From: a virus
Reading direction: 5' to 3' (one strand)
Virus record (IMG/VR): IMGVR_UViG_3300027714_000008
Span: 1-64,000 of that record
DNA length: 64,000 bases
The position numbers were made by a program, and so were the translations under genes. Below are positions 1 to 64,000 of this stretch, piece by piece. Numbering within the stretch: position 1 is the first letter of the stretch; every line of letters begins with the position of its first letter. The notes under the pieces were generated by a model. The model saw only the letters and a program-made list of their open reading frames with translations, did no database searches and was not told where the DNA came from.

Positions 1-89
1 TGGTATGCAAAATACAATTGGATCAATTGTTCAATTTGGGCATTCCACAATTCAAGGACACACGAGTTAGATGGAAGCTACAGGAAAAA

Positions 90-248
90 ATGAAACATTT
101 AAAAGAAATTGAAATGTCATACATGAGTCATTTGGCTCATGCGTTTTTAATTGCAGGAGTTCTTATAGTACATGGATTACTTCCGTGGATATGGGAAACT
201 AAAGCATCTGATATGTTATGTAAAGATAGAAACCCTTCTGGTGAATAA
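90..248 (+). CDS. small hydrophobic protein (DUF6356-like)
   Basis: ATG at 90 after AGGA; MKHLKEIEMSYMSHL...IVHGLLPW resembles the 'HL...Y.EH...A...IH...P' family. Confidence 0.45.
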   Translation: MKHLKEIEMSYMSHLAHAFLIAGVLIVHGLLPWIWETKASDMLCKDRNPSGE

Positions 249-270
249 AAAAATATAGTGAAGTGATAGA

Positions 271-299
271 ACTAGGAGAATTTTAAATCCCCTAGTTTT
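271..299. terminator. hairpin between convergent genes
   Basis: AACTAGG...CCTAGTT followed by T-run. Confidence 0.5.
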
Positions 300-302
300 A
301 CT

Positions 303-629
303 TTATGTCTTAGGTTTAGAGTACACTGTACTTACATAGAATGCAGTAACAATACCAGCAACCGATACAAAATATGTAGGAGCCATGCTTCCTAATATCT
401 TTGCCGCTTCAGGCACACCCATTAATATAGCAACGACTACTGCAAATGGATATAATAACATTCCACCTAAAGCAAACCATGCCATATTTCGCATTGCATC
501 TTGCTTTTTATCTGCATTTTCAATGCTAATCATTCGTTCGTGTCGATTTAATTCCGCATCTGTTATGATGCCGTCTCCGTCTAAATCAGCATCATTAAGT
601 ATGCTGTCAGTTTCTAGTTTTTTAGCCAT
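303..629 (-). CDS. membrane protein with EF-hand-like loop and 2 TM helices (holin-like topology)
   Basis: DLDGDGIITDAE 12-residue loop, two hydrophobic segments, AGGAG RBS. Confidence 0.55.
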   Translation of the reverse strand: MAKKLETDSILNDADLDGDGIITDAELNRHERMISIENADKKQDAMRNMAWFALGGMLLYPFAVVVAILMGVPEAAKILGSMAPTYFVSVAGIVTAFYVSTVYSKPKT

Positions 630-651
630 TAAAATCTCCTTTAAGTGAGGT

Positions 652-677
652 TATTTATATAAATAAAGTTATAAATA
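652..677. promoter_or_regulatory. divergent T4-type late promoters (TATAAATA)
   Basis: TATAAATA on - at 652-659 and on + at 658-665 and 670-677; gp55 is present in the window. Confidence 0.8.
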
Positions 678-707
678 GTGTATCAAAGCGAAGGAGGAGT
701 ATACTAT

Positions 708-986
708 ATGGATTTTTTATCATTAGTTGGTGACGTTGGATTTCCTATCGCTGGAGCGTTGGCGGCTGGAGGTTTTGTGTTTCTTACACTTAAATTTATC
801 CTAGCTGGTGTGACCGATTCTGTAACTACGTTAAAGAATATTATTGGATCACTAGACAATCGTGTACAAACAATGAATAACGATTTGGTAAAAATTGATG
901 CACTGTTAAGTTATGCGTTAAACGTTAAACCTAACATAGATAGAATTGCCGCTAATGAAGGTAAAGACGATGCAAGGCGTGATTAA
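708..986 (+). CDS. single-TM coiled-coil membrane protein (paralog 1)
   Basis: AAGGAGG RBS; VGFPI motif, TM helix, amphipathic tail. Confidence 0.7.
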   Translation: MDFLSLVGDVGFPIAGALAAGGFVFLTLKFILAGVTDSVTTLKNIIGSLDNRVQTMNNDLVKIDALLSYALNVKPNIDRIAANEGKDDARRD

Positions 987-1312
987 TGGAAGTTGATTTA
1001 GCACAAGCGATAGGTGAATACGGATTTCCTATTATTGCCGCAATGGGCATGGGATATTTTATTTATTTTATATGGAAGTGGGTAACAGAAACAATTGATC
1101 CTGTTGTAGGTGAGACTATGTTTACATTAATCAGATTAGTTGATCGTATTCGCATGTTAGATAATGATATGATTCGTTTGAATAGTAAATTATCAATGGT
1201 ATTAGAATATAGATCCAAGATGGACGGCGAACAACAAAAAGAACTTGATGATATGGTTAACAAGTATCAATCACGTAGTGAAGCATTTAACAGTACAGGA
1301 GATGGTAAATGA
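986..1312 (+). CDS. single-TM coiled-coil membrane protein (paralog 2)
   Basis: YGFPI motif; LVDRIRMLDNDMIRL matches LDNRVQTMNNDLVKI of the upstream ORF. Confidence 0.7.
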   Translation: MEVDLAQAIGEYGFPIIAAMGMGYFIYFIWKWVTETIDPVVGETMFTLIRLVDRIRMLDNDMIRLNSKLSMVLEYRSKMDGEQQKELDDMVNKYQSRSEAFNSTGDGK

Positions 1313-1770
1313 AAATACTAATAGCTTTAAGCACAATTTGTTTACTGACTTCTACCGAAGTTAATGCAGAACTTGTCCATAAGTTTAGTAGTCCATCTTT
1401 TAATGGTAATGGATACAGTAGTCACGTATTAAGTACAGAACAACTTATACACAATCGTAAAGAGGATGTTAAAGATAAAGCCGAGGCCGAGGCCAGACGT
1501 ATAGAAAGAGAATTAGGCAACACAACATTAAACAAATTTATTACAAACCTAGAGTCAAGAATATATGCGACGTTAAGTAAACAAATGGTAGACAGTATGT
1601 TTGCGGCATGTACAGGTGACGATTGTGCAACATCAGGAACTACTGAACTTGAAGGTAGTACAATCACTTGGGTAAAAGATAGTACCACTGGTTCAATAAC
1701 ATTGACTATATCAAACGTCGATGGAACTACTGAGATTACTATTCCCGGTGCTGGAGAATTTACGTTCTAA
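1309..1770 (+). CDS. csgF: curli assembly protein CsgF-like
   Basis: signal peptide, then ELVHKFSSPSFNGNG matching the CsgF N-terminus; lies directly before csgG. Confidence 0.8.
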   Translation: MKILIALSTICLLTSTEVNAELVHKFSSPSFNGNGYSSHVLSTEQLIHNRKEDVKDKAEAEARRIERELGNTTLNKFITNLESRIYATLSKQMVDSMFAACTGDDCATSGTTELEGSTITWVKDSTTGSITLTISNVDGTTEITIPGAGEFTF

Positions 1771-2564
1771 TGAGAATTGGTCTATTAATAATGTTGCTTT
1801 TCATGGGAGCGTGTGCAGACATAGAAGCTCCTATTAATGCTGTTCCTAAAGTGCAAGGTTCACCATTAGGAAATTCATTGCAAGATATGCCAGAGCTTGA
1901 TGGTGCTAAAATGACTATAGCAGTTTATCAATTTGCTGACAAGACAGGTCAAAGAAAGCCTGCTGACAATTCAAGTTTGTCAAGTGCAGTCACACAAGGT
2001 GGCGAAGTGTGGGTTATTAAGGCGTTACAAGATGTCGGTAACTCTACATGGTTTGAAGTAGTTGAAAGGGTCGGTCTTGATAATTTGATCAAGGAAAGAC
2101 AGTTAGTGCGTAATACAAGAGATGTTTATGAAAAGAACCTAAAGACAGGACCTACACCATTAAAGCCTATGGTGTTTGCAGGTTTAATATTAGAAGGCGG
2201 TATTGTCGGATATGATAGCAATGTTTCTACAGGTGGAACTGGTGCTAGGTATTTGGGTATCGGAATACAGACACAATACAGAGTAGATACAGTCACAATA
2301 GTTATGAGATTAGTAAGTGTTAGCACAGGTAAAGTATTACTAAGTGTAGCCACAGAAAAAACAATAGCTAGTCATAGTAATGGCGCAGATGTATTTAAGT
2401 TTTTTGATATGGGAACAAAATTAGTTGAGGCCGAATCTGGTTATAGCGTGAATGAACCAGTAAATTATGCAGTTAGAGCAGCGATTGAAGCTGGCGTTAT
2501 TGAATTGATAAACGAAGGAGCTAAGAAAGAATTCTGGAAATTCAAGGAACAAAGCAATGAATAG
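1770..2564 (+). CDS. csgG: curli secretion pore lipoprotein CsgG
   Basis: lipobox FMGAC; IAVYQFADKTGQRKP, SSAVTQG, WFEVVERVGLDNLIKERQ, EGGIVGYDSN, GARYLGIG. Confidence 0.93.
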   Translation: MRIGLLIMLLFMGACADIEAPINAVPKVQGSPLGNSLQDMPELDGAKMTIAVYQFADKTGQRKPADNSSLSSAVTQGGEVWVIKALQDVGNSTWFEVVERVGLDNLIKERQLVRNTRDVYEKNLKTGPTPLKPMVFAGLILEGGIVGYDSNVSTGGTGARYLGIGIQTQYRVDTVTIVMRLVSVSTGKVLLSVATEKTIASHSNGADVFKFFDMGTKLVEAESGYSVNEPVNYAVRAAIEAGVIELINEGAKKEFWKFKEQSNE

Positions 2565-3279
2565 ACGTTTTAAAAAATATTTTTATATAACCACTATGTT
2601 AGGTCTATTGACTAGCCCTAGCTTTAGTAACGACATTTATATCTCACAAGTAGGTGATACACTAGACTTGGATATTGTGCAAGACGGACAAAACAACGTC
2701 ATTGGTACCTCTGGTCAAGCTGTTGTACTTGGTAAGACGAGTAATGCTTCAGACAATATGACATTCAGTATTACACAAACAGGTAACACAAACACTATTG
2801 CCGCACAAATATTAGGTGCGACTTATACAGGTACTTGGACATTCACTGGTGATAACAGTGATGTCATATTACTTTGTAGTAGTGCTGCAATAGGTAACTG
2901 TGATAGTGTAACACTCAATATTGCGGCTGTAGGTGATAACCAAGACTACACAATCAAGATAGGCGAGAACGCATCTGGTGATGGTGCAACAGTAAACTTC
3001 ACAGTAACAGACGATGATAACATTATATCAACTGATATTGATGGAACAAGTGCAGTGGTTACTGTTACTATTAATGGTGCATCTAGTCTTGAAACAACTG
3101 ACAGCACATTAGATATTGATATTGCTGGTAACGGAGATAGTATAGGACACACTATTGTATTCAATGCTACAGGTCGAGGTCACGCAGTAGTTCTTAATCA
3201 AAGTGGTGTATACGATAACATGATTAATCTTACCACGAATGGTGATAATCAAGCTATCAATATCACTCAATCAGACTGA
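2557..3279 (+). CDS. secreted curlin-like beta-repeat protein
   Basis: signal peptide; NDIYISQVGD, IVQDGQNN, ITQTGNTN type I-x-Q-x-G-x-x-N repeats. Confidence 0.7.
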   Translation: MNRRFKKYFYITTMLGLLTSPSFSNDIYISQVGDTLDLDIVQDGQNNVIGTSGQAVVLGKTSNASDNMTFSITQTGNTNTIAAQILGATYTGTWTFTGDNSDVILLCSSAAIGNCDSVTLNIAAVGDNQDYTIKIGENASGDGATVNFTVTDDDNIISTDIDGTSAVVTVTINGASSLETTDSTLDIDIAGNGDSIGHTIVFNATGRGHAVVLNQSGVYDNMINLTTNGDNQAINITQSD

Positions 3280-4397
3280 TGTTGAGACTTTTATCATTAC
3301 TCATAGTAATGGCAACGCCAGTGTATGCAAACATTGGTGAGATAACTTCTGTTAATGGCAGTGGTGCTATTGAAAGAGGCGAAGATGCTATTGAAGCAGA
3401 GAAGGGCACAGGTATTGATATGCTTGATACTGCTGTTACTGCAAATGCCAATATGCGGATTAACTTTATAGACGATACAGTAGTTGACATAACACAACAT
3501 TCAAGACTTCTTATAGACGATTTTGTGTATGATCCTGCAAGTGGTAAAGGGTCTTTGGGTCTAAAGGCGACATTAGGCACTGTTCGTTATGCCAGTGGTC
3601 AGATAGCAAAGCGTAATAGACAGAACGTAAGAATTAGAACACCTTCTGCAACTATCGGTGTTCGTGGTACTGACTTTGTTATGGTCATAGATGAAATTGG
3701 TGGATCTATGATCACACTATTACCTAGCTGTGATACTGCTGGAATGTGTTATGTCGGAGAAATAACTGTCGAAACTGATGCTGGTTTTGTTTTATTAAAC
3801 CAAGCCTTTCAAGCCACAATAGCTTCCAATAGCATGAGTCCCCCAACAAAACCTTTATTATTAGACCTTGACGAATCCATGATAAATTCTTTATTGTTGT
3901 TGCGTAAAGTCAAACCATATGAAGAAGAAGTGGCAAAAATATTAAAGAAGAAAATTAAAGATGCAGACTTCTTAGGACTAGACTTCCTTCAATTCGATGG
4001 ACTAGACTATGATGCATTGACTGAGGAACTAGAAGGTATTTGGTTGACGGCATTAGATAACACTGACAGTCTATTACAAGACATGCTTATAGACATGCTA
4101 GATCAGCTTAATTCAGCTTTGATGCAATTGTTTTTAGATGAGCTTGCCACACAGAACTCGTCTATGTTGAGAAGAGAACAAAATGTGTACGGATTTGATC
4201 CTACGACTGGTATTACTTTAATGAACCAAAGCCCTAACTGGGTGTTTTCAAGACGTGACGACAACGGAAATAACTTTGTAGAGTTAACTTTAAATCAAGG
4301 ATATGGATATACCATAGACCTAAAACAAGGAGGCTGGGAATTGTATGACTATAGGTTGGGCGACAACACTGGTAATTCTATTAACATTACCCAATAG
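3279..4397 (+). CDS. FecR-domain protein
   Basis: signal peptide; D.AVTAN, FIDDT.V.ITQHSRL.ID, IRTPSATIGVRGTDF. Confidence 0.85.
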   Translation: MLRLLSLLIVMATPVYANIGEITSVNGSGAIERGEDAIEAEKGTGIDMLDTAVTANANMRINFIDDTVVDITQHSRLLIDDFVYDPASGKGSLGLKATLGTVRYASGQIAKRNRQNVRIRTPSATIGVRGTDFVMVIDEIGGSMITLLPSCDTAGMCYVGEITVETDAGFVLLNQAFQATIASNSMSPPTKPLLLDLDESMINSLLLLRKVKPYEEEVAKILKKKIKDADFLGLDFLQFDGLDYDALTEELEGIWLTALDNTDSLLQDMLIDMLDQLNSALMQLFLDELATQNSSMLRREQNVYGFDPTTGITLMNQSPNWVFSRRDDNGNNFVELTLNQGYGYTIDLKQGGWELYDYRLGDNTGNSINITQ

Positions 4398-4764
4398 CCT
4401 TTGGGCTAACGAACTGATATTAAGCCAAGTCGGTAATGACTTTACGTTGAATGTCGATCAAGATGGTAATAATCACAGTATCACATTCGATGTTGATGGT
4501 AATAATAATACTGCAAATATCACACAAACAGGTGCAGACAAAACTATGATCTTAGATTTTGAAGGCAATCCACACAACTTTAATGGCACTCAAACTGGTA
4601 GTGGCAACCATTATGTCTATATAGATATTAATACACCCAATAATCGTGGCACTGCACAAATAAATTCTACTCAAACAGGAAGCACAAGTCAAAGCTACAC
4701 TATTACAGGTACTTGCTCTAGTTATAATGGGTGTGCTTTGAATGTGACTCAAACAGGTAATTGA
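4345..4764 (+). CDS. second curlin-like protein (CsgB/CsgA-like)
   Basis: signal peptide; SQVGN, DQDGNNH, TQTGAD, TQTGSGN repeats. Confidence 0.65.
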   Translation: MTIGWATTLVILLTLPNSLWANELILSQVGNDFTLNVDQDGNNHSITFDVDGNNNTANITQTGADKTMILDFEGNPHNFNGTQTGSGNHYVYIDINTPNNRGTAQINSTQTGSTSQSYTITGTCSSYNGCALNVTQTGN

Positions 4765-4765
4765 T

Positions 4766-6802
4766 ATGAAAAAACTATTAAGTCCTTGGTGGGCATTAAT
4801 CACTCTTATGGCATTAGTTTATATATTTGCTGTACCATCTAGCTTTGTTCAGAGTGTTAAACTAAACTACTTTGACACGCTTATAGTCAACCAAGAGCCT
4901 GTGCAAAACAATATATTCGTTGCAGAGATAGACGAAGCCACATTAGACAAGTACGGACAATATCCTTTCCCACGTAAAATATATGGCGATATAATAAGAG
5001 ACTTATATGATAGAGGTGCTGGACTTGTCGTATGGAATATTATGATGCCAGAAGAAGATCGCTTTGGTGGTGACGATTATATGGCAGATGTCATGCTAGA
5101 ACTGCCAGTCGTATTGCCTAGTAGACCTAGTAATAAAACAAAGAACGAGCCTATTAATCCAGGGGCGGCTATCATTAATGCTGATTACCTTGATGTGTTA
5201 TTACCTTATGGTGGCATTATTGCAAACGTTCCTGTTATAGAATATGCATCTGTTGGTGCTGGTATTGTATCTACAGAACCAGAAATTGATGGTGTAGTAA
5301 GGCGTATGTCCACAGTAGCAGTTGTTGATGGTACGTTATATCCAAGCCTTGCTTTAGAGACGTTACGTGTTCTTGCTGGAGATACAAACTTTCAGATTAA
5401 GTTACAACCCAATGGTGTAGAGAAAATGAGAATACCAAAATTTGGTATTATTCCTACTGATAATGAGGGTCGTGTATGGATTGATTGGAGTCAAAAAAGC
5501 CAGAATGTATCCATAGCAGATCTTCCTGATAATTTTAATGGTGCTATTGTTATTGTAGATGTGACTGCATCGGGTATATCTAATCCAATACCAACGGCTT
5601 CAGGCAGTGTATTTGCTGGTGAAACACAAGCGGCGGTATTGGGAACGATGATAGCGGGCACAAACATCAATAGACCAGACTGGGCTACGTCAGTGGAGCT
5701 AATTTGCCTTCTAGTGGGGTCTTTACTGCTTATTATTCTAAGTCGTTGGATGATAATAGGTTTAATAACAACGTTTATTCTTATTGGGTCTATTGTGCCA
5801 TACTCTATGTACGCCTATGCGACAGACAAGATATTAATAGATGTAAGCGCACCTGTTATAACATTTGTTATAATAGCTTTGCAAGTTTATGGTATTAAGT
5901 TTGTTCGTGAGTTCCTAGAGAAACAAGCGATTAAAAAACAGTTTGCTGGCTACGCTTCTAAAGAAGTTGTGGAGATACTACAAAAAAACCCATCTCTTAT
6001 TAAAGATGGTACTAAGAAAGAAGTTTCTATATGCTTCTCAGATCTACGTGGATTTACACCTTTAGGAGAATCATTTGGTGATAACGTAAAAGGACTAACA
6101 TTGATTATGAATAGTTACATGGATGCTATTACAAAACCTGTGCTTGAAGCCAATGGTATGATTATTAAATATATTGGTGACGCTTCAATGCATATTCATA
6201 ATGCGCCTATGGAAGATCCTAATCACCCTAAAACTGCCGTACAAACAGGACTAAACATGTTAAAAGCAGTGGAGAAGTTTAATGAGTATATTATATCCGA
6301 AGGGAGACCGCCTGTGGGTATGGGTGCTGGTATCAATACTGGTCTCGGTTACATTGGAGAAATGGGATCGACAGCCAGACACTCCTACGACATTCTTGGA
6401 GATGCTGTTAGCACCGCCGCAAGACTTGAATCCGCATGTAAAGGTTATGGAGTTGTATTGATTGTAGGACCTGCAACATACAAAGTCACCAAGGACGATT
6501 TCTTTTATTTAAAACTAGATGATTTAGCAGTGAAGGGTAAGACTGTAGGACTAGAAATATATACAGTCTTTGATGACATTAAAACACATTACAAGAAAAG
6601 TAAAAAGATGCACAACATAATGCATGAGCATTATCGTGCACAAGAATTTGACGATGCACTCAGTATGTGCCACACTTTACAAAAGCATTTTGACGAAAGA
6701 ATGGATGGCTATTATGAAATGTGGATTGAACGATGTGAGTTTATGAAAACACAGAAACTACCAAAAGACTGGGATGGAATTTTCGTCGCCACTACTAAAT
6801 AA
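4766..6802 (+). CDS. CHASE2-domain class III adenylate/guanylate cyclase
   Basis: IDEATLDKYGQYPFPR, DGVVRR and YPSLALE (CHASE2); 3 TM helices; FSDLRGFT, KYIGDA, GINTG, ARLES. Confidence 0.92.
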   Translation: MKKLLSPWWALITLMALVYIFAVPSSFVQSVKLNYFDTLIVNQEPVQNNIFVAEIDEATLDKYGQYPFPRKIYGDIIRDLYDRGAGLVVWNIMMPEEDRFGGDDYMADVMLELPVVLPSRPSNKTKNEPINPGAAIINADYLDVLLPYGGIIANVPVIEYASVGAGIVSTEPEIDGVVRRMSTVAVVDGTLYPSLALETLRVLAGDTNFQIKLQPNGVEKMRIPKFGIIPTDNEGRVWIDWSQKSQNVSIADLPDNFNGAIVIVDVTASGISNPIPTASGSVFAGETQAAVLGTMIAGTNINRPDWATSVELICLLVGSLLLIILSRWMIIGLITTFILIGSIVPYSMYAYATDKILIDVSAPVITFVIIALQVYGIKFVREFLEKQAIKKQFAGYASKEVVEILQKNPSLIKDGTKKEVSICFSDLRGFTPLGESFGDNVKGLTLIMNSYMDAITKPVLEANGMIIKYIGDASMHIHNAPMEDPNHPKTAVQTGLNMLKAVEKFNEYIISEGRPPVGMGAGINTGLGYIGEMGSTARHSYDILGDAVSTAARLESACKGYGVVLIVGPATYKVTKDDFFYLKLDDLAVKGKTVGLEIYTVFDDIKTHYKKSKKMHNIMHEHYRAQEFDDALSMCHTLQKHFDERMDGYYEMWIERCEFMKTQKLPKDWDGIFVATTK

Positions 6803-6810
6803 GGAAAGAA

Positions 6811-7533
6811 ATGGAAAATATTAAACGAAGCCACGAAATGGCTATAATTGCTAAAGTTGCATACGAAGATAAGGCTAAAGCAAAAGCAGTATTCGAGGCA
6901 ATGGGATATAGCAAACATGAGTTCATTGAACATAATGGAGCGCAGTGCCACGTCGTATGGAACGATGAAGAAGTAATCATTGGATTTCGTGGAACTGAGC
7001 CTGATGAATTTTCAGATATTAAAGCAGACCTTAACGCTATACCAAAAAAATGGGAAGCTGGTGGTTTGGTTCACAAAGGATTTTGCAATGAGCTAGACAA
7101 GGTTTGGACACAACTATCTTTGGTATTAAAAAAAGAACTGAAAGATCGTAAACTCTTTATCACAGGTCACTCATTGGGTGCGGCTATGGCAACCTTGGCG
7201 GCAAGTAAACTAGAGAAATCCTGTACTTGCCTATACACATACGGAAGTCCTAAAGCTGGGAGTAGAAGTTTTGTTAAGTCTATCGACGTACTACATTACC
7301 GCTTTGTTAATAATAACGACGTTGTGGCAAAAGTACCATTTTCGTTTCTTGGATACAGACACCACGGAGAACTACGTTACATAAACTACTATGGTAACAT
7401 AAGAAAGATGACTAAATGGCAAAGAGTCAAAGACCAATTCAGAGGTCGGTGGCGTGCTATAAAGAAATGGCAAATGTTCGATGGTGCTTATGACCATGGG
7501 ATGGATAATTATAAAAAATATTTAGGAAAATAA
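6811..7533 (+). CDS. lipase class 3
   Basis: FRGTE, VHKGF, ITGHSLGAA, YTYGSP, NNNDVV. Confidence 0.9.
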   Translation: MENIKRSHEMAIIAKVAYEDKAKAKAVFEAMGYSKHEFIEHNGAQCHVVWNDEEVIIGFRGTEPDEFSDIKADLNAIPKKWEAGGLVHKGFCNELDKVWTQLSLVLKKELKDRKLFITGHSLGAAMATLAASKLEKSCTCLYTYGSPKAGSRSFVKSIDVLHYRFVNNNDVVAKVPFSFLGYRHHGELRYINYYGNIRKMTKWQRVKDQFRGRWRAIKKWQMFDGAYDHGMDNYKKYLGK

Positions 7534-7536
7534 AAA

Positions 7537-7998
7537 ATGTATGAATATAGATCTACCATTAATAAAATAATAGACGGAGATACAGTCGATGTTGACATTG
7601 ATTTGGGATTTGGTGTTGTACTTTCGAATGAGCGTGTTCGTATTATGGGTATTGATACACCTGAAAGTCGAACTAGTGATAAAGTCGAAAAAGTATTTGG
7701 TCTTGCCGCAAAATACAGATTGAAAGAGCTATTGGGTGCTAAACCAATTCTTAAGACTGTGATGACTAAAAAGGGAGAAGATATGAAGGGTAAGTTTGGT
7801 CGTATCCTAGGAGACTTCCTCACAGATGATGGTGTGCGAATTACACAAATAATGATTGACGAAGGCCATGCCGTACCATATACAGGTCAGAATAAAGATG
7901 ATGTACTAGAACTACACATGATTAATAGAAAAAGACTAATAAGCGAAGGGGTAGTTGACGAGCAAGCAGTTCTTTACGCTGCATCATTTAATAAATGA
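7537..7998 (+). CDS. staphylococcal nuclease-like (SNase) protein
   Basis: IDGDTVDVDIDLGF, RVRIMGIDTPE, GKFGRILG. Confidence 0.88.
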   Translation: MYEYRSTINKIIDGDTVDVDIDLGFGVVLSNERVRIMGIDTPESRTSDKVEKVFGLAAKYRLKELLGAKPILKTVMTKKGEDMKGKFGRILGDFLTDDGVRITQIMIDEGHAVPYTGQNKDDVLELHMINRKRLISEGVVDEQAVLYAASFNK

Positions 7999-8258
7999 TG
8001 GGGTTATTTGATAGCACTCTATGGATATACACTAGTATTATTGGTGCGTGTCTTGGTGCGGCGTTCTTGGCATACTTTAAGGACACACGTGCTGGTCTTT
8101 GGTCGTACAGACAATTAGATAAGGTGTTAAATTATCTTGTTGTGAAGTGGGGTTGGAATTGGTTACAACAACCAGACGATGTTTGGAGAAAGAAGTATCC
8201 GCATGTAACTAAAAAAATTGATGAATTAGAAAAACGTATAAAGGAATTAGAAAAATGA
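7995..8258 (+). CDS. small membrane protein with C-terminal coiled coil
   Basis: N-terminal TM helix; KIDELEKRIKELEK. Confidence 0.6.
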   Translation: MMGLFDSTLWIYTSIIGACLGAAFLAYFKDTRAGLWSYRQLDKVLNYLVVKWGWNWLQQPDDVWRKKYPHVTKKIDELEKRIKELEK

Positions 8259-8416
8259 AAGATTGGATCAAGGCTAGGAAAAATGAACGAACTACTTTAG
8301 ACGGCACTGTTATGATAGGTGCAGGTATTGCATTTCTCATACTAGGACCTCTTGCAGTGATAGCCGCATATGCAGTTATTGTATATGGAGTAGTAGTCGT
8401 AATCAAAAAAGATTAA
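8255..8416 (+). CDS. 53-aa two-TM membrane protein (not in ORF track)
   Basis: MKDWIKARKNERTTLDGTVMIGAGIAFLILGPLAVIAAYAVIVYGVVVVIKKD; ATGA overlap with the upstream stop. Confidence 0.65.
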   Translation: MKDWIKARKNERTTLDGTVMIGAGIAFLILGPLAVIAAYAVIVYGVVVVIKKD

Positions 8417-8435
8417 AACGAATACAAAATTATTG

Positions 8436-8474
8436 AAAAAGGGGGTTGACAGCTCCCTTTTTTTATTGTAGAAG
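8436..8474 (+). terminator. terminator hairpin enclosing the -35 box of an early promoter
   Basis: AAAAAGGGGG-TTGACAGCT-CCCTTTTTTT; TTGACA 8446-8451, N17, TAGAAG. Confidence 0.65.
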
Positions 8475-8509
8475 TATGTATAAGTTAGTTAATAAAAGGG
8501 TATTATAAA

Positions 8510-8686
8510 ATGGCTACGTTTGAAAAAGTAACTAAAAAAGAATTGTTTATGTGGCAGGCTCCTGCATTTAACTTTGAATTGAGTGCAGACCAATTGCTTG
8601 AGAAAGCGTTAAAAGCAGGCTTTGTTACAAAAACTGGTGATGATGAGTACCTAGTAAATGATAACTTTTATGAGTATTCCGAGTAG
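8510..8686 (+). CDS. small early hypothetical protein (58 aa, not in ORF track)
   Basis: MATFEKVTKKELFMWQAPAFNFEL..., downstream of the promoter. Confidence 0.65.
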   Translation: MATFEKVTKKELFMWQAPAFNFELSADQLLEKALKAGFVTKTGDDEYLVNDNFYEYSE

Positions 8687-8726
8687 TCAAAATAGTGAGT
8701 GATGGATTTAAAATGGGAGAGTTTAA

Positions 8727-8900
8727 ATGAATAGTTATGAAGTAGTTTTTGATGGTGAGTATGGAGTTGTATTCGACACTATTGAAGCCAAAGATAGCAA
8801 AGACTTGTTGTCTAAGCTGTGTGCTGAGTATCCAGAAGACATTGGTGCAGATGGTTGTTATTATGACACCAACGGAGATGAATTTCCTATTGACTGGTAA
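8727..8900 (+). CDS. small acidic hypothetical protein (57 aa, not in ORF track)
   Basis: GGAGAG RBS; MNSYEVVFDGEYG...FPIDW. Confidence 0.6.
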   Translation: MNSYEVVFDGEYGVVFDTIEAKDSKDLLSKLCAEYPEDIGADGCYYDTNGDEFPIDW

Positions 8901-8933
8901 AAAAAATAAATTAGAAAGGTTAATATTTAGGGG

Positions 8934-8962
8934 TTGACAACATTAAAATGATTATCTATAAA
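8934..8962 (+). promoter_or_regulatory. sigma70-type early promoter
   Basis: TTGACA-N17-TATAAA. Confidence 0.75.
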
Positions 8963-9002
8963 ATAAGAGTGAGTTAATCAAAAGTCTTTGAAAGGACAGA
9001 AA

Positions 9003-9254
9003 ATGAAAATAGTAGACATCAAAAATGCAATGATAGAAATGAGCCAATCAGAGCTTTCACAAATTATCAATATAGCTCAACAGATTAAATCTATCTCTGC
9101 TCAAGTGACTTTCAACGTAGGCGACTCAGTATGGGTTGTGCAAAAAACAAAACGCACTTCTGGTATTATTGAAAAAATGAACAGTAAAAAAGCAGTCGTT
9201 TCTATGCGCGGTTCTAAGTACAACGTACCTTTCACAATGCTAGAAGCTGCATAA
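9003..9254 (+). CDS. hypothetical protein, KOW/SH3-like C-terminus
   Basis: AAGGA RBS; FNVGDSVWV...GIIEKMNSKKAVV. Confidence 0.65.
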   Translation: MKIVDIKNAMIEMSQSELSQIINIAQQIKSISAQVTFNVGDSVWVVQKTKRTSGIIEKMNSKKAVVSMRGSKYNVPFTMLEAA

Positions 9255-9460
9255 TGAGTGACCTCATACCAGATCTTGAAATTGAAGCGGCGTGTGAGGT
9301 GGCTGATACAGACGATAACTTGAATTATCTGATTACGCTCTTGGAAATCTTGTTGAAAAAAAAAATAAACCTTTTAACTGATGACGACATAGCTTCTCTT
9401 GACAAAAGAATTGATGGATGCGTTAAGAATCTATTTGATATAGCTAATGGAGATTATTAA
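9254..9460 (+). CDS. hypothetical protein
   Basis: coupled TAATG junction. Confidence 0.55.
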   Translation: MSDLIPDLEIEAACEVADTDDNLNYLITLLEILLKKKINLLTDDDIASLDKRIDGCVKNLFDIANGDY

Positions 9461-9645
9461 TGACTTACAAAAGTACAATGGCACTCAATTTAAGAATGAG
9501 TAATAAAGTAAAAAGTCGTCACCAAGAAGGTGTATGGAATAATCCTGTAAAGATGCAAATGATAGTCGATAACAAAGGGTGGAAACCTACAGTTTATCGC
9601 CCTTTAAAAACATCCTCTTTATTAGACTCAGACCAACTATCATAA
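9460..9645 (+). CDS. hypothetical protein
   Basis: GGAG RBS, TAATG junction; overlaps the 3' end of the convergent gene. Confidence 0.5.
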   Translation: MTYKSTMALNLRMSNKVKSRHQEGVWNNPVKMQMIVDNKGWKPTVYRPLKTSSLLDSDQLS

Positions 9646-10103
9646 TAACCTAGCCTGTCTAACTTACGACTTGCTAGGTTTAACTTATCTTTTGACTGTA
9701 AAAGTATTAATGCCCACTTACCTTGGTTCATTTCAACGCCATTGATAATTTCTTTATCGTCAGGATGATCTGGCAAAGCTATAAAACCTCTTGGTAATAA
9801 CTCTTGTGTATTCATTTCATCAACTTCTTGTTCTAGTTCTTTGGCTGTTATCATATCAGGCTTTATCCCTATTACGATAACTTCTATCCTATCCCAAAAC
9901 TGTTTATTGAATGTTGCGTATTGATATAGTTGAACTGCTATGTCCTTTTTATGCTCAACATAACACCAATGTATTTTACCTTTGTCTAATGCAGCTTGTG
10001 CATATGGACAAGGTTCGTATCCCAAAGACTGGTTAGGTTGGCTCACAAAGGTTTTTATCCAATCTGATACGTCTTCTTCGAGTTCCATCATTTCGTTAAT
10101 CAT
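9594..10103 (-). CDS. DUF1415-like protein
   Basis: WI..FV....LGYEPCPYA, DHPD, LILLQ. Confidence 0.5.
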   Translation of the reverse strand: MINEMMELEEDVSDWIKTFVSQPNQSLGYEPCPYAQAALDKGKIHWCYVEHKKDIAVQLYQYATFNKQFWDRIEVIVIGIKPDMITAKELEQEVDEMNTQELLPRGFIALPDHPDDKEIINGVEMNQGKWALILLQSKDKLNLASRKLDRLGYYDSWSESNKEDVFKGR

Positions 10104-10425
10104 CAGGGAAGTCTCTATATAAGAAGTGTTGAATCGTTTCTACATCGACAAGATGATTGAAACCTTTATGCTCTTTCTCTATATCATCGTCATTACGTAT
10201 CACATTTGTCATAGCATCATCTAATTGTTGTAAGCCTTTAAATTCCATATCAATGCGAAACTCTGGCAAGTCCATAGACCTAAAGCCTAGCTTCATTCGA
10301 GTGATACGAAAACTTTCAATCGCTCCGTTTTTTTCCATCTTACTTAAAAACTTTTTCATTTCAGCTACAAACCAGTGTGCGTTTACACCTTCTTTGTGAT
10401 CTGCGTAAATTGTATATACATCCAT
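10096..10425 (-). CDS. DUF6614-like ferredoxin-fold protein
   Basis: YTIYADHK.GV...IESFRITRMKLGF...PEFRIDMEF...LYRDFPD. Confidence 0.55.
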   Translation of the reverse strand: MDVYTIYADHKEGVNAHWFVAEMKKFLSKMEKNGAIESFRITRMKLGFRSMDLPEFRIDMEFKGLQQLDDAMTNVIRNDDDIEKEHKGFNHLVDVETIQHFLYRDFPDD

Positions 10426-10856
10426 TATAGAGGTCCCATTTCTTCATATCCATCAAATTTGCTTTTATATGGTTGATTTTCACCTAACCATAAGTAATCA
10501 TATCCACTCTCTTTATACAAGGCACATTCTGTAAAAAGACTTTTAGCTCCAATACTTAAAGATGGTTTCTCATAATTCCACGCAAATTGAATCGCTTCTG
10601 CATCAGAAGTGCTGTGCTTACGTATTATACTAAATGCAATTAACTTTTCATTATCATAGTATCCAATTATGTCATGTAACGGATCAAGATATTCAGTATC
10701 AAAAATAGGCATATGACTTTGAAACTTTTTATACTTACAATATTTTGTATATATACTATTAAGCTGTGGTATCTTATTATGGACATCACTAATAAATTTG
10801 TAATCTAAACACACGTCATAGTATGACATAGATAAGTCTATACGTGAAAAGATCAT
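10425..10856 (-). CDS. GNAT-fold protein resembling the C-terminal domain of Arg/Leu-tRNA-protein transferase (ATE/Bpt)
   Basis: KLIAFS, SLSIGAKSL..E, GYDYLWLG, YKSKF. Confidence 0.55.
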   Translation of the reverse strand: MIFSRIDLSMSYYDVCLDYKFISDVHNKIPQLNSIYTKYCKYKKFQSHMPIFDTEYLDPLHDIIGYYDNEKLIAFSIIRKHSTSDAEAIQFAWNYEKPSLSIGAKSLFTECALYKESGYDYLWLGENQPYKSKFDGYEEMGPL

Positions 10857-10867
10857 TGAGGCACCTT

Positions 10868-11965
10868 ATGAAAAATCAATACAATATTTGGAACAAATGG
10901 GACAAATTAAAAACAGTTGTCCTTGGTGATACTTATAACAAAGAATTCTACAAGGATATTAAGAGTAAGGACACTAGGGATTGTTTCTATAGAATTGCAG
11001 ATGAGTGTCAAGAAGACTTAGAAAATTATTCTAATGTATTAAAAGATTTTGGTTGCACTGTATTACGTCCTGAAATAGATACAAATGATAATATTATGAA
11101 CCACGTAGATCAAAAAGGTAGAATGCGTATGGGAAGAGGAGGTGTGCCTAGGCCACCCTTGTGTCCTAGAGATGCACAACTTGTAGTTGGTAACAATATT
11201 GTTTACACAGATATTGAAACCAACGATCCTTGGGGTAAGTTATTAAAAAAATATAACAACACTGACGTCGTTGATTTAAGAGTCGATAGTGTTTCAGGTC
11301 GTCGTCTGGATGGGTTTAAAAAAGAAGTTATACACGCACCTCAATATACTATGGTTGGACGTGATCTTTACATTGATACAAATGATACACCTATTCGTCC
11401 ATGGCAACAGCAAGAACTCCTGAAGTCTACAAAAGATATTAGATTAAACTATCTTAAAATAGGTGGTCATAATGACGGAGTTTTTCATACGTTAAAGCCA
11501 GGAGTGATTATAAGCCTAGAAGATATACAATTTTATGATAAGACATTTCCTGATTGGGATCTTTTATATTTACCTGAGCAAAGTTGGGAAAAGGTCAACG
11601 GCTTTTTAAAAATGAAAAAAAAGGTACTAGGTAAATGGTGGGTGCCTGGAGAAGAAGACAACGACGAGTTTACAATGTTTGTCGAAAGTTGGCTTAATGG
11701 TTGGGTAGGGTATACAGAAGAAACTGTATTTGACGTTAACTGTCTTGTGCTAGATGAGCATCACGTTTGTGTAAACAACATGAACCCAAAAGTGAATGCT
11801 TATCTTAAAAAGCATAAAATGGAACCTATCCACGTACCTTGGCGACACAGATACTTCTTTGATGGTGGACTACATTGTCTTACACTAGACCTTTACAGGG
11901 AAGGTCATATGACTGACTACTTCCCTGCAAGAGGTGATGTTGGTATTAATGATCTAGGTGTTTAG
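10868..11965 (+). CDS. amidinotransferase (glycine/inosamine-phosphate amidinotransferase family)
   Basis: WDKLKTVVLG, CPRD, GHNDG, FDVNCLVLDE, GGLHCLTLDL (catalytic Cys). Confidence 0.85.
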   Translation: MKNQYNIWNKWDKLKTVVLGDTYNKEFYKDIKSKDTRDCFYRIADECQEDLENYSNVLKDFGCTVLRPEIDTNDNIMNHVDQKGRMRMGRGGVPRPPLCPRDAQLVVGNNIVYTDIETNDPWGKLLKKYNNTDVVDLRVDSVSGRRLDGFKKEVIHAPQYTMVGRDLYIDTNDTPIRPWQQQELLKSTKDIRLNYLKIGGHNDGVFHTLKPGVIISLEDIQFYDKTFPDWDLLYLPEQSWEKVNGFLKMKKKVLGKWWVPGEEDNDEFTMFVESWLNGWVGYTEETVFDVNCLVLDEHHVCVNNMNPKVNAYLKKHKMEPIHVPWRHRYFFDGGLHCLTLDLYREGHMTDYFPARGDVGINDLGV

Positions 11966-12411
11966 TTCCAACGATAAAAGATGTGATCGTCAATACGAAC
12001 TTTTTCATCAAGTGTCGGTGCCCAATTAGGATACACGCCTGTTGTGTGATAATGTGTCGAACCTTCTGAAACATCAAACTGTTCGTAAAGGTCAATAGAG
12101 TCTAAAGCCACCATGTGTGACTGAAACCATAAATCAATGTTCTTAGGGACGTCTGTGAGTCCGTCACAATACCAAGAGAACTGACACCTATGACGTTTCA
12201 TTGCACCACTGCTATGCTTCAATCCTTGATGTACAACTTTACAAACTGTATCTGGATAACGCTTATCTAATACACGATTAATAGTCACATGGGCGACTGC
12301 CATTTGACCTAAATGTGATTGATTACGAGATTCGAAATATATGTTTTTGGCTAGGCACTCCATACCTTCTGGATCTTGTGCCAATAACGCCATTAAAACT
12401 ACTGTATTCAT
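11962..12411 (-). CDS. SleB/Hydrolase_2 cell wall hydrolase
   Basis: CLAKNIYFESR, VAHVTINRV, CQFSWYCDG, THYH, HIFY. Confidence 0.9.
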   Translation of the reverse strand: MNTVVLMALLAQDPEGMECLAKNIYFESRNQSHLGQMAVAHVTINRVLDKRYPDTVCKVVHQGLKHSSGAMKRHRCQFSWYCDGLTDVPKNIDLWFQSHMVALDSIDLYEQFDVSEGSTHYHTTGVYPNWAPTLDEKVRIDDHIFYRWN

Positions 12412-12575
12412 TTGTCAACTTCCACACAAATTTCATCACCATATTCTTCAGCATAAATCTTTGCGTTTTCAGCTTCAATACGTAGCAATCCTAATTTAAA
12501 ATCTTCTGATACTTCAGGTGCAGGAGTTAATACATAACCCAAATTTTGTGTCATATTTAAGTTTCTTATTACCAT
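12408..12575 (-). CDS. hypothetical protein
   Basis: AAAGGAG RBS before MVIRNLNM. Confidence 0.55.
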   Translation of the reverse strand: MVIRNLNMTQNLGYVLTPAPEVSEDFKLGLLRIEAENAKIYAEEYGDEICVEVDK

Positions 12576-12588
12576 TACAATATCTCCT

Positions 12589-12858
12589 TTAAGCGAACAT
12601 TGGTTGCATGTTTGAGAACACGGCGTTGTAGGCATTAACTTCACCGCTATAGTGATCAAAGAATTCATCATCATCTTCAAAAGCTACAACAGCTACTTTG
12701 CCGTTGAACAAATCATTTTGACTTGCGATGTATTCATCCCAAGCGTTCTGCATTGCGTTCATACCTTCAAGAGTATCGCCTCGACCATGTCGTGTCATAG
12801 TATCCCAACCCTCTTGGAAGGAAACTTCGTCTTGATAAAAATTAGGAATTCTAAACAT
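12589..12858 (-). CDS. early hypothetical protein
   Basis: directly behind a promoter cassette. Confidence 0.7.
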   Translation of the reverse strand: MFRIPNFYQDEVSFQEGWDTMTRHGRGDTLEGMNAMQNAWDEYIASQNDLFNGKVAVVAFEDDDEFFDHYSGEVNAYNAVFSNMQPMFA

Positions 12859-12880
12859 GTGATTCTCGCTTTCTTTGTTT

Positions 12881-13054
12881 CTATACCATCTTTATATTTG
12901 ATTCGGATTGGTTTGTCAACCCTTTTATTTCAATAAATAAATCTTTTGGCATAACACCAAGACCAACAGCAGTTCTGGTCTGGCAGTAATGAGCGTAATC
13001 TTTACACTCACTAGCTGATGGAAGTTCGTAGGCGGAAGGAAAAAAATCTAACAT
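12881..13054 (-). CDS. possible 57-aa ORF
   Basis: MLDFFPSAYELPSASECKDYAHYCQ...; starts 1 nt after the upstream stop. Confidence 0.4.
   Translation of the reverse strand: MLDFFPSAYELPSASECKDYAHYCQTRTAVGLGVMPKDLFIEIKGLTNQSESNIKMV
12891..12919 (-). promoter_or_regulatory. early promoter cassette
   Basis: TTGACA-N17(containing CGAATC)-TATAAA, followed by leader GTATAGAAACAAAGAAAG. Confidence 0.75.
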
Positions 13055-13055
13055 A

Positions 13056-13445
13056 TTAAGATCCTGTTACTAATTCAAATGAGCCGTCTGCTTGTCTATC
13101 GAAACCTTCCACATATTTGTGGTGGTTGTCTTGCTCAATAGCAGACTGTGTGATCAAGTATTCGGCGGCTTTCCAAAACTCTTTGACAGTATTACCTATG
13201 ACATAGGCTTTGTAGACGATCTTCTCTTGAGTGTTGTTCATCATCTGCTCAACTGTAGCATCTTTAGAAATAACTTCATAAGTGATCTTCTGTTGACTGT
13301 CACCCTTACAGGCAGTACCTTCCCACTCACCTTCATACATCACTTGATCAAGGCTAGTGAACTCGGTGTCACAAGACCAGATTGAGTTGTAGTTCAGAGC
13401 ATCTTGGTGGAAACCGAAGTATTCGCTTTGTTCTTCATATGTCAT
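13056..13445 (-). CDS. early hypothetical protein
   Basis: behind a promoter cassette; HHKYVEGF...FELVTGS. Confidence 0.7.
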   Translation of the reverse strand: MTYEEQSEYFGFHQDALNYNSIWSCDTEFTSLDQVMYEGEWEGTACKGDSQQKITYEVISKDATVEQMMNNTQEKIVYKAYVIGNTVKEFWKAAEYLITQSAIEQDNHHKYVEGFDRQADGSFELVTGS

Positions 13446-13479
13446 GTGCAAGTCTCACTTTCTTTGTTTCTATACTATT

Positions 13480-13508
13480 TTAATAGCACACCGATTCGGG
13501 GTTGTCAA
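13480..13508 (-). promoter_or_regulatory. early promoter cassette
   Basis: TTGACA-N17(containing CGAATC)-TATTAA, with the same leader as the 12891 cassette. Confidence 0.75.
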
Positions 13509-13531
13509 GCCCTAAATGAAAATAATTTAAA

Positions 13532-13771
13532 TTAATATTGAGGATGATAAATTACTTTTTTGACGCTTTGTCTAATTCCCTGCCAACCTGTTTGCGCGAT
13601 GCGTACGGCTGTTGCCGCTTGAGATTGTGTTGCTTTGATTTCCCATTCGTCAGCGGCAAACTCAACAGCGGCATCAAATGCTCGCTTCCAAGATGCTGTT
13701 GCTTCGTAAGATGTCAAAGCCGCTTCGGCTAATGCTTGGATGTCGATGTCATTCATGTATGCGTTTTTCAT
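13532..13771 (-). CDS. hypothetical protein
   Basis: Ala-rich ORF in an early operon. Confidence 0.6.
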   Translation of the reverse strand: MKNAYMNDIDIQALAEAALTSYEATASWKRAFDAAVEFAADEWEIKATQSQAATAVRIAQTGWQGIRQSVKKVIYHPQY

Positions 13772-13772
13772 T

Positions 13773-13940
13773 TTATTTGTCCATTGCAAGTATTAACTTC
13801 ATTTCATCAACGATGTCTTGGTATTTGGCAATCTTCTTCTCAATTGCGTACTTCTTCATTCTTACTGATGAAGTGTTACCATAGAACGTAGTTAGATATT
13901 TTTCTAACTTTTTGATTTCATTTTCATACTGTTCTAGCAT
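13773..13940 (-). CDS. 55-aa hypothetical protein (not in ORF track)
   Basis: AGGAG RBS; MLEQYENEIKKLEKYL... Confidence 0.6.
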   Translation of the reverse strand: MLEQYENEIKKLEKYLTTFYGNTSSVRMKKYAIEKKIAKYQDIVDEMKLILAMDK

Positions 13941-14104
13941 TTCAATCTCCTTGTTTCTTCTTCATGCATTTCTTCGCAAAGCTGATCCCAACGAACTTGC
14001 TTTTCAGCAGGTGCCATTGAGTTCCAGTTATCCATGATTACACCACGAGGGCGGAAGCCATAGACTTCTTTGTGAAAATCTGAAAATAAGTTATCGTCAT
14101 ACAT
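13934..14104 (-). CDS. 56-aa phage protein with SDFHKEVYGFRPR motif (not in ORF track)
   Basis: GGAGG RBS; motif familiar from phage early proteins. Confidence 0.65.
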   Translation of the reverse strand: MYDDNLFSDFHKEVYGFRPRGVIMDNWNSMAPAEKQVRWDQLCEEMHEEETRRLKC

Positions 14105-14105
14105 A

Positions 14106-14330
14106 TCATACCTCCATTTCGATAAGAGTTGCTAAGTGATTAAGAGCTTTAGAACGTGACTTCATTTCTTTCAAAGTCATAAGAACTAGCTGAGTATTTG
14201 TCAAGCTATTACGCTTAGACCAAACAGCATAGAAGCCGTCACGATCATTAACAACTTCATACTTAGTGCCACGCGCTTCAAGGCTGTAACACATTTTGTT
14301 GTTTTCAGTCATTGTGGTTTGAACTAGCAT
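14106..14330 (-). CDS. early hypothetical protein
   Basis: first gene behind the promoter at 14357-14389. Confidence 0.65.
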   Translation of the reverse strand: MLVQTTMTENNKMCYSLEARGTKYEVVNDRDGFYAVWSKRNSLTNTQLVLMTLKEMKSRSKALNHLATLIEMEV

Positions 14331-14356
14331 TGGTTCTCTTTCTGTTTAACTTATAC

Positions 14357-14389
14357 ATTATAATTAAACGATTTGAAAGAGTTTGTCAA
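14357..14389 (-). promoter_or_regulatory. early promoter
   Basis: TTGACA followed by TAATTATAAT -10 region. Confidence 0.65.
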
Positions 14390-14398
14390 CACTTATTT

Positions 14399-14620
14399 TT
14401 AGGTAGTTTTGTATGCACCAGTCGATTTATTCCAAGCATGCATAAGCTCCCAATACTGTAGTGATGTCATAGTAATAACATCAGTCCTACCAGTGGTATC
14501 ATCGTGCTGTATTATGTGACAATAATCATCATAGATATTGACTATAACGTCATCTAACTCCCCAGTCTCATCTAGCAATGTTATGCGAGACTCATCATCT
14601 ACCATATCAACAGTAAACAT
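14399..14620 (-). CDS. hypothetical protein
   Basis: GAGG RBS; MFTVDMVDDESRITLLDETG. Confidence 0.6.
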   Translation of the reverse strand: MFTVDMVDDESRITLLDETGELDDVIVNIYDDYCHIIQHDDTTGRTDVITMTSLQYWELMHAWNKSTGAYKTT

Positions 14621-14838
14621 TATGATAGAACCTCTGAGGCAACCAGCCAATTGTTTGCATGTTCTTCAACGTCATGTAAAGACTTACCAAGAAACTCTAG
14701 TCTATAAAATTCATTCTTATCTGGTGTAAACCATTTGATATAGAAATACTCTTCTTTTATATTGGCGTGTATTTCACAATACTGTCCATTTAAAATGCTG
14801 CCTTCGGTACTAACGAATGTAGAAAGTAATTTACCCAT
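14620..14838 (-). CDS. hypothetical protein
   Basis: GKSLHDVEEHANNW; coupled to neighbours. Confidence 0.6.
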   Translation of the reverse strand: MGKLLSTFVSTEGSILNGQYCEIHANIKEEYFYIKWFTPDKNEFYRLEFLGKSLHDVEEHANNWLVASEVLS

Positions 14839-14841
14839 TAT

Positions 14842-15519
14842 TTATTCCTCAGATTCCATTTCTTCTATTAAATGATCTCTCAACAATCTTGCAGTCTCAT
14901 CAAGATAATTGATTTTGCTACCATTAATAAACTTATATGCCAATGTAATACGATCACATCCAGCCCATGCAGAGTGCCAACAATGATGCTCTGGCTCATC
15001 TTTACGTCCAAAATAATAGTGCCTAGCTTGCCAACCAGGTTTATCTTGTACAGTTATAATCTTATCTTGACTTTGATCATAATACCTAAAGTAACCATCA
15101 CCATTTTTTGACCATGTAAACAATACTTGATAGCAATTGGCATTCCAATTAGTGTGCCAACCTACGTGACCCATAGGCGGATAGTAGTTTATTAAAGCAT
15201 TATGTTGCGCACCAATAGTTTTGGCAAAGTCATACCTTACTTTGTCTCTAAAAGCACTCCATATATGATCGTTTGCCACCATACTAGACATAGGTTGAGC
15301 CATGTGTGTTTCAGGAAATCCTTCATGGTATTCTTGATTTTCTAACATTACTTCTAAGTAATCTCGGCTACAAGGGTGCATGTGATCTGTTCTAATTTTT
15401 TTTGCAGAAATCACATGTTCAGGATTATCGTATCCTTTTGTATGAAAGAACTCATCAATAAAACCATCTAGTGTACTTAACAAGGCTTTATTGCGTAGAT
15501 TGATCTCAGTCATTAACAA
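14842..15519 (-). CDS. putative 2OG-Fe(II) oxygenase-like (DSBH) protein
   Basis: YYPPMGHVGWHTN...CWH...RIT; paralog at 59019-59723. Confidence 0.55.
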   Translation of the reverse strand: MLMTEINLRNKALLSTLDGFIDEFFHTKGYDNPEHVISAKKIRTDHMHPCSRDYLEVMLENQEYHEGFPETHMAQPMSSMVANDHIWSAFRDKVRYDFAKTIGAQHNALINYYPPMGHVGWHTNWNANCYQVLFTWSKNGDGYFRYYDQSQDKIITVQDKPGWQARHYYFGRKDEPEHHCWHSAWAGCDRITLAYKFINGSKINYLDETARLLRDHLIEEMESEE

Positions 15520-16174
15520 ACTCCTTAATCATAGGAAACTGTATGTTGATTGCATAGGCTATAGCACGTGCAAGTTCCATGTGTTCTAATTGTGTTCCAT
15601 TACCAGAACGTAATTCGATGTAATGTATCCAAGACCGAATAGAAGCGTTTGCATACAATCGTGACACTGTATTACCTTCTGGTAAGATACAACGTGCCTG
15701 CTCTTTGGCAATACCATACTCTATAGCTTCATTATATATGCGTTTGGTATGTTCAAGTAAGAATTTCTGTTGAGCATCCCACCAAGCTTTTAATACAATA
15801 TCATCAGTCGGTATAGAGTTTTGACGATTCTTAGGGTCTTGCATACGTGCCTCACGCACAACAAATGAGGTTTCCATGCTCCGAGGATCAGCATAACGTT
15901 GTGAAAACTCTTGAAACGCCATTGACCGATGCCGTAGTAACTGGCGTGCAATGTCACGTGTAGTTTCTATTTCTATCGTAGCTGACGCCATTTCAAATGG
16001 CGACCAATGTTTATGCTTCATAAGATAATTTAAAAGCTTGTCAGCAGATTCCATATTCATCTGTCCGCTAGGATTAGATACTTTTGCACAATACGAAATC
16101 AAGTCTTGCATACTATCAATGCCTATAATCGCACCTTTAATAGGTTGTGTACATGCTATTAGTTTTACTTTCAT
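15506..16174 (-). CDS. thyX: FAD-dependent thymidylate synthase
   Basis: HWSPFE, RQLLRHRS..FQEFSQRY, AKEQARCILP. Confidence 0.95.
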   Translation of the reverse strand: MKVKLIACTQPIKGAIIGIDSMQDLISYCAKVSNPSGQMNMESADKLLNYLMKHKHWSPFEMASATIEIETTRDIARQLLRHRSMAFQEFSQRYADPRSMETSFVVREARMQDPKNRQNSIPTDDIVLKAWWDAQQKFLLEHTKRIYNEAIEYGIAKEQARCILPEGNTVSRLYANASIRSWIHYIELRSGNGTQLEHMELARAIAYAINIQFPMIKEFVND

Positions 16175-16178
16175 AGTA

Positions 16179-17561
16179 TTATCCTACTTTAAATTCGTTA
16201 AACTTTTGTTGGACTTGAGACTTATCGAATACAGGTCTATCGTCTATGATACCTTCTGTACCCAACTCTACGTCATACAGACGCATTTTGCTTTTATCTA
16301 CACCGATTAAGAAACGTTTATCTTTATTAGGATCGTTGTATCTATTCTTAAGTTGCTTGACCATAATTTGACCTTGATCTTCTAGTTCTTCTGTAGATAC
16401 TAGAGCGAACATTAAGTCGGCTGTTGCGGGTAATCCAAAAGACTCGGACGTATCTTCAAGCCCAGGATCTGAGCTAGTGTGACCAGTACGTGTCGTCTGC
16501 GTTGCAGACACAATCGGTAAGTTAAATTCAACTGCAAGTCCTCTCATCTCTTCTGCTATGGCTTTGATATATGTATATGAGTTAATTGATCCACCCATTG
16601 CCTTCATCCGTGCAGAGCCACATATGTTAAGATAATCAACAAAGATTATTTCAGGAACAAACTTCTTCTTTAACTTCAACTCGTTTAGTAACGCACGAAA
16701 ATGGGAAGTGTTTGCTTGCCCTGTAGGGTATTCTTTAATTATAAGTTTACCATTACCAGCACGTCTAATGTTAGTAACACGATCTTTTAACATAGTCTTA
16801 GTCAATGTATCAAGATCACCAATAGGCATATCTAATAAGTTTGCATCAATACGTTCGGCTATGCGTTCTTCTGCCATTTCCATTGTGATATACAGTACGT
16901 TTCTGCCTTGACACAAAGCACCAGCCGCTACGTGACACATGAACAATGATTTACCAACACCTGTGCCAGCCAAAGCAATGTTTAATGTCTTGTTTGGTAG
17001 ACCGCCACCTGTAATTCTATTGAAGTAATCAAGGTCAAAAGGTATTCTTTCTTCTTGTGAGTGATAAAAATCAAAACGTTCTTCTACATTTTCTATGTAG
17101 TCGTGACCAACATTAGTATCAAATGATACAGCCAAAGCATCAGTTAAGATGTCAGGTAAAGAATTTTTACTTAACGTCTCATGCTTACCATCAATTATAG
17201 TAAACGATTGCATAATAGCATTATATATTGCACGATCTTGACACCACTTTTCAGTGGTGTCTAAAATCCATTGGTGATTAACATCTTCTGCTTTAAAGAC
17301 GTGGGGTAGTATTTCCATAGCTTGAGCATAATTGTTATCACCAAAGCGATCGTTCTGGTCTAGTTCAATCTTAAACTCTTCAAGTTGTGGGAGCTTATTA
17401 TATTTATTAACAAACTTACCCACTTCTTTGAACAACTGCGTATACACACCTTGAAAGTATTCAGGCTTAACGAAAGGCAAAACTTTACGTGTGAATTTTT
17501 CATTAGTTAATAAGTTCCTGAGTATCGTTTGCTCTAGGTTTATGGCTTCCGTTTGTATCAT
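16179..17561 (-). CDS. 41: replicative helicase gp41
   Basis: LAGTGVGKS, YITMEMAEE, DYLNIC, SESFGLPATAD, QLKNRY. Confidence 0.95.
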   Translation of the reverse strand: MIQTEAINLEQTILRNLLTNEKFTRKVLPFVKPEYFQGVYTQLFKEVGKFVNKYNKLPQLEEFKIELDQNDRFGDNNYAQAMEILPHVFKAEDVNHQWILDTTEKWCQDRAIYNAIMQSFTIIDGKHETLSKNSLPDILTDALAVSFDTNVGHDYIENVEERFDFYHSQEERIPFDLDYFNRITGGGLPNKTLNIALAGTGVGKSLFMCHVAAGALCQGRNVLYITMEMAEERIAERIDANLLDMPIGDLDTLTKTMLKDRVTNIRRAGNGKLIIKEYPTGQANTSHFRALLNELKLKKKFVPEIIFVDYLNICGSARMKAMGGSINSYTYIKAIAEEMRGLAVEFNLPIVSATQTTRTGHTSSDPGLEDTSESFGLPATADLMFALVSTEELEDQGQIMVKQLKNRYNDPNKDKRFLIGVDKSKMRLYDVELGTEGIIDDRPVFDKSQVQQKFNEFKVG

Positions 17562-17850
17562 TCGTCGTTCCTATTTCTAAAATATTTCCTAGTATTCCGC
17601 CTACATAACGATTGAATTGATTGTTGTCAACTGTCAATTCTGTATTAGGTGATGAAACTATATCAAAACTAAACCTAATAGATTCCGTCACTTCATCCAA
17701 TTTTAGCGTAGAGAATGATATTACAGTCTCTACGTAATCACCTTTTAAGATGCGTATATCCCATCCTTCTACATCTTTTGGAATTAGTTCGTAGTCTTCA
17801 TTTTCAATTAAATTCATTATATCATATTCCTTAATAGGTGTAAAGCTCAA
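17503..17850 (-). CDS. conserved hypothetical protein upstream of gp41
   Basis: syntenic ORF; start uncertain. Confidence 0.6.
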   Translation of the reverse strand: MSFTPIKEYDIMNLIENEDYELIPKDVEGWDIRILKGDYVETVISFSTLKLDEVTESIRFSFDIVSSPNTELTVDNNQFNRYVGGILGNILEIGTTNDTNGSHKPRANDTQELIN

Positions 17851-18110
17851 ACGTCTTCGCCAAGCAATTTTTCACATCGTACTAAGCTCTCTAGGACTTT
17901 TATCATTGATGCGTCTTCTTTTATCATTGGTTCAGGCGAGTTTACAGTGTATATCGCTGTAAACTTATATGTGTTTTCTGAACTAAAATATGCTTGCTCA
18001 CTGTGTTCAGTAACTTTCACAATGCTATTAACTGACAACATGTAAGGTTTTTCATAGAGGTCTATTCCAGCAATATAGAATAAACCTCCGACAAGTAAAC
18101 ATTCTATCAC
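17847..18110 (-). CDS. hypothetical protein
   Basis: coupled ORF with GGAG RBS. Confidence 0.55.
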   Translation of the reverse strand: MIECLLVGGLFYIAGIDLYEKPYMLSVNSIVKVTEHSEQAYFSSENTYKFTAIYTVNSPEPMIKEDASMIKVLESLVRCEKLLGEDV

Positions 18111-19162
18111 GATGTATCTCCATCAATAATAGCATCCATATCTACTAAGGACTTATGCCCAATTTGATACTGTTTCATAATAAACTCCTTAAAGTCTGTA
18201 TTTTCAAATATAGGTTTCCAAAACTGTGTGTTAAGTGTATCTTTTTCACGCACTTTAGGGTCTTCTAATACGCCTGTTTCTTGATCAATTCGACAATACC
18301 ATCCATTAGAAGGTTTGCCTACATAATTACCAGCTAGGGCAACCTCTAATAGACCAGAATATTTTTCTACTCCACCATCCCACGACACAGTAATCGGTAT
18401 CTTAGATTTCTCTTTAACAAAACGAGACTTCTCAACATTAATCACAAAGTCATAACCTTCAATCTCTGTGCCTTTTTTATTCTGACGTCTGCCTAATATC
18501 CATATGTTATCAGCAGAGTAATATATACCAGTGCCACCAGACACAACTGCCTTAGAGAACATCTCTTGAGTTTGATATGTGTGATTGACTGCTAATAATG
18601 GGATATTTTTTATCTTCAAGTAAGGTGTGCACATACGGAACAAAGACTTTAACTGCTTTGCACGACTCATATCCGCAACTGATTTTTCGTCAAGAGCATC
18701 GTCTCGTTCTTTTTTAGAAGCCATATTACCTATAGAGTCAATAACAATAACCACATTGTCTTTTGTTTCTATGCCTTCTAGTTGTGACATGATGTCGTGC
18801 TTAAGCTGTTCTATGTCCATGATAGGCGTGTGCATTACACGTGTAGTATCAATACCAAATTGTTCGAAGTAAGATTGCGGTGAACCAAACTCTGAATCAT
18901 AAAATAACATTACTGCGTCTTTGTGTTTATCAAGATATGCTCCAGCCATTAATAATGCGAATGAAGTTTTAAAGTGCTTAGAAGGTCCTGCTAATACTGT
19001 CAATCCAGCATTTAATCCACCATCTACGTCACCTGATAATGCAACGTTCACCATAGGAACACTAGTCGATGTTTGCTCTTTTGTATTAAATATTTTCGAG
19101 TCTGCAAGAACATCTGTAGCTTTAATCCTGCTGTTAGTCTTTAGCTTGTCCATAATACTCAT
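18107..19162 (-). CDS. uvsX: UvsX RecA-like recombinase
   Basis: AGPSKHFKT, FYDSEFG, DSIGNMASKKE, SGGTGIYYSAD. Confidence 0.95.
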   Translation of the reverse strand: MSIMDKLKTNSRIKATDVLADSKIFNTKEQTSTSVPMVNVALSGDVDGGLNAGLTVLAGPSKHFKTSFALLMAGAYLDKHKDAVMLFYDSEFGSPQSYFEQFGIDTTRVMHTPIMDIEQLKHDIMSQLEGIETKDNVVIVIDSIGNMASKKERDDALDEKSVADMSRAKQLKSLFRMCTPYLKIKNIPLLAVNHTYQTQEMFSKAVVSGGTGIYYSADNIWILGRRQNKKGTEIEGYDFVINVEKSRFVKEKSKIPITVSWDGGVEKYSGLLEVALAGNYVGKPSNGWYCRIDQETGVLEDPKVREKDTLNTQFWKPIFENTDFKEFIMKQYQIGHKSLVDMDAIIDGDTS

Positions 19163-20025
19163 GTATCATTTCCTTTCGTTTCATAGTTAATATTCTGTGC
19201 TTTTTCTCTATCGTCCAAATTGTATTCTTTACGATATTCGTTATTAATTGTGACGACATTATCAAGAAGGGTGAAGCGATTAAAAGCTTTGTTAAATGCC
19301 TTAGTGTCTTTGGGAAAACAAGCACCACCAAAGCCACGCTTACCATCAAATCCAGGCACTTTGGTATGAGAGCCACCTATACGAGGATCAGCTTCTATGC
19401 CTCTTAGTATGCGCTTATATGAAACGTTCATAGATTCAGAAGCATCATACAACTGATTAAAGAACGTCACTTTAGTCGCTAAGAAAGAGTTGATTGCATA
19501 TTTTGCAAATGCCGCTTCTACTGGACTCATTTTTACTACCTTTTCCATATTACACATAGAGAAGACATCGTAAGCCCATAACAATCCATCAATAGCTTCT
19601 AATGTTCCACCAAATATATTAAACTTAGGTGACACAAACTCTGCCTTAGAATTGTTTTCTGTAAGGAACTCTGGGTTATACACAAATCTACTATCAGCTC
19701 CTAGCTGGGATGCTGTAAAAGCTAATCGTTGCATTACATCAGGTGTCACAGTAGACTTAATAGCAATGCCACTTTTTGTATGTTGTATCAGCTTTAAGAC
19801 AGCATCTTCAACAATAGTAGCGTTTACTACGCCAGTATCGTCCATTGGTGTAGGCGCACATATAAATGTGATGTTAGGTTGCCACTCTACTAGATCATCA
19901 ATGCTTGTATTATATAACGGATCTACATAGAACATTTCTACGTCACGATGTGTAAATCCGTAGTCTACAGCTTTACCCACAAAGCCGTGACCGACTATGC
20001 CTAGTTTAAATTTTTCTTCACTCAT
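19159..20025 (-). CDS. UDP-glucose/GDP-mannose dehydrogenase family
   Basis: GHGFVG, KSTV, NPEFL, KYAINSFLATKVTFFN, GFGGACFPKD. Confidence 0.9.
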   Translation of the reverse strand: MSEEKFKLGIVGHGFVGKAVDYGFTHRDVEMFYVDPLYNTSIDDLVEWQPNITFICAPTPMDDTGVVNATIVEDAVLKLIQHTKSGIAIKSTVTPDVMQRLAFTASQLGADSRFVYNPEFLTENNSKAEFVSPKFNIFGGTLEAIDGLLWAYDVFSMCNMEKVVKMSPVEAAFAKYAINSFLATKVTFFNQLYDASESMNVSYKRILRGIEADPRIGGSHTKVPGFDGKRGFGGACFPKDTKAFNKAFNRFTLLDNVVTINNEYRKEYNLDDREKAQNINYETKGNDT

Positions 20026-20084
20026 AATATAACCTCTTGTTAATATTTTCGACAGTATAACACATATGACACAGCTTGTATACC

Positions 20085-20753
20085 TTAAATACCATACTTT
20101 TCTTTATATTTTGCCCTGACTTTAATGAAATCTTTCAAGTAGTCGTAAGTTTGTTGACGAAATACTTGTGGATCATTGTGATCTACTGCAATAACAATAA
20201 CACTTTGTTTAATTACCATACCTGTTAACTCATACCATGCACACGCATAAAAAGAAGCCTGCATAAAGTAGTTCTGAATCCACTCCTCTTTCTTTGGTTT
20301 ACGAGATGTTTTATAATCAATAACAGACAACTCGCCGTCCCATTCTGCAATCAAATCTACTGTACCAGCAACTTCTAGTTTGTTACTATATAACGACGCT
20401 TCTTGCACATAGATATTATCTACATGCTTGTCTAGTATTGGCTTGATTTCATTGAATGAATGAATGTTATTTTGCGTAGCACCATCTTTCCAATCTTCCA
20501 TATTATTAACATAGTTTTCTGCCAACTGGTGAACCGCTGTCCCTCTTGTAGATGCTTGATATGAAATCTTATTAGCTTCTTCTGCTCCTACACGGGCACG
20601 CCAAGCCATGATAGAAGCTTTAGATTCTTCACTTAACACAGTAGTTACTGATGGATATTTCTTTCCCTCTGGTGTTCTGTAAGTTCGTCCTGTAGGTAAA
20701 GTTTCACAATCAAGTTCACCTATAAGTACATCCATGTCAATGTGCTTAAACAT
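20085..20753 (-). CDS. PD-(D/E)xK exonuclease (Cas4-like phage exonuclease)
   Basis: YPSVTTVL, RGTAVH, AGTVDLI, IDYKTS, QASFY. Confidence 0.85.
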   Translation of the reverse strand: MFKHIDMDVLIGELDCETLPTGRTYRTPEGKKYPSVTTVLSEESKASIMAWRARVGAEEANKISYQASTRGTAVHQLAENYVNNMEDWKDGATQNNIHSFNEIKPILDKHVDNIYVQEASLYSNKLEVAGTVDLIAEWDGELSVIDYKTSRKPKKEEWIQNYFMQASFYACAWYELTGMVIKQSVIVIAVDHNDPQVFRQQTYDYLKDFIKVRAKYKEKYGI

Positions 20754-21156
20754 CTCGCACTCTCTTTCTTAGATCAGTCGTAGAAAAGCGATGATCTCTT
20801 TTATTAAAATACAATTCAATGCCACGATTGCGACACACGTCTTTACCTGTAAATTCTTTTTGACGATATTCTTCACCAAGAACTCTGATGTCAATCGGAT
20901 ACATATTTATTATATCAAGTAAATCTTCTTCGGTACAATAGACTACCACTTCATCAACATACTTTATTGCTGACAGTTGGGCTTGTCTCTCTACAATACT
21001 TTGAATAGGAACGTTCTTTTCTTTTCTATCTACATTAGGGTCTACTTGCAACGCACAGATCAAGTAGTCACATTGAGACTTTGCTTCTCTCAACATGGCT
21101 ACATGACCTGCATGTAATAGATCAAACGTGGATGCAGTGAAGCCTATCTTTTTCAT
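20746..21156 (-). CDS. glycerol-3-phosphate cytidylyltransferase-like (TagD)
   Basis: FDLLHAGH, YVDEV, RDHRFSTT. Confidence 0.88.
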   Translation of the reverse strand: MKKIGFTASTFDLLHAGHVAMLREAKSQCDYLICALQVDPNVDRKEKNVPIQSIVERQAQLSAIKYVDEVVVYCTEEDLLDIINMYPIDIRVLGEEYRQKEFTGKDVCRNRGIELYFNKRDHRFSTTDLRKRVRDV

Positions 21157-21473
21157 TACATAATCAACGCTGATTTCTCTGGTACGATAACATTTCTTGT
21201 ACCTGTTGCTTCACGCCATGCATTTGCAATCGTAGGGTCAGTCTCTACCATGAACATCACACTCGTAAATTTAAAGGCAACTTCTGTCGGCTCTGTTGCA
21301 CCTGTCATACAGATACCAGGAACAAATGATAATGCAGAATCGCCAGCTTGTACTAGGCGAGGTTTGTATAGTATGTACTGGTCTTTCTGAGTTTTTGTGT
21401 ATCTGCCAACAATCTCTGCACCATTTGGCAAGACAATTGTTACAACAGTTACACCTTCTTTATTTAATGTCAT
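21156..21473 (-). CDS. Sm-like hypothetical protein
   Basis: VVTIVLPNGAEIVGR. Confidence 0.55.
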   Translation of the reverse strand: MTLNKEGVTVVTIVLPNGAEIVGRYTKTQKDQYILYKPRLVQAGDSALSFVPGICMTGATEPTEVAFKFTSVMFMVETDPTIANAWREATGTRNVIVPEKSALIM

Positions 21474-21483
21474 AGTTATTCCT

Positions 21484-22422
21484 TTACATATTTTTATAGA
21501 CGTACTCTAAAGCACGATCAGCTTCTTTATCTAGTGGGCGATTTTCGTACCAATTACCATTTTCAAGATCAAACTGTTGACACAGTGTAGCAATCTCGTA
21601 TGCGCTAATAGGGTATTTGCTTTTTGTTGCATTGCCAGCTGTTGCAATCATTATGGCATACATCTTACTGTACCAGCCTGTTGATGTTATAGACGTGTAT
21701 TCTGCCGCAAGCTTTCTAGGCCAAAACGGACAATTCTGATATGACGACCATTCATATGTCGCATCCATAGAATCTTTACGATATTGTACTATTTGCGACT
21801 GTATGCCTGATGGTAGACGATCAAAGAAACTGTTTGAACTAGAGCGTTCAGGCATAGGATGTTTTGCTATTAGCCCATCGGGGTCTATGTCTGATCCATC
21901 AAGGTGACTAAAAATAAAATTATTAGCTCCTTTATACTTTGCAGGGATGTAATACATACGAGATAAATCTTTAGTCTGTCTATCACCTAGATCACCTAGC
22001 TCTGTCTGTAAAGCATACCACAACTTCTTTATATCATCTTTGTGTACATCACAAGTAAGGGGAAACACTAATCGAAACTTTGGTTGTGCTTCTGTACTGC
22101 TTGCCGTACTGTAACAAATGAATCTATGTTCTTTGAAGCGTGTTTTTAAAATAGTCTCCACGTCACCATCAAAAACCATATCATCTACATCTACTGCCGC
22201 CCAACTTGCCCAAGTTAATACACTGTCATTTTTGCGTGTAGTATCTGTAGAGTAAGTAGCAGGCGACATTAGTTGGGCTGACTTTTTATCAGGCAACTCA
22301 ACAGTAGATAGTTTATATAGAAGACGTTCAAACTGGTCAAAGCTCTTTATATCGACACGCTTGTCTGTCTTAGTATCAAAGAGACTGTTAAACAGTGTCA
22401 ATGAGTAATTCACATCTTTCAT
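21484..22422 (-). CDS. AEP-superfamily primase/prim-pol-like protein
   Basis: AAVDVDD, YSTAS...PKFRLVFPL, KDLSRMYYIP. Confidence 0.65.
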   Translation of the reverse strand: MKDVNYSLTLFNSLFDTKTDKRVDIKSFDQFERLLYKLSTVELPDKKSAQLMSPATYSTDTTRKNDSVLTWASWAAVDVDDMVFDGDVETILKTRFKEHRFICYSTASSTEAQPKFRLVFPLTCDVHKDDIKKLWYALQTELGDLGDRQTKDLSRMYYIPAKYKGANNFIFSHLDGSDIDPDGLIAKHPMPERSSSNSFFDRLPSGIQSQIVQYRKDSMDATYEWSSYQNCPFWPRKLAAEYTSITSTGWYSKMYAIMIATAGNATKSKYPISAYEIATLCQQFDLENGNWYENRPLDKEADRALEYVYKNM

Positions 22423-22450
22423 AAGTTCACTTTCTCATAATAATTTTACT

Positions 22451-22479
22451 ATTATAGCACAGTCCATTCGTTTTGTAAA
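22451..22479 (-). promoter_or_regulatory. TTTACA-class promoter
   Basis: TTTACA-N17-TATAAT. Confidence 0.7.
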
Positions 22480-22485
22480 GTATGT

Positions 22486-24960
22486 TTATCCAAAAAAATC
22501 ACTTAAGTCGGATACAGGCTCATCAGTCCAACCCAACGCATCAAGGAACATTGTCATAGGCTCTAAGAAAGATTTCTGAAACTGCTTATCGTAATCTATG
22601 TACGGATGCAAGTTCAGCTCTTTAGGAAGCTCATTAGGATATGCAATCACATTCTCTCTAATAGGGTTCGGAGTTTTTAAATACACGTACTTAATCTTTT
22701 CTCCGTCTTTAATATAATCGTACTTCTTGTGCAAGTTATTCTTCTTTACGTGATGGTTATACAACAAAGAGCCTCTGGCATTTATCGGAGTACCTTTTGC
22801 ATATATCTTTGTCTTATCTTCCCACTTACCTATATCTGATACACCACGTGGTGAACTCACATCCTCAGGTGGAAGACTATTAAATTCTTTACGAAAGTCT
22901 CTGATAAAGTCCTGTGTTTTCGTTTCTTCACCTTCAAGGATAACATGGAACACTTCTTTAAACTTATCACGACACACTTGCGGTGTAGAGGACTTAATAG
23001 CCTCGACACCCATAATCTTATGCTTTGGTATTGCATATTGCACACCCTCAGAGTTATGTACGTTTAGAATGTAACGTTTCTTTGCCAACCAAATACCACG
23101 ATCAGCAATAACTTCTCTATCCATTTCCATACGATCACCGAGACAATTTAGATCAGTACGCATCTTACTTAACATTTTAGCAAACGCTGGTTCGAAATGT
23201 GCCTTGCATGATTTGTCTATGAACTTGACTGCACGATCATGTGTAACACCAAACTTATTCACAAAGTCATTCATATTAACATATACTGAATCTGTATCAA
23301 TAGCGATAACATAATCTGTATTCTTTGTGCCTAAGACTTTATTTAACTCGTGGTTGATAACCTTTTCACACGACTTAATAACATGTTGACCTGTGACTGT
23401 CACACCTTCTGCAATACGCAAATCAAAGTAACGATAATACTTATTACCCATCGCACCATATAGACTATTCATAAGAATTTTAATAGCCATTTGACGATTA
23501 GTCAAAGTAGCAATCTCACGCTCAAGTTCTTTGGTAGGTGTTATTTGGTACTCTGACTGCGCTTCAAGCATACGTGTCTTAGAACGCTTACGATCATCAT
23601 AGTATTCTTCAATAAGAGAAGGCATAAAACCTTTCTTACTATTGTCAAAACGCTGACCTGTCGCAGCCATAGAATGATTACTATCAGGATCTATGGTCAA
23701 CGTTTCTGGTGACATATTCCATTGTGCAATTATGTTAGGATATAGAGACGCAAGGTCAAAGCTCACAACCCAATCATACATGCCAGGGGTGACATCTTTG
23801 ACGTAGCCACCAGGAAATGTACTATCGATAGACGAAAGGACTTTATGTGATTTTGCACGTGGGACAACAATGTTTTGATCATGTAATGCTCTATAGACAA
23901 TACTATCCCATATTGCAGTCGTACCGAAAACTTCAGACAAATTACATCCAGCCTTATAGCCCATAGTCAAGGCTAATCCCATCAAGTCAATCTTATCGTC
24001 TATACGCTCAATAAGCTCTACGTCTTTTACATTATAGTCTATGTAAAGTTGGTGGTTTTCTTTGTATAAGTTGCGAAGGCTACCGAACTCTTCATAAGAC
24101 AACTTCTTTTCACCTACCACAACGTGGGCAATATGATCTAGGCGATACGACGCCTGAGGTCCGAAACTGTATCCAAACTTTTGAAACAAGTCTAGGTAAT
24201 CTAATTGATTGATACCCATGAGTTGATAAGATTTCATCTCTTTGAATTTAAGACGTACAGTCTTTTGACGCACATCATTCCAAGGAGACATACTCTTTGA
24301 AGAAATATCCATATCGTGTTCTAAGGCAAGTCGCTCAATACGATTGACTAGATAAGGCACATCAAAGAAGCGGATATTCCAACCTGTGATAACATCAGGA
24401 TAGTCTGCTTTCCACCATGTAATCCACTTAGTAAGTAAATCAATTTCGTCATTACACCTATGGTATTGTATAAGAAGATTCTTGTGCGGAGATTTATTAT
24501 AATCGTACTCGCCACAACCCCAAACATGATAGATGCTATTACGAGAAGACTTACAACAAATAGCCGTGACAGGATGTAGAGCGTCTTCTGGCTCAGGAAA
24601 CCCATCTTCAGAATGTACCTCAATGTCAAAGTTGACAATGTTCATATGCGACTTCTTAAAGTTTACTTCACCAGGGAACTTGTCTTGAATGAATTGCATA
24701 ACAACTCTGTCCATACCATGATATGTAGGATTTGCCACTTCTGATTGTTCTTTAATAAAGTCTCGCATTGCATTGGGAGAGCCAAACGTTCTAGGTTTAA
24801 CATCATCACCATACATAGATTTCCAACCAGTGTCTTCGGCAGATGGAAAAAACAATGTCGGTTCATAACTGTACTTGTTTGATATAGGACGTCCTAAATC
24901 ATTGTAACCTCTATAGGCAATACGATTACCAATAATCTCAACTGATGTGTAAAAACTCAA
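22486..24960 (-). CDS. 43: family B DNA polymerase gp43 (TTG start)
   Basis: FDIEV, GWNI.FFD, SFDLASLYP, KILMNSLYG, IDTDS. Confidence 0.96.
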   Translation of the reverse strand: MSFYTSVEIIGNRIAYRGYNDLGRPISNKYSYEPTLFFPSAEDTGWKSMYGDDVKPRTFGSPNAMRDFIKEQSEVANPTYHGMDRVVMQFIQDKFPGEVNFKKSHMNIVNFDIEVHSEDGFPEPEDALHPVTAICCKSSRNSIYHVWGCGEYDYNKSPHKNLLIQYHRCNDEIDLLTKWITWWKADYPDVITGWNIRFFDVPYLVNRIERLALEHDMDISSKSMSPWNDVRQKTVRLKFKEMKSYQLMGINQLDYLDLFQKFGYSFGPQASYRLDHIAHVVVGEKKLSYEEFGSLRNLYKENHQLYIDYNVKDVELIERIDDKIDLMGLALTMGYKAGCNLSEVFGTTAIWDSIVYRALHDQNIVVPRAKSHKVLSSIDSTFPGGYVKDVTPGMYDWVVSFDLASLYPNIIAQWNMSPETLTIDPDSNHSMAATGQRFDNSKKGFMPSLIEEYYDDRKRSKTRMLEAQSEYQITPTKELEREIATLTNRQMAIKILMNSLYGAMGNKYYRYFDLRIAEGVTVTGQHVIKSCEKVINHELNKVLGTKNTDYVIAIDTDSVYVNMNDFVNKFGVTHDRAVKFIDKSCKAHFEPAFAKMLSKMRTDLNCLGDRMEMDREVIADRGIWLAKKRYILNVHNSEGVQYAIPKHKIMGVEAIKSSTPQVCRDKFKEVFHVILEGEETKTQDFIRDFRKEFNSLPPEDVSSPRGVSDIGKWEDKTKIYAKGTPINARGSLLYNHHVKKNNLHKKYDYIKDGEKIKYVYLKTPNPIRENVIAYPNELPKELNLHPYIDYDKQFQKSFLEPMTMFLDALGWTDEPVSDLSDFFG

Positions 24961-24984
24961 AACGCAAACTCCTTATTTGTAAGC

Positions 24985-25013
24985 ATTGTATCATAATTTA
25001 GTATACTTGTAAA
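24985..25013 (-). promoter_or_regulatory. TTTACA-class promoter for gp43
   Basis: TTTACA-N17-TACAAT. Confidence 0.7.
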
Positions 25014-25014
25014 G

Positions 25015-25668
25015 CTATATAATATATTTGATACTCGTTGCTTTCATTTTGTACTTCCGTCTTTCCTTCTTATTGAGAGGATATACGAATATGTGTTTGC
25101 CTTTACTATGAACGTACTCTGCTTCGCCGTTCTCTAGCTGTTCCTTAATTTTTTGTGCGTATGGTTTAAGACGCCTCTCGCCATTCTTAGGTGTGTAGTA
25201 CGTCCGTATTGTCTTTTCGTGATACAGACGATCATTACCTTTAATCTTTATCGATCTACCCTTTGCAGTCATACCCAAATAGTAAAAGTTTGATGCATAG
25301 TATATAGTGCCTACATGACCTTGCATACTGTCAGCATAACTGACAACAACTTTACAGTCTGTGTTCTGTCTCAACCAATTGATTGTCTGAGATATGAAGT
25401 AACTTTCGGTATTCTTCGGAGTATCATCAATACAGCACAATCGTCTTAGTTCAACAACGTCTGTTTCAACTTCCCCATACTTCTTCCAAACACTTGCCAT
25501 GCCTAGATACCCATATATCATAACACCAATCATTTCAGCCTTATCAAAAAGACCGAAACAGAAACGAGTAGCCAAGCCATTTGTGTTCTTGGAGTAATGC
25601 CAATCAACAACAAATGGTGTAGCTTCTTGTATAGTTATTGGTGATACAGTGTAATCCGTAACGCTCAT
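25015..25668 (-). CDS. Mom-family GNAT DNA-modification protein
   Basis: WHYS, ELRRL, PKNTESYFIS, SYAD..QGHVGTIY.ASNF.YLG. Confidence 0.75.
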   Translation of the reverse strand: MSVTDYTVSPITIQEATPFVVDWHYSKNTNGLATRFCFGLFDKAEMIGVMIYGYLGMASVWKKYGEVETDVVELRRLCCIDDTPKNTESYFISQTINWLRQNTDCKVVVSYADSMQGHVGTIYYASNFYYLGMTAKGRSIKIKGNDRLYHEKTIRTYYTPKNGERRLKPYAQKIKEQLENGEAEYVHSKGKHIFVYPLNKKERRKYKMKATSIKYII

Positions 25669-25686
25669 TACAATCTTCCTTATGAC

Positions 25687-25851
25687 TTACAAATCTACCT
25701 TTCTAACAACTTCAATCATAGCCGTGTTTCCGTCATCATAGGTGACTTCATGCAGTTCAGTGCTTAATTCTTTGCTTAAATCTATGGCTGCACGAACAAG
25801 TCTGCGACTTACTTCTACTCTTGTACCAACTTCATTTAATTGCTGTTTCAT
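25687..25851 (-). CDS. 54-aa hypothetical protein (not in ORF track)
   Basis: GGAG RBS; MKQQLNEVGTRVEVSRR... Confidence 0.5.
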   Translation of the reverse strand: MKQQLNEVGTRVEVSRRLVRAAIDLSKELSTELHEVTYDDGNTAMIEVVRKVDL

Positions 25852-25919
25852 AATATACTCCAATGTGTTTTAAGTGACAGGCCAAGTATTTGGCCTATCA
25901 TAGTAGCTATATATACCAC

Positions 25920-26120
25920 TTAGAAGAAGCGTCTACGCCTAACATAGGGTTCTTGCGACATGGCGATAGTCTCGATGTCGCCTCTGTAGATACCTATATC
26001 TCTTAGCTCATAATCTGTAAGCGAAGATAAGTCTTTTATCGTTCTGCGATAGTCGGCAGGTTTTTGTGCAGATAATACGACACCGGATATTGCAGATGTG
26101 ACTGCTGTTAAAAGTTTCAT
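25920..26120 (-). CDS. DUF1127 (YjiS-like) small protein
   Basis: YRRTIKDLSSLTDYELRDIGIYRGDI. Confidence 0.88.
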   Translation of the reverse strand: MKLLTAVTSAISGVVLSAQKPADYRRTIKDLSSLTDYELRDIGIYRGDIETIAMSQEPYVRRRRFF

Positions 26121-26353
26121 TTCTTCAAGTCCTCTAATTTACCTTCATTCACTGCTGTATACACTGCATGGAATGAATGCGTCTTGTAGTAATCTTTTTC
26201 ATGCAATAGTTTTGCAATGTAGAAATTGGCGTGTATTTGACGAGCCTCAATCAGAGATTCAAGACAACCTTTGAAAAAACGGCACACTGCCATGATCGCA
26301 TCAGTTAGGGGATTCGTTAAGTAGTTGTTTACTAGTAGTATTGTATGTGTCAT
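26117..26353 (-). CDS. hypothetical protein in the hsp20 operon
   Basis: GAGG RBS before MTHTILL. Confidence 0.55.
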   Translation of the reverse strand: MTHTILLVNNYLTNPLTDAIMAVCRFFKGCLESLIEARQIHANFYIAKLLHEKDYYKTHSFHAVYTAVNEGKLEDLKK

Positions 26354-26783
26354 TTTTGGATTCCTCGTTTTTTCCAATGTTAATTTTACGAGGACGCTGA
26401 TCTTCTGGGATAACATACTTCAAGTTAATTGCGAGTATGCCGTCTTGAATATCGGCTCCATGCACTTCTACGTGCTCCGACAGTCTAAAGGTTCGTCTAA
26501 ACTTCTTCGTAGATATACCACGATGTACGAAGTCTCTCCCCTTTGATATATGCTCACCAGTTATGCTCAATGTTCGATCTTTCACTTCTATGTCGAGTTC
26601 ATCTTCACCGAAACCTGCAACAGCCAATTCAATCAAAAAATCTGATTGTCCAATTCTGATGATGTTATGAGGTGGGTAATGATCTTTTGCATGTCTTGCA
26701 ACATGGTCTAGTTCGCTAAAGAGGTGGTCAAATCCAACGAATGATGCACGTGGAAATAATGTGGTGTGAGTTAAGCCTGTCAT
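26301..26783 (-). CDS. small heat shock protein Hsp20/IbpA
   Basis: VGFDHLF, YPPHNI, IELAVAGF, HRGIS, DGILAI, PRKINI. Confidence 0.93.
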   Translation of the reverse strand: MTGLTHTTLFPRASFVGFDHLFSELDHVARHAKDHYPPHNIIRIGQSDFLIELAVAGFGEDELDIEVKDRTLSITGEHISKGRDFVHRGISTKKFRRTFRLSEHVEVHGADIQDGILAINLKYVIPEDQRPRKINIGKNEESKNDTYNTTSKQLLNESPN

Positions 26784-26878
26784 TTAGTTTCTCCTTAATT
26801 ACAAGCAAGATTTATGAGACCAGATTTCTGCATCTCACGTATATTAGACTACTACAAATTGTTCATAGTTAGTCTGTC
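26784..26878 (-). promoter_or_regulatory. putative ROSE-like RNA thermometer in the hsp20 5'UTR
   Basis: UCUUGCUU can pair with SD AAGGAGA; two further upstream hairpins. Confidence 0.65.
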
Positions 26879-26880
26879 TG

Positions 26881-26911
26881 TATTTATATCAGAATTATAA
26901 AGGGATGTCAA
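26881..26911 (-). promoter_or_regulatory. composite sigma70/late promoter
   Basis: TTGACA-N17-TATAAA whose -10 is part of TATAAATA. Confidence 0.7.
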
Positions 26912-26941
26912 CCTTTTTTTTATTTCTAAGTAAGAAAGAAT

Positions 26942-27508
26942 TTATATGTAAGTAGAAGGATCTATGTCACCTTCTACTCCGAATGAAAAGCCTACACGCG
27001 CACAATGTGGTTTAATCAAATGCCATGTGCCACGTGGTATCCATATTAGATCACCAGGAGTAAACACCTTGTCAAACTTCACGACACCAGTTGACCAATC
27101 AGTAATTGCGTCTATTGTATAGTCTTTCCAGTCTTCTGATTCCCATATACTCCAATTAATACTACCTATGACGTTAAGAAACAACACATCTTCTTTATCT
27201 CTATGGACACTATGGCTTTCACTATCGGAAGTGAACCCTGCAAATCCATACAAGGTAATATGGTTTTTATGAAACGTTTTTGTTAGGGCTTTATGAATAT
27301 CCTTAGCAAAAGATGGTGTACCACTTCGTAAATGCATATCACGTAAAGTTACACGTTTCCTATGATTAACCCAATCCGTTAAAGTTAAAGGATGCGATAC
27401 CAAATACTTTGTGAAGTCATACATATCATAGTCAATTGTGTCATAAGGTTTACTGCAATAATAATCCCTATTCCTGACATGCGTTAAGAATGTTTCATCA
27501 AACATCAA
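26942..27508 (-). CDS. JmjC/cupin-like oxygenase
   Basis: HRD.EDV, PGDLIWIPRGTWH. Confidence 0.75.
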   Translation of the reverse strand: MMFDETFLTHVRNRDYYCSKPYDTIDYDMYDFTKYLVSHPLTLTDWVNHRKRVTLRDMHLRSGTPSFAKDIHKALTKTFHKNHITLYGFAGFTSDSESHSVHRDKEDVLFLNVIGSINWSIWESEDWKDYTIDAITDWSTGVVKFDKVFTPGDLIWIPRGTWHLIKPHCARVGFSFGVEGDIDPSTYI

Positions 27509-27912
27509 CCATTACCGATATTGTATTTCGGACATAGCTCCCAATTAGTCTTTTCTTTATAAGGAATGATTTTAATCTGTCTTAATGGTGCACAATCTAA
27601 TTCAACTTTTACAGCGAATGAGACTAGACCCCAATCACTAAGCAAAGTTGCAATTGTATTCCTACGATTAATATCATTCTCTTCAAGATTAGCTTTCTTA
27701 CCATCAAGTAAAAACAACTCTTTAAAGTGTACAATAAAATACCTACCTTGCTTATGCAAGATGTGGCATGACTGATACAGTTTATTTTCTTTTCTTGATG
27801 CCACACCAATACGTGTTAGCGTTTCACGAACTTTTAAAAAGTCGTCTGGTTCATTTAATAAGATCTCTAACATATCTGTAGGAGTCCAATGAACTATTTT
27901 ATTTTCTTCCAC
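27505..27912 (-). CDS. regA: translational repressor RegA
   Basis: DDFLKVRETLTRIG, LYQSCHILHKQGRYFIVHFKELF. Confidence 0.96.
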   Translation of the reverse strand: MEENKIVHWTPTDMLEILLNEPDDFLKVRETLTRIGVASRKENKLYQSCHILHKQGRYFIVHFKELFLLDGKKANLEENDINRRNTIATLLSDWGLVSFAVKVELDCAPLRQIKIIPYKEKTNWELCPKYNIGNG

Positions 27913-28276
27913 CTTTACTCACCTTTTTTCTTATTTCTGCAACTTGACTAGATGATAAGAGTGTGAGTGCTTGGCGAGCTTTTTCATTGCTATAACCATA
28001 ATATTCTTTCACGACGTCCATGTCATTATTCAGTTCAGGTTTAATCCATTTAGAGAAACGTTTTCGTTTCCTAATCGTATTTATAAGAAAATCAAATTGC
28101 AGTTTGTTATCAAGATGATGGTACTGATTCATCACATTTGCAAAAAATACAGTGTCTTGAAAGTAAGATAGCGATCTATTAATCATAAAAGGCGCATACG
28201 CCTTCTCAGTAATATCATCGACCATAATATCTTTTTTGCTTGAATTTATAGCGTTTAAATATTCAAATGGGTTCAT
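27899..28276 (-). CDS. 62: clamp loader small subunit gp62
   Basis: YAPFMINRSLS, QFDFLIN, YYGYSNEKA. Confidence 0.92.
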   Translation of the reverse strand: MNPFEYLNAINSSKKDIMVDDITEKAYAPFMINRSLSYFQDTVFFANVMNQYHHLDNKLQFDFLINTIRKRKRFSKWIKPELNNDMDVVKEYYGYSNEKARQALTLLSSSQVAEIRKKVSKGGRK

Positions 28277-29229
28277 TATAAAAACTCCAAATCCATAACT
28301 TCAGTCATACAAGCAACCAAGTTTATTTCATAGTCTGCAACGAAGGCAAACTTGTATTGATAATCAGCAAGTATTAACACAAGTTGTGGTACTGATGCAG
28401 GTTTTAGATAGTCTAGCATGCTATCATATATACCACGAATTATAGCAGAAGTGTCTAGGTCTTGGTGATTAACCACCCATCCACGCATTTTTTTCCAGTC
28501 TTTATTTTTTAGATGATGCATAAGTTCTTTAAACGAGTCAGCACTGCTTTCGGCTAAATTATTAATGTTATGAATTGTATTATCACTCATTGACAAGCTT
28601 TGTGCTTCATTGACAACACGTCGCCAATCTGGTGCATGCTTCATAATAATTGGCACTAAAGCTTTGTCTTCATACTTAACGTTTTCTTCATCAAGGATAT
28701 ACTTTAGTCGCGCCATGAATTGACCAGCTAATGATGCAAGGTTTTTCTTAGTCGTATTAAATTCATATATACTACAACGTGAATGTAATGGTTCAATAAT
28801 GCGGTTTTTAAAATTACAAGTAAGGATGAAACGACAGTTGTTACTGAATTCTTCAATAAACCCACGAAGGGCTGGTTGTGTTGATTGCGGATTAAGATAG
28901 TCTGCCTCATCAAGAATAACAACTTTGTAGCTACCAGTAAGTGATATAGAAGATGCAAACTGCTTTATCTTACCGCGTAACGTATCAATGTTACCTTCTT
29001 CACTTCCGTTAACAACAATGTAATCACATCCGATTGCATTGCATAACGCTTTAGCCACAGTAGTCTTACCAAGGCCAGCAGTTCCAGTGAAAAGCATGTT
29101 TTGCATCTCACCAGAATCTACTATAGCTTGAAAGGTTTTCTTTAGGCTTTTAGGTAAAACAGTATCAGCTATGTTAGTAGGACGATAGCGTTCAACCCAT
29201 AAAAAGTCTTTAGTCATTGTGCTCTCCAT
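28276..29229 (-). CDS. 44: clamp loader large subunit gp44
   Basis: WVERYRP, GTAGLGKTT, ILDEAD, LHSRC. Confidence 0.95.
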   Translation of the reverse strand: MESTMTKDFLWVERYRPTNIADTVLPKSLKKTFQAIVDSGEMQNMLFTGTAGLGKTTVAKALCNAIGCDYIVVNGSEEGNIDTLRGKIKQFASSISLTGSYKVVILDEADYLNPQSTQPALRGFIEEFSNNCRFILTCNFKNRIIEPLHSRCSIYEFNTTKKNLASLAGQFMARLKYILDEENVKYEDKALVPIIMKHAPDWRRVVNEAQSLSMSDNTIHNINNLAESSADSFKELMHHLKNKDWKKMRGWVVNHQDLDTSAIIRGIYDSMLDYLKPASVPQLVLILADYQYKFAFVADYEINLVACMTEVMDLEFL

Positions 29230-29279
29230 AATATAAATAATTTGTAAGTGTAAGTCAATTAGAGCGGTATGTAAACTCT

Positions 29280-29498
29280 TTATTCTTTGTTAGCGGCATT
29301 CTCTGCTTGAAAAGCTTCGGCTACTTGAATTAGTTGTGCCGCTTGATCACGAAGACCACCGATTGTTGAAAGTTCTTCACCTTTAAATGCACCACGTTGG
29401 GTTAATGTATCGACTACTGCGATACAGCTACGTGCTACACGATTTGAAAGGTCATAAACCTGTGAGTGATCTTGTTGTTCGGCTACTTTAGATGCCAT
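29280..29498 (-). CDS. conserved hypothetical protein
   Basis: VDTLTQRGAFKGEELSTIG. Confidence 0.7.
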   Translation of the reverse strand: MASKVAEQQDHSQVYDLSNRVARSCIAVVDTLTQRGAFKGEELSTIGGLRDQAAQLIQVAEAFQAENAANKE

Positions 29499-29500
29499 AA

Positions 29501-30175
29501 TTATGCTCCATACTTTGATGATTTTTCTAATGCTATCCAATATTCTGCATCAGAAGTTGTGTTGATAAAATGTGAGATTAGTTTAGACGAGATTTCTACC
29601 TTATAGTCTCCTGGTAATAGTTTCATGTTAGCGATACTTAAAACAACATTGAACTCATCAGTGTCATATGTTCCTTCAACATCGATAGAGAAAGTGTTTG
29701 ATGTAGGATTAGCTTCATCAAATACAGTTAGACTTATAGAACCATTGTTTGCACGAATGGATAAAGTCGAATGACCTAACGCACCAGCGGCACGTTTAAT
29801 CTTATTTAGCGTATCATTTGAGATAGCAAAATTAATTTCTGTGTCTGGCATAGTGATGTCTTTAGTAGACGTAGTGAGGTATTCACTGTCAGTAAAGAAA
29901 TACTTAACCTTAGATAGACCTGATTGGTCTTTAATGAGTACATGAGTGTCCTCAAAAGACATTGCTGGTTTATCTACAAGTCCAATAACATTCAAAAACT
30001 CGTTAAGATCGTATACACCAAACTTCTGTGGGAAGTTTATATCGAGTACGGCTTTACCAAATACATTCTTACCCTCAGAAAGAGTTCGAATAATATTCCC
30101 AGATTCAACCACTATGTTTGGATTGATAGTTGCAAAGTTCTTTAAGACCTGCAAAGCATTTTCATTTAGTTCCAT
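29501..30175 (-). CDS. 45: sliding clamp gp45
   Basis: LKNFATIN, FGVYDLNEFL, YWIALE. Confidence 0.93.
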   Translation of the reverse strand: MELNENALQVLKNFATINPNIVVESGNIIRTLSEGKNVFGKAVLDINFPQKFGVYDLNEFLNVIGLVDKPAMSFEDTHVLIKDQSGLSKVKYFFTDSEYLTTSTKDITMPDTEINFAISNDTLNKIKRAAGALGHSTLSIRANNGSISLTVFDEANPTSNTFSIDVEGTYDTDEFNVVLSIANMKLLPGDYKVEISSKLISHFINTTSDAEYWIALEKSSKYGA

Positions 30176-30203
30176 AATTAACCTTTCAATTTATGTTCTT
30201 TGA

Positions 30204-30232
30204 ATAGTAACACATCAAAGCATGTTTGTAAA
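30204..30232 (-). promoter_or_regulatory. TTTACA-class promoter for gp45
   Basis: TTTACA-N17-TACTAT. Confidence 0.65.
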
Positions 30233-30241
30233 TACATATTA

Positions 30242-31963
30242 TCACTTTATATTACTAAAGTTTTTATCTTTAAAAAACTCTAGTTTCTTTTCAAATTTAC
30301 TTTCAAGCATATCACCCTTATGTGATATAACAAATACATTTGTATCAGCAGTCAAAGTCTCGATTATCTTCATAAGATTATCAACACCTTCATAGTCTAA
30401 AGAAGAATCAAAAGTCTCGTCTAAGATTAAAAGATTGGTTGAGACAGAGTTCTTCATTTTTGCAACTTGACGCCATGTGAACAGTAGAGCCAAATCGATA
30501 CGTTGTTTCTCCCCTTCAGAAAATGAAGCGTAAGAGAAACTATCTCTGTGCCTTGATTTGATCGTTTCAGAAAACGATTCGTCCAATTCAAAATGCACAA
30601 AAAATTCTAAGGTTTGTAAATAATTATTCACAAGTTTATTAATAACTGGTATGTACTGTTTGACGATCTTAGTCTTAATGCCAGTGTCTTTTAACATTTC
30701 TGTGATAGCTATGTTATACTGAAACTGTTCATTAGACTCTAGCCTAGTCTCTGTAAGAGCGTTCTTTTCCATCACATAAGATTCAAGATCGTCTTTGGCA
30801 ACATTGATGTCACTACTTGTATCGGTAAGGTTATCTATTTCGTCACTCAATACTTTAATCTGTAATTCAATACGAGACATTGCAGATTGATTAGCGTTCA
30901 TCTGTGTTTGAAAGTTGCGTATCTCTTGCATCTTATGTTCAGCCGCTTCTAATTCTTTCTGTGTACTCGTCAGCTTTACTTCAATATCAGTCAACGCTTT
31001 GCTTAATTCTTTCGCTTTAGCCTTAGCATCATTTAACTTTTCAGCCTTCACATGTTCTTCTATATCCTGACTACATGTGGGACAAGTAGAATTGTCTTCA
31101 AAAAACTTAGCGTCTTTGACAACTGTACGAACGTCTTTAGTGAATTGATTTTGATAACCTAATAGTTTTGATTTAGTAGACTGCGTACTATTAATAGTAG
31201 TAGGAATAGAAGCTCCAGCCTCTACCAAGTCCAATAACTCGTCGTTATCTTTTAAAATGCCAGTAATATCTTTACGCATCTCAATGATATTTGTTTGTTT
31301 TTGGTCTTTTAAATCTTTATTAATTCTGTTGACATCAGATATATACTTTTTTTGTACGTCTATCTTATTTTTCTGTATGTCTATCTTGTAGTCTATTTCA
31401 CGAATGACACCTTTTAGAATAGAGTTCTTTTCCTTTATCAATGAGTTCATCTTAGAGAACACACCTATGTCTAATAAGTCTTCGATAACATCTCTACGAT
31501 GTTGTGCAGGCAACTGCATGAACGGAACGAATGAAGAAGATCCTAGCACAACAATTTGATGAAAGCTTTTATGATTGAGTTTCAAGATGTTTTGTTCTAG
31601 GATCTTCTGGTACTGAGTTGCATGTGACTCTTGGTTTAGCATCTCACCATTCTTATAGATTGCAAAGACTGCGGGTTTAATCCCACGTACAATCCTAAAC
31701 TCTGATCCAGCCGCTTCAAACACGACTTCGACAGAGCAGTCTTTATTATTAATAGAGTTGACTAGCTGTGGTTTATTAATATTACGATGAGGCTTACCAA
31801 ACAATGCGAATGATAAGGCATCAAGTAATGTGGACTTTCCAGCACCATTGTGACCTACGATTAACGTAGTCTTAAATGATTGGAAATCTATCTCGGTAAA
31901 CGCATTACCTGTAGATAAAAAATTCTTCCACTTTAATGTTTTAAATAAAATCAACTCAAACAA
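30242..31963 (-). CDS. 46: recombination ATPase gp46 (Rad50/SbcC-like)
   Basis: GHNGAGKS, CPTC hook, FSEGEK, LILDE; likely TTG start near 31954. Confidence 0.95.
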   Translation of the reverse strand: MFELILFKTLKWKNFLSTGNAFTEIDFQSFKTTLIVGHNGAGKSTLLDALSFALFGKPHRNINKPQLVNSINNKDCSVEVVFEAAGSEFRIVRGIKPAVFAIYKNGEMLNQESHATQYQKILEQNILKLNHKSFHQIVVLGSSSFVPFMQLPAQHRRDVIEDLLDIGVFSKMNSLIKEKNSILKGVIREIDYKIDIQKNKIDVQKKYISDVNRINKDLKDQKQTNIIEMRKDITGILKDNDELLDLVEAGASIPTTINSTQSTKSKLLGYQNQFTKDVRTVVKDAKFFEDNSTCPTCSQDIEEHVKAEKLNDAKAKAKELSKALTDIEVKLTSTQKELEAAEHKMQEIRNFQTQMNANQSAMSRIELQIKVLSDEIDNLTDTSSDINVAKDDLESYVMEKNALTETRLESNEQFQYNIAITEMLKDTGIKTKIVKQYIPVINKLVNNYLQTLEFFVHFELDESFSETIKSRHRDSFSYASFSEGEKQRIDLALLFTWRQVAKMKNSVSTNLLILDETFDSSLDYEGVDNLMKIIETLTADTNVFVISHKGDMLESKFEKKLEFFKDKNFSNIK

Positions 31964-32017
31964 CTTTCATAATATTAAAGTATAATAACAGATTTTCAGA
32001 CTATTGTAAACAGTTAA

Positions 32018-33079
32018 TTATACTATTTCAAAAGTTTGTGCTTCTTGTAATAGCTCTGACATTTGCTTCTTGATACGATCACGATCCAATTCAGTATCTA
32101 CTGCATCTACATATGTATTCAATAGGCTAAAAGTGTCTTCTAAAAGTACATCCTCGTCTACAACATTCTCTCCTATAAATTCTGCAAAGCTTTCTGCAAT
32201 CTTTAATTCGTGTATGTCTCTGCTTTGTATATCGTCTACAAATTTATCAAACGCTTTTATGTCTTTCTTATTAACCACGTTAATCTTTACAAACTTATTA
32301 TCTACTTTAGAAAAGTCAAAGTTTGTCATGTCTTTGTTTATATCGTCATAACTTATACGCTCAAACAATGTATAGGGATTATGAATTGACACAATTTGTT
32401 CAGTAGAAGTGTCGAATACATGGAAGTATTTTTTATCATGTGCATCATTCCAGAAGAACTCCATTTGAGAACCTAAGTAATGTATATTATTTTTAGAAGA
32501 CTTAGTGTGGAAGTGACCTGAGTAAACACTATCAAATCTATCAAAGACAGAAGAATCCATGCCATGAATACTCTCTACACCTTTTGCCATTTCATATCCG
32601 ATGATGTCAAAGTGACCGCCCATATATCTAGCTGGTGTATCACGAATGAAATTCATCGACTCTTCTTCATTCTCTGAGTTTATCCAAGGGACTAAAGCAA
32701 TCTCAAACTCATCATATTTCATAGTAGTAGGCTTGTGGATAATAGTAACCACATCCATATAATGGCCTAAGAGTTCTTTTAAAGAGTTTAGATTGTTAGT
32801 ATTCTTATAGTACACATCATGGTTGCCTACAATAATATCCATAGTCATATTATGTAATCGCAACTTGTTAAGGAAGTGGTGACGATTTCTATTCAATGAT
32901 TTAAAGTTTATAAACTTTCTATTATCGTAATAATCGCCAAGATGTATGATGTGCTTTATGTCGTGTTCAATACAATACGGAAAGAATACTTTCTCATAGA
33001 ATGTTTCTGCATTATCTAATAGTATATTAGAGCTGTTACGGCTACCACAATGTGTATCATTCAGTAAAGCTATTTTCAT
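32018..33079 (-). CDS. 47: recombination nuclease gp47 (Mre11-like)
   Basis: DTHCG, HLGD, GNHD, SGHFH. Confidence 0.95.
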   Translation of the reverse strand: MKIALLNDTHCGSRNSSNILLDNAETFYEKVFFPYCIEHDIKHIIHLGDYYDNRKFINFKSLNRNRHHFLNKLRLHNMTMDIIVGNHDVYYKNTNNLNSLKELLGHYMDVVTIIHKPTTMKYDEFEIALVPWINSENEEESMNFIRDTPARYMGGHFDIIGYEMAKGVESIHGMDSSVFDRFDSVYSGHFHTKSSKNNIHYLGSQMEFFWNDAHDKKYFHVFDTSTEQIVSIHNPYTLFERISYDDINKDMTNFDFSKVDNKFVKINVVNKKDIKAFDKFVDDIQSRDIHELKIAESFAEFIGENVVDEDVLLEDTFSLLNTYVDAVDTELDRDRIKKQMSELLQEAQTFEIV

Positions 33080-33131
33080 AATATAAATTCCTAAGGTTAT
33101 TTAAATGAGATACTTGTCGTTTTCATTCTCC

Positions 33132-33728
33132 TTAGTCAAGAAAATCTGACAGGTCTGAATCAACTTTAAATTGATACTTCTTACGAACCTTCTCATCTTT
33201 GGCAAACTGTTTAATTTCGGTGTCTTTTTCTTTTACCGCATCAATACGGCTCTTTAATGTATCAATAAACCCTTGGACGACTTGCCTAGAACCTACATCC
33301 ATTTGACCTGATACCACATAGTCTTCCATACCAGATTGCGACAAATACTTCAACTTAGTATCTTGTTGCTTCTTTTCTTTAGCAATGCGCCGTAAGAATG
33401 CGTACCAAGATATTTGTGTAAAGTACCCAAAGGCATTTGGTTTACCAGTACGTGTCGCCGCTTCAATGTTATAATTCTGAATTGCCCTTAGACAATTCTC
33501 TACTGCATCCATAACCATTTCTTCACGATATGTGTATCCAATAAAATTTGACTTATGAGATAAACCCTCTGCAATCTTTAGAAAGCAGTTAGCAATATAA
33601 TCGTACACAATGGGTAAAGATGTTTCATTAGCCTGAGCCTCTTGTAATACTGTGCAATACTCTACCACTGCATTTGAAAAGTCTTTATTGTTGACGTAGT
33701 GGATGTTTTCTTTTGTGCGTCTAGCCAT
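33132..33728 (-). CDS. 55: late sigma factor gp55
   Basis: HYVNNKDF, NFIGYTYREEM, AFGYFTQI, FLRRIAKEK. Confidence 0.95.
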   Translation of the reverse strand: MARRTKENIHYVNNKDFSNAVVEYCTVLQEAQANETSLPIVYDYIANCFLKIAEGLSHKSNFIGYTYREEMVMDAVENCLRAIQNYNIEAATRTGKPNAFGYFTQISWYAFLRRIAKEKKQQDTKLKYLSQSGMEDYVVSGQMDVGSRQVVQGFIDTLKSRIDAVKEKDTEIKQFAKDEKVRKKYQFKVDSDLSDFLD

Positions 33729-33750
33729 GATAACTCCTAATGTTCTTTCA

Positions 33751-33779
33751 ATTATAAACCATTAATAATAAACTGTAAA
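33751..33779 (-). promoter_or_regulatory. TTTACA-class promoter for gp55
   Basis: TTTACA-N17-TATAAT. Confidence 0.7.
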
Positions 33780-33813
33780 CCCTTAAATTGGTTTTTCTCA
33801 CTTCATTTAGCTA

Positions 33814-33842
33814 TTGACAGATTGTTCAAACGTGTATATAAT
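33814..33842 (+). promoter_or_regulatory. perfect sigma70 consensus pointing antisense
   Basis: TTGACA-N17-TATAAT with no + strand gene downstream. Confidence 0.65.
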
Positions 33843-33874
33843 AAAGAAGTAATGTATTGAAGGGTAGTATATAC

Positions 33875-34288
33875 CTAGTGTACTGTCTTTCCAGGAAAGG
33901 ATAAAATATTGTCTGTATCTTTTTCTTCGGTAATCTCTTCGTCTTCATGTGTTATTTTAAAGCCACTTATTTCTTTCATACGCTGTGCCAATTCTTCATC
34001 GGTCAGCTCTTTTGCTTCGATTGCATTATAGTAGTGCTTGAGGAGTTCTTGTGTGGGGTTGGCTTCTGCCATAACAAAATCAGGGTTTAATACCTGTAGT
34101 TGTTGCTGATCTTGGTATACCATCCATGTTCTAAACTGAAAGAATCTACCAGTCAATTCATTATCTACACAATGAATCTCATACACATTTTTAATTACAA
34201 ATGAGTGTTCTTCTTCGGTAGGCCATTCTACTATGTCAGCAACGATCTCTGTACCATCACCTAACTTCATATGCTTTATGTGTTTCAT
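33875..34288 (-). CDS. Sm-like conserved hypothetical protein
   Basis: KLGDGTEIVA; located between uvsW and gp55. Confidence 0.65.
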   Translation of the reverse strand: MKHIKHMKLGDGTEIVADIVEWPTEEEHSFVIKNVYEIHCVDNELTGRFFQFRTWMVYQDQQQLQVLNPDFVMAEANPTQELLKHYYNAIEAKELTDEELAQRMKEISGFKITHEDEEITEEKDTDNILSFPGKTVH

Positions 34289-35760
34289 TCTATGTCCACC
34301 TGTACTATTTTATAATCAAATTGTTCTTTATGATAAATCTTAACTCTTTCAGCCGAATGTAAGAGCGTGAAGTTCTTCTTTGCTTTCCAATGTAAGTCGT
34401 CTGCTATATCAAACAACTGTGTAGTCGTGTCATTATCTGACTTACGAAGCCCACGCCCAATAGATTGTAACACCTTGATTTGTGATTTACTCGGTGATGC
34501 GAACACTATATTGTGTAGGTTACGTATATTTATACCAGTAGAAAACGTCCCTAGAGAAGCCACAATGATAGCATCAGATTGCGTTTCAACAATCCCTCTA
34601 ATAGTTTCTCTTACTTTGGCATCAACGTCACCAGAAACAAAGAATACCTTACGACCTTCTGATGCTTTAGCCTGTATCATATCAAACAAAGGTTTTCCAT
34701 GACCTTCTACTCTTAGATACAATACTAGAGTGTTGCCCTTTTGATTTAAGGCAAGGTTACGTATAAATTTATTACGTCCTTCATGCTTTATTATAAATTC
34801 TATTTCCTTTTGATAATCGTTATTTGTATTATCAAGTCTTGTTTCGTCTGCATACTTCAACATCAACATAGTAATTTTTAATTGAGCAAGGTCTCCAGCA
34901 TCTTGTAACGTCTTTGTTTTTGTGACTTGGTAGACAGGACCAAACAAACCTTCTAACACTAGCTTGTGTGTCTGTGTACCATCTAAAGTTCCTGTAAGAC
35001 CAAATCTATATTTTGCTTCTACTGCCTTGTTCATAATAGACGACAAAGACTTTGATTTAAATCCATGACACTCATCACCAAATATCGCATCAAACTGATG
35101 AAACCATTTACGTGGCATTTTATATATCGATTGCCATGTAGAAATTATCACACGTTTATTAGTATCTTTATCTTTACCAGAATATATTCTATGAACTTTT
35201 GCATCAGCATCGTATCCATAATCAGAAACATCTTTATACAACTGTTCAACCAACGATGTTGTAGGAACAATAATAAGTATTTTGTTCTTACACGTTGCTA
35301 AAATATACCTCATTAAAATATACATGATTAAAGATTTACCTGAACCAGTTGGAGATAGTAGAATAGCGTTCTTACGTCTAAGGCCAATCATAACTGCATC
35401 GTGCTGATATTCTCTAGGCGTGTACGGCATATTCAATAAATTGTAGAACTCTAGCAAATGGTCTTCATTTATCTCGTCTAACACCGCTGGAAGCCCATAC
35501 GCGGTCTCTATTGTATCCATGCTATACTTACGCTCTGCACAGAACTTAATAACATAAACGTAAAGTCCAGAAGACAACTCGCCATTCATAGAATTGTATA
35601 GACGTATCTTTCCGTCCCAAACCTTTGCTTTAAAGGCTGGCATAAATTTGTAACCTGGTACAAAAAAGGAAAAGTAATCACTTAGCTCTTGAGCAATACC
35701 AAGGTCACAGTCTATCGTGAGCATGCTATAGTCTTTAAGCTCTAATGTAATATCAGCCAC
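34285..35760 (-). CDS. uvsW: UvsW helicase
   Basis: SPTGSGKS, GDECH, GLTGT, QSIGRGLR. Confidence 0.95.
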   Translation of the reverse strand: MADITLELKDYSMLTIDCDLGIAQELSDYFSFFVPGYKFMPAFKAKVWDGKIRLYNSMNGELSSGLYVYVIKFCAERKYSMDTIETAYGLPAVLDEINEDHLLEFYNLLNMPYTPREYQHDAVMIGLRRKNAILLSPTGSGKSLIMYILMRYILATCKNKILIIVPTTSLVEQLYKDVSDYGYDADAKVHRIYSGKDKDTNKRVIISTWQSIYKMPRKWFHQFDAIFGDECHGFKSKSLSSIMNKAVEAKYRFGLTGTLDGTQTHKLVLEGLFGPVYQVTKTKTLQDAGDLAQLKITMLMLKYADETRLDNTNNDYQKEIEFIIKHEGRNKFIRNLALNQKGNTLVLYLRVEGHGKPLFDMIQAKASEGRKVFFVSGDVDAKVRETIRGIVETQSDAIIVASLGTFSTGINIRNLHNIVFASPSKSQIKVLQSIGRGLRKSDNDTTTQLFDIADDLHWKAKKNFTLLHSAERVKIYHKEQFDYKIVQVDIE

Positions 35761-36004
35761 TAATATAAGAACCTTTTGGTCTGTACCATTGTTTCTGATC
35801 GTGTAGTCTACCTAGGAGATTTTCTATCTTACTAAGCTCAGTACCTTCAGCACGACCTTCACCATACACTCGCACATTTGCGTCTGTTGGAGTTACATCA
35901 AGGGTATACCTTCTGGACAGCTTTGCCACGTACATTCGTAATGCGTGATCTATAATATCCAAATCTTCTACATCTAATTTAAATGTATCGTTGTGCTTAC
36001 TCAT
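35753..36004 (-). CDS. hypothetical protein
   Basis: LLGRLHDQKQWYRPK; coupled to neighbours. Confidence 0.65.
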   Translation of the reverse strand: MSKHNDTFKLDVEDLDIIDHALRMYVAKLSRRYTLDVTPTDANVRVYGEGRAEGTELSKIENLLGRLHDQKQWYRPKGSYISG

Positions 36005-36447
36005 TATCCACCTGCTTCAAAAGTTTTCCATTTAATCATATTACCAATTGTCTGATGTCGCCAATTAATATTAGATACTATTTCACTCAAGGTACTTATA
36101 ACAGTTTTCCAATACTCAAGTTTCTCTATTGATTTTTGAATATCAGTATCAGCGTTATAGTAGTAGTCCATTTCACCCTTTAATACTTTAAGACCATGAA
36201 AAGGATCGTACTCCCAACCATTAGCCACAATATCATCGCCAGACATTTTACCATTATAGTAAAGCCATTTTTGCTTTAGTAATATCTTTTGAGATTGTTC
36301 TGATCTCTTAGACATCAGTTTAGCCTCTGAGAGAAGTCTCAAATACTTGGCGTGTAGTTTTGGGGTAAGTCTTGAAGCTTCGTCTAGCTTTGTATTAATT
36401 TGGCAATCTTCTTGCCACATATCTAAAATCACATTTAAGTCTATCAT
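36004..36447 (-). CDS. uvsY: recombination mediator UvsY
   Basis: LHAKYL, KWLYYNGK, IKWKTFEAG. Confidence 0.9.
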   Translation of the reverse strand: MIDLNVILDMWQEDCQINTKLDEASRLTPKLHAKYLRLLSEAKLMSKRSEQSQKILLKQKWLYYNGKMSGDDIVANGWEYDPFHGLKVLKGEMDYYYNADTDIQKSIEKLEYWKTVISTLSEIVSNINWRHQTIGNMIKWKTFEAGG

Positions 36448-36463
36448 AATAATCCTTCATATT

Positions 36464-37024
36464 TTATCTAATTTCAAAGTAAGTATACCTGAAGTTAACA
36501 GGATATGCAATGTTTTGTTCAGTAGACACCGCTTCAAAGTTTACAGAGCCTATCGATGTTGGCATACAGTCTATATATCTTATTTGTTTGAGTGTGTTAT
36601 TGGCACTTGATAATACTGACAATGTAATGTCTGCATACGTTGGTGGGCTAACATCATAGTCCACAGTACCACTTAATCCCATAGGTCTTTTTTCTTTTGT
36701 TTCTACTAATCTCTCAAGCCAATTCTGCATCTCTTGATATGAATTTAATTCTTCATCAAGGATAACATTAACACTAAGCTCTCCGAATGATATTTTATCT
36801 GGTGCAAAAGGCACTGAACTCACACGTGAATATGGTAACTCTACAGCAGATGCAGTCATGTCAGGATGCGTAAACGATTGCGCAAAGTATTCTAAGTTTG
36901 GAAAATTCTTACGATTGATCAACATCTTAAAGCCTGTTGGCTGTAAAAAGTTAGTAGTTGTCAAAGTGCTTATGTTCTTTTTTGGATTCAAGACACTTGT
37001 ATTAACTGGATTTAACTGAGGCAT
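36464..37024 (-). CDS. 3: tail tube terminator gp3
   Basis: NFLQPTGF, LDEELNSYQEMQNWL; late promoter at 37052-37059. Confidence 0.85.
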   Translation of the reverse strand: MPQLNPVNTSVLNPKKNISTLTTTNFLQPTGFKMLINRKNFPNLEYFAQSFTHPDMTASAVELPYSRVSSVPFAPDKISFGELSVNVILDEELNSYQEMQNWLERLVETKEKRPMGLSGTVDYDVSPPTYADITLSVLSSANNTLKQIRYIDCMPTSIGSVNFEAVSTEQNIAYPVNFRYTYFEIR

Positions 37025-37100
37025 AATCGTATCCTATTTTTCTTACACTTATATTTATAAGGTAAATTAAAGGGTTTATTTGAAACAATGAAAATAGTAG

Positions 37101-37128
37101 TTGACATTATCCTAGTTTTCTATATAAA
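37101..37128 (+). promoter_or_regulatory. early promoter
   Basis: TTGACA...TATAAA followed by TATAGAAACAA leader. Confidence 0.65.
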
Positions 37129-37156
37129 GATTATAGAAACAATAAGGAAATGTATT

Positions 37157-37366
37157 ATGTCAAATGCTTATATTGTAACAGGTTCACAAGATGGTATCAT
37201 TAGTGTTTTCACTAGTTGGAAAAAAGCAACTGTAGTAGCACTAAAATATTGTGGTGAAGAAGGTCAAGAAGTATATCGAGATGACAATGATGATCGTGCA
37301 TGGACTGTCCGATACTTCGAAGGATGGAATGGAGAAGCCCACATTGAACGTTGGTACATGAAATAG
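37157..37366 (+). CDS. early hypothetical protein
   Basis: AAGGA RBS; MSNAYIVTGSQDG. Confidence 0.65.
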   Translation: MSNAYIVTGSQDGIISVFTSWKKATVVALKYCGEEGQEVYRDDNDDRAWTVRYFEGWNGEAHIERWYMK

Positions 37367-37372
37367 TATGTG

Positions 37373-37401
37373 TTGACAAATAAAATCATATGTGATATAA
37401 A
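37373..37401 (+). promoter_or_regulatory. early promoter
   Basis: TTGACA-N17-TATAAA. Confidence 0.7.
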
Positions 37402-37443
37402 GATAATGTGAGTTAAATTTTTAATAATCTTGGAGGATTATAG

Positions 37444-37752
37444 ATGAAGTTACTTAAGTCTCAACGTGAAGCTCTTTCATATGCAGTCTCTTATTATGAC
37501 GCATATTGGAGAACCTATGATCAAATCGTAGTAGCTCCTGAAATCTACATTAAGAAAGGTTTTCATTCTAGCTGCTCTAAAGCAGATGTGAAATACTACT
37601 TGGATATGGAAAAGCTGATAGATGCTGGCGTGATTGCGCGTCAAACATATACGCCTATGGGCAATAAGCGATCCGAGTGTGATAATCATGCGGCTCATAT
37701 CATCGACCATGAAAAGGTGCGTGAGATGTGTAGGACAGGAGTTGTAGCATGA
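37444..37752 (+). CDS. early hypothetical protein
   Basis: GGAGG RBS. Confidence 0.7.
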   Translation: MKLLKSQREALSYAVSYYDAYWRTYDQIVVAPEIYIKKGFHSSCSKADVKYYLDMEKLIDAGVIARQTYTPMGNKRSECDNHAAHIIDHEKVREMCRTGVVA

Positions 37753-37898
37753 GAAGTTGGTCGGTGATTGCTAGTAGTAAATGGTCTACAGAAAAGACAT
37801 CTGGCTTGACATACAGTGAGGCACGTGAGTTACATTCAACACACCATATATCAGGTAAATGGTATATGGTGCAATCATTCTTAGAAGGAACAAAATAA
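37749..37898 (+). CDS. 49-aa hypothetical protein (not in ORF track)
   Basis: AGGAG RBS; ATGA overlap. Confidence 0.5.
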   Translation: MRSWSVIASSKWSTEKTSGLTYSEARELHSTHHISGKWYMVQSFLEGTK

Positions 37899-38089
37899 TG
37901 AGTTCTGCATATAAAATTAAACCAAGAGATGAGGTTACAACTAAAGAAAGTATACTTATTGCTGAATTCTTAAAAAACAATGCTGTCACAAAAATTAAAA
38001 CTGGACACACTGTCACTGGATCACAAAGGTTTAAAGAAGACAAAAAGAATGAGGTGTATTACAAAAAATATAATGGTAGTAAGACATAA
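37898..38089 (+). CDS. hypothetical protein
   Basis: LIAEFLKNNAVTKI. Confidence 0.55.
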   Translation: MSSAYKIKPRDEVTTKESILIAEFLKNNAVTKIKTGHTVTGSQRFKEDKKNEVYYKKYNGSKT

Positions 38090-38150
38090 AAAAAGCCCAC
38101 CGAAGTGAGCTTTAATTAAGTGGGATAGGTTAAACACCTATCCCTTTTTT
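38088..38150. terminator. two back-to-back intrinsic terminators
   Basis: - strand: cUUCGg-loop hairpin plus U-run ending gp23 (38088-38113); + strand: GGGATAGGT/ACCTATCCC plus T6 (38122-38150). Confidence 0.8.
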
Positions 38151-38157
38151 GTATTTC

Positions 38158-39513
38158 TTACTGTAGGATGTTGTCTACACGGAAGATTCGGTAGTATTGG
38201 TTAGTCTTAGCAGTAGCTAATCCGTCATTTGGTGTTGAACCAACGAATGGGTTTGAGACCATGCCGTAGCGTGTCTTAAATCCGATTTTCGGTTGGAAGT
38301 CATTCTCACCAACTGCACGAACCATAGTTAATGGTACGTATGGGCAATAGAAGATACCAGCATCGTATGCGTTTGTACCTTTATAGCCTACAGTTACGTA
38401 ATCTGCAACTGCATATGGATCGATGTACACACGTGTACGACCATTCATAACACCAGCGAATGTGTTGCCTGTATCGTCTACTTGTAGATCTACTGACAAT
38501 GCTGGAGTATAATCCAACATACCAGAAGCCGCTAATGCAGAAGCTACGTCAGATGAACATAGGATGAAGTTACCCTTGCCGCGACGTGTTTCTTTTGCAA
38601 TTACGTTAGCTTCACGTTCGATCTGCATGATCAAACCTTTGAACTTCTCTACTGACCAACGACCATCTGCATCTGTTGACAAGTCAAAGATACCTTGGAT
38701 AGCAACGTTAGTTGACAATGCACCAGTTTTAGCTTGGCTGTTGATTGAACGAATTACTTCGCGGTTAATCTCAGCTAAGATTTCTGTTGACAAGATGTTA
38801 GCTAATTCAGTTTCAGCGTCTAAGCCGTGAATTGCTTTCAAGTCTTGTGCAAGCTCTAATGAGTATTCAGCTTTCAAAGCACGTGATTTTGCAGTCACAG
38901 TAGCTTTTTCAATTGTGAAACCCATCTCGTTGAAAGTAGAAGCTGTGCTACCTAATCCTTCTGCGTCGCCTGTTGGCATACCACCAGCAAATATTGGACC
39001 TGTACGCTCATTGTTGATTGAGCTGTCTTTTAGGTTGTATGAATTAGCTACACCAGAAGTTGCAGACGAGTCATCTGTTAAACCATTTAAGCCAGATGCA
39101 CCAGCACTTTGTGTCACACTTGAGTCACCAGAGAATACTGTATCTGCTTCGTTGAATAAAGCTTCTGTTGAACCAGTTGTACCAGCTGTATAACGTGACT
39201 TCATTGCAAAGATCAAGCCAGTTGGACCTGTCATTGGCTGTACACCACATAAATCGTATGCGATCATGTTTGGCATTGAACGACGTACTAAAGAGATTAA
39301 AACTGGATCCCAATTAGCTGCAGAAGAACCAACGTTGTTTGGTGTTTCCGCTAAGAAACCTGATTGAGCACGCTCTTCATTTAGTGCTTTCTCTTGGTTT
39401 TCTAAAGTGACAGCAGTAACCGAACGGCGATGCTTGTCTTTGATTGAAGGCGCAGATTCTTCATTAAGAACTGGTGCCCATTTTTTGACTAAACTGTCAT
39501 ATGATTCCATCAT
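38158..39513 (-). CDS. 23: major capsid protein gp23
   Basis: GVQPMTGPTGLIFAM, ELAQDLKAIHGLDAE, FQPKIGFKTRYG. Confidence 0.97.
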   Translation of the reverse strand: MMESYDSLVKKWAPVLNEESAPSIKDKHRRSVTAVTLENQEKALNEERAQSGFLAETPNNVGSSAANWDPVLISLVRRSMPNMIAYDLCGVQPMTGPTGLIFAMKSRYTAGTTGSTEALFNEADTVFSGDSSVTQSAGASGLNGLTDDSSATSGVANSYNLKDSSINNERTGPIFAGGMPTGDAEGLGSTASTFNEMGFTIEKATVTAKSRALKAEYSLELAQDLKAIHGLDAETELANILSTEILAEINREVIRSINSQAKTGALSTNVAIQGIFDLSTDADGRWSVEKFKGLIMQIEREANVIAKETRRGKGNFILCSSDVASALAASGMLDYTPALSVDLQVDDTGNTFAGVMNGRTRVYIDPYAVADYVTVGYKGTNAYDAGIFYCPYVPLTMVRAVGENDFQPKIGFKTRYGMVSNPFVGSTPNDGLATAKTNQYYRIFRVDNILQ

Positions 39514-39537
39514 TGGATGTATTCCTATTAATTAAAT

Positions 39538-40458
39538 TTACTGGGTTGATTTGATTGCGGCAACGTAACGCTGCATTGATTCTGATAACTCTACCTGAGT
39601 AGTTGTGTCATCTTCAATCAATTCTTCGCTTGTTGTAGCTTTTTTGGCAAAGACAGATTCTTTAATGGTTGCAACTTTATTTGCAAATTCATTATCGAAA
39701 TCGTAACCTTCAACCATGGTGCGTAATTTGTCAACTTGTGTGTCAGCTAAATCACTTGACGCTTCACGGATAGCCGCTTCACGTAAATGGTGTGCAACTT
39801 CAGCTTTAGATGCAAGTAATTGCTCTGTAGCTTCGTTTAATTTAGCTGATAATGTATCAACACTTTCTGCAAGATCATCTACTAGATCAACTTTGGCTTC
39901 TGGGATGTCTACATAAGATTCAGTGAACAAGGTCTTTAAACCTGTCATAAAGTCTTCTGCTATTTCCGCACGGAGACCTGATTGGATTGCCAATTGGTTC
40001 TCTTCTACCCAAGCTTCAACAACGTAGTTGAGATAGCTATCAACTTTTTCAACAAGCTCTGCTTTAGTAGCGGATACTTCTTCATCAAGTTGAGTGGCAT
40101 ATGATTCTTCCAAACGATCAACTTCTTCTGCAAGCTTTGCTTTCACATTAGCTTCAAAGATAATAGTTGCTTTAGCTTTAAACTCTCCTGAAAGAGTTGC
40201 CTCAGATTCTACTAATGAGTTAAGTTCGTCATGGAAGTCTACTTGTAAGTCTGCAGCTTCTGTGGCTACCACTTTATCCATTTTTTCAGCTTTCGCTGAA
40301 TTTGATTTGTCGCCCTTGCGCTTTTTAGCTTTGGGGCTTTTGCCTTCTGCAGCTTTTACTGAAGCTATTGAGGCTTCTTCTGCGTTCTTCGGATCGTGAG
40401 CTTCTTCGATTTCATTCTCGTCGAGCACCACATCCTGGTCTTGGATTTGATCAGTCAT
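39538..40458 (-). CDS. 22: prohead core scaffold gp22
   Basis: KATIIFEA, VDSYLNYVVEAW. Confidence 0.9.
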   Translation of the reverse strand: MTDQIQDQDVVLDENEIEEAHDPKNAEEASIASVKAAEGKSPKAKKRKGDKSNSAKAEKMDKVVATEAADLQVDFHDELNSLVESEATLSGEFKAKATIIFEANVKAKLAEEVDRLEESYATQLDEEVSATKAELVEKVDSYLNYVVEAWVEENQLAIQSGLRAEIAEDFMTGLKTLFTESYVDIPEAKVDLVDDLAESVDTLSAKLNEATEQLLASKAEVAHHLREAAIREASSDLADTQVDKLRTMVEGYDFDNEFANKVATIKESVFAKKATTSEELIEDDTTTQVELSESMQRYVAAIKSTQ

Positions 40459-40467
40459 GTATGACTC

Positions 40468-41130
40468 CTAATAAGTTATATTTTTCAGTTCCGAGAGGAA
40501 ATTCTTAAACTCACGAGCCTGTACCTCATAGAGGTCAGTTCGAGAAGCCTTTTTAATTTCAGTCTCCATTTTTTCAATTACCTGAGATTCGATAATGCCG
40601 TTGTTCCAAACCCACTCCACACCTTCCATAATTCCATTGACAAAAGCCGTTGGAGCTGATGGATCTTGTACAATATCAACTGTACTAAGAATGAAGTCAT
40701 CTTTGACATACATTACGCCGTTACGATTCTCAAGACTACCCATACCACGAGTTGACACACCTAGTTGAACGCCACCATCAAGAAGACCTTTTACAATCTG
40801 CCCCATAGGAGTTTCCAATATGCGTGCTTTTCCTACAACATCATTTCCATTCCAATCAAGGCTTTCTATGATGTGCGAAACTTTATCAAGATTTACAGTG
40901 GGACCTTCTGGATGGTTAAGTTCTCCAACTGCACGTCTTGTTTTTACCTGTTCTGTAACGTATTTATTAACGGCTGATTCCATGATCTTCCGTGGATAAA
41001 CTCGTCCATTTCTATTCTTTGATTCTGATTGCATAAAGACGCCTTCAATAAAGTGGTCTTTACCACCTTCTGCTTTGGCCTCTGAAAAACATTCAAGATT
41101 ATTATCTGTGTATTCTGCAATCAGTTTCAT
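40468..41130 (-). CDS. 21: prohead protease gp21
   Basis: NRNGRVY, GELNHP, GVSTRGMGS, DPSAPTAF. Confidence 0.95.
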   Translation of the reverse strand: MKLIAEYTDNNLECFSEAKAEGGKDHFIEGVFMQSESKNRNGRVYPRKIMESAVNKYVTEQVKTRRAVGELNHPEGPTVNLDKVSHIIESLDWNGNDVVGKARILETPMGQIVKGLLDGGVQLGVSTRGMGSLENRNGVMYVKDDFILSTVDIVQDPSAPTAFVNGIMEGVEWVWNNGIIESQVIEKMETEIKKASRTDLYEVQAREFKNFLSELKNITY

Positions 41131-41134
41131 TCTA

Positions 41135-41425
41135 TTATCCTCTAGGGAAATCTACTGGTGAAAGCTTTACGGCTGTATTTGCCGCAAATATCTCATCAGA
41201 CTTTGCTTTGATAACGACAACAGATTCCATAGGAGCTAATGTCATTGATCCTTTAAGTACGTTTCCAGCAGTTTGTATAGTCACAAGATAAGCTGTGGTT
41301 GCATTAGTATTAACACAACGTACTGTTCTGGCTTTATTTATATTCAATAATGCTGGCACTCCAGCTGAGTCAGTGTGTACAGCCGCTGCAATTTCTGCGC
41401 CTGTGGGTGTTACAAAGTTTACCAT
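41135..41425 (-). CDS. small head-region structural protein
   Basis: position in the head module; beta-rich. Confidence 0.55.
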   Translation of the reverse strand: MVNFVTPTGAEIAAAVHTDSAGVPALLNINKARTVRCVNTNATTAYLVTIQTAGNVLKGSMTLAPMESVVVIKAKSDEIFAANTAVKLSPVDFPRG

Positions 41426-41626
41426 TTACTTACCTGTCTTTAATTGTTTGATGAACTCTTTAGCCATTTTCTCAGCAGTCTTTTGATTAGGAAAAGTGTC
41501 AAACTTGTCGCCGTCTATAGACACATCAATCATACCTTGCTTACTAGATGTGAATACAACTGGGTATCCATTAATCTTTTTACTTGTGGATTTAAGTCCA
41601 GCTCTTAGTTCTTTTAAGGTTTTCAT
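41426..41626 (-). CDS. head-module small protein
   Basis: late promoter at 41649-41656. Confidence 0.55.
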   Translation of the reverse strand: MKTLKELRAGLKSTSKKINGYPVVFTSSKQGMIDVSIDGDKFDTFPNQKTAEKMAKEFIKQLKTGK

Positions 41627-41695
41627 TTCAATCCCATTCAGTTATCTTTATTTATACAAAAATAAGTTTACAACTTTAATTAATTCCAACCTTCT

Positions 41696-41971
41696 TTAAT
41701 CTTCATCATCATCATCATCTTCATCATCGTCCTCATCGTCGTCATCGTCGTCGTCAGACTCTTCTTCTGTTTCATCGTCGTCTAATTCTAAATCCTCAGG
41801 ATCGACATCTTCTACATCATCTGGCAATTCACCAAATATATGTCCTGCCGCAACGACCTTTTGTTGGGCTAAAGCATCATCGATACGTTGACCCATCATT
41901 TGTTCAAAGCTATTTTCTGCTGCATTAAAATCTTTATCTACAACACTGTCTATAAAATCTTGTGTACTCAT
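41696..41971 (-). CDS. acidic prohead core protein (gp67-like)
   Basis: follows the portal gene; poly-Asp/Glu tail. Confidence 0.7.
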   Translation of the reverse strand: MSTQDFIDSVVDKDFNAAENSFEQMMGQRIDDALAQQKVVAAGHIFGELPDDVEDVDPEDLELDDDETEEESDDDDDDDEDDDEDDDDDED

Positions 41972-41986
41972 TATAATCACCTTTGT

Positions 41987-43549
41987 TTATTCGTCTTCTT
42001 TTTCATCAGACTGATTGTTATTATCTACTTCTTTATCTTCTTTATCTTTAGGGTCTTCAACTTCGCCTACTTTTATTTCAGCACCAATTTGATCGCCCAT
42101 TTCTTTAATCTGTTGTTCATCAAAGTGAAGAACATTTTTCATAATCCATTCTTTAGAGAAGTATTCACCAGCATATGATTGAACTTCATTTAATATACCT
42201 AGGCGTCCCTGTAGAATTTCTGTTTCTTTCAATTCTGTAAAGTGATTGTCACGAACAAAATCGATATTGATATTAGATTTCCAATCGTCCCAATCTTCTT
42301 GGACTATGATTTGTTTTAGAAGTAGTTGCTTCTTTAGTATGTTTAAGAACAAAGAAGAAAAACGACGACGTAGTTTGTCGATAAACTTTTGAAATTTAAG
42401 TTCTTCTCTGCTTATTTCAGACGATCTACCTAATTGGAACGTGGACTCTTGCTCTAGTCTTTGTACTGGAACATTTAATGCACGATATAATTTCTTTTGA
42501 AAGTATATGATGTCTTCGATTTGACCTAGATTATCACCACCGGGTAGTGTACTAATCTCTGTGCCTTTACCGCCTTCACGACGTGGAAGCCAGAAATCTT
42601 CTAGCATAGACATGTGCTTGCGATCATCCTTGACTTCACCAGTGGTTGCATCATAGACAATTTTATTCTTATAACGAGCCATGATGTTTTTCATGTACTC
42701 TTCGGCTTTACCACGCGGTAAGTTACCGACATCAACGTAGAATATTCTACGCTCAGGTGCACGTGCCAAACGATAGATAACTAATGAGTCTTCCATCATT
42801 CTTAATTGGTTGATAGGCTTTAACGCCTTATGTAGATATGATACTACTTTTTTACGATGCTCATCAAGCAATCCAGATGTCACATAGCTTATCGCATCTA
42901 CGTTTATCTTGACAACGTTTGTAGCTACGTTTCCAGGCTTTTCTTCGTAGACAAAAAACTCACTTACTTTCTCTACAATGTCAGCATTAGTAACAGGATC
43001 TTTCTTTTTCTTAATCTCTTTTACTTTGCGAATTTTAGTCGCATCGATAGGACGAATTTCTTGTATACCAGCTTTTAAGTTGGCTTCATTAACAACTAGG
43101 TGATGCACCATTCTGCCGTCAATATACCAACGTTTAAACATATCAGAACCTAAATCTGAAAAGTTTAACATAGAAACAACATCATCAAATTCAGTAAAGA
43201 TTTGTTTCTTAACCTTGTCACTCATACCTTTGATCTTATCAAGGTTTACTTTGACAGGAGCTTCAAGTTCAGATGTGCTTACCGCTTCGTTACAAATCTC
43301 ATCAATTGCCATATCCACTTCTGGGTGCATGCCAACTGCCCTGTATCTTTGGACTAACTCTACAGAACCTTTTGCGTTATCGCCTTCAAAATCAATGTAC
43401 TGACCTGTGTGTGAACCAGATGCAGTTACGTAACCAGCACCATCATCGTCGATAGGTGGTACAATTGAGGGTAACTTTACTTTAGCCTGTGCATTCTTTT
43501 CTGCTTTACGCAGTTCAAAACCAAATAATTTAACTATTGGACCAGCCAT
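41987..43549 (-). CDS. 20: portal protein gp20
   Basis: WYIDGR, YRLARAPERRIFYVDVGNLP, EDFWLPRREGGKGTEI. Confidence 0.97.
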   Translation of the reverse strand: MAGPIVKLFGFELRKAEKNAQAKVKLPSIVPPIDDDGAGYVTASGSHTGQYIDFEGDNAKGSVELVQRYRAVGMHPEVDMAIDEICNEAVSTSELEAPVKVNLDKIKGMSDKVKKQIFTEFDDVVSMLNFSDLGSDMFKRWYIDGRMVHHLVVNEANLKAGIQEIRPIDATKIRKVKEIKKKKDPVTNADIVEKVSEFFVYEEKPGNVATNVVKINVDAISYVTSGLLDEHRKKVVSYLHKALKPINQLRMMEDSLVIYRLARAPERRIFYVDVGNLPRGKAEEYMKNIMARYKNKIVYDATTGEVKDDRKHMSMLEDFWLPRREGGKGTEISTLPGGDNLGQIEDIIYFQKKLYRALNVPVQRLEQESTFQLGRSSEISREELKFQKFIDKLRRRFSSLFLNILKKQLLLKQIIVQEDWDDWKSNINIDFVRDNHFTELKETEILQGRLGILNEVQSYAGEYFSKEWIMKNVLHFDEQQIKEMGDQIGAEIKVGEVEDPKDKEDKEVDNNNQSDEKEDE

Positions 43550-43623
43550 AATATATCCTTCTAAGTGTAAGTAAAGAGGGGCAAGTTAATCACCCCTCTA
43601 ATATCTTTATTTATAACAGCTTT

Positions 43624-44154
43624 TTAGCTAGTTACGCCAGCCGCTTCCCAATACTGTATCTGGAATTCGACTTGGAATTCTTCGATGACATCAGTAGCTC
43701 CATAACTAAGATCAATTGGTGATACATTCGTAGGAAAACAACCACGGAAGTTGTATGTCTTAAGTGATGAACCATCTTTATCAAGTTGTTCAACGATAAG
43801 ATCTGCTGAATAATCATTCACACTTGTCAAGCCAGTGTTTGCTTGATGGTTGTTCATGCCATTCATCCAACGTTCCATTGAGTCACGTACAACAAAGTCT
43901 GTGTCATTGATAATAGTCGGTGTCCATACATCAAATGTACGATCGCCAGCCATTTTTAACTGTCGTCCACGAAATGGTACTATGATAGTACCAAGTATAG
44001 ACCCAGGAAGCTGTGCCGCTGAACAAAGGAATGAAGTAATTTCTACATCACCTTGTGCATAAGCAGGAAAGTTTATGGTTGCTTTGAATAGATTTGGTCT
44101 AGCTCCGCCACCTCTTAGTTTTGACTTAAAGTCATCAACGCCTAATATTGCCAT
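43624..44154 (-). CDS. 19: tail tube protein gp19
   Basis: GGARPNLF, FRGRQLKMAGDRTF. Confidence 0.95.
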   Translation of the reverse strand: MAILGVDDFKSKLRGGGARPNLFKATINFPAYAQGDVEITSFLCSAAQLPGSILGTIIVPFRGRQLKMAGDRTFDVWTPTIINDTDFVVRDSMERWMNGMNNHQANTGLTSVNDYSADLIVEQLDKDGSSLKTYNFRGCFPTNVSPIDLSYGATDVIEEFQVEFQIQYWEAAGVTS

Positions 44155-44169
44155 TTTCTAATATCTCCC

Positions 44170-45909
44170 TTAGACCGAGCCAACAACTTCTTCGAAGTCT
44201 ACACCAGTTCTAACAGCTACGAAATTTAGTGTAACGTAGTTGATTGAACGTGCAGGCTTGATGAAGATATTTGCTATGAATTCATTTCTATCTATAACGG
44301 CTGCGGAGTTATTTGATTCGTCACAAACAACACGGAAATCTGTAATACCGCGACGACCTTGGATTTCTCTCAAGAAAGGTTCTACGATGTTTACAAATTC
44401 TGCACGTGTAAATTCGTCATTGAATTCAAACATAACATTTCTTGCAGCAATTGCAATTGCTCTTTCCATAGTCAGGAACAAGCGACGAACGTTGATACGA
44501 TCGAAAGCTGATGGTCTGGCTAAGAATGTTTTATCACCAAATAACAATACGCCTTGACCAGGAATATTTGCAACTGGATTAATACCAGCTTTATATAGTG
44601 TGTCTCGTTCTGCTTTAGTCGGAGAATATGTTAAGGCAGTTATACCTAAAACTGAACCACGTCTTTGACCAGCTGGTGAAAACCAAGGTGCCGCTTGAAG
44701 ATCAGAAGCCGCCATAATACCTGCAACCGAAGATGCGTCTGGAATTTGGATATATTGGTCATTGTACTTGTCATATACTTTAAGATAGTTGTTTGAAACA
44801 ACCAAGTAAGACGACCTTGTAAACGTGTCTGTTGTTACAATTGAAGTAGCAACTGGTGTTGATGCATTCACAACTGCAGCTCTGTTAGGTGATGCTACTA
44901 CGACACAATCTTTACGTGTAGTTCCAGCAATTACAATCATGTTATTAACAACAGTTGTCATATCACCTTGTGCTGACATACCAGGAGCGATTAAGAAGTC
45001 AACAGTAATTGTGTCAACGTCACTAAACAATGCCATACCTGTGCCATACTTACTTGCAGTAAGTGCGGCTGAATCAGCACCAGCAGTTAAACTAGATGTT
45101 ATTGGAGCAGATGCAGATGCTTGATACGTTGTACCTTGAGCGGCTGTGCCAGCATTAGTTAGTGCAGCTAATGTACCTTCAAAAGTTGCAAGGTAAACAT
45201 ATTTAGATGCACTATTAATTACGTCTTTAACATAATTAGATGATCCGTCTGAAGATTTTGCATCAGATGCAACAGAGACAAATGCGTAACGCTCTAATAT
45301 AGTACCAGGAGTTCCTGTAAACAGACCATCCTCGTCTATAACTGCAACGTGTACTTCGTCATTTACAGCACTTCTTGCTAATCCATAGGCAGATGTTACT
45401 GGTGGTGAATCGAAAGCCGCTCTTTGACCCCATACTGAAAAGTATGTGCCTGAAGAATCTGAGCCTGCTGGACATAAAGAAACTCTTAAAGAGTTACCTA
45501 GTGCGCCTGGATATCTTGCAATCCAACCACCAGCATTTGTGTCACCAGAGTCAGAACCAAACGTACTTGATAACGAGTCAAAGTGCTCTTCTTCTCTCAC
45601 AAGTAACGTTAGCCCTGCGGAGTTTGCATTGTATGCATGCGCTGTAGCTTCTCGTACCACTTGTAGAGAACTTGAATATTTTAAATAGTATGCGGCAGAC
45701 AGAAAGTCTACAGCCTTAGTAGATGATGGGGAAGCGAATGTCGCCGCAAGATTAGCCTCTGTGTCTATCAGAGTAGCTTTTCTAACTGGTCCCCATCTAA
45801 AATCACCTACAAATGCGCCTGTTGTCGATTGTACATTTGGCACTACGCCAGTTAAATCAACTTCTTTGACTACAATTGCTGGGGATTCTGATGGACTGAA
45901 TATTGCCAT
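44170..45909 (-). CDS. 18: tail sheath protein gp18
   Basis: PWFSPAG, FDRINVRRLF, FEFNDEFTR; late promoter at 45974-45981. Confidence 0.96.
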   Translation of the reverse strand: MAIFSPSESPAIVVKEVDLTGVVPNVQSTTGAFVGDFRWGPVRKATLIDTEANLAATFASPSSTKAVDFLSAAYYLKYSSSLQVVREATAHAYNANSAGLTLLVREEEHFDSLSSTFGSDSGDTNAGGWIARYPGALGNSLRVSLCPAGSDSSGTYFSVWGQRAAFDSPPVTSAYGLARSAVNDEVHVAVIDEDGLFTGTPGTILERYAFVSVASDAKSSDGSSNYVKDVINSASKYVYLATFEGTLAALTNAGTAAQGTTYQASASAPITSSLTAGADSAALTASKYGTGMALFSDVDTITVDFLIAPGMSAQGDMTTVVNNMIVIAGTTRKDCVVVASPNRAAVVNASTPVATSIVTTDTFTRSSYLVVSNNYLKVYDKYNDQYIQIPDASSVAGIMAASDLQAAPWFSPAGQRRGSVLGITALTYSPTKAERDTLYKAGINPVANIPGQGVLLFGDKTFLARPSAFDRINVRRLFLTMERAIAIAARNVMFEFNDEFTRAEFVNIVEPFLREIQGRRGITDFRVVCDESNNSAAVIDRNEFIANIFIKPARSINYVTLNFVAVRTGVDFEEVVGSV

Positions 45910-45986
45910 GTATAGATCCTTTTCAGATATTAATTAATAAGTTATCATAATACGAGTTCTTTATCATTATGTGTATTTATAACATT

Positions 45987-46622
45987 TTAATATTGTCCAA
46001 ATGCCCATTTCTTCTCCTGACAATGATAGCATATTTTACATGGTTCTGTGTAATTATTAGTTCTCTCAGCATAATACGTACAAGACCAACTCTCTTTAAT
46101 ATACCTTTCAGGTAAATCTAATTGCTTAAACAAAAGAGCTATGTCTCGTTTGTCCATATGAGCAAAAGGTCTATAGGTTTTTGCACCAGTTGCATGATGT
46201 ACTTGATAGATAGTATTAGTCTTATTGACTCTTCTTTCATCTTTGTACATACTACCCCAAGTATTAACAATGTTCCATGAAGGTAGTGCAGTAAGGCCAG
46301 TTATAATTATTTTTAAATCCTTGTACTTTTCATACATTTTCTTATCAAAAATACCATGAATTTCATGTTGTTCATTAATACCATCCTCTTCCCAATGAAA
46401 TACTTCAATTTCTTTTATATTAAGATTTGGATGTTTAATTCTTGCATCAGATAAAATACCTTTGGTAATAGATGCAGTGTTTGTAACTCTACTACCAATT
46501 GATTGCATAGGAAGGATAGACACATTTGGAGATATTATATCACATATATAAAATAATAAAACCAATGAATCTAATCCACCAGAAATACCAACACCGACCA
46601 TTCCAGAATCAGGTAAGTCCAT
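45987..46622 (-). CDS. QueC-like PP-loop ATPase
   Basis: GISGGLDS; SWSC...PCKICYHC. Confidence 0.7.
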   Translation of the reverse strand: MDLPDSGMVGVGISGGLDSLVLLFYICDIISPNVSILPMQSIGSRVTNTASITKGILSDARIKHPNLNIKEIEVFHWEEDGINEQHEIHGIFDKKMYEKYKDLKIIITGLTALPSWNIVNTWGSMYKDERRVNKTNTIYQVHHATGAKTYRPFAHMDKRDIALLFKQLDLPERYIKESWSCTYYAERTNNYTEPCKICYHCQEKKWAFGQY

Positions 46623-46625
46623 AAT

Positions 46626-48245
46626 TTAAAATCCCATATTTACCTTAACGTTTTTATCGACTGTCCATACACCCATATCTTCTTCTAGTATATTACTTTC
46701 GTCGTCTTGACCATCGTTTATAAACCCGAATGGCACTAAATCGTTTTCAATCTCTTTCATACGTTGTTCAAACATCATTTCCTTTAGATTAACATCAGTC
46801 AGTTCTTCAAAGTTATTACCCACGGCAAAATATCCAAACAACACTAGGTTCATCATTAAGTCGTCATGGTTTCCTTCTGATGCTTCGTATGATGCACCTT
46901 TGGCTACAAACGTGGACATCTCTAATATAGTCTGAGGGTCTACAATATCTAACTTGCCATGTTCAATAATGTCTTTAATGGCAGAACACCCAATACGTTT
47001 TGTTTTCCTAGTCATCTCTACACCAATACGATCAGCTCTTATAAGAGAATCCATGTGAAGGTTTTCGTACTCTAAATCATTATATAGGCCGTTACAAACC
47101 AGCGATCCTTGATCATTAGCTTCAATAATAGTATAAGCCTCATTGTAGAGATTTGCATACTTATAAATAATTGTAGGGTAGAGGATTGGTGAGATAGTAT
47201 TACAGCGATACACAGCAACCTGCTTAAAAGGTCTTTGGCTAATATCGATCAAGTTAAACGTGCTATAGTCCAATCCTCTACCTCTCGCAACATCAACTAA
47301 CATTATGTAGCTATGTTTGGGATCAGGATTTTCATACATTAAAAAACTACCGCCTTCTAACACTTGTACATGAGGTTTGGCTTTTTGTCGTAATAAATGT
47401 TCTGCTGAAATTAAAGTTGCGCCTGTGCCAAAGAAAGTGTTACCAAATTCTTGATCAAATTGTAATTGGCTTGTATTACCAATAGTCTTGTCTTTCCATT
47501 TTTCATCACGACCAGGAACGTCCCACCAATCAACTCTGAATGGCACAAATTCACTTGTGTTTTGCATAGCACCTTCCCAAATTTTATGGAACATGTTACC
47601 TATACCATTAGCAGTAGAAGTGATAATAATCTTTGTGTCCTTACCAGATGAAACAACTGGATATGTAGACGTGTAAAATTCTGCCGCACGTTCAACAAAT
47701 GCAAACTCGTCTAAGTACAATAGGTTAACAGACATACCACGAATTGAGCTACCACTAGTTGCGGCTGCAATAATTCTGCTTAGATTAGAAAATTCTAAAG
47801 AACCTTTATTTAAAGCCTTTGTGCCTGGTTGTAAAAAGAAAGGTAAGTTCTCTAGCATCAAAGTAACTCTTGCCAACATTTCACGCGCAGTAGCACCCTT
47901 GTTTGCTAAAACAGCAACAGTTTTCTCGGCATGGAATATTGCATACCACAATAAGTAAGCAACAGAACTTATTGATTTTCCAGACTGTCTACAGGCAAGC
48001 ACAATAGAAAATCTATTATTTTGAAAGTGACTAAACATTTGCTCTTGATAAGGATACAAATCAAATGGAACAAGCCCTCTATCTAAGCTGATAACCTTAC
48101 AGTATGTTCTTGCAAAGTAAGAAGCATCGTGCATGCACTTAGCATACTCTTTGACTTGCCATTCAGACCATTCTTGTACAACGTTATCGGCTTTAACTTG
48201 TCTATTACCATTATAACTTTTACTCGTATCCATCACAATAGCCAT
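46626..48245 (-). CDS. 17: terminase large subunit gp17
   Basis: CRQSGKS, LYLDEFAF, STANG, HDDLMM. Confidence 0.96.
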   Translation of the reverse strand: MAIVMDTSKSYNGNRQVKADNVVQEWSEWQVKEYAKCMHDASYFARTYCKVISLDRGLVPFDLYPYQEQMFSHFQNNRFSIVLACRQSGKSISSVAYLLWYAIFHAEKTVAVLANKGATAREMLARVTLMLENLPFFLQPGTKALNKGSLEFSNLSRIIAAATSGSSIRGMSVNLLYLDEFAFVERAAEFYTSTYPVVSSGKDTKIIITSTANGIGNMFHKIWEGAMQNTSEFVPFRVDWWDVPGRDEKWKDKTIGNTSQLQFDQEFGNTFFGTGATLISAEHLLRQKAKPHVQVLEGGSFLMYENPDPKHSYIMLVDVARGRGLDYSTFNLIDISQRPFKQVAVYRCNTISPILYPTIIYKYANLYNEAYTIIEANDQGSLVCNGLYNDLEYENLHMDSLIRADRIGVEMTRKTKRIGCSAIKDIIEHGKLDIVDPQTILEMSTFVAKGASYEASEGNHDDLMMNLVLFGYFAVGNNFEELTDVNLKEMMFEQRMKEIENDLVPFGFINDGQDDESNILEEDMGVWTVDKNVKVNMGF

Positions 48246-48247
48246 TA

Positions 48248-48610
48248 TTAATCCTTGTCTGGTAGTACGTCTATGACGTCACCCTCTTTTTTCTGTAAGT
48301 CTGATAGCATTTTTTGTATCTCTACAGTAGACCCAACTAATAAATTATTAGTGATGCCACCAGCTGGAATATCAGAAGGGTCTTCCTTCTTAATATCTTT
48401 TTTCTTTTTGTGTAAATCTAATAGATTACCATTGACATCTGCCATTGTTTTCATTAGGCCAGAAAGCACTTCAAATGCGCGAGGGTGTTCTGTTGATCTT
48501 GCAACTTCGATCATATCTTCTAAGGCTGCTGAACCTTTTACTAGGATGTCGTGGTAAGTTTGTCTTGCATACTCAAAATCATTATCTACATTATCAGATG
48601 AATCAATCAT
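48248..48610 (-). CDS. 16: terminase small subunit gp16
   Basis: DFEYAR, HPRAFEV, VGSTVEIQ. Confidence 0.9.
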   Translation of the reverse strand: MIDSSDNVDNDFEYARQTYHDILVKGSAALEDMIEVARSTEHPRAFEVLSGLMKTMADVNGNLLDLHKKKKDIKKEDPSDIPAGGITNNLLVGSTVEIQKMLSDLQKKEGDVIDVLPDKD

Positions 48611-49389
48611 GCGCTATCTAAAGCTCCATAGAATGTTGTCGTAAATCCATAATCACTATCTGGACTTGCGGATGCTGGGTTAGGTATCACTCTGATTGTT
48701 GAAACTAACTCATCAGAGTCTTTTATACCACTATTTATAGTGTGTAATTTCATGTCTGCTTGACGTATAATCTTACCAGTTGTAACAGGACCATAGAAAT
48801 TAATTTTCATTTCAAAGTCTAAAGTGTAAAGAATACTACGTCTTTGCTCTAAAGCACCTTCATAGTCGTCTGTGAATGAAACACTCTGCAAAGAAATAGG
48901 GCTGTCTTCTAATATATCTTCACCTGCAATAGGCTTTATTGTTAAAGTATATTGTGGAGCAAAGTAAGGAACAATCTGTTCAACTATTTGTAACGCATCA
49001 TCTTGAGACTTTGCATAGATGTTTAATTGAAAGTTTATATTATAAGGTACTGGTGTTTTAACTTTGTTTCTATCGTAAACACTAGTGCCTGTAGTGTTAA
49101 ACTGATTGACCTTACTTAATTGTCTGACTGGATCATAAACAATATTAACAATCTCGAATGATATGCGAGGAAGTTTGATAGCCAATTGTCTTTCAGCATC
49201 TTCACCATTAGTCTGTGATCTAAGACGTTCAATAAAATCACGTTTAGGCGCATATGTCAATGGTACTTTAACTTGACTTATTACTGCGCCAGCAGAGTTC
49301 TTACGTAACACATGTAAGTTATTAAACAGACTGCCAAACACGGCAACTGATTTACGAATTCTTTGATGATAGAAATATGTACCAAACAT
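48607..49389 (-). CDS. 15: tail sheath stabiliser gp15
   Basis: FGSLFN, LPRISFE, QIVEQIVPYFAP. Confidence 0.93.
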   Translation of the reverse strand: MFGTYFYHQRIRKSVAVFGSLFNNLHVLRKNSAGAVISQVKVPLTYAPKRDFIERLRSQTNGEDAERQLAIKLPRISFEIVNIVYDPVRQLSKVNQFNTTGTSVYDRNKVKTPVPYNINFQLNIYAKSQDDALQIVEQIVPYFAPQYTLTIKPIAGEDILEDSPISLQSVSFTDDYEGALEQRRSILYTLDFEMKINFYGPVTTGKIIRQADMKLHTINSGIKDSDELVSTIRVIPNPASASPDSDYGFTTTFYGALDSA

Positions 49390-49392
49390 TAT

Positions 49393-50310
49393 TTAAGTCT
49401 CCACGTCACCAAATGGGTTGCTTTCAGAGAAGTCTAAGAAGCCACCAGCTATGGTTTTAAAATCAGCATTTTGTTCATCGTCAGAAATTCTATTATCCTC
49501 TACAACACCACTAGCCTGTACGACACCTTTTGCACCCGATGTTAGACCTGTGATTGTTCCAGAGTCAAGGAATTCACGGAACTTACCATCTGTAGAACCA
49601 ATGTGAGCCAAAGATAACACGCTATCAGAATCAGAAGCAAAGTTAGCCGCTGGTGCAAATGCGACGACTTCACCCCTCATAAATATTCCAAGGTCACTGT
49701 CAAGTGTCTGTGAAACGTTTTCGCCAACTTGGAACAAAGTTGCGCTTGATGAATCTTGATGTAATGTAAGATCCATTTGATAGGCACTATGCTTTTCAAT
49801 ATCATCAATAGCTTTGACACCTGTATCAAAATCTTCATCATTGTATTCGAATAGAGAACAACGCATTTTAAATGTTGGTAGATTCTTAAGCTGATAAAAA
49901 GGCGATTCGTCTTCGACCTTTTGAATTTCAAAAGTAGAGTTTGACATAGGCAAATGTATTAAATCACCTTCTCTAGGTCTATAGAAAGCAATATCATTCT
50001 TACCGACTAATTGATCAAAGCGACGTCGTGCAACAATAAACGTTGCTTCGTCTCTTATCTCAACACCGAATTTTGAAAACAAGTCTCTTTCACCATCAAA
50101 ACCTTCTAGGTTCTCAATATACATTTCAATCTTATGAGATTTTTTAAATTTAGAAACAGAGTCGTCACCAAATATACGATCTTCGTTTACTAATTCACGA
50201 GGAATATAGAAAACGTCTTGACCATACATTTGTAGAGACTCAATTATTATGTCTTCATATAATGTCTGTTCGCTTTTAACGCCGACATTGAAGTATGCAT
50301 TGGTTGCCAT
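49393..50310 (-). CDS. 14: neck protein gp14
   Basis: GQDVFYIPR, SKFGVEIRDE, PREGDLI, DFSESNPFG. Confidence 0.93.
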   Translation of the reverse strand: MATNAYFNVGVKSEQTLYEDIIIESLQMYGQDVFYIPRELVNEDRIFGDDSVSKFKKSHKIEMYIENLEGFDGERDLFSKFGVEIRDEATFIVARRRFDQLVGKNDIAFYRPREGDLIHLPMSNSTFEIQKVEDESPFYQLKNLPTFKMRCSLFEYNDEDFDTGVKAIDDIEKHSAYQMDLTLHQDSSSATLFQVGENVSQTLDSDLGIFMRGEVVAFAPAANFASDSDSVLSLAHIGSTDGKFREFLDSGTITGLTSGAKGVVQASGVVEDNRISDDEQNADFKTIAGGFLDFSESNPFGDVET

Positions 50311-50311
50311 A

Positions 50312-51067
50312 TTATCCTACAAAGAAATCTGGTGGAAATTCGTGTTCTAGTCGCATTGTTTCTTTTAGTGTTGCAATCTCGGCAGTAGCATCGTCATACA
50401 ATTGTCTACCATTAAGAAGAACGCCGCCTGGAAGTTGCATACCTTCAAACTTAATTAGGTTTGCACCCCATTGTTGTTTTATCAACTGTGTGGTGAAGTC
50501 TTTTACAAACATATCATTATAGACTGATGTGAAAGTTTCTGGATTAATTATGTTGTCTGTTTCAAGAACTACGTAATCACCAGCTTTAATAGATTTATCA
50601 TTCATGTTACTAAACCACTTTAGACGATTCTGATGTCTACGGAAATTTACTTGTGGCGTGCCAGTCAATTGACTTTCTAGTAAAGATAGATATTGTTGCA
50701 TCTGTGTGAAGTAACCAAGATCACCTATAAAGCTACCTTGGTTTGCCACATCTTGTAGCATCAATTGATATTTAATACTAAAAAAGTTTCTTGAAACTGA
50801 TGCACCAGTTTGTATTGGTAATGCTTTTATAACATACAATATATTGGTAGGTAAAGTTATATATTCGTTTGTAATGTCTGTAGCAGTCATTAAATGAACA
50901 TGAAAACCTCTTGATACTGCATCAGAATGAAACTCTGCATAATACTGTAGAGCGTCGTCTATACGATCGTCTATTTGATCCTCGTCTACGTTAATTTCAA
51001 TGACAGGAGCACCTAGCCTACGAAGAGCATGGTCTTGTAATTGTACTCTGCTTGTAACAATAGCCAT
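50312..51067 (-). CDS. 13: neck protein gp13
   Basis: LRRLGAPVIEINV, KQQWGANL.KF, LPGG. Confidence 0.93.
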   Translation of the reverse strand: MAIVTSRVQLQDHALRRLGAPVIEINVDEDQIDDRIDDALQYYAEFHSDAVSRGFHVHLMTATDITNEYITLPTNILYVIKALPIQTGASVSRNFFSIKYQLMLQDVANQGSFIGDLGYFTQMQQYLSLLESQLTGTPQVNFRRHQNRLKWFSNMNDKSIKAGDYVVLETDNIINPETFTSVYNDMFVKDFTTQLIKQQWGANLIKFEGMQLPGGVLLNGRQLYDDATAEIATLKETMRLEHEFPPDFFVG

Positions 51068-51128
51068 TAAAAATAATCCTTCTGGTGTAATAGGAGAGAG
51101 ATATTATTCCCTCTCCATTCTATTTAGC

Positions 51129-54100
51129 TTAGTTTAATAGGTTGCCAGCGGCATTATATACATTAATTCTATAATGAGAAGCCGCTTGTCCGTCTAAAGT
51201 ACCAGCATTAACACCACTTGTGCCGTTGACATCAACTGTTCTAAGGGCAGTTAGTATCTGTGCGGCTGTCTGATCGGCTGTAGCACTTGATTCAATGCCG
51301 TCTAGTTTAGTACCATCGGCGGCAACGTCACGACCATCAACTGTTCCCGATGCGGCAAGGTTGACAACAGTTAACGTACCTGAGCTAGAATTAAAGGTAA
51401 GATTAGAACCACTCTTTGGCGGCAATTCGCCTGTCGCACCAGTTGTAAATAATGGAAAACAAGTCGTATCACTTGATTCATCTGCTACTGTAACAGCAGT
51501 AGCAACAGCTGCTAAAGCAACATCAATATTAGCCGTACCATTGAAAGATGTACCACCGATAGTTCTTGCAGTTGCTAATGCAGTTGCAGTTGCCGATAAA
51601 TCTACTGCAATATTAGCACTACCATTAAATGATGTTCCACCAATAGTCCTTGCAGTTGTTAAAGTGGCGGCTGAACCAGATGTGTTTTGATTACCAGTTG
51701 CATTAACACCAGCAAGGTTTATATTCGCTGATCCATTAAATGATACACCACCAATAGTCCTTGCAGTTGCTAATGTAGTTGCGGTATTCGCTAAACCCAC
51801 TGCAATATTAGCACTACCATTAAATGATGTACCGCCAATTGTTCTTGCAGTTGTTAGCGTAGCGGCTGAACCAGATGTGTTTTGATTACCAGTTGCATTA
51901 ACACCAGCAAGATTTATATTAGCACCACCATTAAACGATACGCCACCAATAGTTCTTGCAGTTGCCAATGTAGTTGCAGTTGCGGCATTACCAGTGACTT
52001 CACCAGTAAAATTAGTTGCTGTTATTTTACCTGTACTTGGATTGTAAGTAAGCCCTGTGTCATGTTTTATCGCCGTAACTGCGCCACTTGTTGCCGCGTC
52101 AAACTTAATTGTAAAGTTTGTGTTAGTTGATTCGTCTGCTGTTGTTACAGCACCAGCAGCTGCCCATGATAGTGTTTTGTCACCACTTGTTACTAAGGCT
52201 TGTCCAGCAGAACCATCTGCATTTGGCAATGTCCATATAACGTTAGCGGATGGAGAAACTGGTTGACCAAATCCTACATAGTTACTTGCGTTACTGTCAA
52301 GGAACCTTTGTTCTGTTACTGCTGACACAAGTGATGTTAATACGCCTGAGCTAGGGTTATATGTTAAGCCAGTATCCGTCTCAATACCCTGTGTCCCTGT
52401 TGCACCATCTACGAATGTAGGAAATACTGTTTCATTGGCTGTATTGTTAGCAGTTGCCGTAATTGCAGTTCCTATTGCTGCAGTGCCAGATGTGTTTTGA
52501 TTACCAGCAGCATTAACACCAGCAAGGTTTATATTCGCTGATCCATTAAAGGATACGCCACCGATTGTTCTTGGAGTAGCTAAGATGGTTGCAGTTGCCG
52601 CATTACCAGTTAATTCACCTGTAAGTGCGCCCTCAAATGTACCAGCTTTAACAATACCCAACGTGACTGAACTATCAGCCATGTTTATAGTACCTGAAAC
52701 ATCAGAGTCGTAAGCGTTTAAGAATGTCCACTTAGTCTCACTCACATCAAAGAATAGACCCACGTGAGTGTGGCCTATACCTGAGCTACCAGTGTTTCTG
52801 TTTGTAAATATACCAGTATCAACATTGATAGGAGATGCTGAACCTAGCCATGCGTTATTTAATGTGTGACCAGTTACTGCACCAAATTCTACACTAATAC
52901 CATTTGCTAATGTGTGCGCACTATCGTTAATTCTAATATTTTCACCTAGGACAGTAGAAAATGCAGAGTCATAAGAAAACTTGAATGAGTCACCAGCCGA
53001 GTCTGCACTATCAATTGCAAGATAGAAAGCTCTGTTGACAATATCTGTAAAGTGACCTTTAAGAACCGCATCATCAAGACCTGAACCTGTTACCAATGCA
53101 GTGTTTGCATCACCTATTGTATCACCTTGGTTAAGATTATTAAATGCGCCACCAATATTGATATTCTGTGTGGATGCGTTTACTTGAGTACCTAAAACTG
53201 TTAAGTTATTACCAACAACCAAATTAGTGCCTATGTGAGCATCACCAATAGTTCTAAAAGTTTGAGTCGTATCATGGCTTAACTCGACCAGAATTTGTCC
53301 AGTGCTTGCATGACTTGTTAAAACACGACCAACTGTAATTGGAAAGTTAGGGAATGAATTTTCTGTACTAGACAATGCACCAGCTGATGCTCCAAGGAAT
53401 ACAGCGGCATTGGCAGTCAAAGAAGACGTGTCGATGTTATTTACTAGACCTGAGTTTGTTACGTACCCAAATGTGCCATTCTCAATATCATGGGTTGCAA
53501 GACCAGAAACTTCGTAGTGATCCGCGTTTGATCCGTTTGCAAGTCCGATTGTAGGTGTAGTACCTTGCACACCAACATAATAGACTGGTTTACCATCAAG
53601 GATTGTTGCACCAGATCCGTTATAAACTCTAGTAACTTGCTCTTGACCAACTTGTAAAGTCATAGCAGCTTCGTCGTTGTAGACTGCTAAAGCACCGAAT
53701 GCTGAGTCGTAAAATACTCGACCTTCTGCATGTGCAGGGATAATACCAGAATAATCTAAGAAGCCTGGTGCAATTGAAGTGGCAGTGACAACATCGAATG
53801 TTACGTCGTCTGTTGTTGCAACTGCTTGACCAATAGCAATGTCGTTGGCATTTACTGTGACACCAGTACCAGCACCAATGTTTAATGTGCGTGTAGCTGC
53901 AATAGTACCACCGCCTGTCAAACCTGCACCAGCAGTAATTGTTACGCCGGTGTGATCAATATGTTCGTTTGCAACAAATCCACTTAGATTGTCGTGTACG
54001 ATTTGTCCGTCATTAGTTGTGATGTTATCTGCATTTGCAGTTAAACCAGTACCAGCAATAACATTAAGTGTACGATTGGCGGCGATAGTACCACCGCCTG

Positions 54101-55007
54101 TTAAACCAGTGCCCGCAATAACAGAAACACCTGAGTGATCGATATGCTCATTTGCAACAAATCCGCTTAGACTGTCATGTACAATGTCACCATCAGTTGT
54201 AGTAATCACACCAGTGCTATCATTGTATGTAATACCAGTACCACCACTTATAGCGTTCTTAGCGTCACTGTCTGCACGAGCAGTCGTGTAATAAAGGTTA
54301 CTACCTTCTGTAAGATTAGCTGTAGTGAAAGGACCTAGTGTAGCAGTTGCAGTAAATGTACCACCATCTGCTGTACCAATTGTTAAGATGCCGTTACTAC
54401 TATCGTATCCAAATGATGCAACACCTGCAACTGGAAATACTCCAGCAGAGTCTATTAGTCCTTGAGCGTTTACTGTAAATTTTGGAACTAAAGAACCAGA
54501 ACCATAAGTACCAGCAGTCACACCTGTGTTTGTTATTGATATTTTACCAGCGGCAGAGTCGTATGTAATTCCTGTGGAAGCTACTAGCTTGGCTCTTACT
54601 TCTGCTACACTAGGACCTGTATATGTTAATACGCCTGTTGCAGGGACATATGCAAAAGAACCATCTCCACCAGCGTCTGTTAGACTGATTGCGTTCTTTG
54701 CATCAGAATCAGCTCTTGCTGTAGTGTAGTATAGATTATTACCTTCGCCTAAGTTGGTAGTGCTTTTTGTAGCTATTCGTACATCAAAGGCAGAGTCAAC
54801 TCTTGATGTTGTATGATACAAATTGCTACTGCCTTCAGTAATCTCATCTGTATTATCCTTTGATGCTATTTGTGTAGCAACGTATGCTTGCGTAGCAACT
54901 GGAAGGTTTGCCTGAGTTATAATGCCACTTACGTTTACTGAACTATCAAACGTTGAAGGTCCTTTGACTGTAATGCCATTCTTAACTATAAAATTCTTGT
55001 CTGCCAT
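51129..55007 (-). CDS. long repetitive tail fibre/virion fibre protein
   Basis: G/A/T/S-rich; EGSNLYYT, AGTGLTGGG and TARTIGG repeats. Confidence 0.85.
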   Translation of the reverse strand: MADKNFIVKNGITVKGPSTFDSSVNVSGIITQANLPVATQAYVATQIASKDNTDEITEGSSNLYHTTSRVDSAFDVRIATKSTTNLGEGNNLYYTTARADSDAKNAISLTDAGGDGSFAYVPATGVLTYTGPSVAEVRAKLVASTGITYDSAAGKISITNTGVTAGTYGSGSLVPKFTVNAQGLIDSAGVFPVAGVASFGYDSSNGILTIGTADGGTFTATATLGPFTTANLTEGSNLYYTTARADSDAKNAISGGTGITYNDSTGVITTTDGDIVHDSLSGFVANEHIDHSGVSVIAGTGLTGGGTIAANRTLNVIAGTGLTANADNITTNDGQIVHDNLSGFVANEHIDHTGVTITAGAGLTGGGTIAATRTLNIGAGTGVTVNANDIAIGQAVATTDDVTFDVVTATSIAPGFLDYSGIIPAHAEGRVFYDSAFGALAVYNDEAAMTLQVGQEQVTRVYNGSGATILDGKPVYYVGVQGTTPTIGLANGSNADHYEVSGLATHDIENGTFGYVTNSGLVNNIDTSSLTANAAVFLGASAGALSSTENSFPNFPITVGRVLTSHASTGQILVELSHDTTQTFRTIGDAHIGTNLVVGNNLTVLGTQVNASTQNINIGGAFNNLNQGDTIGDANTALVTGSGLDDAVLKGHFTDIVNRAFYLAIDSADSAGDSFKFSYDSAFSTVLGENIRINDSAHTLANGISVEFGAVTGHTLNNAWLGSASPINVDTGIFTNRNTGSSGIGHTHVGLFFDVSETKWTFLNAYDSDVSGTINMADSSVTLGIVKAGTFEGALTGELTGNAATATILATPRTIGGVSFNGSANINLAGVNAAGNQNTSGTAAIGTAITATANNTANETVFPTFVDGATGTQGIETDTGLTYNPSSGVLTSLVSAVTEQRFLDSNASNYVGFGQPVSPSANVIWTLPNADGSAGQALVTSGDKTLSWAAAGAVTTADESTNTNFTIKFDAATSGAVTAIKHDTGLTYNPSTGKITATNFTGEVTGNAATATTLATARTIGGVSFNGGANINLAGVNATGNQNTSGSAATLTTARTIGGTSFNGSANIAVGLANTATTLATARTIGGVSFNGSANINLAGVNATGNQNTSGSAATLTTARTIGGTSFNGSANIAVDLSATATALATARTIGGTSFNGTANIDVALAAVATAVTVADESSDTTCFPLFTTGATGELPPKSGSNLTFNSSSGTLTVVNLAASGTVDGRDVAADGTKLDGIESSATADQTAAQILTALRTVDVNGTSGVNAGTLDGQAASHYRINVYNAAGNLLN
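51500..52600 (-). repeat. TARTIGG(V/T)SFNG(S/T)ANI fibre repeats
   Basis: six copies, long and short units alternating. Confidence 0.85.
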
Positions 55008-55026
55008 GGTTCATTGTCCCCGATGG

Positions 55027-55653
55027 TTATGTGATAATTGTTTGGTGGGCTTTAACTAATATTGTATTTGCAGGATTACGTGTAAATTTAACTTCAATTG
55101 TGCCTGAGTTATTTGTTACAGCTAAAGATCCTAGATCACTATCACCAGTATGTACTATACCATATTCTGTACTTGCTATATTTGTTCCGTCAAATGCAGT
55201 CAATATTTTAGAGATTTGTGTCTCTGTAGAACTGCCATTGTATGCTGAAATATTAAATTCTATTGCAGTGGATGCACCACCTGTTACATATGATGCAACG
55301 ATTGTAGCTGATCCGCTTGTTACTGATACACCAACTGGTTGTGCTTTAACTATACCATTCTTAGTATAAAGAGTGCCAATGTAAGCACCTCTAAATCTTA
55401 TATCATCTGTGCCAATATCAATCGCATCTGAATCAGAGGCAAATAATGCACCAGAAATAGTTGCACTATCAAGTGTTTTATTAGTTAGTGTTTGTGCACC
55501 CGACGTTGTAACAGATTCAAATCCACCAGCGGTCGAACCATTATGTACTCTAATACTATTTAATTGATTATCATATGAGATTTCACCAGCAGCCCCAGTA
55601 AAGTTATTATTCTGAGCTGTTGTGCCTCGTCTAAACTGGACTACTGTAGGCAT
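55027..55653 (-). CDS. virion structural protein (Mtd/hyaluronidase-type N-terminus)
   Basis: VQFRRGT...GEI.YD...VHNG.TAGG. Confidence 0.7.
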   Translation of the reverse strand: MPTVVQFRRGTTAQNNNFTGAAGEISYDNQLNSIRVHNGSTAGGFESVTTSGAQTLTNKTLDSATISGALFASDSDAIDIGTDDIRFRGAYIGTLYTKNGIVKAQPVGVSVTSGSATIVASYVTGGASTAIEFNISAYNGSSTETQISKILTAFDGTNIASTEYGIVHTGDSDLGSLAVTNNSGTIEVKFTRNPANTILVKAHQTIIT

Positions 55654-55671
55654 TTATTTAATTCCTTATTT

Positions 55672-56157
55672 CTATACACTTGAATCTACGCCAAGATCTA
55701 TTGTTGCTAACGAACCTACAGGATTCATACATTCAAATGTTCCGCCTGTTGAAATTCCAAACGCATCAATTTGACCTGTTGAGTCTACTGTTCCATAATT
55801 ACCTTCTGGAAAGTTAACTGCTCCAACGCCTGTTATGACTGCGTTATCTACATATATTTTATTTACCGCATCATTATTATCAGAAGGCGAAGATAAATTA
55901 ACAATCCTAAGACTGTTCATGTTTATCTGACCAGTCATTGTTCCACCAGATGTGAGCAATGTTTCTGATTGTGCCGAATCTATTTGAGCCTTTATAGCAT
56001 CAGAATCAGTAAAAAATTTAACTACATTATCGGCATTTTTATAAAAAAGTCTTCCGTCTTTATAGTTAATAGCCAATTCACCATAGGCCAAATCGCCAAC
56101 AAGAGGTATCTTGCCAGCCGAATCTGATTTAAGTAATCTAATCTCTACGTTAGACAA
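55672..56157 (-). CDS. virion fibre-like protein
   Basis: GELAINYKDGRLFYK, GGTMTG, DAVNKIYVD; late promoter at 56201-56208. Confidence 0.7.
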   Translation of the reverse strand: MSNVEIRLLKSDSAGKIPLVGDLAYGELAINYKDGRLFYKNADNVVKFFTDSDAIKAQIDSAQSETLLTSGGTMTGQINMNSLRIVNLSSPSDNNDAVNKIYVDNAVITGVGAVNFPEGNYGTVDSTGQIDAFGISTGGTFECMNPVGSLATIDLGVDSSV

Positions 56158-56212
56158 TGTCTATTCTTTTCTTTTTAGTAAAACTATATAATATTAGTTC
56201 TATTTATAACGA

Positions 56213-57205
56213 TTAATACTCGCCGCCGTCAACAATATTCAAAGTTACACCACCATTAACTACAGTGAATTGAGTATTATCAAAGAAAGCTAAACCTCTT
56301 TGCGTGTATGAGGCGTTAAATACATTGATTTTAAACTTACCGCTTGATGAATCCAAGTTAAAACCGATAGATGCATCAGCAGTAGTTATCTTTGCTCCTA
56401 CATCAGAATCGAAACCTAAATATGAACCAGCAAGTGTACTCGCTTTAAATGGCGCAAGTGAAAATGACGAGTGTGCTATATTAATTGCAGTCGATCCTGT
56501 TGGATCTAGTGTATAGTTATCATACACCTTAAATGTCTTATCTGTTGCGTCTCTGAACATACCAGTAAACGCAAAACCTGAACTATCTTCTTTGCGTCCA
56601 GCCGCATAACCAATATCAATAGAAGCGTTTGGGCTTCCAGCTGAGTCATTAGAGTTAAGCTTGATGTGATGGTCTGCAAGGTTCAAAGTCTCTGAATTAA
56701 TAACAGTCTGTGTGCCTGTAACTGTAAGCCCACCTGTAATTGTGAGATTTGCCAAAGACAAAGTGTCGTCAATATTAATAGCAACGTTGTTATTAGTTAC
56801 TACTGTTCTTAAACCATTACCACCCGAAAAAGTTAAAGTGTCAGCTAGGATTGATACAGAATCAGTTCCAGAGTCGCCAGCCAAAGCAATGTTAGTAGCA
56901 ACACTTATTTCTCCAGCAGAGTCAAGTCTACCATCCGAAAGTATTTTTATTTGTGGTATTTTTGTGGCTGAACCATAAGTTCCAGCAGTAACATTAACAG
57001 GAGGTAAAGCATCCGAGGCTTCCCATTTGCCAACAGACGAATCATACGCAAGAAGGTTGCCGTGTGATGCACCCGAAACATCTACGTCAGATAAACTTGC
57101 AAATGATCCACCAGATTGAACAATGCTACGTATTGGTGCGCCAACAACCACTTTTTTTACTTGAGTTTCATTCAACCCAGCGATTATGACAGTTCTATCA
57201 ACCAT
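56213..57205 (-). CDS. virion fibre-like protein
   Basis: LSDVD, VTAGTYGS, LTVTGTQT. Confidence 0.7.
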   Translation of the reverse strand: MVDRTVIIAGLNETQVKKVVVGAPIRSIVQSGGSFASLSDVDVSGASHGNLLAYDSSVGKWEASDALPPVNVTAGTYGSATKIPQIKILSDGRLDSAGEISVATNIALAGDSGTDSVSILADTLTFSGGNGLRTVVTNNNVAINIDDTLSLANLTITGGLTVTGTQTVINSETLNLADHHIKLNSNDSAGSPNASIDIGYAAGRKEDSSGFAFTGMFRDATDKTFKVYDNYTLDPTGSTAINIAHSSFSLAPFKASTLAGSYLGFDSDVGAKITTADASIGFNLDSSSGKFKINVFNASYTQRGLAFFDNTQFTVVNGGVTLNIVDGGEY

Positions 57206-57214
57206 AGCTTTGTA

Positions 57215-57571
57215 TTACCTTGTAATCGATGCGTTTACGTTAATTCTTCCTTCTAACACTCTTTCAACAATTAACGTAGAAGAGCTATCAAGATACTGTA
57301 TTTCAGCATCGTAAAGGTATCGACCAGGTTTAAGTATTTCAGTTTGAGCATTAGTCAAAGAAAGATTTACAATGCCTGATGTCGCAGGGCTTGTAATCAC
57401 GGCTAAGAAATCGTGGCTATCTGCACTATCAGAATTTATTGATCTTTTTAATTTTGCTTTAGCAGAAAAATTAGTTAAATTCTTAGCAGTATCATCTATT
57501 GAGTTTACTAAGTGTACTTCAATAGCTACGTCAGTACCTTGATCTATTTCAATTTCTTCGTATTGTGCCAT
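57215..57571 (-). CDS. baseplate/BppU-like Ig-fold structural protein
   Basis: IDQGTD, LSLTNAQT..LKPGRYLYD, RVLEG; late promoter at 57602-57609. Confidence 0.7.
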   Translation of the reverse strand: MAQYEEIEIDQGTDVAIEVHLVNSIDDTAKNLTNFSAKAKLKRSINSDSADSHDFLAVITSPATSGIVNLSLTNAQTEILKPGRYLYDAEIQYLDSSSTLIVERVLEGRINVNASITR

Positions 57572-57604
57572 GAATGGTACCTTTACTTGTGTTCTTTACA
57601 TTAT

Positions 57605-58387
57605 TTATAACAAATATTTCCCCATACCAGAATAAAAAATAGATTCGTGGCAAGAATTAAATACACAAATAGCTTTACTTTCATCATAAAAAACTAATAC
57701 TTTACCGATCACAGCTCCACCAGCTGCTAATGTAGACTCTGTGTCTAATCTAATAAAGTAAGATTTATCTGGATCAATGTGAGGTGTAAGTTTACATCTA
57801 AAATACCAATCATCTTCACTTAAACTACAAAAATTAGCACTAGGAATTTCATAGCTAAAAAATCTATCAATGCCATGATATAGATTAGTATAAAGTTTTA
57901 TTGATTTTACAAACTTATTATATAAGTCTTGATTCTCATTGTTGTACCAAACCATAATTGAAGAATTGTAATAAGGTTTGGTATGTTTCGAAAACTCCTG
58001 AAAATAATCATTAGAATAATCATTTAAACTTTCCTCAAAAACTTGATCTATTAGAGTTAGTTTATTATGTGACGCTTCATCAAATAGATGATCGATATTA
58101 TTTTGTATCACTACATCTAAATCTAAATAAAGATTGACACCATCATAATCATTTTGTTTAAACATGGTAAGTTTCCACCACCAAGCTTTTAAATCGAGTC
58201 GCGTGTCTAATGAAACAATGCTTATTCTTTCGTCAACACCCTCAGAATCTTCTGTATAACAATAAAAGTTAAATGGCAAAGTGATGTTTCTCTCTGCCAT
58301 TCTATAGAGTCTATTTACATGTTCAGCAGTGAACTTGTCACCCCATTTAACACATACTACGTTGTGTTCCAAATCTTTTGTACCCAT
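57605..58387 (-). CDS. glycosyltransferase (GT-A, GT8-like)
   Basis: VCVKWGDKF, WWKL, YLDLDVVI (DxD), YNSSIMVW. Confidence 0.8.
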   Translation of the reverse strand: MGTKDLEHNVVCVKWGDKFTAEHVNRLYRMAERNITLPFNFYCYTEDSEGVDERISIVSLDTRLDLKAWWWKLTMFKQNDYDGVNLYLDLDVVIQNNIDHLFDEASHNKLTLIDQVFEESLNDYSNDYFQEFSKHTKPYYNSSIMVWYNNENQDLYNKFVKSIKLYTNLYHGIDRFFSYEIPSANFCSLSEDDWYFRCKLTPHIDPDKSYFIRLDTESTLAAGGAVIGKVLVFYDESKAICVFNSCHESIFYSGMGKYLL

Positions 58388-59022
58388 TCTGCTTTGTCCT
58401 CAATCATATTGTCGTCATATATGAAATGTACTAGCTTGATTTGATCGCCAAACTTCTCTTGAGTTATCAAAGGCTTGTTATAGTAATCGTAGTATTTATT
58501 TATTATATCCTTGTTGTTTCTGGACGAACCTTCTGTATGAACACCTAACCATTGGCCTGGGAGTTCCTCTATAAAGTAATTAGAATCAGTAACAAAGTTT
58601 TGTTCGCCCATTCCCATAATACCAATTAATTTTCCATAGTGATTAATCCAGAAATCAGGATTAGAATAAAATTTGTCGTAAACGGCAAGTTGATTATAAC
58701 CAGGATTAATTTTATAAAACCCACCATTATATTTACAACCACTGTTTTTCCACCATCTTGGAAACGCTCCAATATGATTTTCTACAATGTCATAGTTGAA
58801 TAGTTCATCTAGGCTTCCATTAACAATAATATCTATGTCCATAACAATGCAAGGATCTTGGCGTTTAAAAAAAGATATTTTATCCCAATGACCATTAGGG
58901 CAATCAGTCTTTACAATAAAGTTAAAATCGCCAGAATAATTCCTAGCTATGCCATTTTGTAAATTGTCAATATATTTTGAGCTATACTTTTCACCGAAAT
59001 GTGTTACGCATATATCAATCAT
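58357..59022 (-). CDS. glycosyltransferase (GT-A), paralog of the adjacent gene
   Basis: GEKYS, WDKI, MDIDII, YNGGF, GEQNF, LVHF. Confidence 0.75.
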   Translation of the reverse strand: MIDICVTHFGEKYSSKYIDNLQNGIARNYSGDFNFIVKTDCPNGHWDKISFFKRQDPCIVMDIDIIVNGSLDELFNYDIVENHIGAFPRWWKNSGCKYNGGFYKINPGYNQLAVYDKFYSNPDFWINHYGKLIGIMGMGEQNFVTDSNYFIEELPGQWLGVHTEGSSRNNKDIINKYYDYYNKPLITQEKFGDQIKLVHFIYDDNMIEDKAEWVQKIWNTT

Positions 59023-59723
59023 TCAATGCCTATTTCTTCTAGTACGTCTTCCCAAAAGCCTTTACTTGTTTGATCAAATACATAAGACACTGTAAATCTC
59101 CAACAATCAGTAGAAGCCATATGATACACCAAGTTTTCAGGACCATCTTCATATGATCCAAAGTAAAAGGCTTTAGCTTGCCAACCCACTTTATCTTTTA
59201 CTAAAACTTCTTCACCAGTTTTAGGATCTACATGTTTCCAATACCCATCACCAGTTTCAGACCAAGTTAAAACTATATTGTAACTTGGTGCGTTTGCATT
59301 ATTATGCCAACCAATGTAGCCACCAGGAGGGTACACAGCCGCCAAAGCATTAGATCTAGTGCTTAAAATAGAAGACAACTTTTTATTAAGCCTTATGTAG
59401 TTGTCATTAAAGTATTTCTCTTTGATTTTATCATCGTCTGTCCTTGGAGTTCTATCCCAATAATCAGATGTTTTTACTTGCTTAAATGTATACCCATAAA
59501 GACATTCAGGATAACCATCGTGGTCTTTATAATCAGCCATGATTTTCTTTTTGTATGCGTCACTTATATTTTCTTCACGTTTGTTTTTTTCGTTGTTTGC
59601 ATTTATAAGATAAGCATGTTTTTTAAAAGATTCTAAATCGTTATACCAAAGGTCTTTAAACTCATTGAGTGTATCAAGAACTTCGTTATTAACAATGTTA
59701 ACACTTGTCATAGTCTTTGTCAT
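59019..59723 (-). CDS. putative 2OG-Fe(II) oxygenase-like protein
   Basis: YPPGGYIGWHNN...VYH...WRFT; paralog of 14842-15519. Confidence 0.55.
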   Translation of the reverse strand: MTKTMTSVNIVNNEVLDTLNEFKDLWYNDLESFKKHAYLINANNEKNKREENISDAYKKKIMADYKDHDGYPECLYGYTFKQVKTSDYWDRTPRTDDDKIKEKYFNDNYIRLNKKLSSILSTRSNALAAVYPPGGYIGWHNNANAPSYNIVLTWSETGDGYWKHVDPKTGEEVLVKDKVGWQAKAFYFGSYEDGPENLVYHMASTDCWRFTVSYVFDQTSKGFWEDVLEEIGIE

Positions 59724-59726
59724 TCT

Positions 59727-60470
59727 TCAATACCGATCATATTTTTCTATTAAACCGCTGTAGTGTTGGATTATAACACCTTTCTCTGGCTTTGTAAACC
59801 CTTTAATTTCATACGTCATATACCAATTCCATCTCTCACCATCTTCAAAGGAACCTACTTTAAGATCTTTATAATAAGGGTGTTCCTCTGTTAAAAACCA
59901 TAAAGTGAATTGATCGAATTGACGTAATACTTCTGGATGCAAATCAAAATCTTGTTTACCATCTTTATATGCAGGCCACCAATTTCCAGCAAATTGATTG
60001 CGGTAATATTCGTTCCACATTTTCATAAAACTTTGAACTATAGGTTTTCTAATATCATAAAGAACTATGCCACCACAAAGTTTCATTTCTCCACCACGCC
60101 ACTTACGAATTGCAAACAAAGAATCTTTGTCCACAGGCAAATCAACAAAGGCTATGTCGTTTCCTTTAAGTTGATCAAATGCAAACTCAATATCTTCATG
60201 TATGATTTCTACGTCAGCGTCAACATACATTGTAATATCAAAAGGAGTCTTATCTAAAGCCCATAGCTTTTCTCTTACATGGTCACCGCAATATATTAAG
60301 TGGTCCGCAATAGATTCGCGCCCATCACAGAAAGCTTCCTCTGTAACAAGACAAACTTTAGCGTCTGGATAGTTATCTCTAATAGAATTTATTGCGTTTA
60401 TAGCTAAATCAAAAAACCTAGGTTTAGTAGATGCTACAAGTAAAAACCCTTTAGTCGGTTCCGTTTTCAT
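59727..60470 (-). CDS. glycosyltransferase (GT-A, GT8-like)
   Basis: TPFDITMYVDAD, CGGIVLY, DQFTLW, RWN, IQHY. Confidence 0.75.
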   Translation of the reverse strand: MKTEPTKGFLLVASTKPRFFDLAINAINSIRDNYPDAKVCLVTEEAFCDGRESIADHLIYCGDHVREKLWALDKTPFDITMYVDADVEIIHEDIEFAFDQLKGNDIAFVDLPVDKDSLFAIRKWRGGEMKLCGGIVLYDIRKPIVQSFMKMWNEYYRNQFAGNWWPAYKDGKQDFDLHPEVLRQFDQFTLWFLTEEHPYYKDLKVGSFEDGERWNWYMTYEIKGFTKPEKGVIIQHYSGLIEKYDRY

Positions 60471-60921
60471 TATTTAATACTTCCATCACAATCATCATAC
60501 AATATACATTAACTTCAACGACGTTTTGAGCTTTTCTTAATTTAGATTTTAAAACTCTATTAGTAGAATTTTTAATAGCGTCTATCTCGAAAGCAGAAAT
60601 CTTAGCTTCAAATAGTTGTTGAAGGTCTTTTGCTCTTGCTCTTTCTAATCTTGCTTGTTCTGCTTCAGTGCGTTCAACTAATTTCTTTTCGTTACGTTCG
60701 TTAGTGTTGGCAGTGATTGCTTCAAAAGTTATAGCATCAAGAACTTCTTTAAAGTCTGGATTTTCATTTCCATCAACATCAAATTTATTTACAGTAAGTT
60801 GTTGAGTAGTAGAATTTTCATTCTCATCGACAATCGTTAAAATTGTTGTTATTCTATTTTGATCATAACTTTCCCAAAAGGACTTTTTATCCCAAGTGCG
60901 ATTATTCATAGTATTCTCCAT
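60451..60921 (-). CDS. hypothetical protein
   Basis: helical; LFEAKISAFEI..IKNS. Confidence 0.65.
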   Translation of the reverse strand: MENTMNNRTWDKKSFWESYDQNRITTILTIVDENENSTTQQLTVNKFDVDGNENPDFKEVLDAITFEAITANTNERNEKKLVERTEAEQARLERARAKDLQQLFEAKISAFEIDAIKNSTNRVLKSKLRKAQNVVEVNVYCMMIVMEVLNNENGTD

Positions 60922-60957
60922 TACTTTTAATTATATATATCAGTTATTATAACACAT

Positions 60958-62163
60958 TTAAGCTTTACGTACATACAAAGTATATGTTTCAATTGTACCA
61001 ACGCCAGAACCAATAGTTTCGCCTGCATAGTTACCAGTATAAGCACCAGTGTAGTTGCCAACGTAGTTACCAGTATAAGCACCAGTGTAGTTGCCAACAT
61101 AGTTACCAGTATAAGCACCAGTGTAGTTACCAACATAGTTACCAGTAAACGTTGCCGCACCTAAGAAGTTTGCCACATACTGGAATTGTTGACCACCGCC
61201 TTCATAATAAATAACTGTACGCACTCTTTGAAAGTTTGCACCATTTGGATTTACATAACCTGCTGAGTAAGTACCAGCATAAGTACCAGAATAATCTGCT
61301 GAGTAAGTAGCTGAGTAAGTACCAGAATAATCTGCTGAGTAGGTACCAGCATAAGTCCCAGAATAATCTGCTGAGTAGGTTACATCTGAAGTTGTTTTCT
61401 TTGTATCTGTTGCTGTACCTTGTGCTTGCCAAGTTCCAGTTGCAGATGGTACACCATTAGCAGATGATCTTAATTGATATGCACCAACATTATTTGCCGC
61501 CGCCATTGTGTACTTTCGTAACCAAGTACCGAATGTATGTTTAATTTCTGCATCGTCCATTTCTTGTAGACCATCGAAGCTTGAATCGTCATTTTTTATC
61601 TTGACAGGACGAACTGCTGTAGGAGCCGTCATTGTTTGACGTTGCCAAATACTATGTGTGATTGTGCTACCATTTGATGCTTGTGTGTCAGTAAAGACGT
61701 CTGCCAAATGTTCGTCGTAATCTGAACCAGGAGTAGACGAGGCTAACTTGTAAGTGCCTGGATAATTGCCTGCGAATACCACAGCAGACAAACGAGCTAA
61801 AAGCGTATTCATATTTGCATCTGTGAATTCATCTGTTGCGGTGTTATCATCATCCCACGTTATAGGTCTGTGAAAATCGCCACCATTAGTTGCTACAGAA
61901 CCAGACTTTTGAAATAGAACTGTATTAGTTGTACCTGTACTGATACCAGAACCTGGATGTGTGCCAATTGCTTGGTTGAAGAATGTGTTTGAGTACGTTC
62001 CTATATTAGTAGAACTTGAATTAGATGTTGTTAAAGCGGCTACAGCAGTTTGAGCTTGTGCGGCAAGATGTAATCCAGCTTGATACGAAAGATATGCTTC
62101 CTCAGTCGTGGTCATCTCTTTCAAGTTACCATTGGTATCACTTAATTTAATTGGGACACTCAT
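60958..62163 (-). CDS. virion protein with paired Tyr-tetrapeptide repeat arms
   Basis: (T/D)YS(A/G) arm and (N/A)Y(T/V)G arm flanking a unique segment. Confidence 0.7.
   Translation of the reverse strand: MSVPIKLSDTNGNLKEMTTTEEAYLSYQAGLHLAAQAQTAVAALTTSNSSSTNIGTYSNTFFNQAIGTHPGSGISTGTTNTVLFQKSGSVATNGGDFHRPITWDDDNTATDEFTDANMNTLLARLSAVVFAGNYPGTYKLASSTPGSDYDEHLADVFTDTQASNGSTITHSIWQRQTMTAPTAVRPVKIKNDDSSFDGLQEMDDAEIKHTFGTWLRKYTMAAANNVGAYQLRSSANGVPSATGTWQAQGTATDTKKTTSDVTYSADYSGTYAGTYSADYSGTYSATYSADYSGTYAGTYSAGYVNPNGANFQRVRTVIYYEGGGQQFQYVANFLGAATFTGNYVGNYTGAYTGNYVGNYTGAYTGNYVGNYTGAYTGNYAGETIGSGVGTIETYTLYVRKA
61026..61382 (-). repeat. two in-frame 12/36-bp tandem repeat blocks
   Basis: GTTACCAGTATAAGCACCAGTGTAGTTGCCAAC.TA about x3; TGCTGAGTAAGTACCAG units. 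Confidence 0.9.
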
Positions 62164-62173
62164 CTTTTATTCC

Positions 62174-62494
62174 TTATGTGTTCAGTAAAGTACCAGCTGC
62201 GTTATACACATTTGGTAATCGTCTATTCAACTCATTAACAGAGCTTACCAGCGATGTTTTGTTTGTAGTAGTCAAAGATGCCAATGAAAGAACTCCACCA
62301 CTATCACCATAAAAATTAGTCCTTAATGATAATACATCACTATCAACATCTGAGTGGACTTTATTAACAGCAACAACAAGTGATGTTGCAGAGTCCGTCA
62401 AAGATGTAAGATCACCTTGCAATATTCCAAGTTGATTTGTTTTATCTCTCCAACTAGCAATTGTAGTTGAAAGATCAACGTTGATTAATGACAT
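62174..62494 (-). CDS. small virion fibre-like protein
   Basis: WRDKTN, LTTTNKTSLVSSVNEL. Confidence 0.65.
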   Translation of the reverse strand: MSLINVDLSTTIASWRDKTNQLGILQGDLTSLTDSATSLVVAVNKVHSDVDSDVLSLRTNFYGDSGGVLSLASLTTTNKTSLVSSVNELNRRLPNVYNAAGTLLNT

Positions 62495-62495
62495 G

Positions 62496-62711
62496 TCATA
62501 ACTTCTCTATAATCTGGCTTAACATCATTTTAATATCTTTTACATCACTTTTAAGCTGGTTAATTTCTTCCCTTTCAGCCGCCTTAGTCTCTCTTTGGTT
62601 TACCCTGAGGTTCTTAATGCGATTGATCTCAGTGCTATTTATATTAATTATAGCACCTGTATTTTTATCTCTTGCTAATCCGCTATGACCTTCTACCTTC
62701 ACTAAATCCAT
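62496..62711 (-). CDS. conserved T4-like small coiled-coil protein
   Basis: VEGHSGLARDKNTGAIIN. Confidence 0.75.
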   Translation of the reverse strand: MDLVKVEGHSGLARDKNTGAIININSTEINRIKNLRVNQRETKAAEREEINQLKSDVKDIKMMLSQIIEKL

Positions 62712-64000
62712 TATGTGCCTAATGCAATAGTTCTTAACGCTTTAAATCTAGGTACGTCTGTTGACGATGTTGAACGCATTACTATTTTAATTTGGTAAGT
62801 AGTAAATGGTGCAAGGTCTCCTTGATATGTTCCACCTATGACATATTTATACTCTCTGAATACGTTATAATTTGTATCAATAGGAAGCGTATTATGATTT
62901 GAATCAGGTTCTACTTTTGATGCCTCTATCCAAGCAGTGTCTTCAATGCTTACGTCACCACCAGCATCTAACACTTTATAGAAAAGATCAAAGTCTGTAC
63001 CCTGAGGTCTATTGACATCAACAAGGACTTTAATACCAGTTGCAGGTTCAGCTAATAAAACAGGTATTGATATGTGTTTAGCCAAGGTAGATCCAAAGTT
63101 TGCAACTGTCTCAGCTACATAGCTTAATGGGACGTTAAATCCAGTTGTTGCCGCTGAATCTGGATTATCAATAATGTTGTGGACTGATATAACAGAAGCT
63201 CTTTGTAAGTCTACAGAAGGAGCCGCATATGAACTTGTTGTCACTAACTCCAAATCAATAGTATAAGAAGACCTAGTAAGGGCTGTGTCTCTAACAGCAG
63301 TCGCAATAACAGCTGGAGAATTTAAGAACGTATCCATTTTGTTTGCTGTTGCGTGTTTAGGTAAAGTCCCATAAGCAGTTTCACCACCACCAAAAGATTT
63401 AGAAGTTGTTAGACCAGCTACCATGCGATGATTTGTGCCATTTGGTTGAAGTATTTCAATATTAGGCTTAAAGCTATCTATGATATATTGTTGTGTAGCA
63501 AGGATGCTATTACCACCACCGAATATAGCTGAGTCTGCCGAACTGTCCATTTCAAATTTATAGCCAGTACCATCAATGTGAGTAACAGCTCTTGATCCTA
63601 AGATACTTGCACCTAAAACACCATTGATGCTAGTAGCAGAATCTAACCCACTTGAGTCAGAAGATATATGTACGACGTCATTTACTTGAAAGCCGTGGTT
63701 AGGATGTGCAACAGTAACAGTTGCATCACTTGCCGCAAATAGAAACGGATTACTTGTTAATGATTTTACAGGTGGCGGAGCCGCATTAAATCTTACTAAT
63801 GCGTTAGTGCCTGTGAAGTTGGCTCTATATACTTTAAAAGTTAAATCACGAGTCTGATCCGCTTCAAATACTCTACCATTAGCAGACTTAAAGAATATGC
63901 CTGCGTATGGATCTGTTTGAAGTCTTTCTGTTGTTGAACCTAGTTTGAAGTCACCTAACTTAGCAGTCCACACTTGATATGCATTACCAAGAGCATTTGA
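62711..64000 (-). CDS. large baseplate-associated protein (VrlC/DUF4815-like), 5' end outside the window
   Basis: frame open to the window edge; FKSANG...DLTFKVYRANF, VPRFKALRTIAL. Confidence 0.75.
   Translation of the reverse strand, partial: SNALGNAYQVWTAKLGDFKLGSTTERLQTDPYAGIFFKSANGRVFEADQTRDLTFKVYRANFTGTNALVRFNAAPPPVKSLTSNPFLFAASDATVTVAHPNHGFQVNDVVHISSDSSGLDSATSINGVLGASILGSRAVTHIDGTGYKFEMDSSADSAIFGGGNSILATQQYIIDSFKPNIEILQPNGTNHRMVAGLTTSKSFGGGETAYGTLPKHATANKMDTFLNSPAVIATAVRDTALTRSSYTIDLELVTTSSYAAPSVDLQRASVISVHNIIDNPDSAATTGFNVPLSYVAETVANFGSTLAKHISIPVLLAEPATGIKVLVDVNRPQGTDFDLFYKVLDAGGDVSIEDTAWIEASKVEPDSNHNTLPIDTNYNVFREYKYVIGGTYQGDLAPFTTYQIKIVMRSTSSTDVPRFKALRTIALGT

Follow-up and report, generated by a model that had tools for sequence, protein, structure and literature searches.

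The genes for a curli pore, two curlin-like subunits, a FecR-domain protein and a CHASE2 receptor cyclase stand together in a phage genome, and the question that this locus raises is what such a combination does in the envelope of the infected cell. The window, a stretch of 64,000 nucleotides from an IMG/VR virus record, belongs to a T4-like myophage, with genes for the major head protein, portal, sheath, terminase and DNA polymerase. A megablast search with the DNA of the region gave no match among phage records, and relatives were reached by protein-level search only. The gene block is already known: it is the viral curli module (type VIII secretion) published for marine T4-like phages with SAR11/OM43-type hosts. 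The order CsgF, CsgG, CsgA/B, FecR, CsgA/B, AC was described in pelagiphages by Wittmers et al. 2022 (PMC9599517), and the module was present at 65/65 ocean virome stations examined in that work. The features by which the same study recognizes a viral T8SS, clustered CsgF, CsgG and curlin-repeat gene(s), were all found in the window, where FecR follows cur1 and is followed by cur2 and the cyclase.

Eight core genes in a probable late operon

The sequence-only reading had described a tightly packed set of csgF, csgG, curlin-like, FecR, curlin-like and CHASE2 cyclase genes at 1309-6802. The ORF list and Pfam matches bear out this gene set, with cur1 assigned through its orthologues, hhalign and a structural model, and all six ORFs are intact on the + strand at these coordinates. 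The packing was also confirmed: the ORFs overlap by 1-8 nt at their junctions and by 53 nt between FecR and cur2, with a 1-nt gap 5' of the cyclase. The six genes of the proposed unit stand and its start does not, as the true start lies at about 708 and two membrane-protein paralogues precede csgF. The block is best read as a late operon with eight core genes, tmA, tmB, csgF, csgG, cur1, the FecR-fold gene, cur2 and the CHASE2 cyclase gene. The features of the region are listed below.

658-665 and 670-677, + strand: two T4-type late-promoter boxes, TATAAATA, then a GAAGGAGG ribosome-binding site and ATG 708
708..986, + strand: tmA, single-pass membrane protein of 92 aa with a GFPI motif, a TM helix and a coiled coil; phrog_18771
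986..1312, + strand: tmB, 108-aa paralogue of tmA
1309..1770, + strand: csgF, Pfam CsgF (E 1.5e-11), signal peptide
1770..2564, + strand: csgG, Pfam CsgG (E 3.9e-54), lipoprotein, outer-membrane channel
2557..3279, + strand: cur1, predicted secreted curlin-like beta-solenoid of 240 aa with a conserved Cys pair
3279..4397, + strand: FecR-fold gene, exported protein of 372 aa with FecR domain PF04773 (E 3.5e-8)
4345..4764, + strand: cur2, 139 aa, Curlin_rpt (E 8e-7), CsgB model (E 3.5e-7), C-terminus C-x5-GC
4766..6802, + strand: receptor cyclase, CHASE2 (E 6.1e-32), Guanylate_cyc (E 1.3e-16)
6811..7533, + strand: class 3 lipase without signal peptide, packed like the block
7537..7998, + strand: staphylococcal-nuclease-like endonuclease without signal peptide

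The tmA ORF as listed opens at GTG 678, and ATG 708 is the likely start. After the pair of boxes at 658/670, the next TATAAATA on the + strand does not occur until 29232; the window holds 18 copies versus 8.2 expected. Searches of Pfam, NCBIfam, PDB and Atlas with tmA and tmB matched only viral hypotheticals; the family is virus-only. The published "histidine kinase" 5' of csgF occupies the position of tmA/tmB and may correspond to them; for tmA/tmB, which have about 92-108 aa and no kinase domain, identification as a histidine kinase is unsupported.

A late promoter immediately 5' of the block, an operon that opens with two holin-sized small membrane proteins, and a lipase and a nuclease transcribed in the same direction would all suit a role in lysis timing, as already put forward for Melnitz (PMC9004378). 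CsgG-CsgF would then be a gated hole (pinholin- or secretin-like), and the FecR-CHASE2 cyclase, perhaps with tmA/tmB, would time its opening or lysis, comparable to T4 lysis inhibition. We consider this quite unlikely, because CsgG is located in the outer membrane and could not depolarise the inner one, tmA/tmB match neither holin nor spanin families, and the conservation of two secreted beta-solenoid proteins would have no explanation.

The curli-type pore and the curlin-like proteins

CsgG aligns over its full length with E. coli CsgG (E 2.5e-52), lipobox Cys included, and its score against the NCBIfam CsgG model is 195 bits, under the equivalog cut-off of 505. At the constriction, the phage protein has A, S and L in place of the Y, N and F of E. 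coli, and the residues there are smaller and vary across phages. CsgF keeps the conserved F-x-F-x-(N/S)-P-x-F-x-G motif at its N-terminus and had no match in a PDB sequence search. CsgE (PF10627) was not found in five phage records (the window's and 4 large relatives), and the control E. coli genome was matched in the same search.

The missing CsgE gate and the altered constriction could also indicate an ungated CsgG pore that admits nutrients or cofactors, with FecR tied to iron uptake, an idea taken from PMC7029224 and PMC9599517. Such an import channel is very improbable given that the FecR-fold protein has a signal peptide but neither an anti-sigma domain nor a transmembrane segment, that its nearest long relatives are RTX adhesins and not iron regulators, and that it leaves the curlin genes unexplained.

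The cur1 sequence itself had no Pfam match; 14/35 of its orthologues matched Curlin_rpt, and hhalign aligned the cur1 family with the cur2 family (Prob 99.7, E 2.9e-26). Foldseek returned nothing significant for the AF2 model of cur1 (pLDDT 80.5, pTM 0.76). In a wide VIA search of 48,161 PDB representatives, the top structural match of this model was the solved CsgA 8c50 (Z 18.3, rmsd 8.7, 193 aligned), which SufBD-type beta-helices trailed by just 1-3 Z units. Judged by its family alignments and predicted fold, cur1 is curlin-like despite the absent Pfam match. Among cur2 orthologues, lengths run from 139 to 506 aa, and the window's copy is the shortest. The subunits, for which a beta-solenoid and a CsgA-like fold are predicted, may form extracellular amyloid fibres.

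Fold and relatives of the FecR-fold protein

The FecR-fold protein is composed of a beta domain (~20-195), a helical linker modelled with low confidence (200-302) and a 7-strand C-terminal domain (305-372), and its C-terminus reads G-x-G-x-N-x-I-x-I-x-Q. The signal peptide is followed by the fold from about residue 20, with no anti-sigma domain, N-terminal TM helix or other Pfam domain, and neither an ECF sigma factor nor a TonB-dependent transducer is visible in the genes adjoining the block. A PDB sequence search with the protein gave no match. Its model superimposed on the PupR cell-surface signalling domain 6ovk (Z 15.4, rmsd 2.7, 135 aligned), and residues 16-110 superimposed on the RTX-adhesin anchoring domain 5ix9 of MpIBP (Z 10.3, rmsd 2.3, 73/76 residues, 25% identity). 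Both the PupR signalling domain and the RTX-adhesin anchoring domain dock at outer-membrane proteins. Longer FecR-domain relatives of 1100-1750 aa contain FecR, cadherin and RTX repeats, and the 372-aa phage protein has no HemolysinCabind/RTX match.

The resemblance of the tail of this protein to curlins comes down to a short motif, and no homology was detected by hhalign. The C-terminal domain as a whole was rejected as a curlin repeat, with non-significant hhalign results against both curlin families (Prob 3.6 and 1.5). Its last strand alone resembles the first strand of the curlins, and the tail stretch is dual-coded with the cur2 signal peptide. The C-terminal domain was hardly covered by the whole-model structure searches.

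The CHASE2 cyclase and its output

The Pfam matches and the layout of hydrophobic segments place the CHASE2 sensor in the periplasm and the cyclase domain in the cytoplasm, which supports the sequence-only reading. TM1 precedes the periplasmic CHASE2; a hydrophobic stretch with ~3 TM helices (305-380) leads on to the class III cyclase domain (416-600), and a helical extension forms the C-terminus. The deletion of CHASE2 was reported to cause constitutive activity (PMC5498481). The window's enzyme holds D426, K468, D472, D542 and the Arg, with Ser at the site of the transition-state Asn. Both metal-binding Asp residues, the Lys and the Arg are kept across 43 phage cyclases. Ser occupies the transition-state site in 34/44 aligned phage cyclases, and the remaining 10 and the Thalassospira enzyme have Asn. 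The Ser in the window's subtype makes cyclase activity only putative and counts against reading the block as a sensor.

No cNMP_binding domain was found in the window's genome, Melnitz, HTVC008M or three more large relatives, and only 2/61 SAR11 genomes contain one. With this domain missing from the six phage records and rare in SAR11, the output of the cyclase is without a known receiver.

Conserved linkage across viral loci

Relatives of the FecR protein are encoded by 548 viral contigs, and linkage was counted in 30 unique viral loci with sufficient flank. The linkage that the sequence-only reading depended on is conserved: tmA, tmB, CsgF, CsgG and cur1 were each found in 30/30 loci, and cur2 and the cyclase in 29/30 each. 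The cyclase is relocated or inverted in 5 loci, yet still adjacent, and the position of the FecR gene between the curlin genes is invariant. The class 3 lipase (13/30) and the staphylococcal-nuclease-like gene (11/30) are linked more loosely. The region of the block has been described as hypervariable (PMC7029224), so that curli and FecR/cyclase genes might be chance neighbours, unrelated cargo of one variable island. The co-occurrence in 29-30 of the 30 loci brings this close to refuted, as do the embedding of FecR amid curlin genes with overlapping reading frames and the transfer between podo- and myoviruses as one unit (PMC9599517).

The phage-type cassette, whole or cut at a contig end, was also present in eight MAG loci (L084-L091). 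A T4-like capsid gene was found as well in the three MAGs checked, Luteolibacter (L091), Legionellales (L085) and Rickettsiales (L094, partial cassette only). These cassettes resemble phage contigs that were binned with bacteria and were left out of the bacterial copies.

Within one cyclase subtype, the pairwise divergence of CsgF, CsgG, FecR and CHASE2 co-varies (rho 0.71-0.90), and CHASE2 co-varies less with its own cyclase domain (rho 0.34) than with these three proteins. The co-variation of the four could come from similar evolutionary rates and not from contact. The co-variation of tmA and tmB with the cyclase domain was set aside as evidence, as restriction of the full set to one cyclase subtype lowered rho from 0.62 to 0.27 and from 0.53 to 0.32, respectively.

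FecR-CHASE2 pairs in bacteria

Neighbouring FecR and CHASE2 genes, noted earlier as a bacterial arrangement, were recovered in Thalassospira and SAR11 and are documented in published clusters. The Thalassospira locus has genes for a TPR protein, FecR and a CHASE2 cyclase in this order, and the cyclase matches the phage enzyme over its entire length (phage residues 5-677, 30% identity). Among 61 SAR11 genomes, the same 13 contain both CHASE2 and a FecR-domain gene, <=5 kb apart in 11 of them; three genomes were confirmed to have CHASE2-SpoIIE, a ~440-aa protein and FecR as a trio. A Campylobacterota cluster combines a CHASE2 cyclase, a FecR-domain outer-membrane protein and TPR (PMC9239204), and a Burkholderia operon combines FecR with a CHASE2 kinase (PMC5192318). 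In S. meliloti, the outer-membrane receptor NsrA was shown experimentally to drive the CHASE2 adenylate cyclases CyaK/CyaD1/D2 (PMC7529298, PMC13001267).

These pairs exist without curli, which bears on whether the phage block makes fibres only. Curli-like fibres on the infected cell could serve aggregation ("sibling capture") or shield it from other phages, ideas raised in PMC9599517 and PMC7029224, with FecR as a secretion accessory or anchor replacing CsgE/CsgB functions and the cyclase as a separate host-manipulating passenger. A full pore and two curlin-like subunits are encoded, CsgE was not found in the five phage records, and the FecR gene is constantly between both curlin genes. Podoviruses keep FecR more universally than the cyclase, and some podovirus versions are without the cyclase (Wittmers et al., PMC9599517), so the FecR protein may act independently of it. 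We nevertheless regard fibre production as the sole function as somewhat unlikely, since the cyclase stays adjacent in 29/30 loci despite rearrangement, bacteria pair FecR with CHASE2 outside any curli context, and Melnitz-infected cells showed no clumping (Buchholz et al. 2022, PMC9004378).

A plausible trans-envelope sensor

Taking the gene identities, the intact reading frames, the operon packing, the conserved linkage and the bacterial FecR-CHASE2 partnership together, we tentatively favour a plausible reading in which the curli module, FecR and the CHASE2 cyclase form a trans-envelope sensor. In the infected cell, CsgG and CsgF would form an outer-membrane channel, through which cur1 and cur2 would leave as beta-solenoid subunits. 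Once exported, the FecR-fold protein would dock on the outer-membrane apparatus or beneath it and pair with the periplasmic CHASE2 of the cyclase, so that cytoplasmic cyclic nucleotide synthesis late in infection would follow the state of pore or fibre. What we infer here are the physical contacts, the stimulus, the product of the cyclase, and the receptor and effect of that nucleotide; contact and superinfection, named as stimuli in the sequence-only reading, are conjectural. Besides the Ser in the cyclase, the lack of a known receiver, the absence of profile similarity between the FecR C-terminal domain and the curlins, the podovirus versions without a cyclase and the absence of clumping with Melnitz speak against this reading.

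A narrower and in our view unlikely form of the sensor has the FecR-fold protein acting as a LapA-type retention module on the CsgG channel. The N-terminal domain would be a periplasmic plug or anchor, the linker and C-terminal strand would reach the pore and hold or seed the curlin fibre, and the CHASE2 cyclase would read plug engagement. If so, the phage would own an envelope-spanning contact or load sensor with a late cyclic-nucleotide signal and a receptor of a novel kind, which is expected because the phage and most SAR11 genomes lack a cNMP-binding domain.

An envelope sensor of either form would be a rare virus-installed outside-to-inside signalling path and would point to an undescribed cyclic-nucleotide receptor, and a block that makes fibres only would change how infected cells aggregate and sink. 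Both readings are open to test in Melnitz and HTVC008M, which are in culture.

Comparison with known systems

The phage block resembles E. coli curli (csgBAC, csgDEFG) in its full-length CsgG, the N-terminal motif of CsgF and the curlin repeats in the subunits; it differs in that CsgE was not found in the phage and FecR, the cyclase, tmA and tmB are added. It shares the FecR fold with FecI-FecR-FecA signalling, whereas the anti-sigma domain and TM helix are missing. The N-terminal retention-module fold of the phage FecR protein is that of RTX adhesins (T1SS; MpIBP 5ix9, LapA type), but RTX repeats and cadherin domains are missing from the phage protein, and the neighbouring channel is CsgG and not TolC-type.

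The likeness to bacterial FecR-CHASE2 systems (S. meliloti CyaD1/CyaK with NsrA, SMc02177; Campylobacterota; Thalassospira) lies in a periplasmic FecR-domain protein encoded beside a CHASE2 class III cyclase, and S. meliloti signalling likewise requires an outer-membrane component (PMC7529298). The bacterial loci contain a TPR protein and no curli genes, whereas the phage has a short FecR protein (372 aa) amid curli genes. The bacterial output acts on a CRP-type regulator (Clr), whereas the phage and most SAR11 genomes are without such a regulator.

The published papers on the viral curli region (PMC9599517, PMC7029224, PMC9004378) take FecR as an iron regulator and make no mention of CHASE2. 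The viral curli region of pelagiphages and Melnitz lies in the same T4-like marine myophage genome type as the window (GenBank MZ577097, KC465899), and the window's sequence is diverged from it: tmA is 83% identical to its Melnitz counterpart, and CsgF, CsgG, cur1, FecR and the cyclase are 46-54% identical to theirs. The gene order in Melnitz and HTVC008M is the same as that of the window.

Gene content and extent of the cassette

Ten tightly packed ORFs were found on the + strand between 678 and 7998 in the ORF listing of the window. Gene junctions showed overlaps of 1-8 nt, except for an overlap of 53 nt between the FecR gene and the second curlin-like gene (cur2) and a gap of 1 nt between cur2 and the cyclase gene. 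The assignments were as follows, with those from csgF onwards made by Pfam.

708-986, + strand: tmA, small protein encoded 5' of csgF
986-1312, + strand: tmB, paralogue of tmA, also 5' of csgF
1309-1770, + strand: CsgF
1770-2564, + strand: CsgG
3279-4397, + strand: ORF containing a FecR domain
4345-4764, + strand: cur2, ORF containing a curlin repeat
4766-6802, + strand: cyclase with CHASE2 and class III cyclase domains
6811-7533, + strand: class 3 lipase
7537-7998, + strand: staphylococcal-type nuclease

The ORF listing and Pfam search showed that the six-gene block at 1309-6802, taken in the sequence-only reading as a candidate trans-envelope signalling system, is present and intact. Existing PHROGs families were matched by the CsgF, CsgG, FecR, cyclase, tmA and tmB ORFs, and neither curlin-like ORF had a match in the PHROGs search. 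The window also carries T4-like myophage genes (DNA polymerase, helicases, major head protein, portal, sheath and terminase), and was taken from a 98.7-kb IMG/VR virus record.

The unit is larger than that reading gave: csgF is preceded by tmA and tmB, each encoding a GFPI motif, a single transmembrane helix and a coiled coil. The tmA ORF as called opens at GTG 678, and both homologue alignment and the ribosome-binding site favour ATG 708. The T4 late-promoter consensus TATAAATA occurs twice just ahead of tmA, at 658 and 670, with a strong ribosome-binding site and then ATG 708 downstream of both boxes. The next copy on the + strand is at 29232; the cassette thus looks like a single late transcription unit. 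The lipase and nuclease genes, linked in only 13/30 and 11/30 loci, respectively, appear to be part of this late operon. They follow the cyclase gene (6811-7998) at spacings of 8 and 3 nt, and neither product has a signal peptide. For a cassette placed in a late unit, a role in lysis timing was also weighed and is considered very improbable.

The module is known and its linkage is conserved

The cassette exists, is intact and has already been published. The same six genes occur in identical order in the cultured relatives Melnitz (a Methylophilales phage, annotated) and HTVC008M (a Pelagibacter phage). That csgF and csgG are known from marine myoviruses was confirmed by the CsgF/CsgG cluster reported in pelagimyophages by Zaragoza-Solas et al. 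2020 (PMC7029224), and the Melnitz copy was discussed by Buchholz et al. 2022 (PMC9004378). Wittmers et al. 2022 (PMC9599517) described the complete set in podo- and myoviruses (CsgF, CsgG, CsgA/B, FecR, another CsgA/B and adenylate cyclase), with the module at 65/65 GOV2 stations and also in metatranscriptomes. CHASE2 is unmentioned in all three papers, and FecR is taken there as an iron regulator (PMC7029224, PMC9004378, PMC9599517).

Relatives of the FecR protein are encoded on 548 viral contigs, and in the best 80 of these the order tmA, tmB, CsgF, CsgG, cur1, FecR, cur2, cyclase is nearly invariant (cur1 being the first curlin-like gene, 2557-3279). Linkage was counted in 30 unique loci with flanks of at least 3.5 kb upstream and at least 4.5 kb downstream. 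The expected conservation was observed: tmA, tmB, CsgF, CsgG and cur1 were present in 30/30 loci, and cur2 and the cyclase in 29/30 each. The cyclase gene lay downstream in 24 loci; in the other five it was upstream, with its strand kept in 2 and inverted in 3. That linkage has outlasted such rearrangement points to function and not to a frozen order.

Entire or partial phage cassettes were also seen on binned contigs of GTDB species-representative MAGs (loci L084-L091 and L094), under the bin names Rhodobacteraceae, Legionellales, Pirellulales, Polynucleobacter, Pelagibacter, Flavobacteriaceae, Luteolibacter and Rickettsiales. A T4-like capsid gene was present in 3/3 MAGs checked (Luteolibacter, Legionellales and Rickettsiales), so these contigs are probably mis-binned phage. 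An Alphaproteobacteria MAG (GC about 45-53%) carries curlin-like, FecR-fold and curlin-like genes at L092:9009-11820, adjoined by cytochrome c genes, with 2.4 kb upstream lacking a long ORF. Its FecR-fold gene shows 37% identity over residues 5-302, CsgG and CHASE2 are absent from the contig and a T4-like capsid from the MAG, and it may be a cellular relative of the curlin-FecR-curlin core.

CsgG, the curlin-like proteins and the FecR-fold protein

CsgG aligned with E. coli CsgG over its entire length, lipobox cysteine included, but the constriction residues Y51, N55 and F56 of the E. coli protein are replaced by A, S and L (residues about 62-73). Both the length and the sequence of the constriction loop vary from one phage copy to another.

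ORF 2557-3279 (cur1) is curlin-like. Although the window ORF itself had no match in the Pfam search, 14/35 orthologues matched Curlin_rpt, and the cur1 and cur2 family profiles aligned with Prob 99.7 and E 2.9e-26. The AF2 model (pLDDT 80.5, pTM 0.76) shows an all-beta solenoid whose rungs are ~22-25 residues long, and its top match among 48,161 PDB representatives was the solved Pontibacter korlensis CsgA (Z 18.3; rmsd 8.7 over 193 aligned residues, 19% identity), with SufBD-type beta-helices close behind (Z 15.7-17.2). Foldseek alone gave no significant match for the model. With two curlin-like genes beside a CsgG/CsgF pair, a cassette that makes fibres only was considered, and this is judged unlikely.

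The AF2 model of the FecR-fold protein (pLDDT 69.7) has three parts.

Residues ~20-195: beta domain, confident
Residues 200-302: helical linker, low confidence
Residues 305-372: 7-strand domain, confident

Structural matches were obtained for residues 47-207 of the model with the cell-surface signalling domain of PupR (Z 15.4), and for residues 16-110 with the domain that anchors the RTX adhesin MpIBP at the cell surface (Z 10.3, 25% identity). Longer relatives of the domain (1100-1750 aa) carry FecR together with cadherin and RTX repeats, the architecture of T1SS adhesins. An anti-sigma factor of the FecR kind was rejected because a signal peptide is present and the anti-sigma part is absent.

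The C-terminal motif G-x-G-x-N-x-I-x-I-x-Q is kept in all homologues; a profile comparison with the curlins gave no significant result. This C-terminal stretch also encodes the cur2 signal peptide in another frame, the final 17 codons (4345-4397) overlapping the signal-peptide codons, and an overlap of 29 nt is annotated in Melnitz and HTVC008M as well.

The cyclase and its possible output

Hydropathy of the cyclase showed one N-terminal helix, a periplasmic CHASE2 stretch, a hydrophobic block at 305-380 and then the catalytic domain, and the nearest solved relative is P. aeruginosa CyaB. Two metal-binding aspartates, a lysine and an arginine are kept in 43 phage cyclases. The subtype of the window, Melnitz and most others pairs Lys with Asp and has Ser at the transition-state Asn site, whereas that of HTVC008M, nine other phage copies and the Thalassospira enzyme has Lys with Ser/Thr and keeps Asn. 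In the window the site reads A-V-S-T-A-A-R (6391-6438, cyclase residues 542-557), and Ser replaces Asn in 34/44 aligned phage cyclases; the window subtype is therefore a putative cyclase with a putative product.

A cNMP_binding domain was looked for and not found in six phage records (that of the window, Melnitz, HTVC008M and three large IMG/VR relatives); the domain is present in only 2/61 Pelagibacteraceae genomes, and class III cyclases are absent from two SAR11 genomes examined. The missing cNMP_binding domains count against a simple cAMP-CRP output, making it less probable.

Co-variation within the cassette

Pairwise divergence was compared between genes in 44 cassettes. CsgF, CsgG, the two FecR domains and CHASE2 showed mutually correlated divergence (rho 0.71-0.90 for CsgF/CsgG/FecR/CHASE2 inside the larger cyclase subtype), and the correlation was lower with cur1, tmA or the catalytic domain of the cyclase (rho 0.18-0.48). 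This pattern fits a periplasmic complex, but similar rates of change could explain it equally well. Co-variation of tmA/tmB with the catalytic domain vanished inside one cyclase subtype and was discarded.

Bacterial partnership of FecR and CHASE2

FecR-CHASE2 neighbourhoods, already named in the sequence-only reading, were borne out by Thalassospira, SAR11 genomes and published clusters. A FecR-domain gene with a CHASE2 cyclase gene no more than ~1.2 kb after it occurs in five Thalassospira genomes and in several other Alphaproteobacteria; this cyclase aligns nearly end to end with the phage enzyme (28-30% identity). The order in T. mesophila is TPR protein, FecR protein, CHASE2 cyclase, and curli genes are absent from this locus. 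CHASE2 was found in 13/61 sampled Pelagibacteraceae genomes and a FecR-domain homologue in the identical 13, within 5 kb of CHASE2 in 11/13. A native SAR11 trio of CHASE2-SpoIIE phosphatase, ~440-aa protein and FecR-domain protein was seen in 3/3 Pelagibacteraceae genomes examined (loci L097:6410-11368, L145:549-5419 and L146:878-5606); the ~440-aa protein is DUF2860/SlipAM-like in 1/3, and type IV pilin genes adjoin the trio in 2/3. All the Campylobacterota cyclases described have CHASE2, and their gene clusters also encode a phosphodiesterase, a TPR protein and an outer-membrane protein with a FecR domain (PMC9239204), and a Burkholderia CHASE2 kinase lies beside a LysM-FecR gene (PMC5192318).

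The signalling idea gains support because the linkage is conserved, FecR and CHASE2 are partnered in bacteria and outer-membrane-dependent CHASE2 signalling has experimental precedent; its specifics, namely the cue that would be sensed and what the nucleotide would do, are so far unsupported. An envelope sensor, in which the CsgG/CsgF pore and curlins are coupled through the periplasmic FecR-fold protein to the CHASE2 cyclase, is put forward tentatively, as a reading with a little less than an even chance of being right. In S. meliloti, the gene neighbour of SMc02177 is presumably cyaD1. SMc02177 is a FecR-domain protein, and CyaD1 without CHASE2 is constitutive (PMC5498481). An external protein acts on the CHASE2 cyclases of S. 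meliloti by way of the outer-membrane receptor NsrA (PMC7529298, PMC13001267).

Follow-up and report, generated by a model that had tools for sequence, protein, structure and literature searches.

Structural genes and enzyme cassette of the window

The window, that is, the whole stretch of viral DNA analysed here, is 64,000 nucleotides long. From position 38158 to its end it carries genes for capsid, neck, tail and fibre proteins together with a group of putative enzyme genes (57605-60921), which are collected in Table 1. The motif considered is Asp-Ser followed by Ala, Ser or Asp (DS[ASD]), or also by Gly (DS[ADSG]).

Table 1. Motif-bearing virion genes and enzyme cassette of the window
Position	Strand	Product (predicted)	Length	DS content or basis of assignment
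38158..39513	-	gp23 major capsid protein		4 DS
44170..45909	-	gp18 sheath		5 DS
48607..49389	-	gp15		4 DS, three at conserved sites
49393..50310	-	gp14 neck protein		6 DS
51129..55007	-	large tail fibre	1292 aa	18 DS, 14 as DS[ADSG]
55027..55653	-	tail protein with Mtd_N domain	208 aa	3 DS, 3/3 as DS[ASD]
55672..56157	-	small fibre-like protein	161 aa	5 DS, one within the last four residues (DSSV)
56213..57205	-	fibre or connector-like protein	330 aa	8 DS, 7 as DS[ADSG]
57215..57571	-	homologue of L-shaped tail fibre assembly protein	118 aa	3 DS
57605..58387	-	divergent GT-A/GT8-like glycosyltransferase		phrog_1962 E 2.6e-9; invariant D89-x-D91
58357..59022	-	second GT-A/GT8-like gene		phrog_1962 E 3e-5; Pfam GT8 19.6 bits, below the cut-off of 24.3 bits
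59019..59723	-	2OG-Fe(II) oxygenase-fold protein		alignment and model
59727..60470	-	third nucleotide-diphospho-sugar transferase-like gene		invariant DAD motif (alignment)
60451..60921	-	conserved protein	156 aa	phrog_27823; synteny
62174..62494	-	small fibre-like protein	106 aa	3 DS, 3/3 as DS[ADSG]
62711..64000, continues beyond window end	-	structural protein	533 aa in full	8 DS, 6 as DS[ASD]

All DS of the large tail fibre precede residue 905, and none is found in its conserved C-terminal domain. The Asp and Ser of the motif are 95% conserved among homologues of the 57215 product, and the part of the 62711 protein inside the window has 7 DS in 420 aa. With respect to the neck, 5/6 DS of gp14 are located in a clade-specific C-terminal domain, outside Pfam positions 4-180, and the conserved sites of gp15 are GxxDSD, DSD[FY]GF and a C-terminal DSA. 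All DS of gp18 are inside its variable N-terminal outer region (residues 111-279), and three of those of gp23, in the form DSS, are in the variable loop 130-165. DS[ASD] is absent from gp13, gp19, gp20 and the baseplate core and also avoids gp21 and gp22; DS occurs once in gp17, once in gp20, four times in the 824 residues of gp43 and never in gp13. The motif marks fibre-like proteins and variable outer segments of gp14, gp15, gp18 and gp23, and its sites avoid enclosed or internal parts (tube, portal, scaffold and baseplate core). A recount reproduced all the DS hand counts of the original prediction; its description of the motif as virion-wide did not survive.

The enzyme cassette is predicted to encode three divergent GT-A/GT8-like proteins and one with a 2OG-oxygenase fold, which agrees with the three glycosyltransferases (GT) initially proposed, the GT assignments coming from weak homology. 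The family profile of 57605 matches the GT8 structures 6mw5 and 1g9r in the PDB at E values of 0.01 to 0.13, and 58357 is its distant paralogue (blastp match). The 59727 product, which had no match in sequence searches of Pfam and PDB, clusters in the ESM Atlas with PF03407/PF01501 (score 0.97, 10/10 agree). The 59019 protein has the invariant residues H140-x-N142, H201 and R209-x-T211, with HxN where the iron ligand HxD is expected. The best Foldseek matches of its model (pLDDT 73) are the prolyl hydroxylases 6t8m, 4j25 and PHD2 (E 5e-6, TM 0.36-0.42), and an ESM Atlas lead (score 0.92) reads "Asp/Asn beta-hydroxylase". The 60451 protein invariably flanks the cassette in relatives. Across the clade, enzyme cassettes are located within the fibre module. 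In distant relatives, GT, NodU-like carbamoyltransferase and radical SAM enzymes are found beside extremely DS-rich proteins (for instance, one with 16 DS in 203 aa).

Enrichment of the motif

DS ranks first among the 400 dipeptides in late genes (79 observed vs 45.4 expected, z 5, 1.74x), and under the same composition control DSD, DSA and DSS rank 1, 3 and 4 among the tripeptides of late proteins. The control dipeptides are flat or low (SD 1.10x, ES 1.07x, DT 0.76x, NS 0.76x). When expectations were taken from 500 within-protein shuffles, DS[ASD] reached 29 vs 3.5 in the fibre cluster 51129-57571 (z 14), 24 vs 5.4 in genes 60958-71453 (z 7.8) and 13 vs 5.4 in the head, neck and tail genes 38158-51067 (z 3.3). 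The baseplate genes 71453-81360 have none vs 3.9 expected in the same shuffles, and the non-structural genes are depleted (7 vs 14.2). The enrichment claimed originally thus holds after composition-preserving shuffles and against SD, DT and ES.

Chance, composition or paralogy might be invoked, since the motif proteins are fairly rich in both Ser and Asp, [ADSG]SD is also enriched about twofold, pointing to some local S/D-rich composition, and one 14-residue segment of the tail fibre is present twice. This explanation has next to no probability and is refuted by the shuffles and the control dipeptides: 0/500 within-protein shuffles reached the observed DS[ASD] values, and in fibre homologues of relatives DS is found 639 times vs 286 expected (2.23x) while SD is found 274 times (0.96x). 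Moreover, blastp revealed almost no paralogy among motif proteins, the exception being one 89-aa stretch, and the pattern recurs in dozens of relatives of 55-60% identity. The motif Ser is encoded by 41 TCN and 25 AGY codons; the use of both codon families indicates that the motif is not a DNA word, as had been anticipated from the varied codons.

The fit to the Bacteroidetes sequon suggested at first was poor. D[ST][AILVMT] is present at 0.9x to 1.8x of expectation in the three motif-rich gene classes, Thr is avoided (DT depleted, 0.62-0.76x), and at +2 the frequencies of Ser and Asp equal that of Ala.

Gain of the motif in one clade

The comparison covered seven phylogenetically related genomes, among them that of the window (59% complete) and G001 (141 kb, 84% complete); given the shared phylogeny, correlations with the motif are not independent. 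Genome-wide observed/expected ratios of DS[ASD] are 2.16 in the window's genome, 2.21 in G001, 1.28 in G002, 1.04 in C48C1, 0.98 in Mosig, 0.86 in HTVC008M and 0.80 in Syn9. IMG/VR relatives retain the motif, Syn9, HTVC008M and Mosig do not have it, and it is weak in C48C1. The neck proteins were aligned with those of Syn9, HTVC008M and C48C1 as outgroups. The gp14 sites LTL-DS-xGG and S-DSD-xxL stand opposite ET, DA, EI, PET and AST, while the gp15 DSDFGF stands opposite DDDFGF and GLxDSD opposite unrelated residues. On these comparisons, the motif was gained in one clade of uncultured marine T4-like (Kyanoviridae-type) myoviruses.

The motif Ser is also more conserved than the remaining Ser residues of the same proteins (60% vs 41% in the fibre, 98% vs 33% in gp15, 62% vs 28% in the 64355 protein). 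Among distinct gp15 homologues, 30/51 end in DSA-COOH and 47/51 contain DSD[FY]G[FY]. These gains at conserved neck-protein loops and the additional conservation of Ser bear out the convergent selection at the protein level that had been postulated, within one lineage. In non-late proteins, DS[ASD] ratios are 0.49, 0.55 and 0.58 in motif-bearing genomes vs 0.77 in Syn9, 0.97 in HTVC008M and 0.85 in Mosig, which are less depleted. We count this stronger depletion as off-target avoidance, favouring a sequon.

Placement of the sites: turn or sequon

The loop-like placement initially noticed is upheld by the predicted gp14 model, which places 6/6 DS sites in loops or at the ends of strands; for gp18 and gp23 it extends to the location of sites in variable outer regions. 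Such strand-loop boundaries would also suit a purely structural or physico-chemical motif to which nothing is attached. In this explanation, D-S-x(-x)-G would form an Asx/ST-type turn or a rung corner of a beta-solenoid or beta-spiral, perhaps binding cations, that belongs to the fibre architecture of the clade and has come to occupy further surface loops. At +3 and +4, Gly is enriched (20% and 17% against a background of 8%), as are hydrophobic residues at -1 and -3. Where the motif Ser has been lost, A, G or N stands in its place, small residues compatible with a tight turn; Thr is not preferred there, nor is Asn in place of a lost Asp. In the DS-rich proteins of L091, L102 and L084, DS spacing peaks at 15 residues (5 and 10 are also common), which resembles a structural rung marker; however, the window's own proteins lack a sharp period. 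Since the outgroup loops of gp14 and gp15 carry other residues and retain the fold, DS is dispensable for it, and the fibres of Syn9, HTVC008M and C48C1 have no DS excess beyond a weak enrichment in C48C1. DT, NS and ES, which are nearly as suited to turns, are at or under expectation, and the conserved gp15 DSA, being terminal, could not act as a turn. Although on balance unlikely, the structural explanation is a serious rival.

The motif arose jointly in capsid, sheath, neck and fibre proteins of a single clade and is depleted outside the virion, which points instead to a reader acting in trans. The best reading, which we hold tentatively, is that DS[ASD] is a modification sequon, probably for O-glycosylation of Ser. 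D-S-(A/S/D) would be a short recognition motif acquired repeatedly by the clade at solvent-exposed positions (loops, strand ends and termini) of outer virion proteins, namely in the fibres, the C-terminal domain of gp14, the tail of gp15, the outer part of the gp18 sheath and loops of gp23. Its most likely reader would be a phage-encoded cytoplasmic enzyme made late in infection. We infer the attachment of a group, its identity and the enzyme responsible: the leading candidate chemistry would be Ser O-glycosylation by the GT-A/GT8-like transferases of the fibre-module cassettes, perhaps assisted by the 2OG-oxygenase-fold enzyme. A precedent exists in mycobacteriophages, whose own GTs attach glycans to capsid and tail-tube subunits at the C-termini (Freeman et al. 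2023, cited in PMC12619734).

Candidate enzymes and occurrence of the motif

No enzyme family was found to track the motif over the seven genomes, which also fits a structural role. In G001, where the motif is strongest, all four cassette families are missing: those of 57605, 59727 and 59019 have no homologue there, and the sole GT8-like gene is a divergent one, below threshold, located in a different cluster. L048, L053, L059 and L075 keep the motif, with the two phrog_1962 genes missing at the syntenic place. Conversely, Mosig is free of the motif and has three 57605 homologues, two of them in a cluster of its fibre module, and C48C1 has all four cassette families with no DS in gp14 and one in gp15. 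The proposed link between the motif and these particular GTs is thus not supported, and relatives lacking GTs do in part keep the motif (G001 for all three GT families; L048, L053, L059 and L075 for the two phrog_1962 genes).

The sequon might serve a change other than glycosylation, such as Asp hydroxylation by the 2OG-oxygenase-fold protein, radical-SAM chemistry, carbamoylation or Ser phosphorylation. The G001 fibre module, without the window's GT families, holds small 2OG oxygenases along with five radical SAM genes, L091-type clusters carry the NodU-like carbamoyltransferase and radical SAM enzymes mentioned above, and 59019 has a protein-hydroxylase fold with its ESM Atlas lead. However, these families fail to track the motif too: that of 59019 is missing in both G001 and G002 and has three copies in C48C1, where the motif is weak, and HTVC008M has several annotated 2OG oxygenases beside its fibres yet no motif. 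The HxN of 59019 in place of the iron ligand also speaks against hydroxylation, and no kinase was seen. We consider such a change improbable. The combination of GTs with radical SAM enzymes, carbamoyltransferases and methyltransferases is also characteristic of the synthesis of unusual sugars, in which case this alternative would merge into the glycosylation reading.

The only family present in 3/3 motif-bearing and 0/4 motif-poor genomes is an 88-aa helical protein (G000 94121-94387), located between gp14 and gp15 in relatives, whose N-terminus FFDFGFT resembles the gp15 DSDFGFT. It could suggest that the motif docks a non-enzymatic partner, either a phage decoration or assembly protein or a host surface component. 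Nevertheless, three residues are very short for protein docking, the family was compared over seven genomes only, with that of the window incomplete, and the protein has no link to fibres, sheath or capsid; docking is accordingly very improbable.

Comparison with known systems

The general O-glycosylation sequon of Bacteroidetes is reportedly D-(S/T)-(A/I/L/V/M/T) (Fletcher, Coyne, Comstock and colleagues). In that system, which operates outside the cytoplasm on exported proteins, Thr is accepted as well as Ser, and position +2 is aliphatic or Thr. The phage motif shares the Asp directly before the hydroxyl residue and the frequent Ala at +2, but differs in the depletion of DT, the equal use of Ser and Asp at +2 and cytoplasmic assembly.

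In protists, Skp1 is modified by a cascade of PhyA, then Gnt1, PgtA and Gat1, and Mimivirus L230 is a collagen lysyl hydroxylase/glucosyltransferase. The window is similar to such hydroxylase-plus-GT cascades in having a 2OG-oxygenase-fold gene between GT-A genes. Structurally, 59019 comes closest to the Dictyostelium Skp1 prolyl hydroxylase, and among PDB entries the 57605 family profile matches Gat1, the Skp1 alpha-galactosyltransferase, best; both matches are weak (TM 0.36-0.42 and E 0.01, respectively) and at the level of broad superfamilies. Unlike Skp1 and L230, the motif contains no Pro or Lys, 59019 has HxN for HxD, and the occurrence of its family does not follow that of the motif.

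BAHT enzymes (Aah/TibC) carry out cytoplasmic heptosylation of the beta-helices of the AIDA-I/TibA autotransporters. Their substrates resemble the phage proteins in that Ser on short inter-strand loops of repetitive fibrous or solenoid proteins would be modified before assembly, a likeness extended by the 15-residue spacing in DS-rich proteins of distant relatives. However, BAHT are GT-B-like heptosyltransferases rather than GT-A/GT8-like, and their recognition is structural, not based on a D-S word.

To our knowledge, no short consensus motif is known for mycobacteriophage glycosylation, whereas a strict D-S-(A/S/D) word, a candidate modification site, is found here. Mycobacteriophage glycans were detected by mass spectrometry on C-terminal extensions of siphovirus capsid and tail-tube subunits (Freeman et al. 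2023, Cell Host Microbe, cited in PMC12619734 and PMC12801897). In these T4-like myoviruses, in contrast, the tube lacks the motif and the sites are in fibre, neck, sheath and capsid loops. Both cases have in common that phage GT genes adjoin structural genes and that targets on the virion surface are proposed, and one of the sites here, the gp15 DSA, is likewise a conserved C-terminus.

Genome context and distribution of the motif

The window spans the initial 64 kb of a viral contig that is 98.7 kb long and, according to CheckV, 59% complete. This contig represents a marine T4-like myovirus (Kyanoviridae type). The closest deposited genome is that of 'Phage C48C1' (gp15 identity 56%), and identities to pelagiphages and cyanophages are about 41-43%. 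In the structural module, gp23, gp22, gp21, gp20, gp19, gp18, gp17, gp16, gp15, gp14 and gp13 are followed by fibre genes, an enzyme cassette, further fibre-like genes, and the baseplate.

Every Asp-Ser (DS) count of the original prediction was reproduced by recount, and the proposed enrichment survives control for composition. With expectations computed from the composition of each protein itself, DS is the most enriched of the 400 dipeptides in the late genes of the window (79 versus 45.4 expected, z 5; 1.74x), and it reaches 2.99x in the fibre cluster. The control dipeptides are flat in late genes (SD 1.10x, DT 0.76x, ES 1.07x, NS 0.76x), and DS is depleted in early genes (0.76x). For the motif DS[ASD], that is, Asp-Ser followed by Ala, Ser or Asp, expectations were obtained from 500 shuffles within each protein (see the table of features). 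An unbiased ranking of all tripeptides of late proteins places DSD, DSA and DSS at ranks 1, 3 and 4. DS also leads all dipeptides in the number of separate proteins showing significant enrichment, both in the genome of the window and in its relative G001, a 141-kb contig. No late protein of phages Syn9, HTVC008M or Mosig, and only one of C48C1, is significantly enriched in DS. It is hardly credible that this excess is an artefact.

Coordinates of the features, with observed and expected numbers of DS[ASD] where counted
Feature	Coordinates	Strand	Observed	Expected	z	Remarks
Structural module	contig 38158 to about 81360	-				
Head, neck and tail genes	38158-51067		13	5.4	3.3	
Fibre cluster	51129-57571		29	3.5	14	
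Enzyme cassette (57605-60921)			0	0.9		
Genes following the cassette	60958-71453		24	5.4	7.8	
Baseplate core	71453-81360		0	3.9		
Non-structural genes			7	14.2		
94-aa protein	41696-41980	-				Asp 32%; flanked by the portal gene on one side and prohead genes on the other
QueC-like PP-loop protein, 211 aa	45987-46622	-				SGGLDS motif; between sheath and terminase genes; homologues in G002/L085 and L095 lie within fibre-module enzyme clusters, adjoining a glycosyltransferase homologue
Protein with Mtd_N match	55027-55653	-				N-terminus matches Pfam Mtd_N (E 3.6e-9), a domain that forms the N-terminus of the major tropism determinant in the diversity-generating retroelement system of Bordetella phage
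88-aa helical protein	contig 94121-94387 (outside the window); L003:9848-10087					N-terminus FFDFGFT resembles gp15 DSDFGFT; gene between gp14 and gp15 in many relatives
Fibre module and second enzyme cluster of G001	L111:2702-13829; L113:5186-15629					
Enzyme cluster of distant relatives	L091:6031-14141; similar in Mosig 60990-71305					
DS-rich small structural proteins	L091:15687-17505; L102:14172-15682; L084:5837-7694	-				12-29 DS each
Fibre-like paralogues of L044	L044:471-5569					Five proteins, 321-351 aa
Nucleotide-sugar epimerase and UDP-glucose dehydrogenase	C48C1 (L105) 35326-37226					In the replication module

Different sources of the excess were considered and rejected. A DNA word, in which D-S encoded as GAY-TCN would give GANTC sites, was ruled out because the motif Ser codons are both TCN (41) and AGY (25, or 38%), as expected from the codon variation reported earlier. 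Paralogy and internal repeats were ruled out by an all-against-all blastp, which returned a single 89-residue similarity among structural proteins and separately paired the two phrog_1962 glycosyltransferases. The asymmetry between DS and SD rules out local S/D-rich composition as the main cause. Three further candidates were considered and dropped for want of any supporting feature: isomerisation of Asp-Ser occurring spontaneously, sites of autoproteolysis, and DSL phosphopantetheinylation sites of the ACP type.

The residue following the Ser (+2) is A in 21 of the 79 DS, S in 17, D in 12, L in seven, G in five and V in four. The context outside this core is weak: hydrophobic residues are favoured at -1 (44% versus 31% background) and also at -3, and Gly at +3 (20%) and +4 (17%, versus 8% background).

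Conservation among relatives and restriction to one clade

Relatives were collected as 80 IMG/VR loci found through gp14 (55-60% identity) and 24 found through the 57605 protein of the enzyme cassette, and they repeat the pattern of the window gene for gene. In homologues of the fibre protein 51129, DS stands at 2.23x versus 0.96x for SD. The gp15 sites are fixed: G-x(1,2)-DSD is present in 46 of 51 distinct homologues and DSD[FY]G[FY] in 47, and DSA forms the C-terminal end of 30. Among gp14 homologues, 'LTL-DS-xGG-F' and 'S-DSD-xxL-x-L-x-H' are recurrent. Motif Ser residues are more conserved than other Ser residues of the same protein (60% versus 41% in the fibre, 98% versus 33% in gp15, 95% versus 35% in 57215, 62% versus 28% in 64355). 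Motif sites turn over where they lie in variable loops (gp14, gp18 and gp23). The fibre-like paralogues of locus L044 show the opposite bias, each with 0-2 DS versus 3.5-4.2 expected and 3-7 SD; the gp14 of this locus retains two DS[ASD].

Observed/expected ratios of DS[ASD] in whole genomes and in sets of homologues from the relatives
Genome or homologue set	Observed/expected	Proteins strongly enriched
Genome of the window	2.16	11
G001 (141-kb contig behind L043)	2.21	15
G002	1.28	6
C48C1	1.04	2
Mosig	0.98	
HTVC008M	0.86	0
Syn9	0.80	0
gp15 homologues	9.2x	
57215 homologues	8.3x	
Fibre 51129 homologues	5.9x	
gp14 homologues	4.4x	
gp18 homologues	2.6x	
gp20 homologues	0.8x	
gp13 homologues	0.27x	
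gp17 homologues	0.06x	
gp19 homologues	0	

The genome-wide comparison covered seven whole genomes or near-whole contigs. The motif belongs to a single clade; a general trait of T4-like marine phage fibres was ruled out by its absence from Syn9, HTVC008M and Mosig. The most telling result of this comparison is the alignment of gp14 and gp15 with outgroups. In gp14, ET, DA or EI stand opposite LTL-DS-A/G of the clade, and PET or AST opposite S-DSD-N. In gp15, the A-DSD-FGF of the clade corresponds to A-DDD-FGF in the cyanophage and the pelagiphage, and in the same alignment the first site and the C-terminal DSA are without any counterpart. Since the outgroups carry other residues at the same sites, the folds persist where DS is absent, and the clade has gained the word in multiple loops belonging to a number of unrelated proteins. 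In non-late proteins, DS[ASD] stands at 0.49, 0.55 and 0.58 in the motif-bearing genomes versus 0.77, 0.97 and 0.85 in Syn9, HTVC008M and Mosig, a stronger depletion that, given the low counts and the relatedness of the genomes, is suggestive only.

Position of the motif within virion proteins

The motif had been described as virion-wide, which is too broad: gp13, gp19, gp20, gp21, gp22 and the baseplate core are devoid of it. Five of the six gp14 sites lie past the Pfam neck domain (positions 4-180), all five gp18 sites lie ahead of the conserved sheath domains (300-564), and three of the gp23 sites fall within a variable loop (130-165). The predicted placement in loops agrees with an AlphaFold model of gp14 (alignment of 26 sequences; C-terminal domain pLDDT 67-89), in which all six sites are located in loops or at the first or last residue of a strand.

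DS spacing in the proteins of the window is broad (13-20 residues) with no sharp period, and a clear peak at 15 residues is present in the DS-rich proteins of the relatives L091, L102 and L084. The latter reach a density of one DS per 13 residues, with the local pattern hydrophobic-DS-A-x-hydrophobic. This 15-residue peak in distant relatives, the Gly two or three residues on, the replacement by small residues and the strand-end placement all suit a motif that is structural only, a turn or rung with nothing attached, which we regard as a serious rival, though less likely than not. Ser residues at the turns of solenoid rungs are modified in other systems, as in autotransporter heptosylation, and the turn and rung features are thus also compatible with a sequon. 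If the motif were structural only, it would still be a clean clade-specific three-residue signature, gained convergently across unrelated folds and useful as a clade marker.

The enzyme cassette

The presence of three glycosyltransferases in the fibre module, as originally proposed, is a reasonable assignment: 57605, 58357 and 59727 are GT-A/GT8-like, all by weak homology. The first two match PHROG 1962 'glycosyltransferase' (E 2.6e-9 and 3e-5) and have a common DxD, in which neither D89 nor D91 varies among 20 sequences. With respect to Pfam GT8 (PF01501), 57605 gave no match and 58357 scored 19.6 bits, under the gathering cut-off of 24.3; the profile of their family matches GT8 structures weakly (6mw5, E 0.01; 1g9r, LgtC, E 0.13). 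Searches of Pfam, PHROG and PDB sequences returned no match for 59019 or 59727, and the leads for both came only from the ESM Atlas and fold search. The 59727 protein, which has an invariant DAD, falls in the ESM Atlas among clusters with Nucleotid_trans or GT8 domains (score 0.97, 10/10 in agreement).

The model of 59019 (pLDDT 73) has the double-stranded beta-helix of a 2OG-oxygenase fold. Foldseek found 124 PDB matches at E <= 0.001, headed by protein prolyl hydroxylases and AlkB homologues; the best of them (Dictyostelium PhyA, P. putida P4H and PHD2) have E 5e-6 and a TM of just 0.36-0.42. The invariant residues are H140-N141-N142, H201 and R209-x-T211, to be compared with the HxD/E...H iron triad and the RxS/T 2OG site; in H140-x-N142, Asn sits where the carboxylate of the iron-binding Asp is expected. 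Gene 60451 flanks the cassette in all relatives.

Relation between enzymes and motif

The proposed correlation between glycosyltransferases and the motif fails across relatives, in both directions: G001 has the motif without the glycosyltransferases of the window, and Mosig and C48C1 have glycosyltransferases in genomes where the motif is absent or weak. This failure counts against a sequon and in favour of a purely structural role. In four loci (L048, L053, L059 and L075), 59727 and 59019 are retained, neither PHROG 1962 gene is present at the syntenic position, and the fibre enrichment is very strong (e.g., DS[ASD] 36 versus 4.3). G001, where the motif is strongest, has none of the three glycosyltransferase families of the window and no 59019 family. 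Within its fibre module are small 2OG oxygenases and five radical SAM genes. A second cluster, adjoining a DS-rich 454-aa protein, combines two methyltransferases with a HAD-nucleotidyltransferase fusion and a GT8-like gene that is divergent and sub-threshold.

In the distant relatives L085, L090, L091, L095, L099 and L102, a cluster of 10-12 genes is inserted in the fibre module on the opposite strand. It comprises a homologue of the GT8-like 57605, a NodU-like carbamoyltransferase, radical SAM enzymes and many genes without family, and it lies beside extremely DS-rich small proteins (16 DS in 203 aa, 29 DS in 393 aa). Mosig, devoid of the motif, has three 57605 homologues, two of them inside a fibre-module cluster of this kind. 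All four families are present in C48C1 (the 59019 type three times), whose gp14 has no DS and gp15 one, with just 2.4-3.8x in three fibre proteins.

Some GT8-like match exists in all four genomes with observed/expected of at least 1.04 and in neither Syn9 nor HTVC008M, a distribution based on six related genomes and mostly sub-threshold matches. In the gene-content comparison of the seven genomes, no single enzyme family tracks the motif; the 88-aa helical protein is the only family that all three genomes with the motif share and the four motif-poor genomes lack.

Interpretation and comparison with known systems

Several features argue for a word read in trans, a sequon: it is directional and strictly Asp-Ser, it was gained at orthologous loops where the fold needs none, the C-terminal DSA is conserved, the motif is restricted to outer parts of the particle and depleted elsewhere, and enzyme cassettes are ever-present yet variable in the fibre module. 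Glycosylation would be the most economical chemistry because of the GT-A genes and the mycobacteriophage precedent, and a glycosylation sequon is the most likely of the readings, to which we give somewhat less than an even chance. A sequon for a modification other than glycosylation seems unlikely, and a docking motif very unlikely.

If D-S-(A/S/D) is a sequon, glycans or another adduct would cover the fibres, neck, sheath and capsid of a widespread clade of marine T4-like phages, all uncultured. The adduct would be made by fast-evolving fibre-module cassettes (GT-A transferases, 2OG oxygenases, radical SAM enzymes, carbamoyltransferase), and the motif would be purged from non-virion proteins, avoiding off-target modification. 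It is conceivable, with the chances rather against it, that the motif in this full sense represents the first acceptor sequon to be defined for a cytoplasmic protein-modification system encoded by a virus. Any modification sequon of this kind would make the modified sites of phage particles predictable from sequence alone, and an abundant ocean phage group would decorate its particle surface, with consequences for host recognition, grazing, aggregation and particle stability. A function would also be assigned to the enzyme cassettes that marine myoviruses carry within their tail-fibre modules; the usual annotation of these genes is auxiliary metabolic or host-surface-modifying.

A literature search found no report of a DS sequon or of glycosylated virions among cyanophages or pelagiphages, and nothing on phage C48C1. 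The Bacteroidetes sequon D-(S/T)-(A/I/L/V/M/T), suggested at first as a parallel, does not describe the motif. It takes both Ser and Thr, whereas the motif of the window avoids Thr (DT 0.76x in late genes, 0.62x in the fibre cluster) and often has S or D at +2; D[ST][AILVMT] gives ratios of 1.8x, 0.9x and 1.1x for the three classes rich in the motif. Mycobacteriophages provide the precedent for phage-encoded virion glycosylation (cited in PMC12619734). In that type of system, glycosyltransferase genes lie beside structural genes, an arrangement matched here by the putative glycosyltransferases 57605, 58357 and 59727. With respect to known phage virion glycosylation, the new elements would be the T4-like marine phages, the multiplicity of target proteins, and a word defined by three residues.
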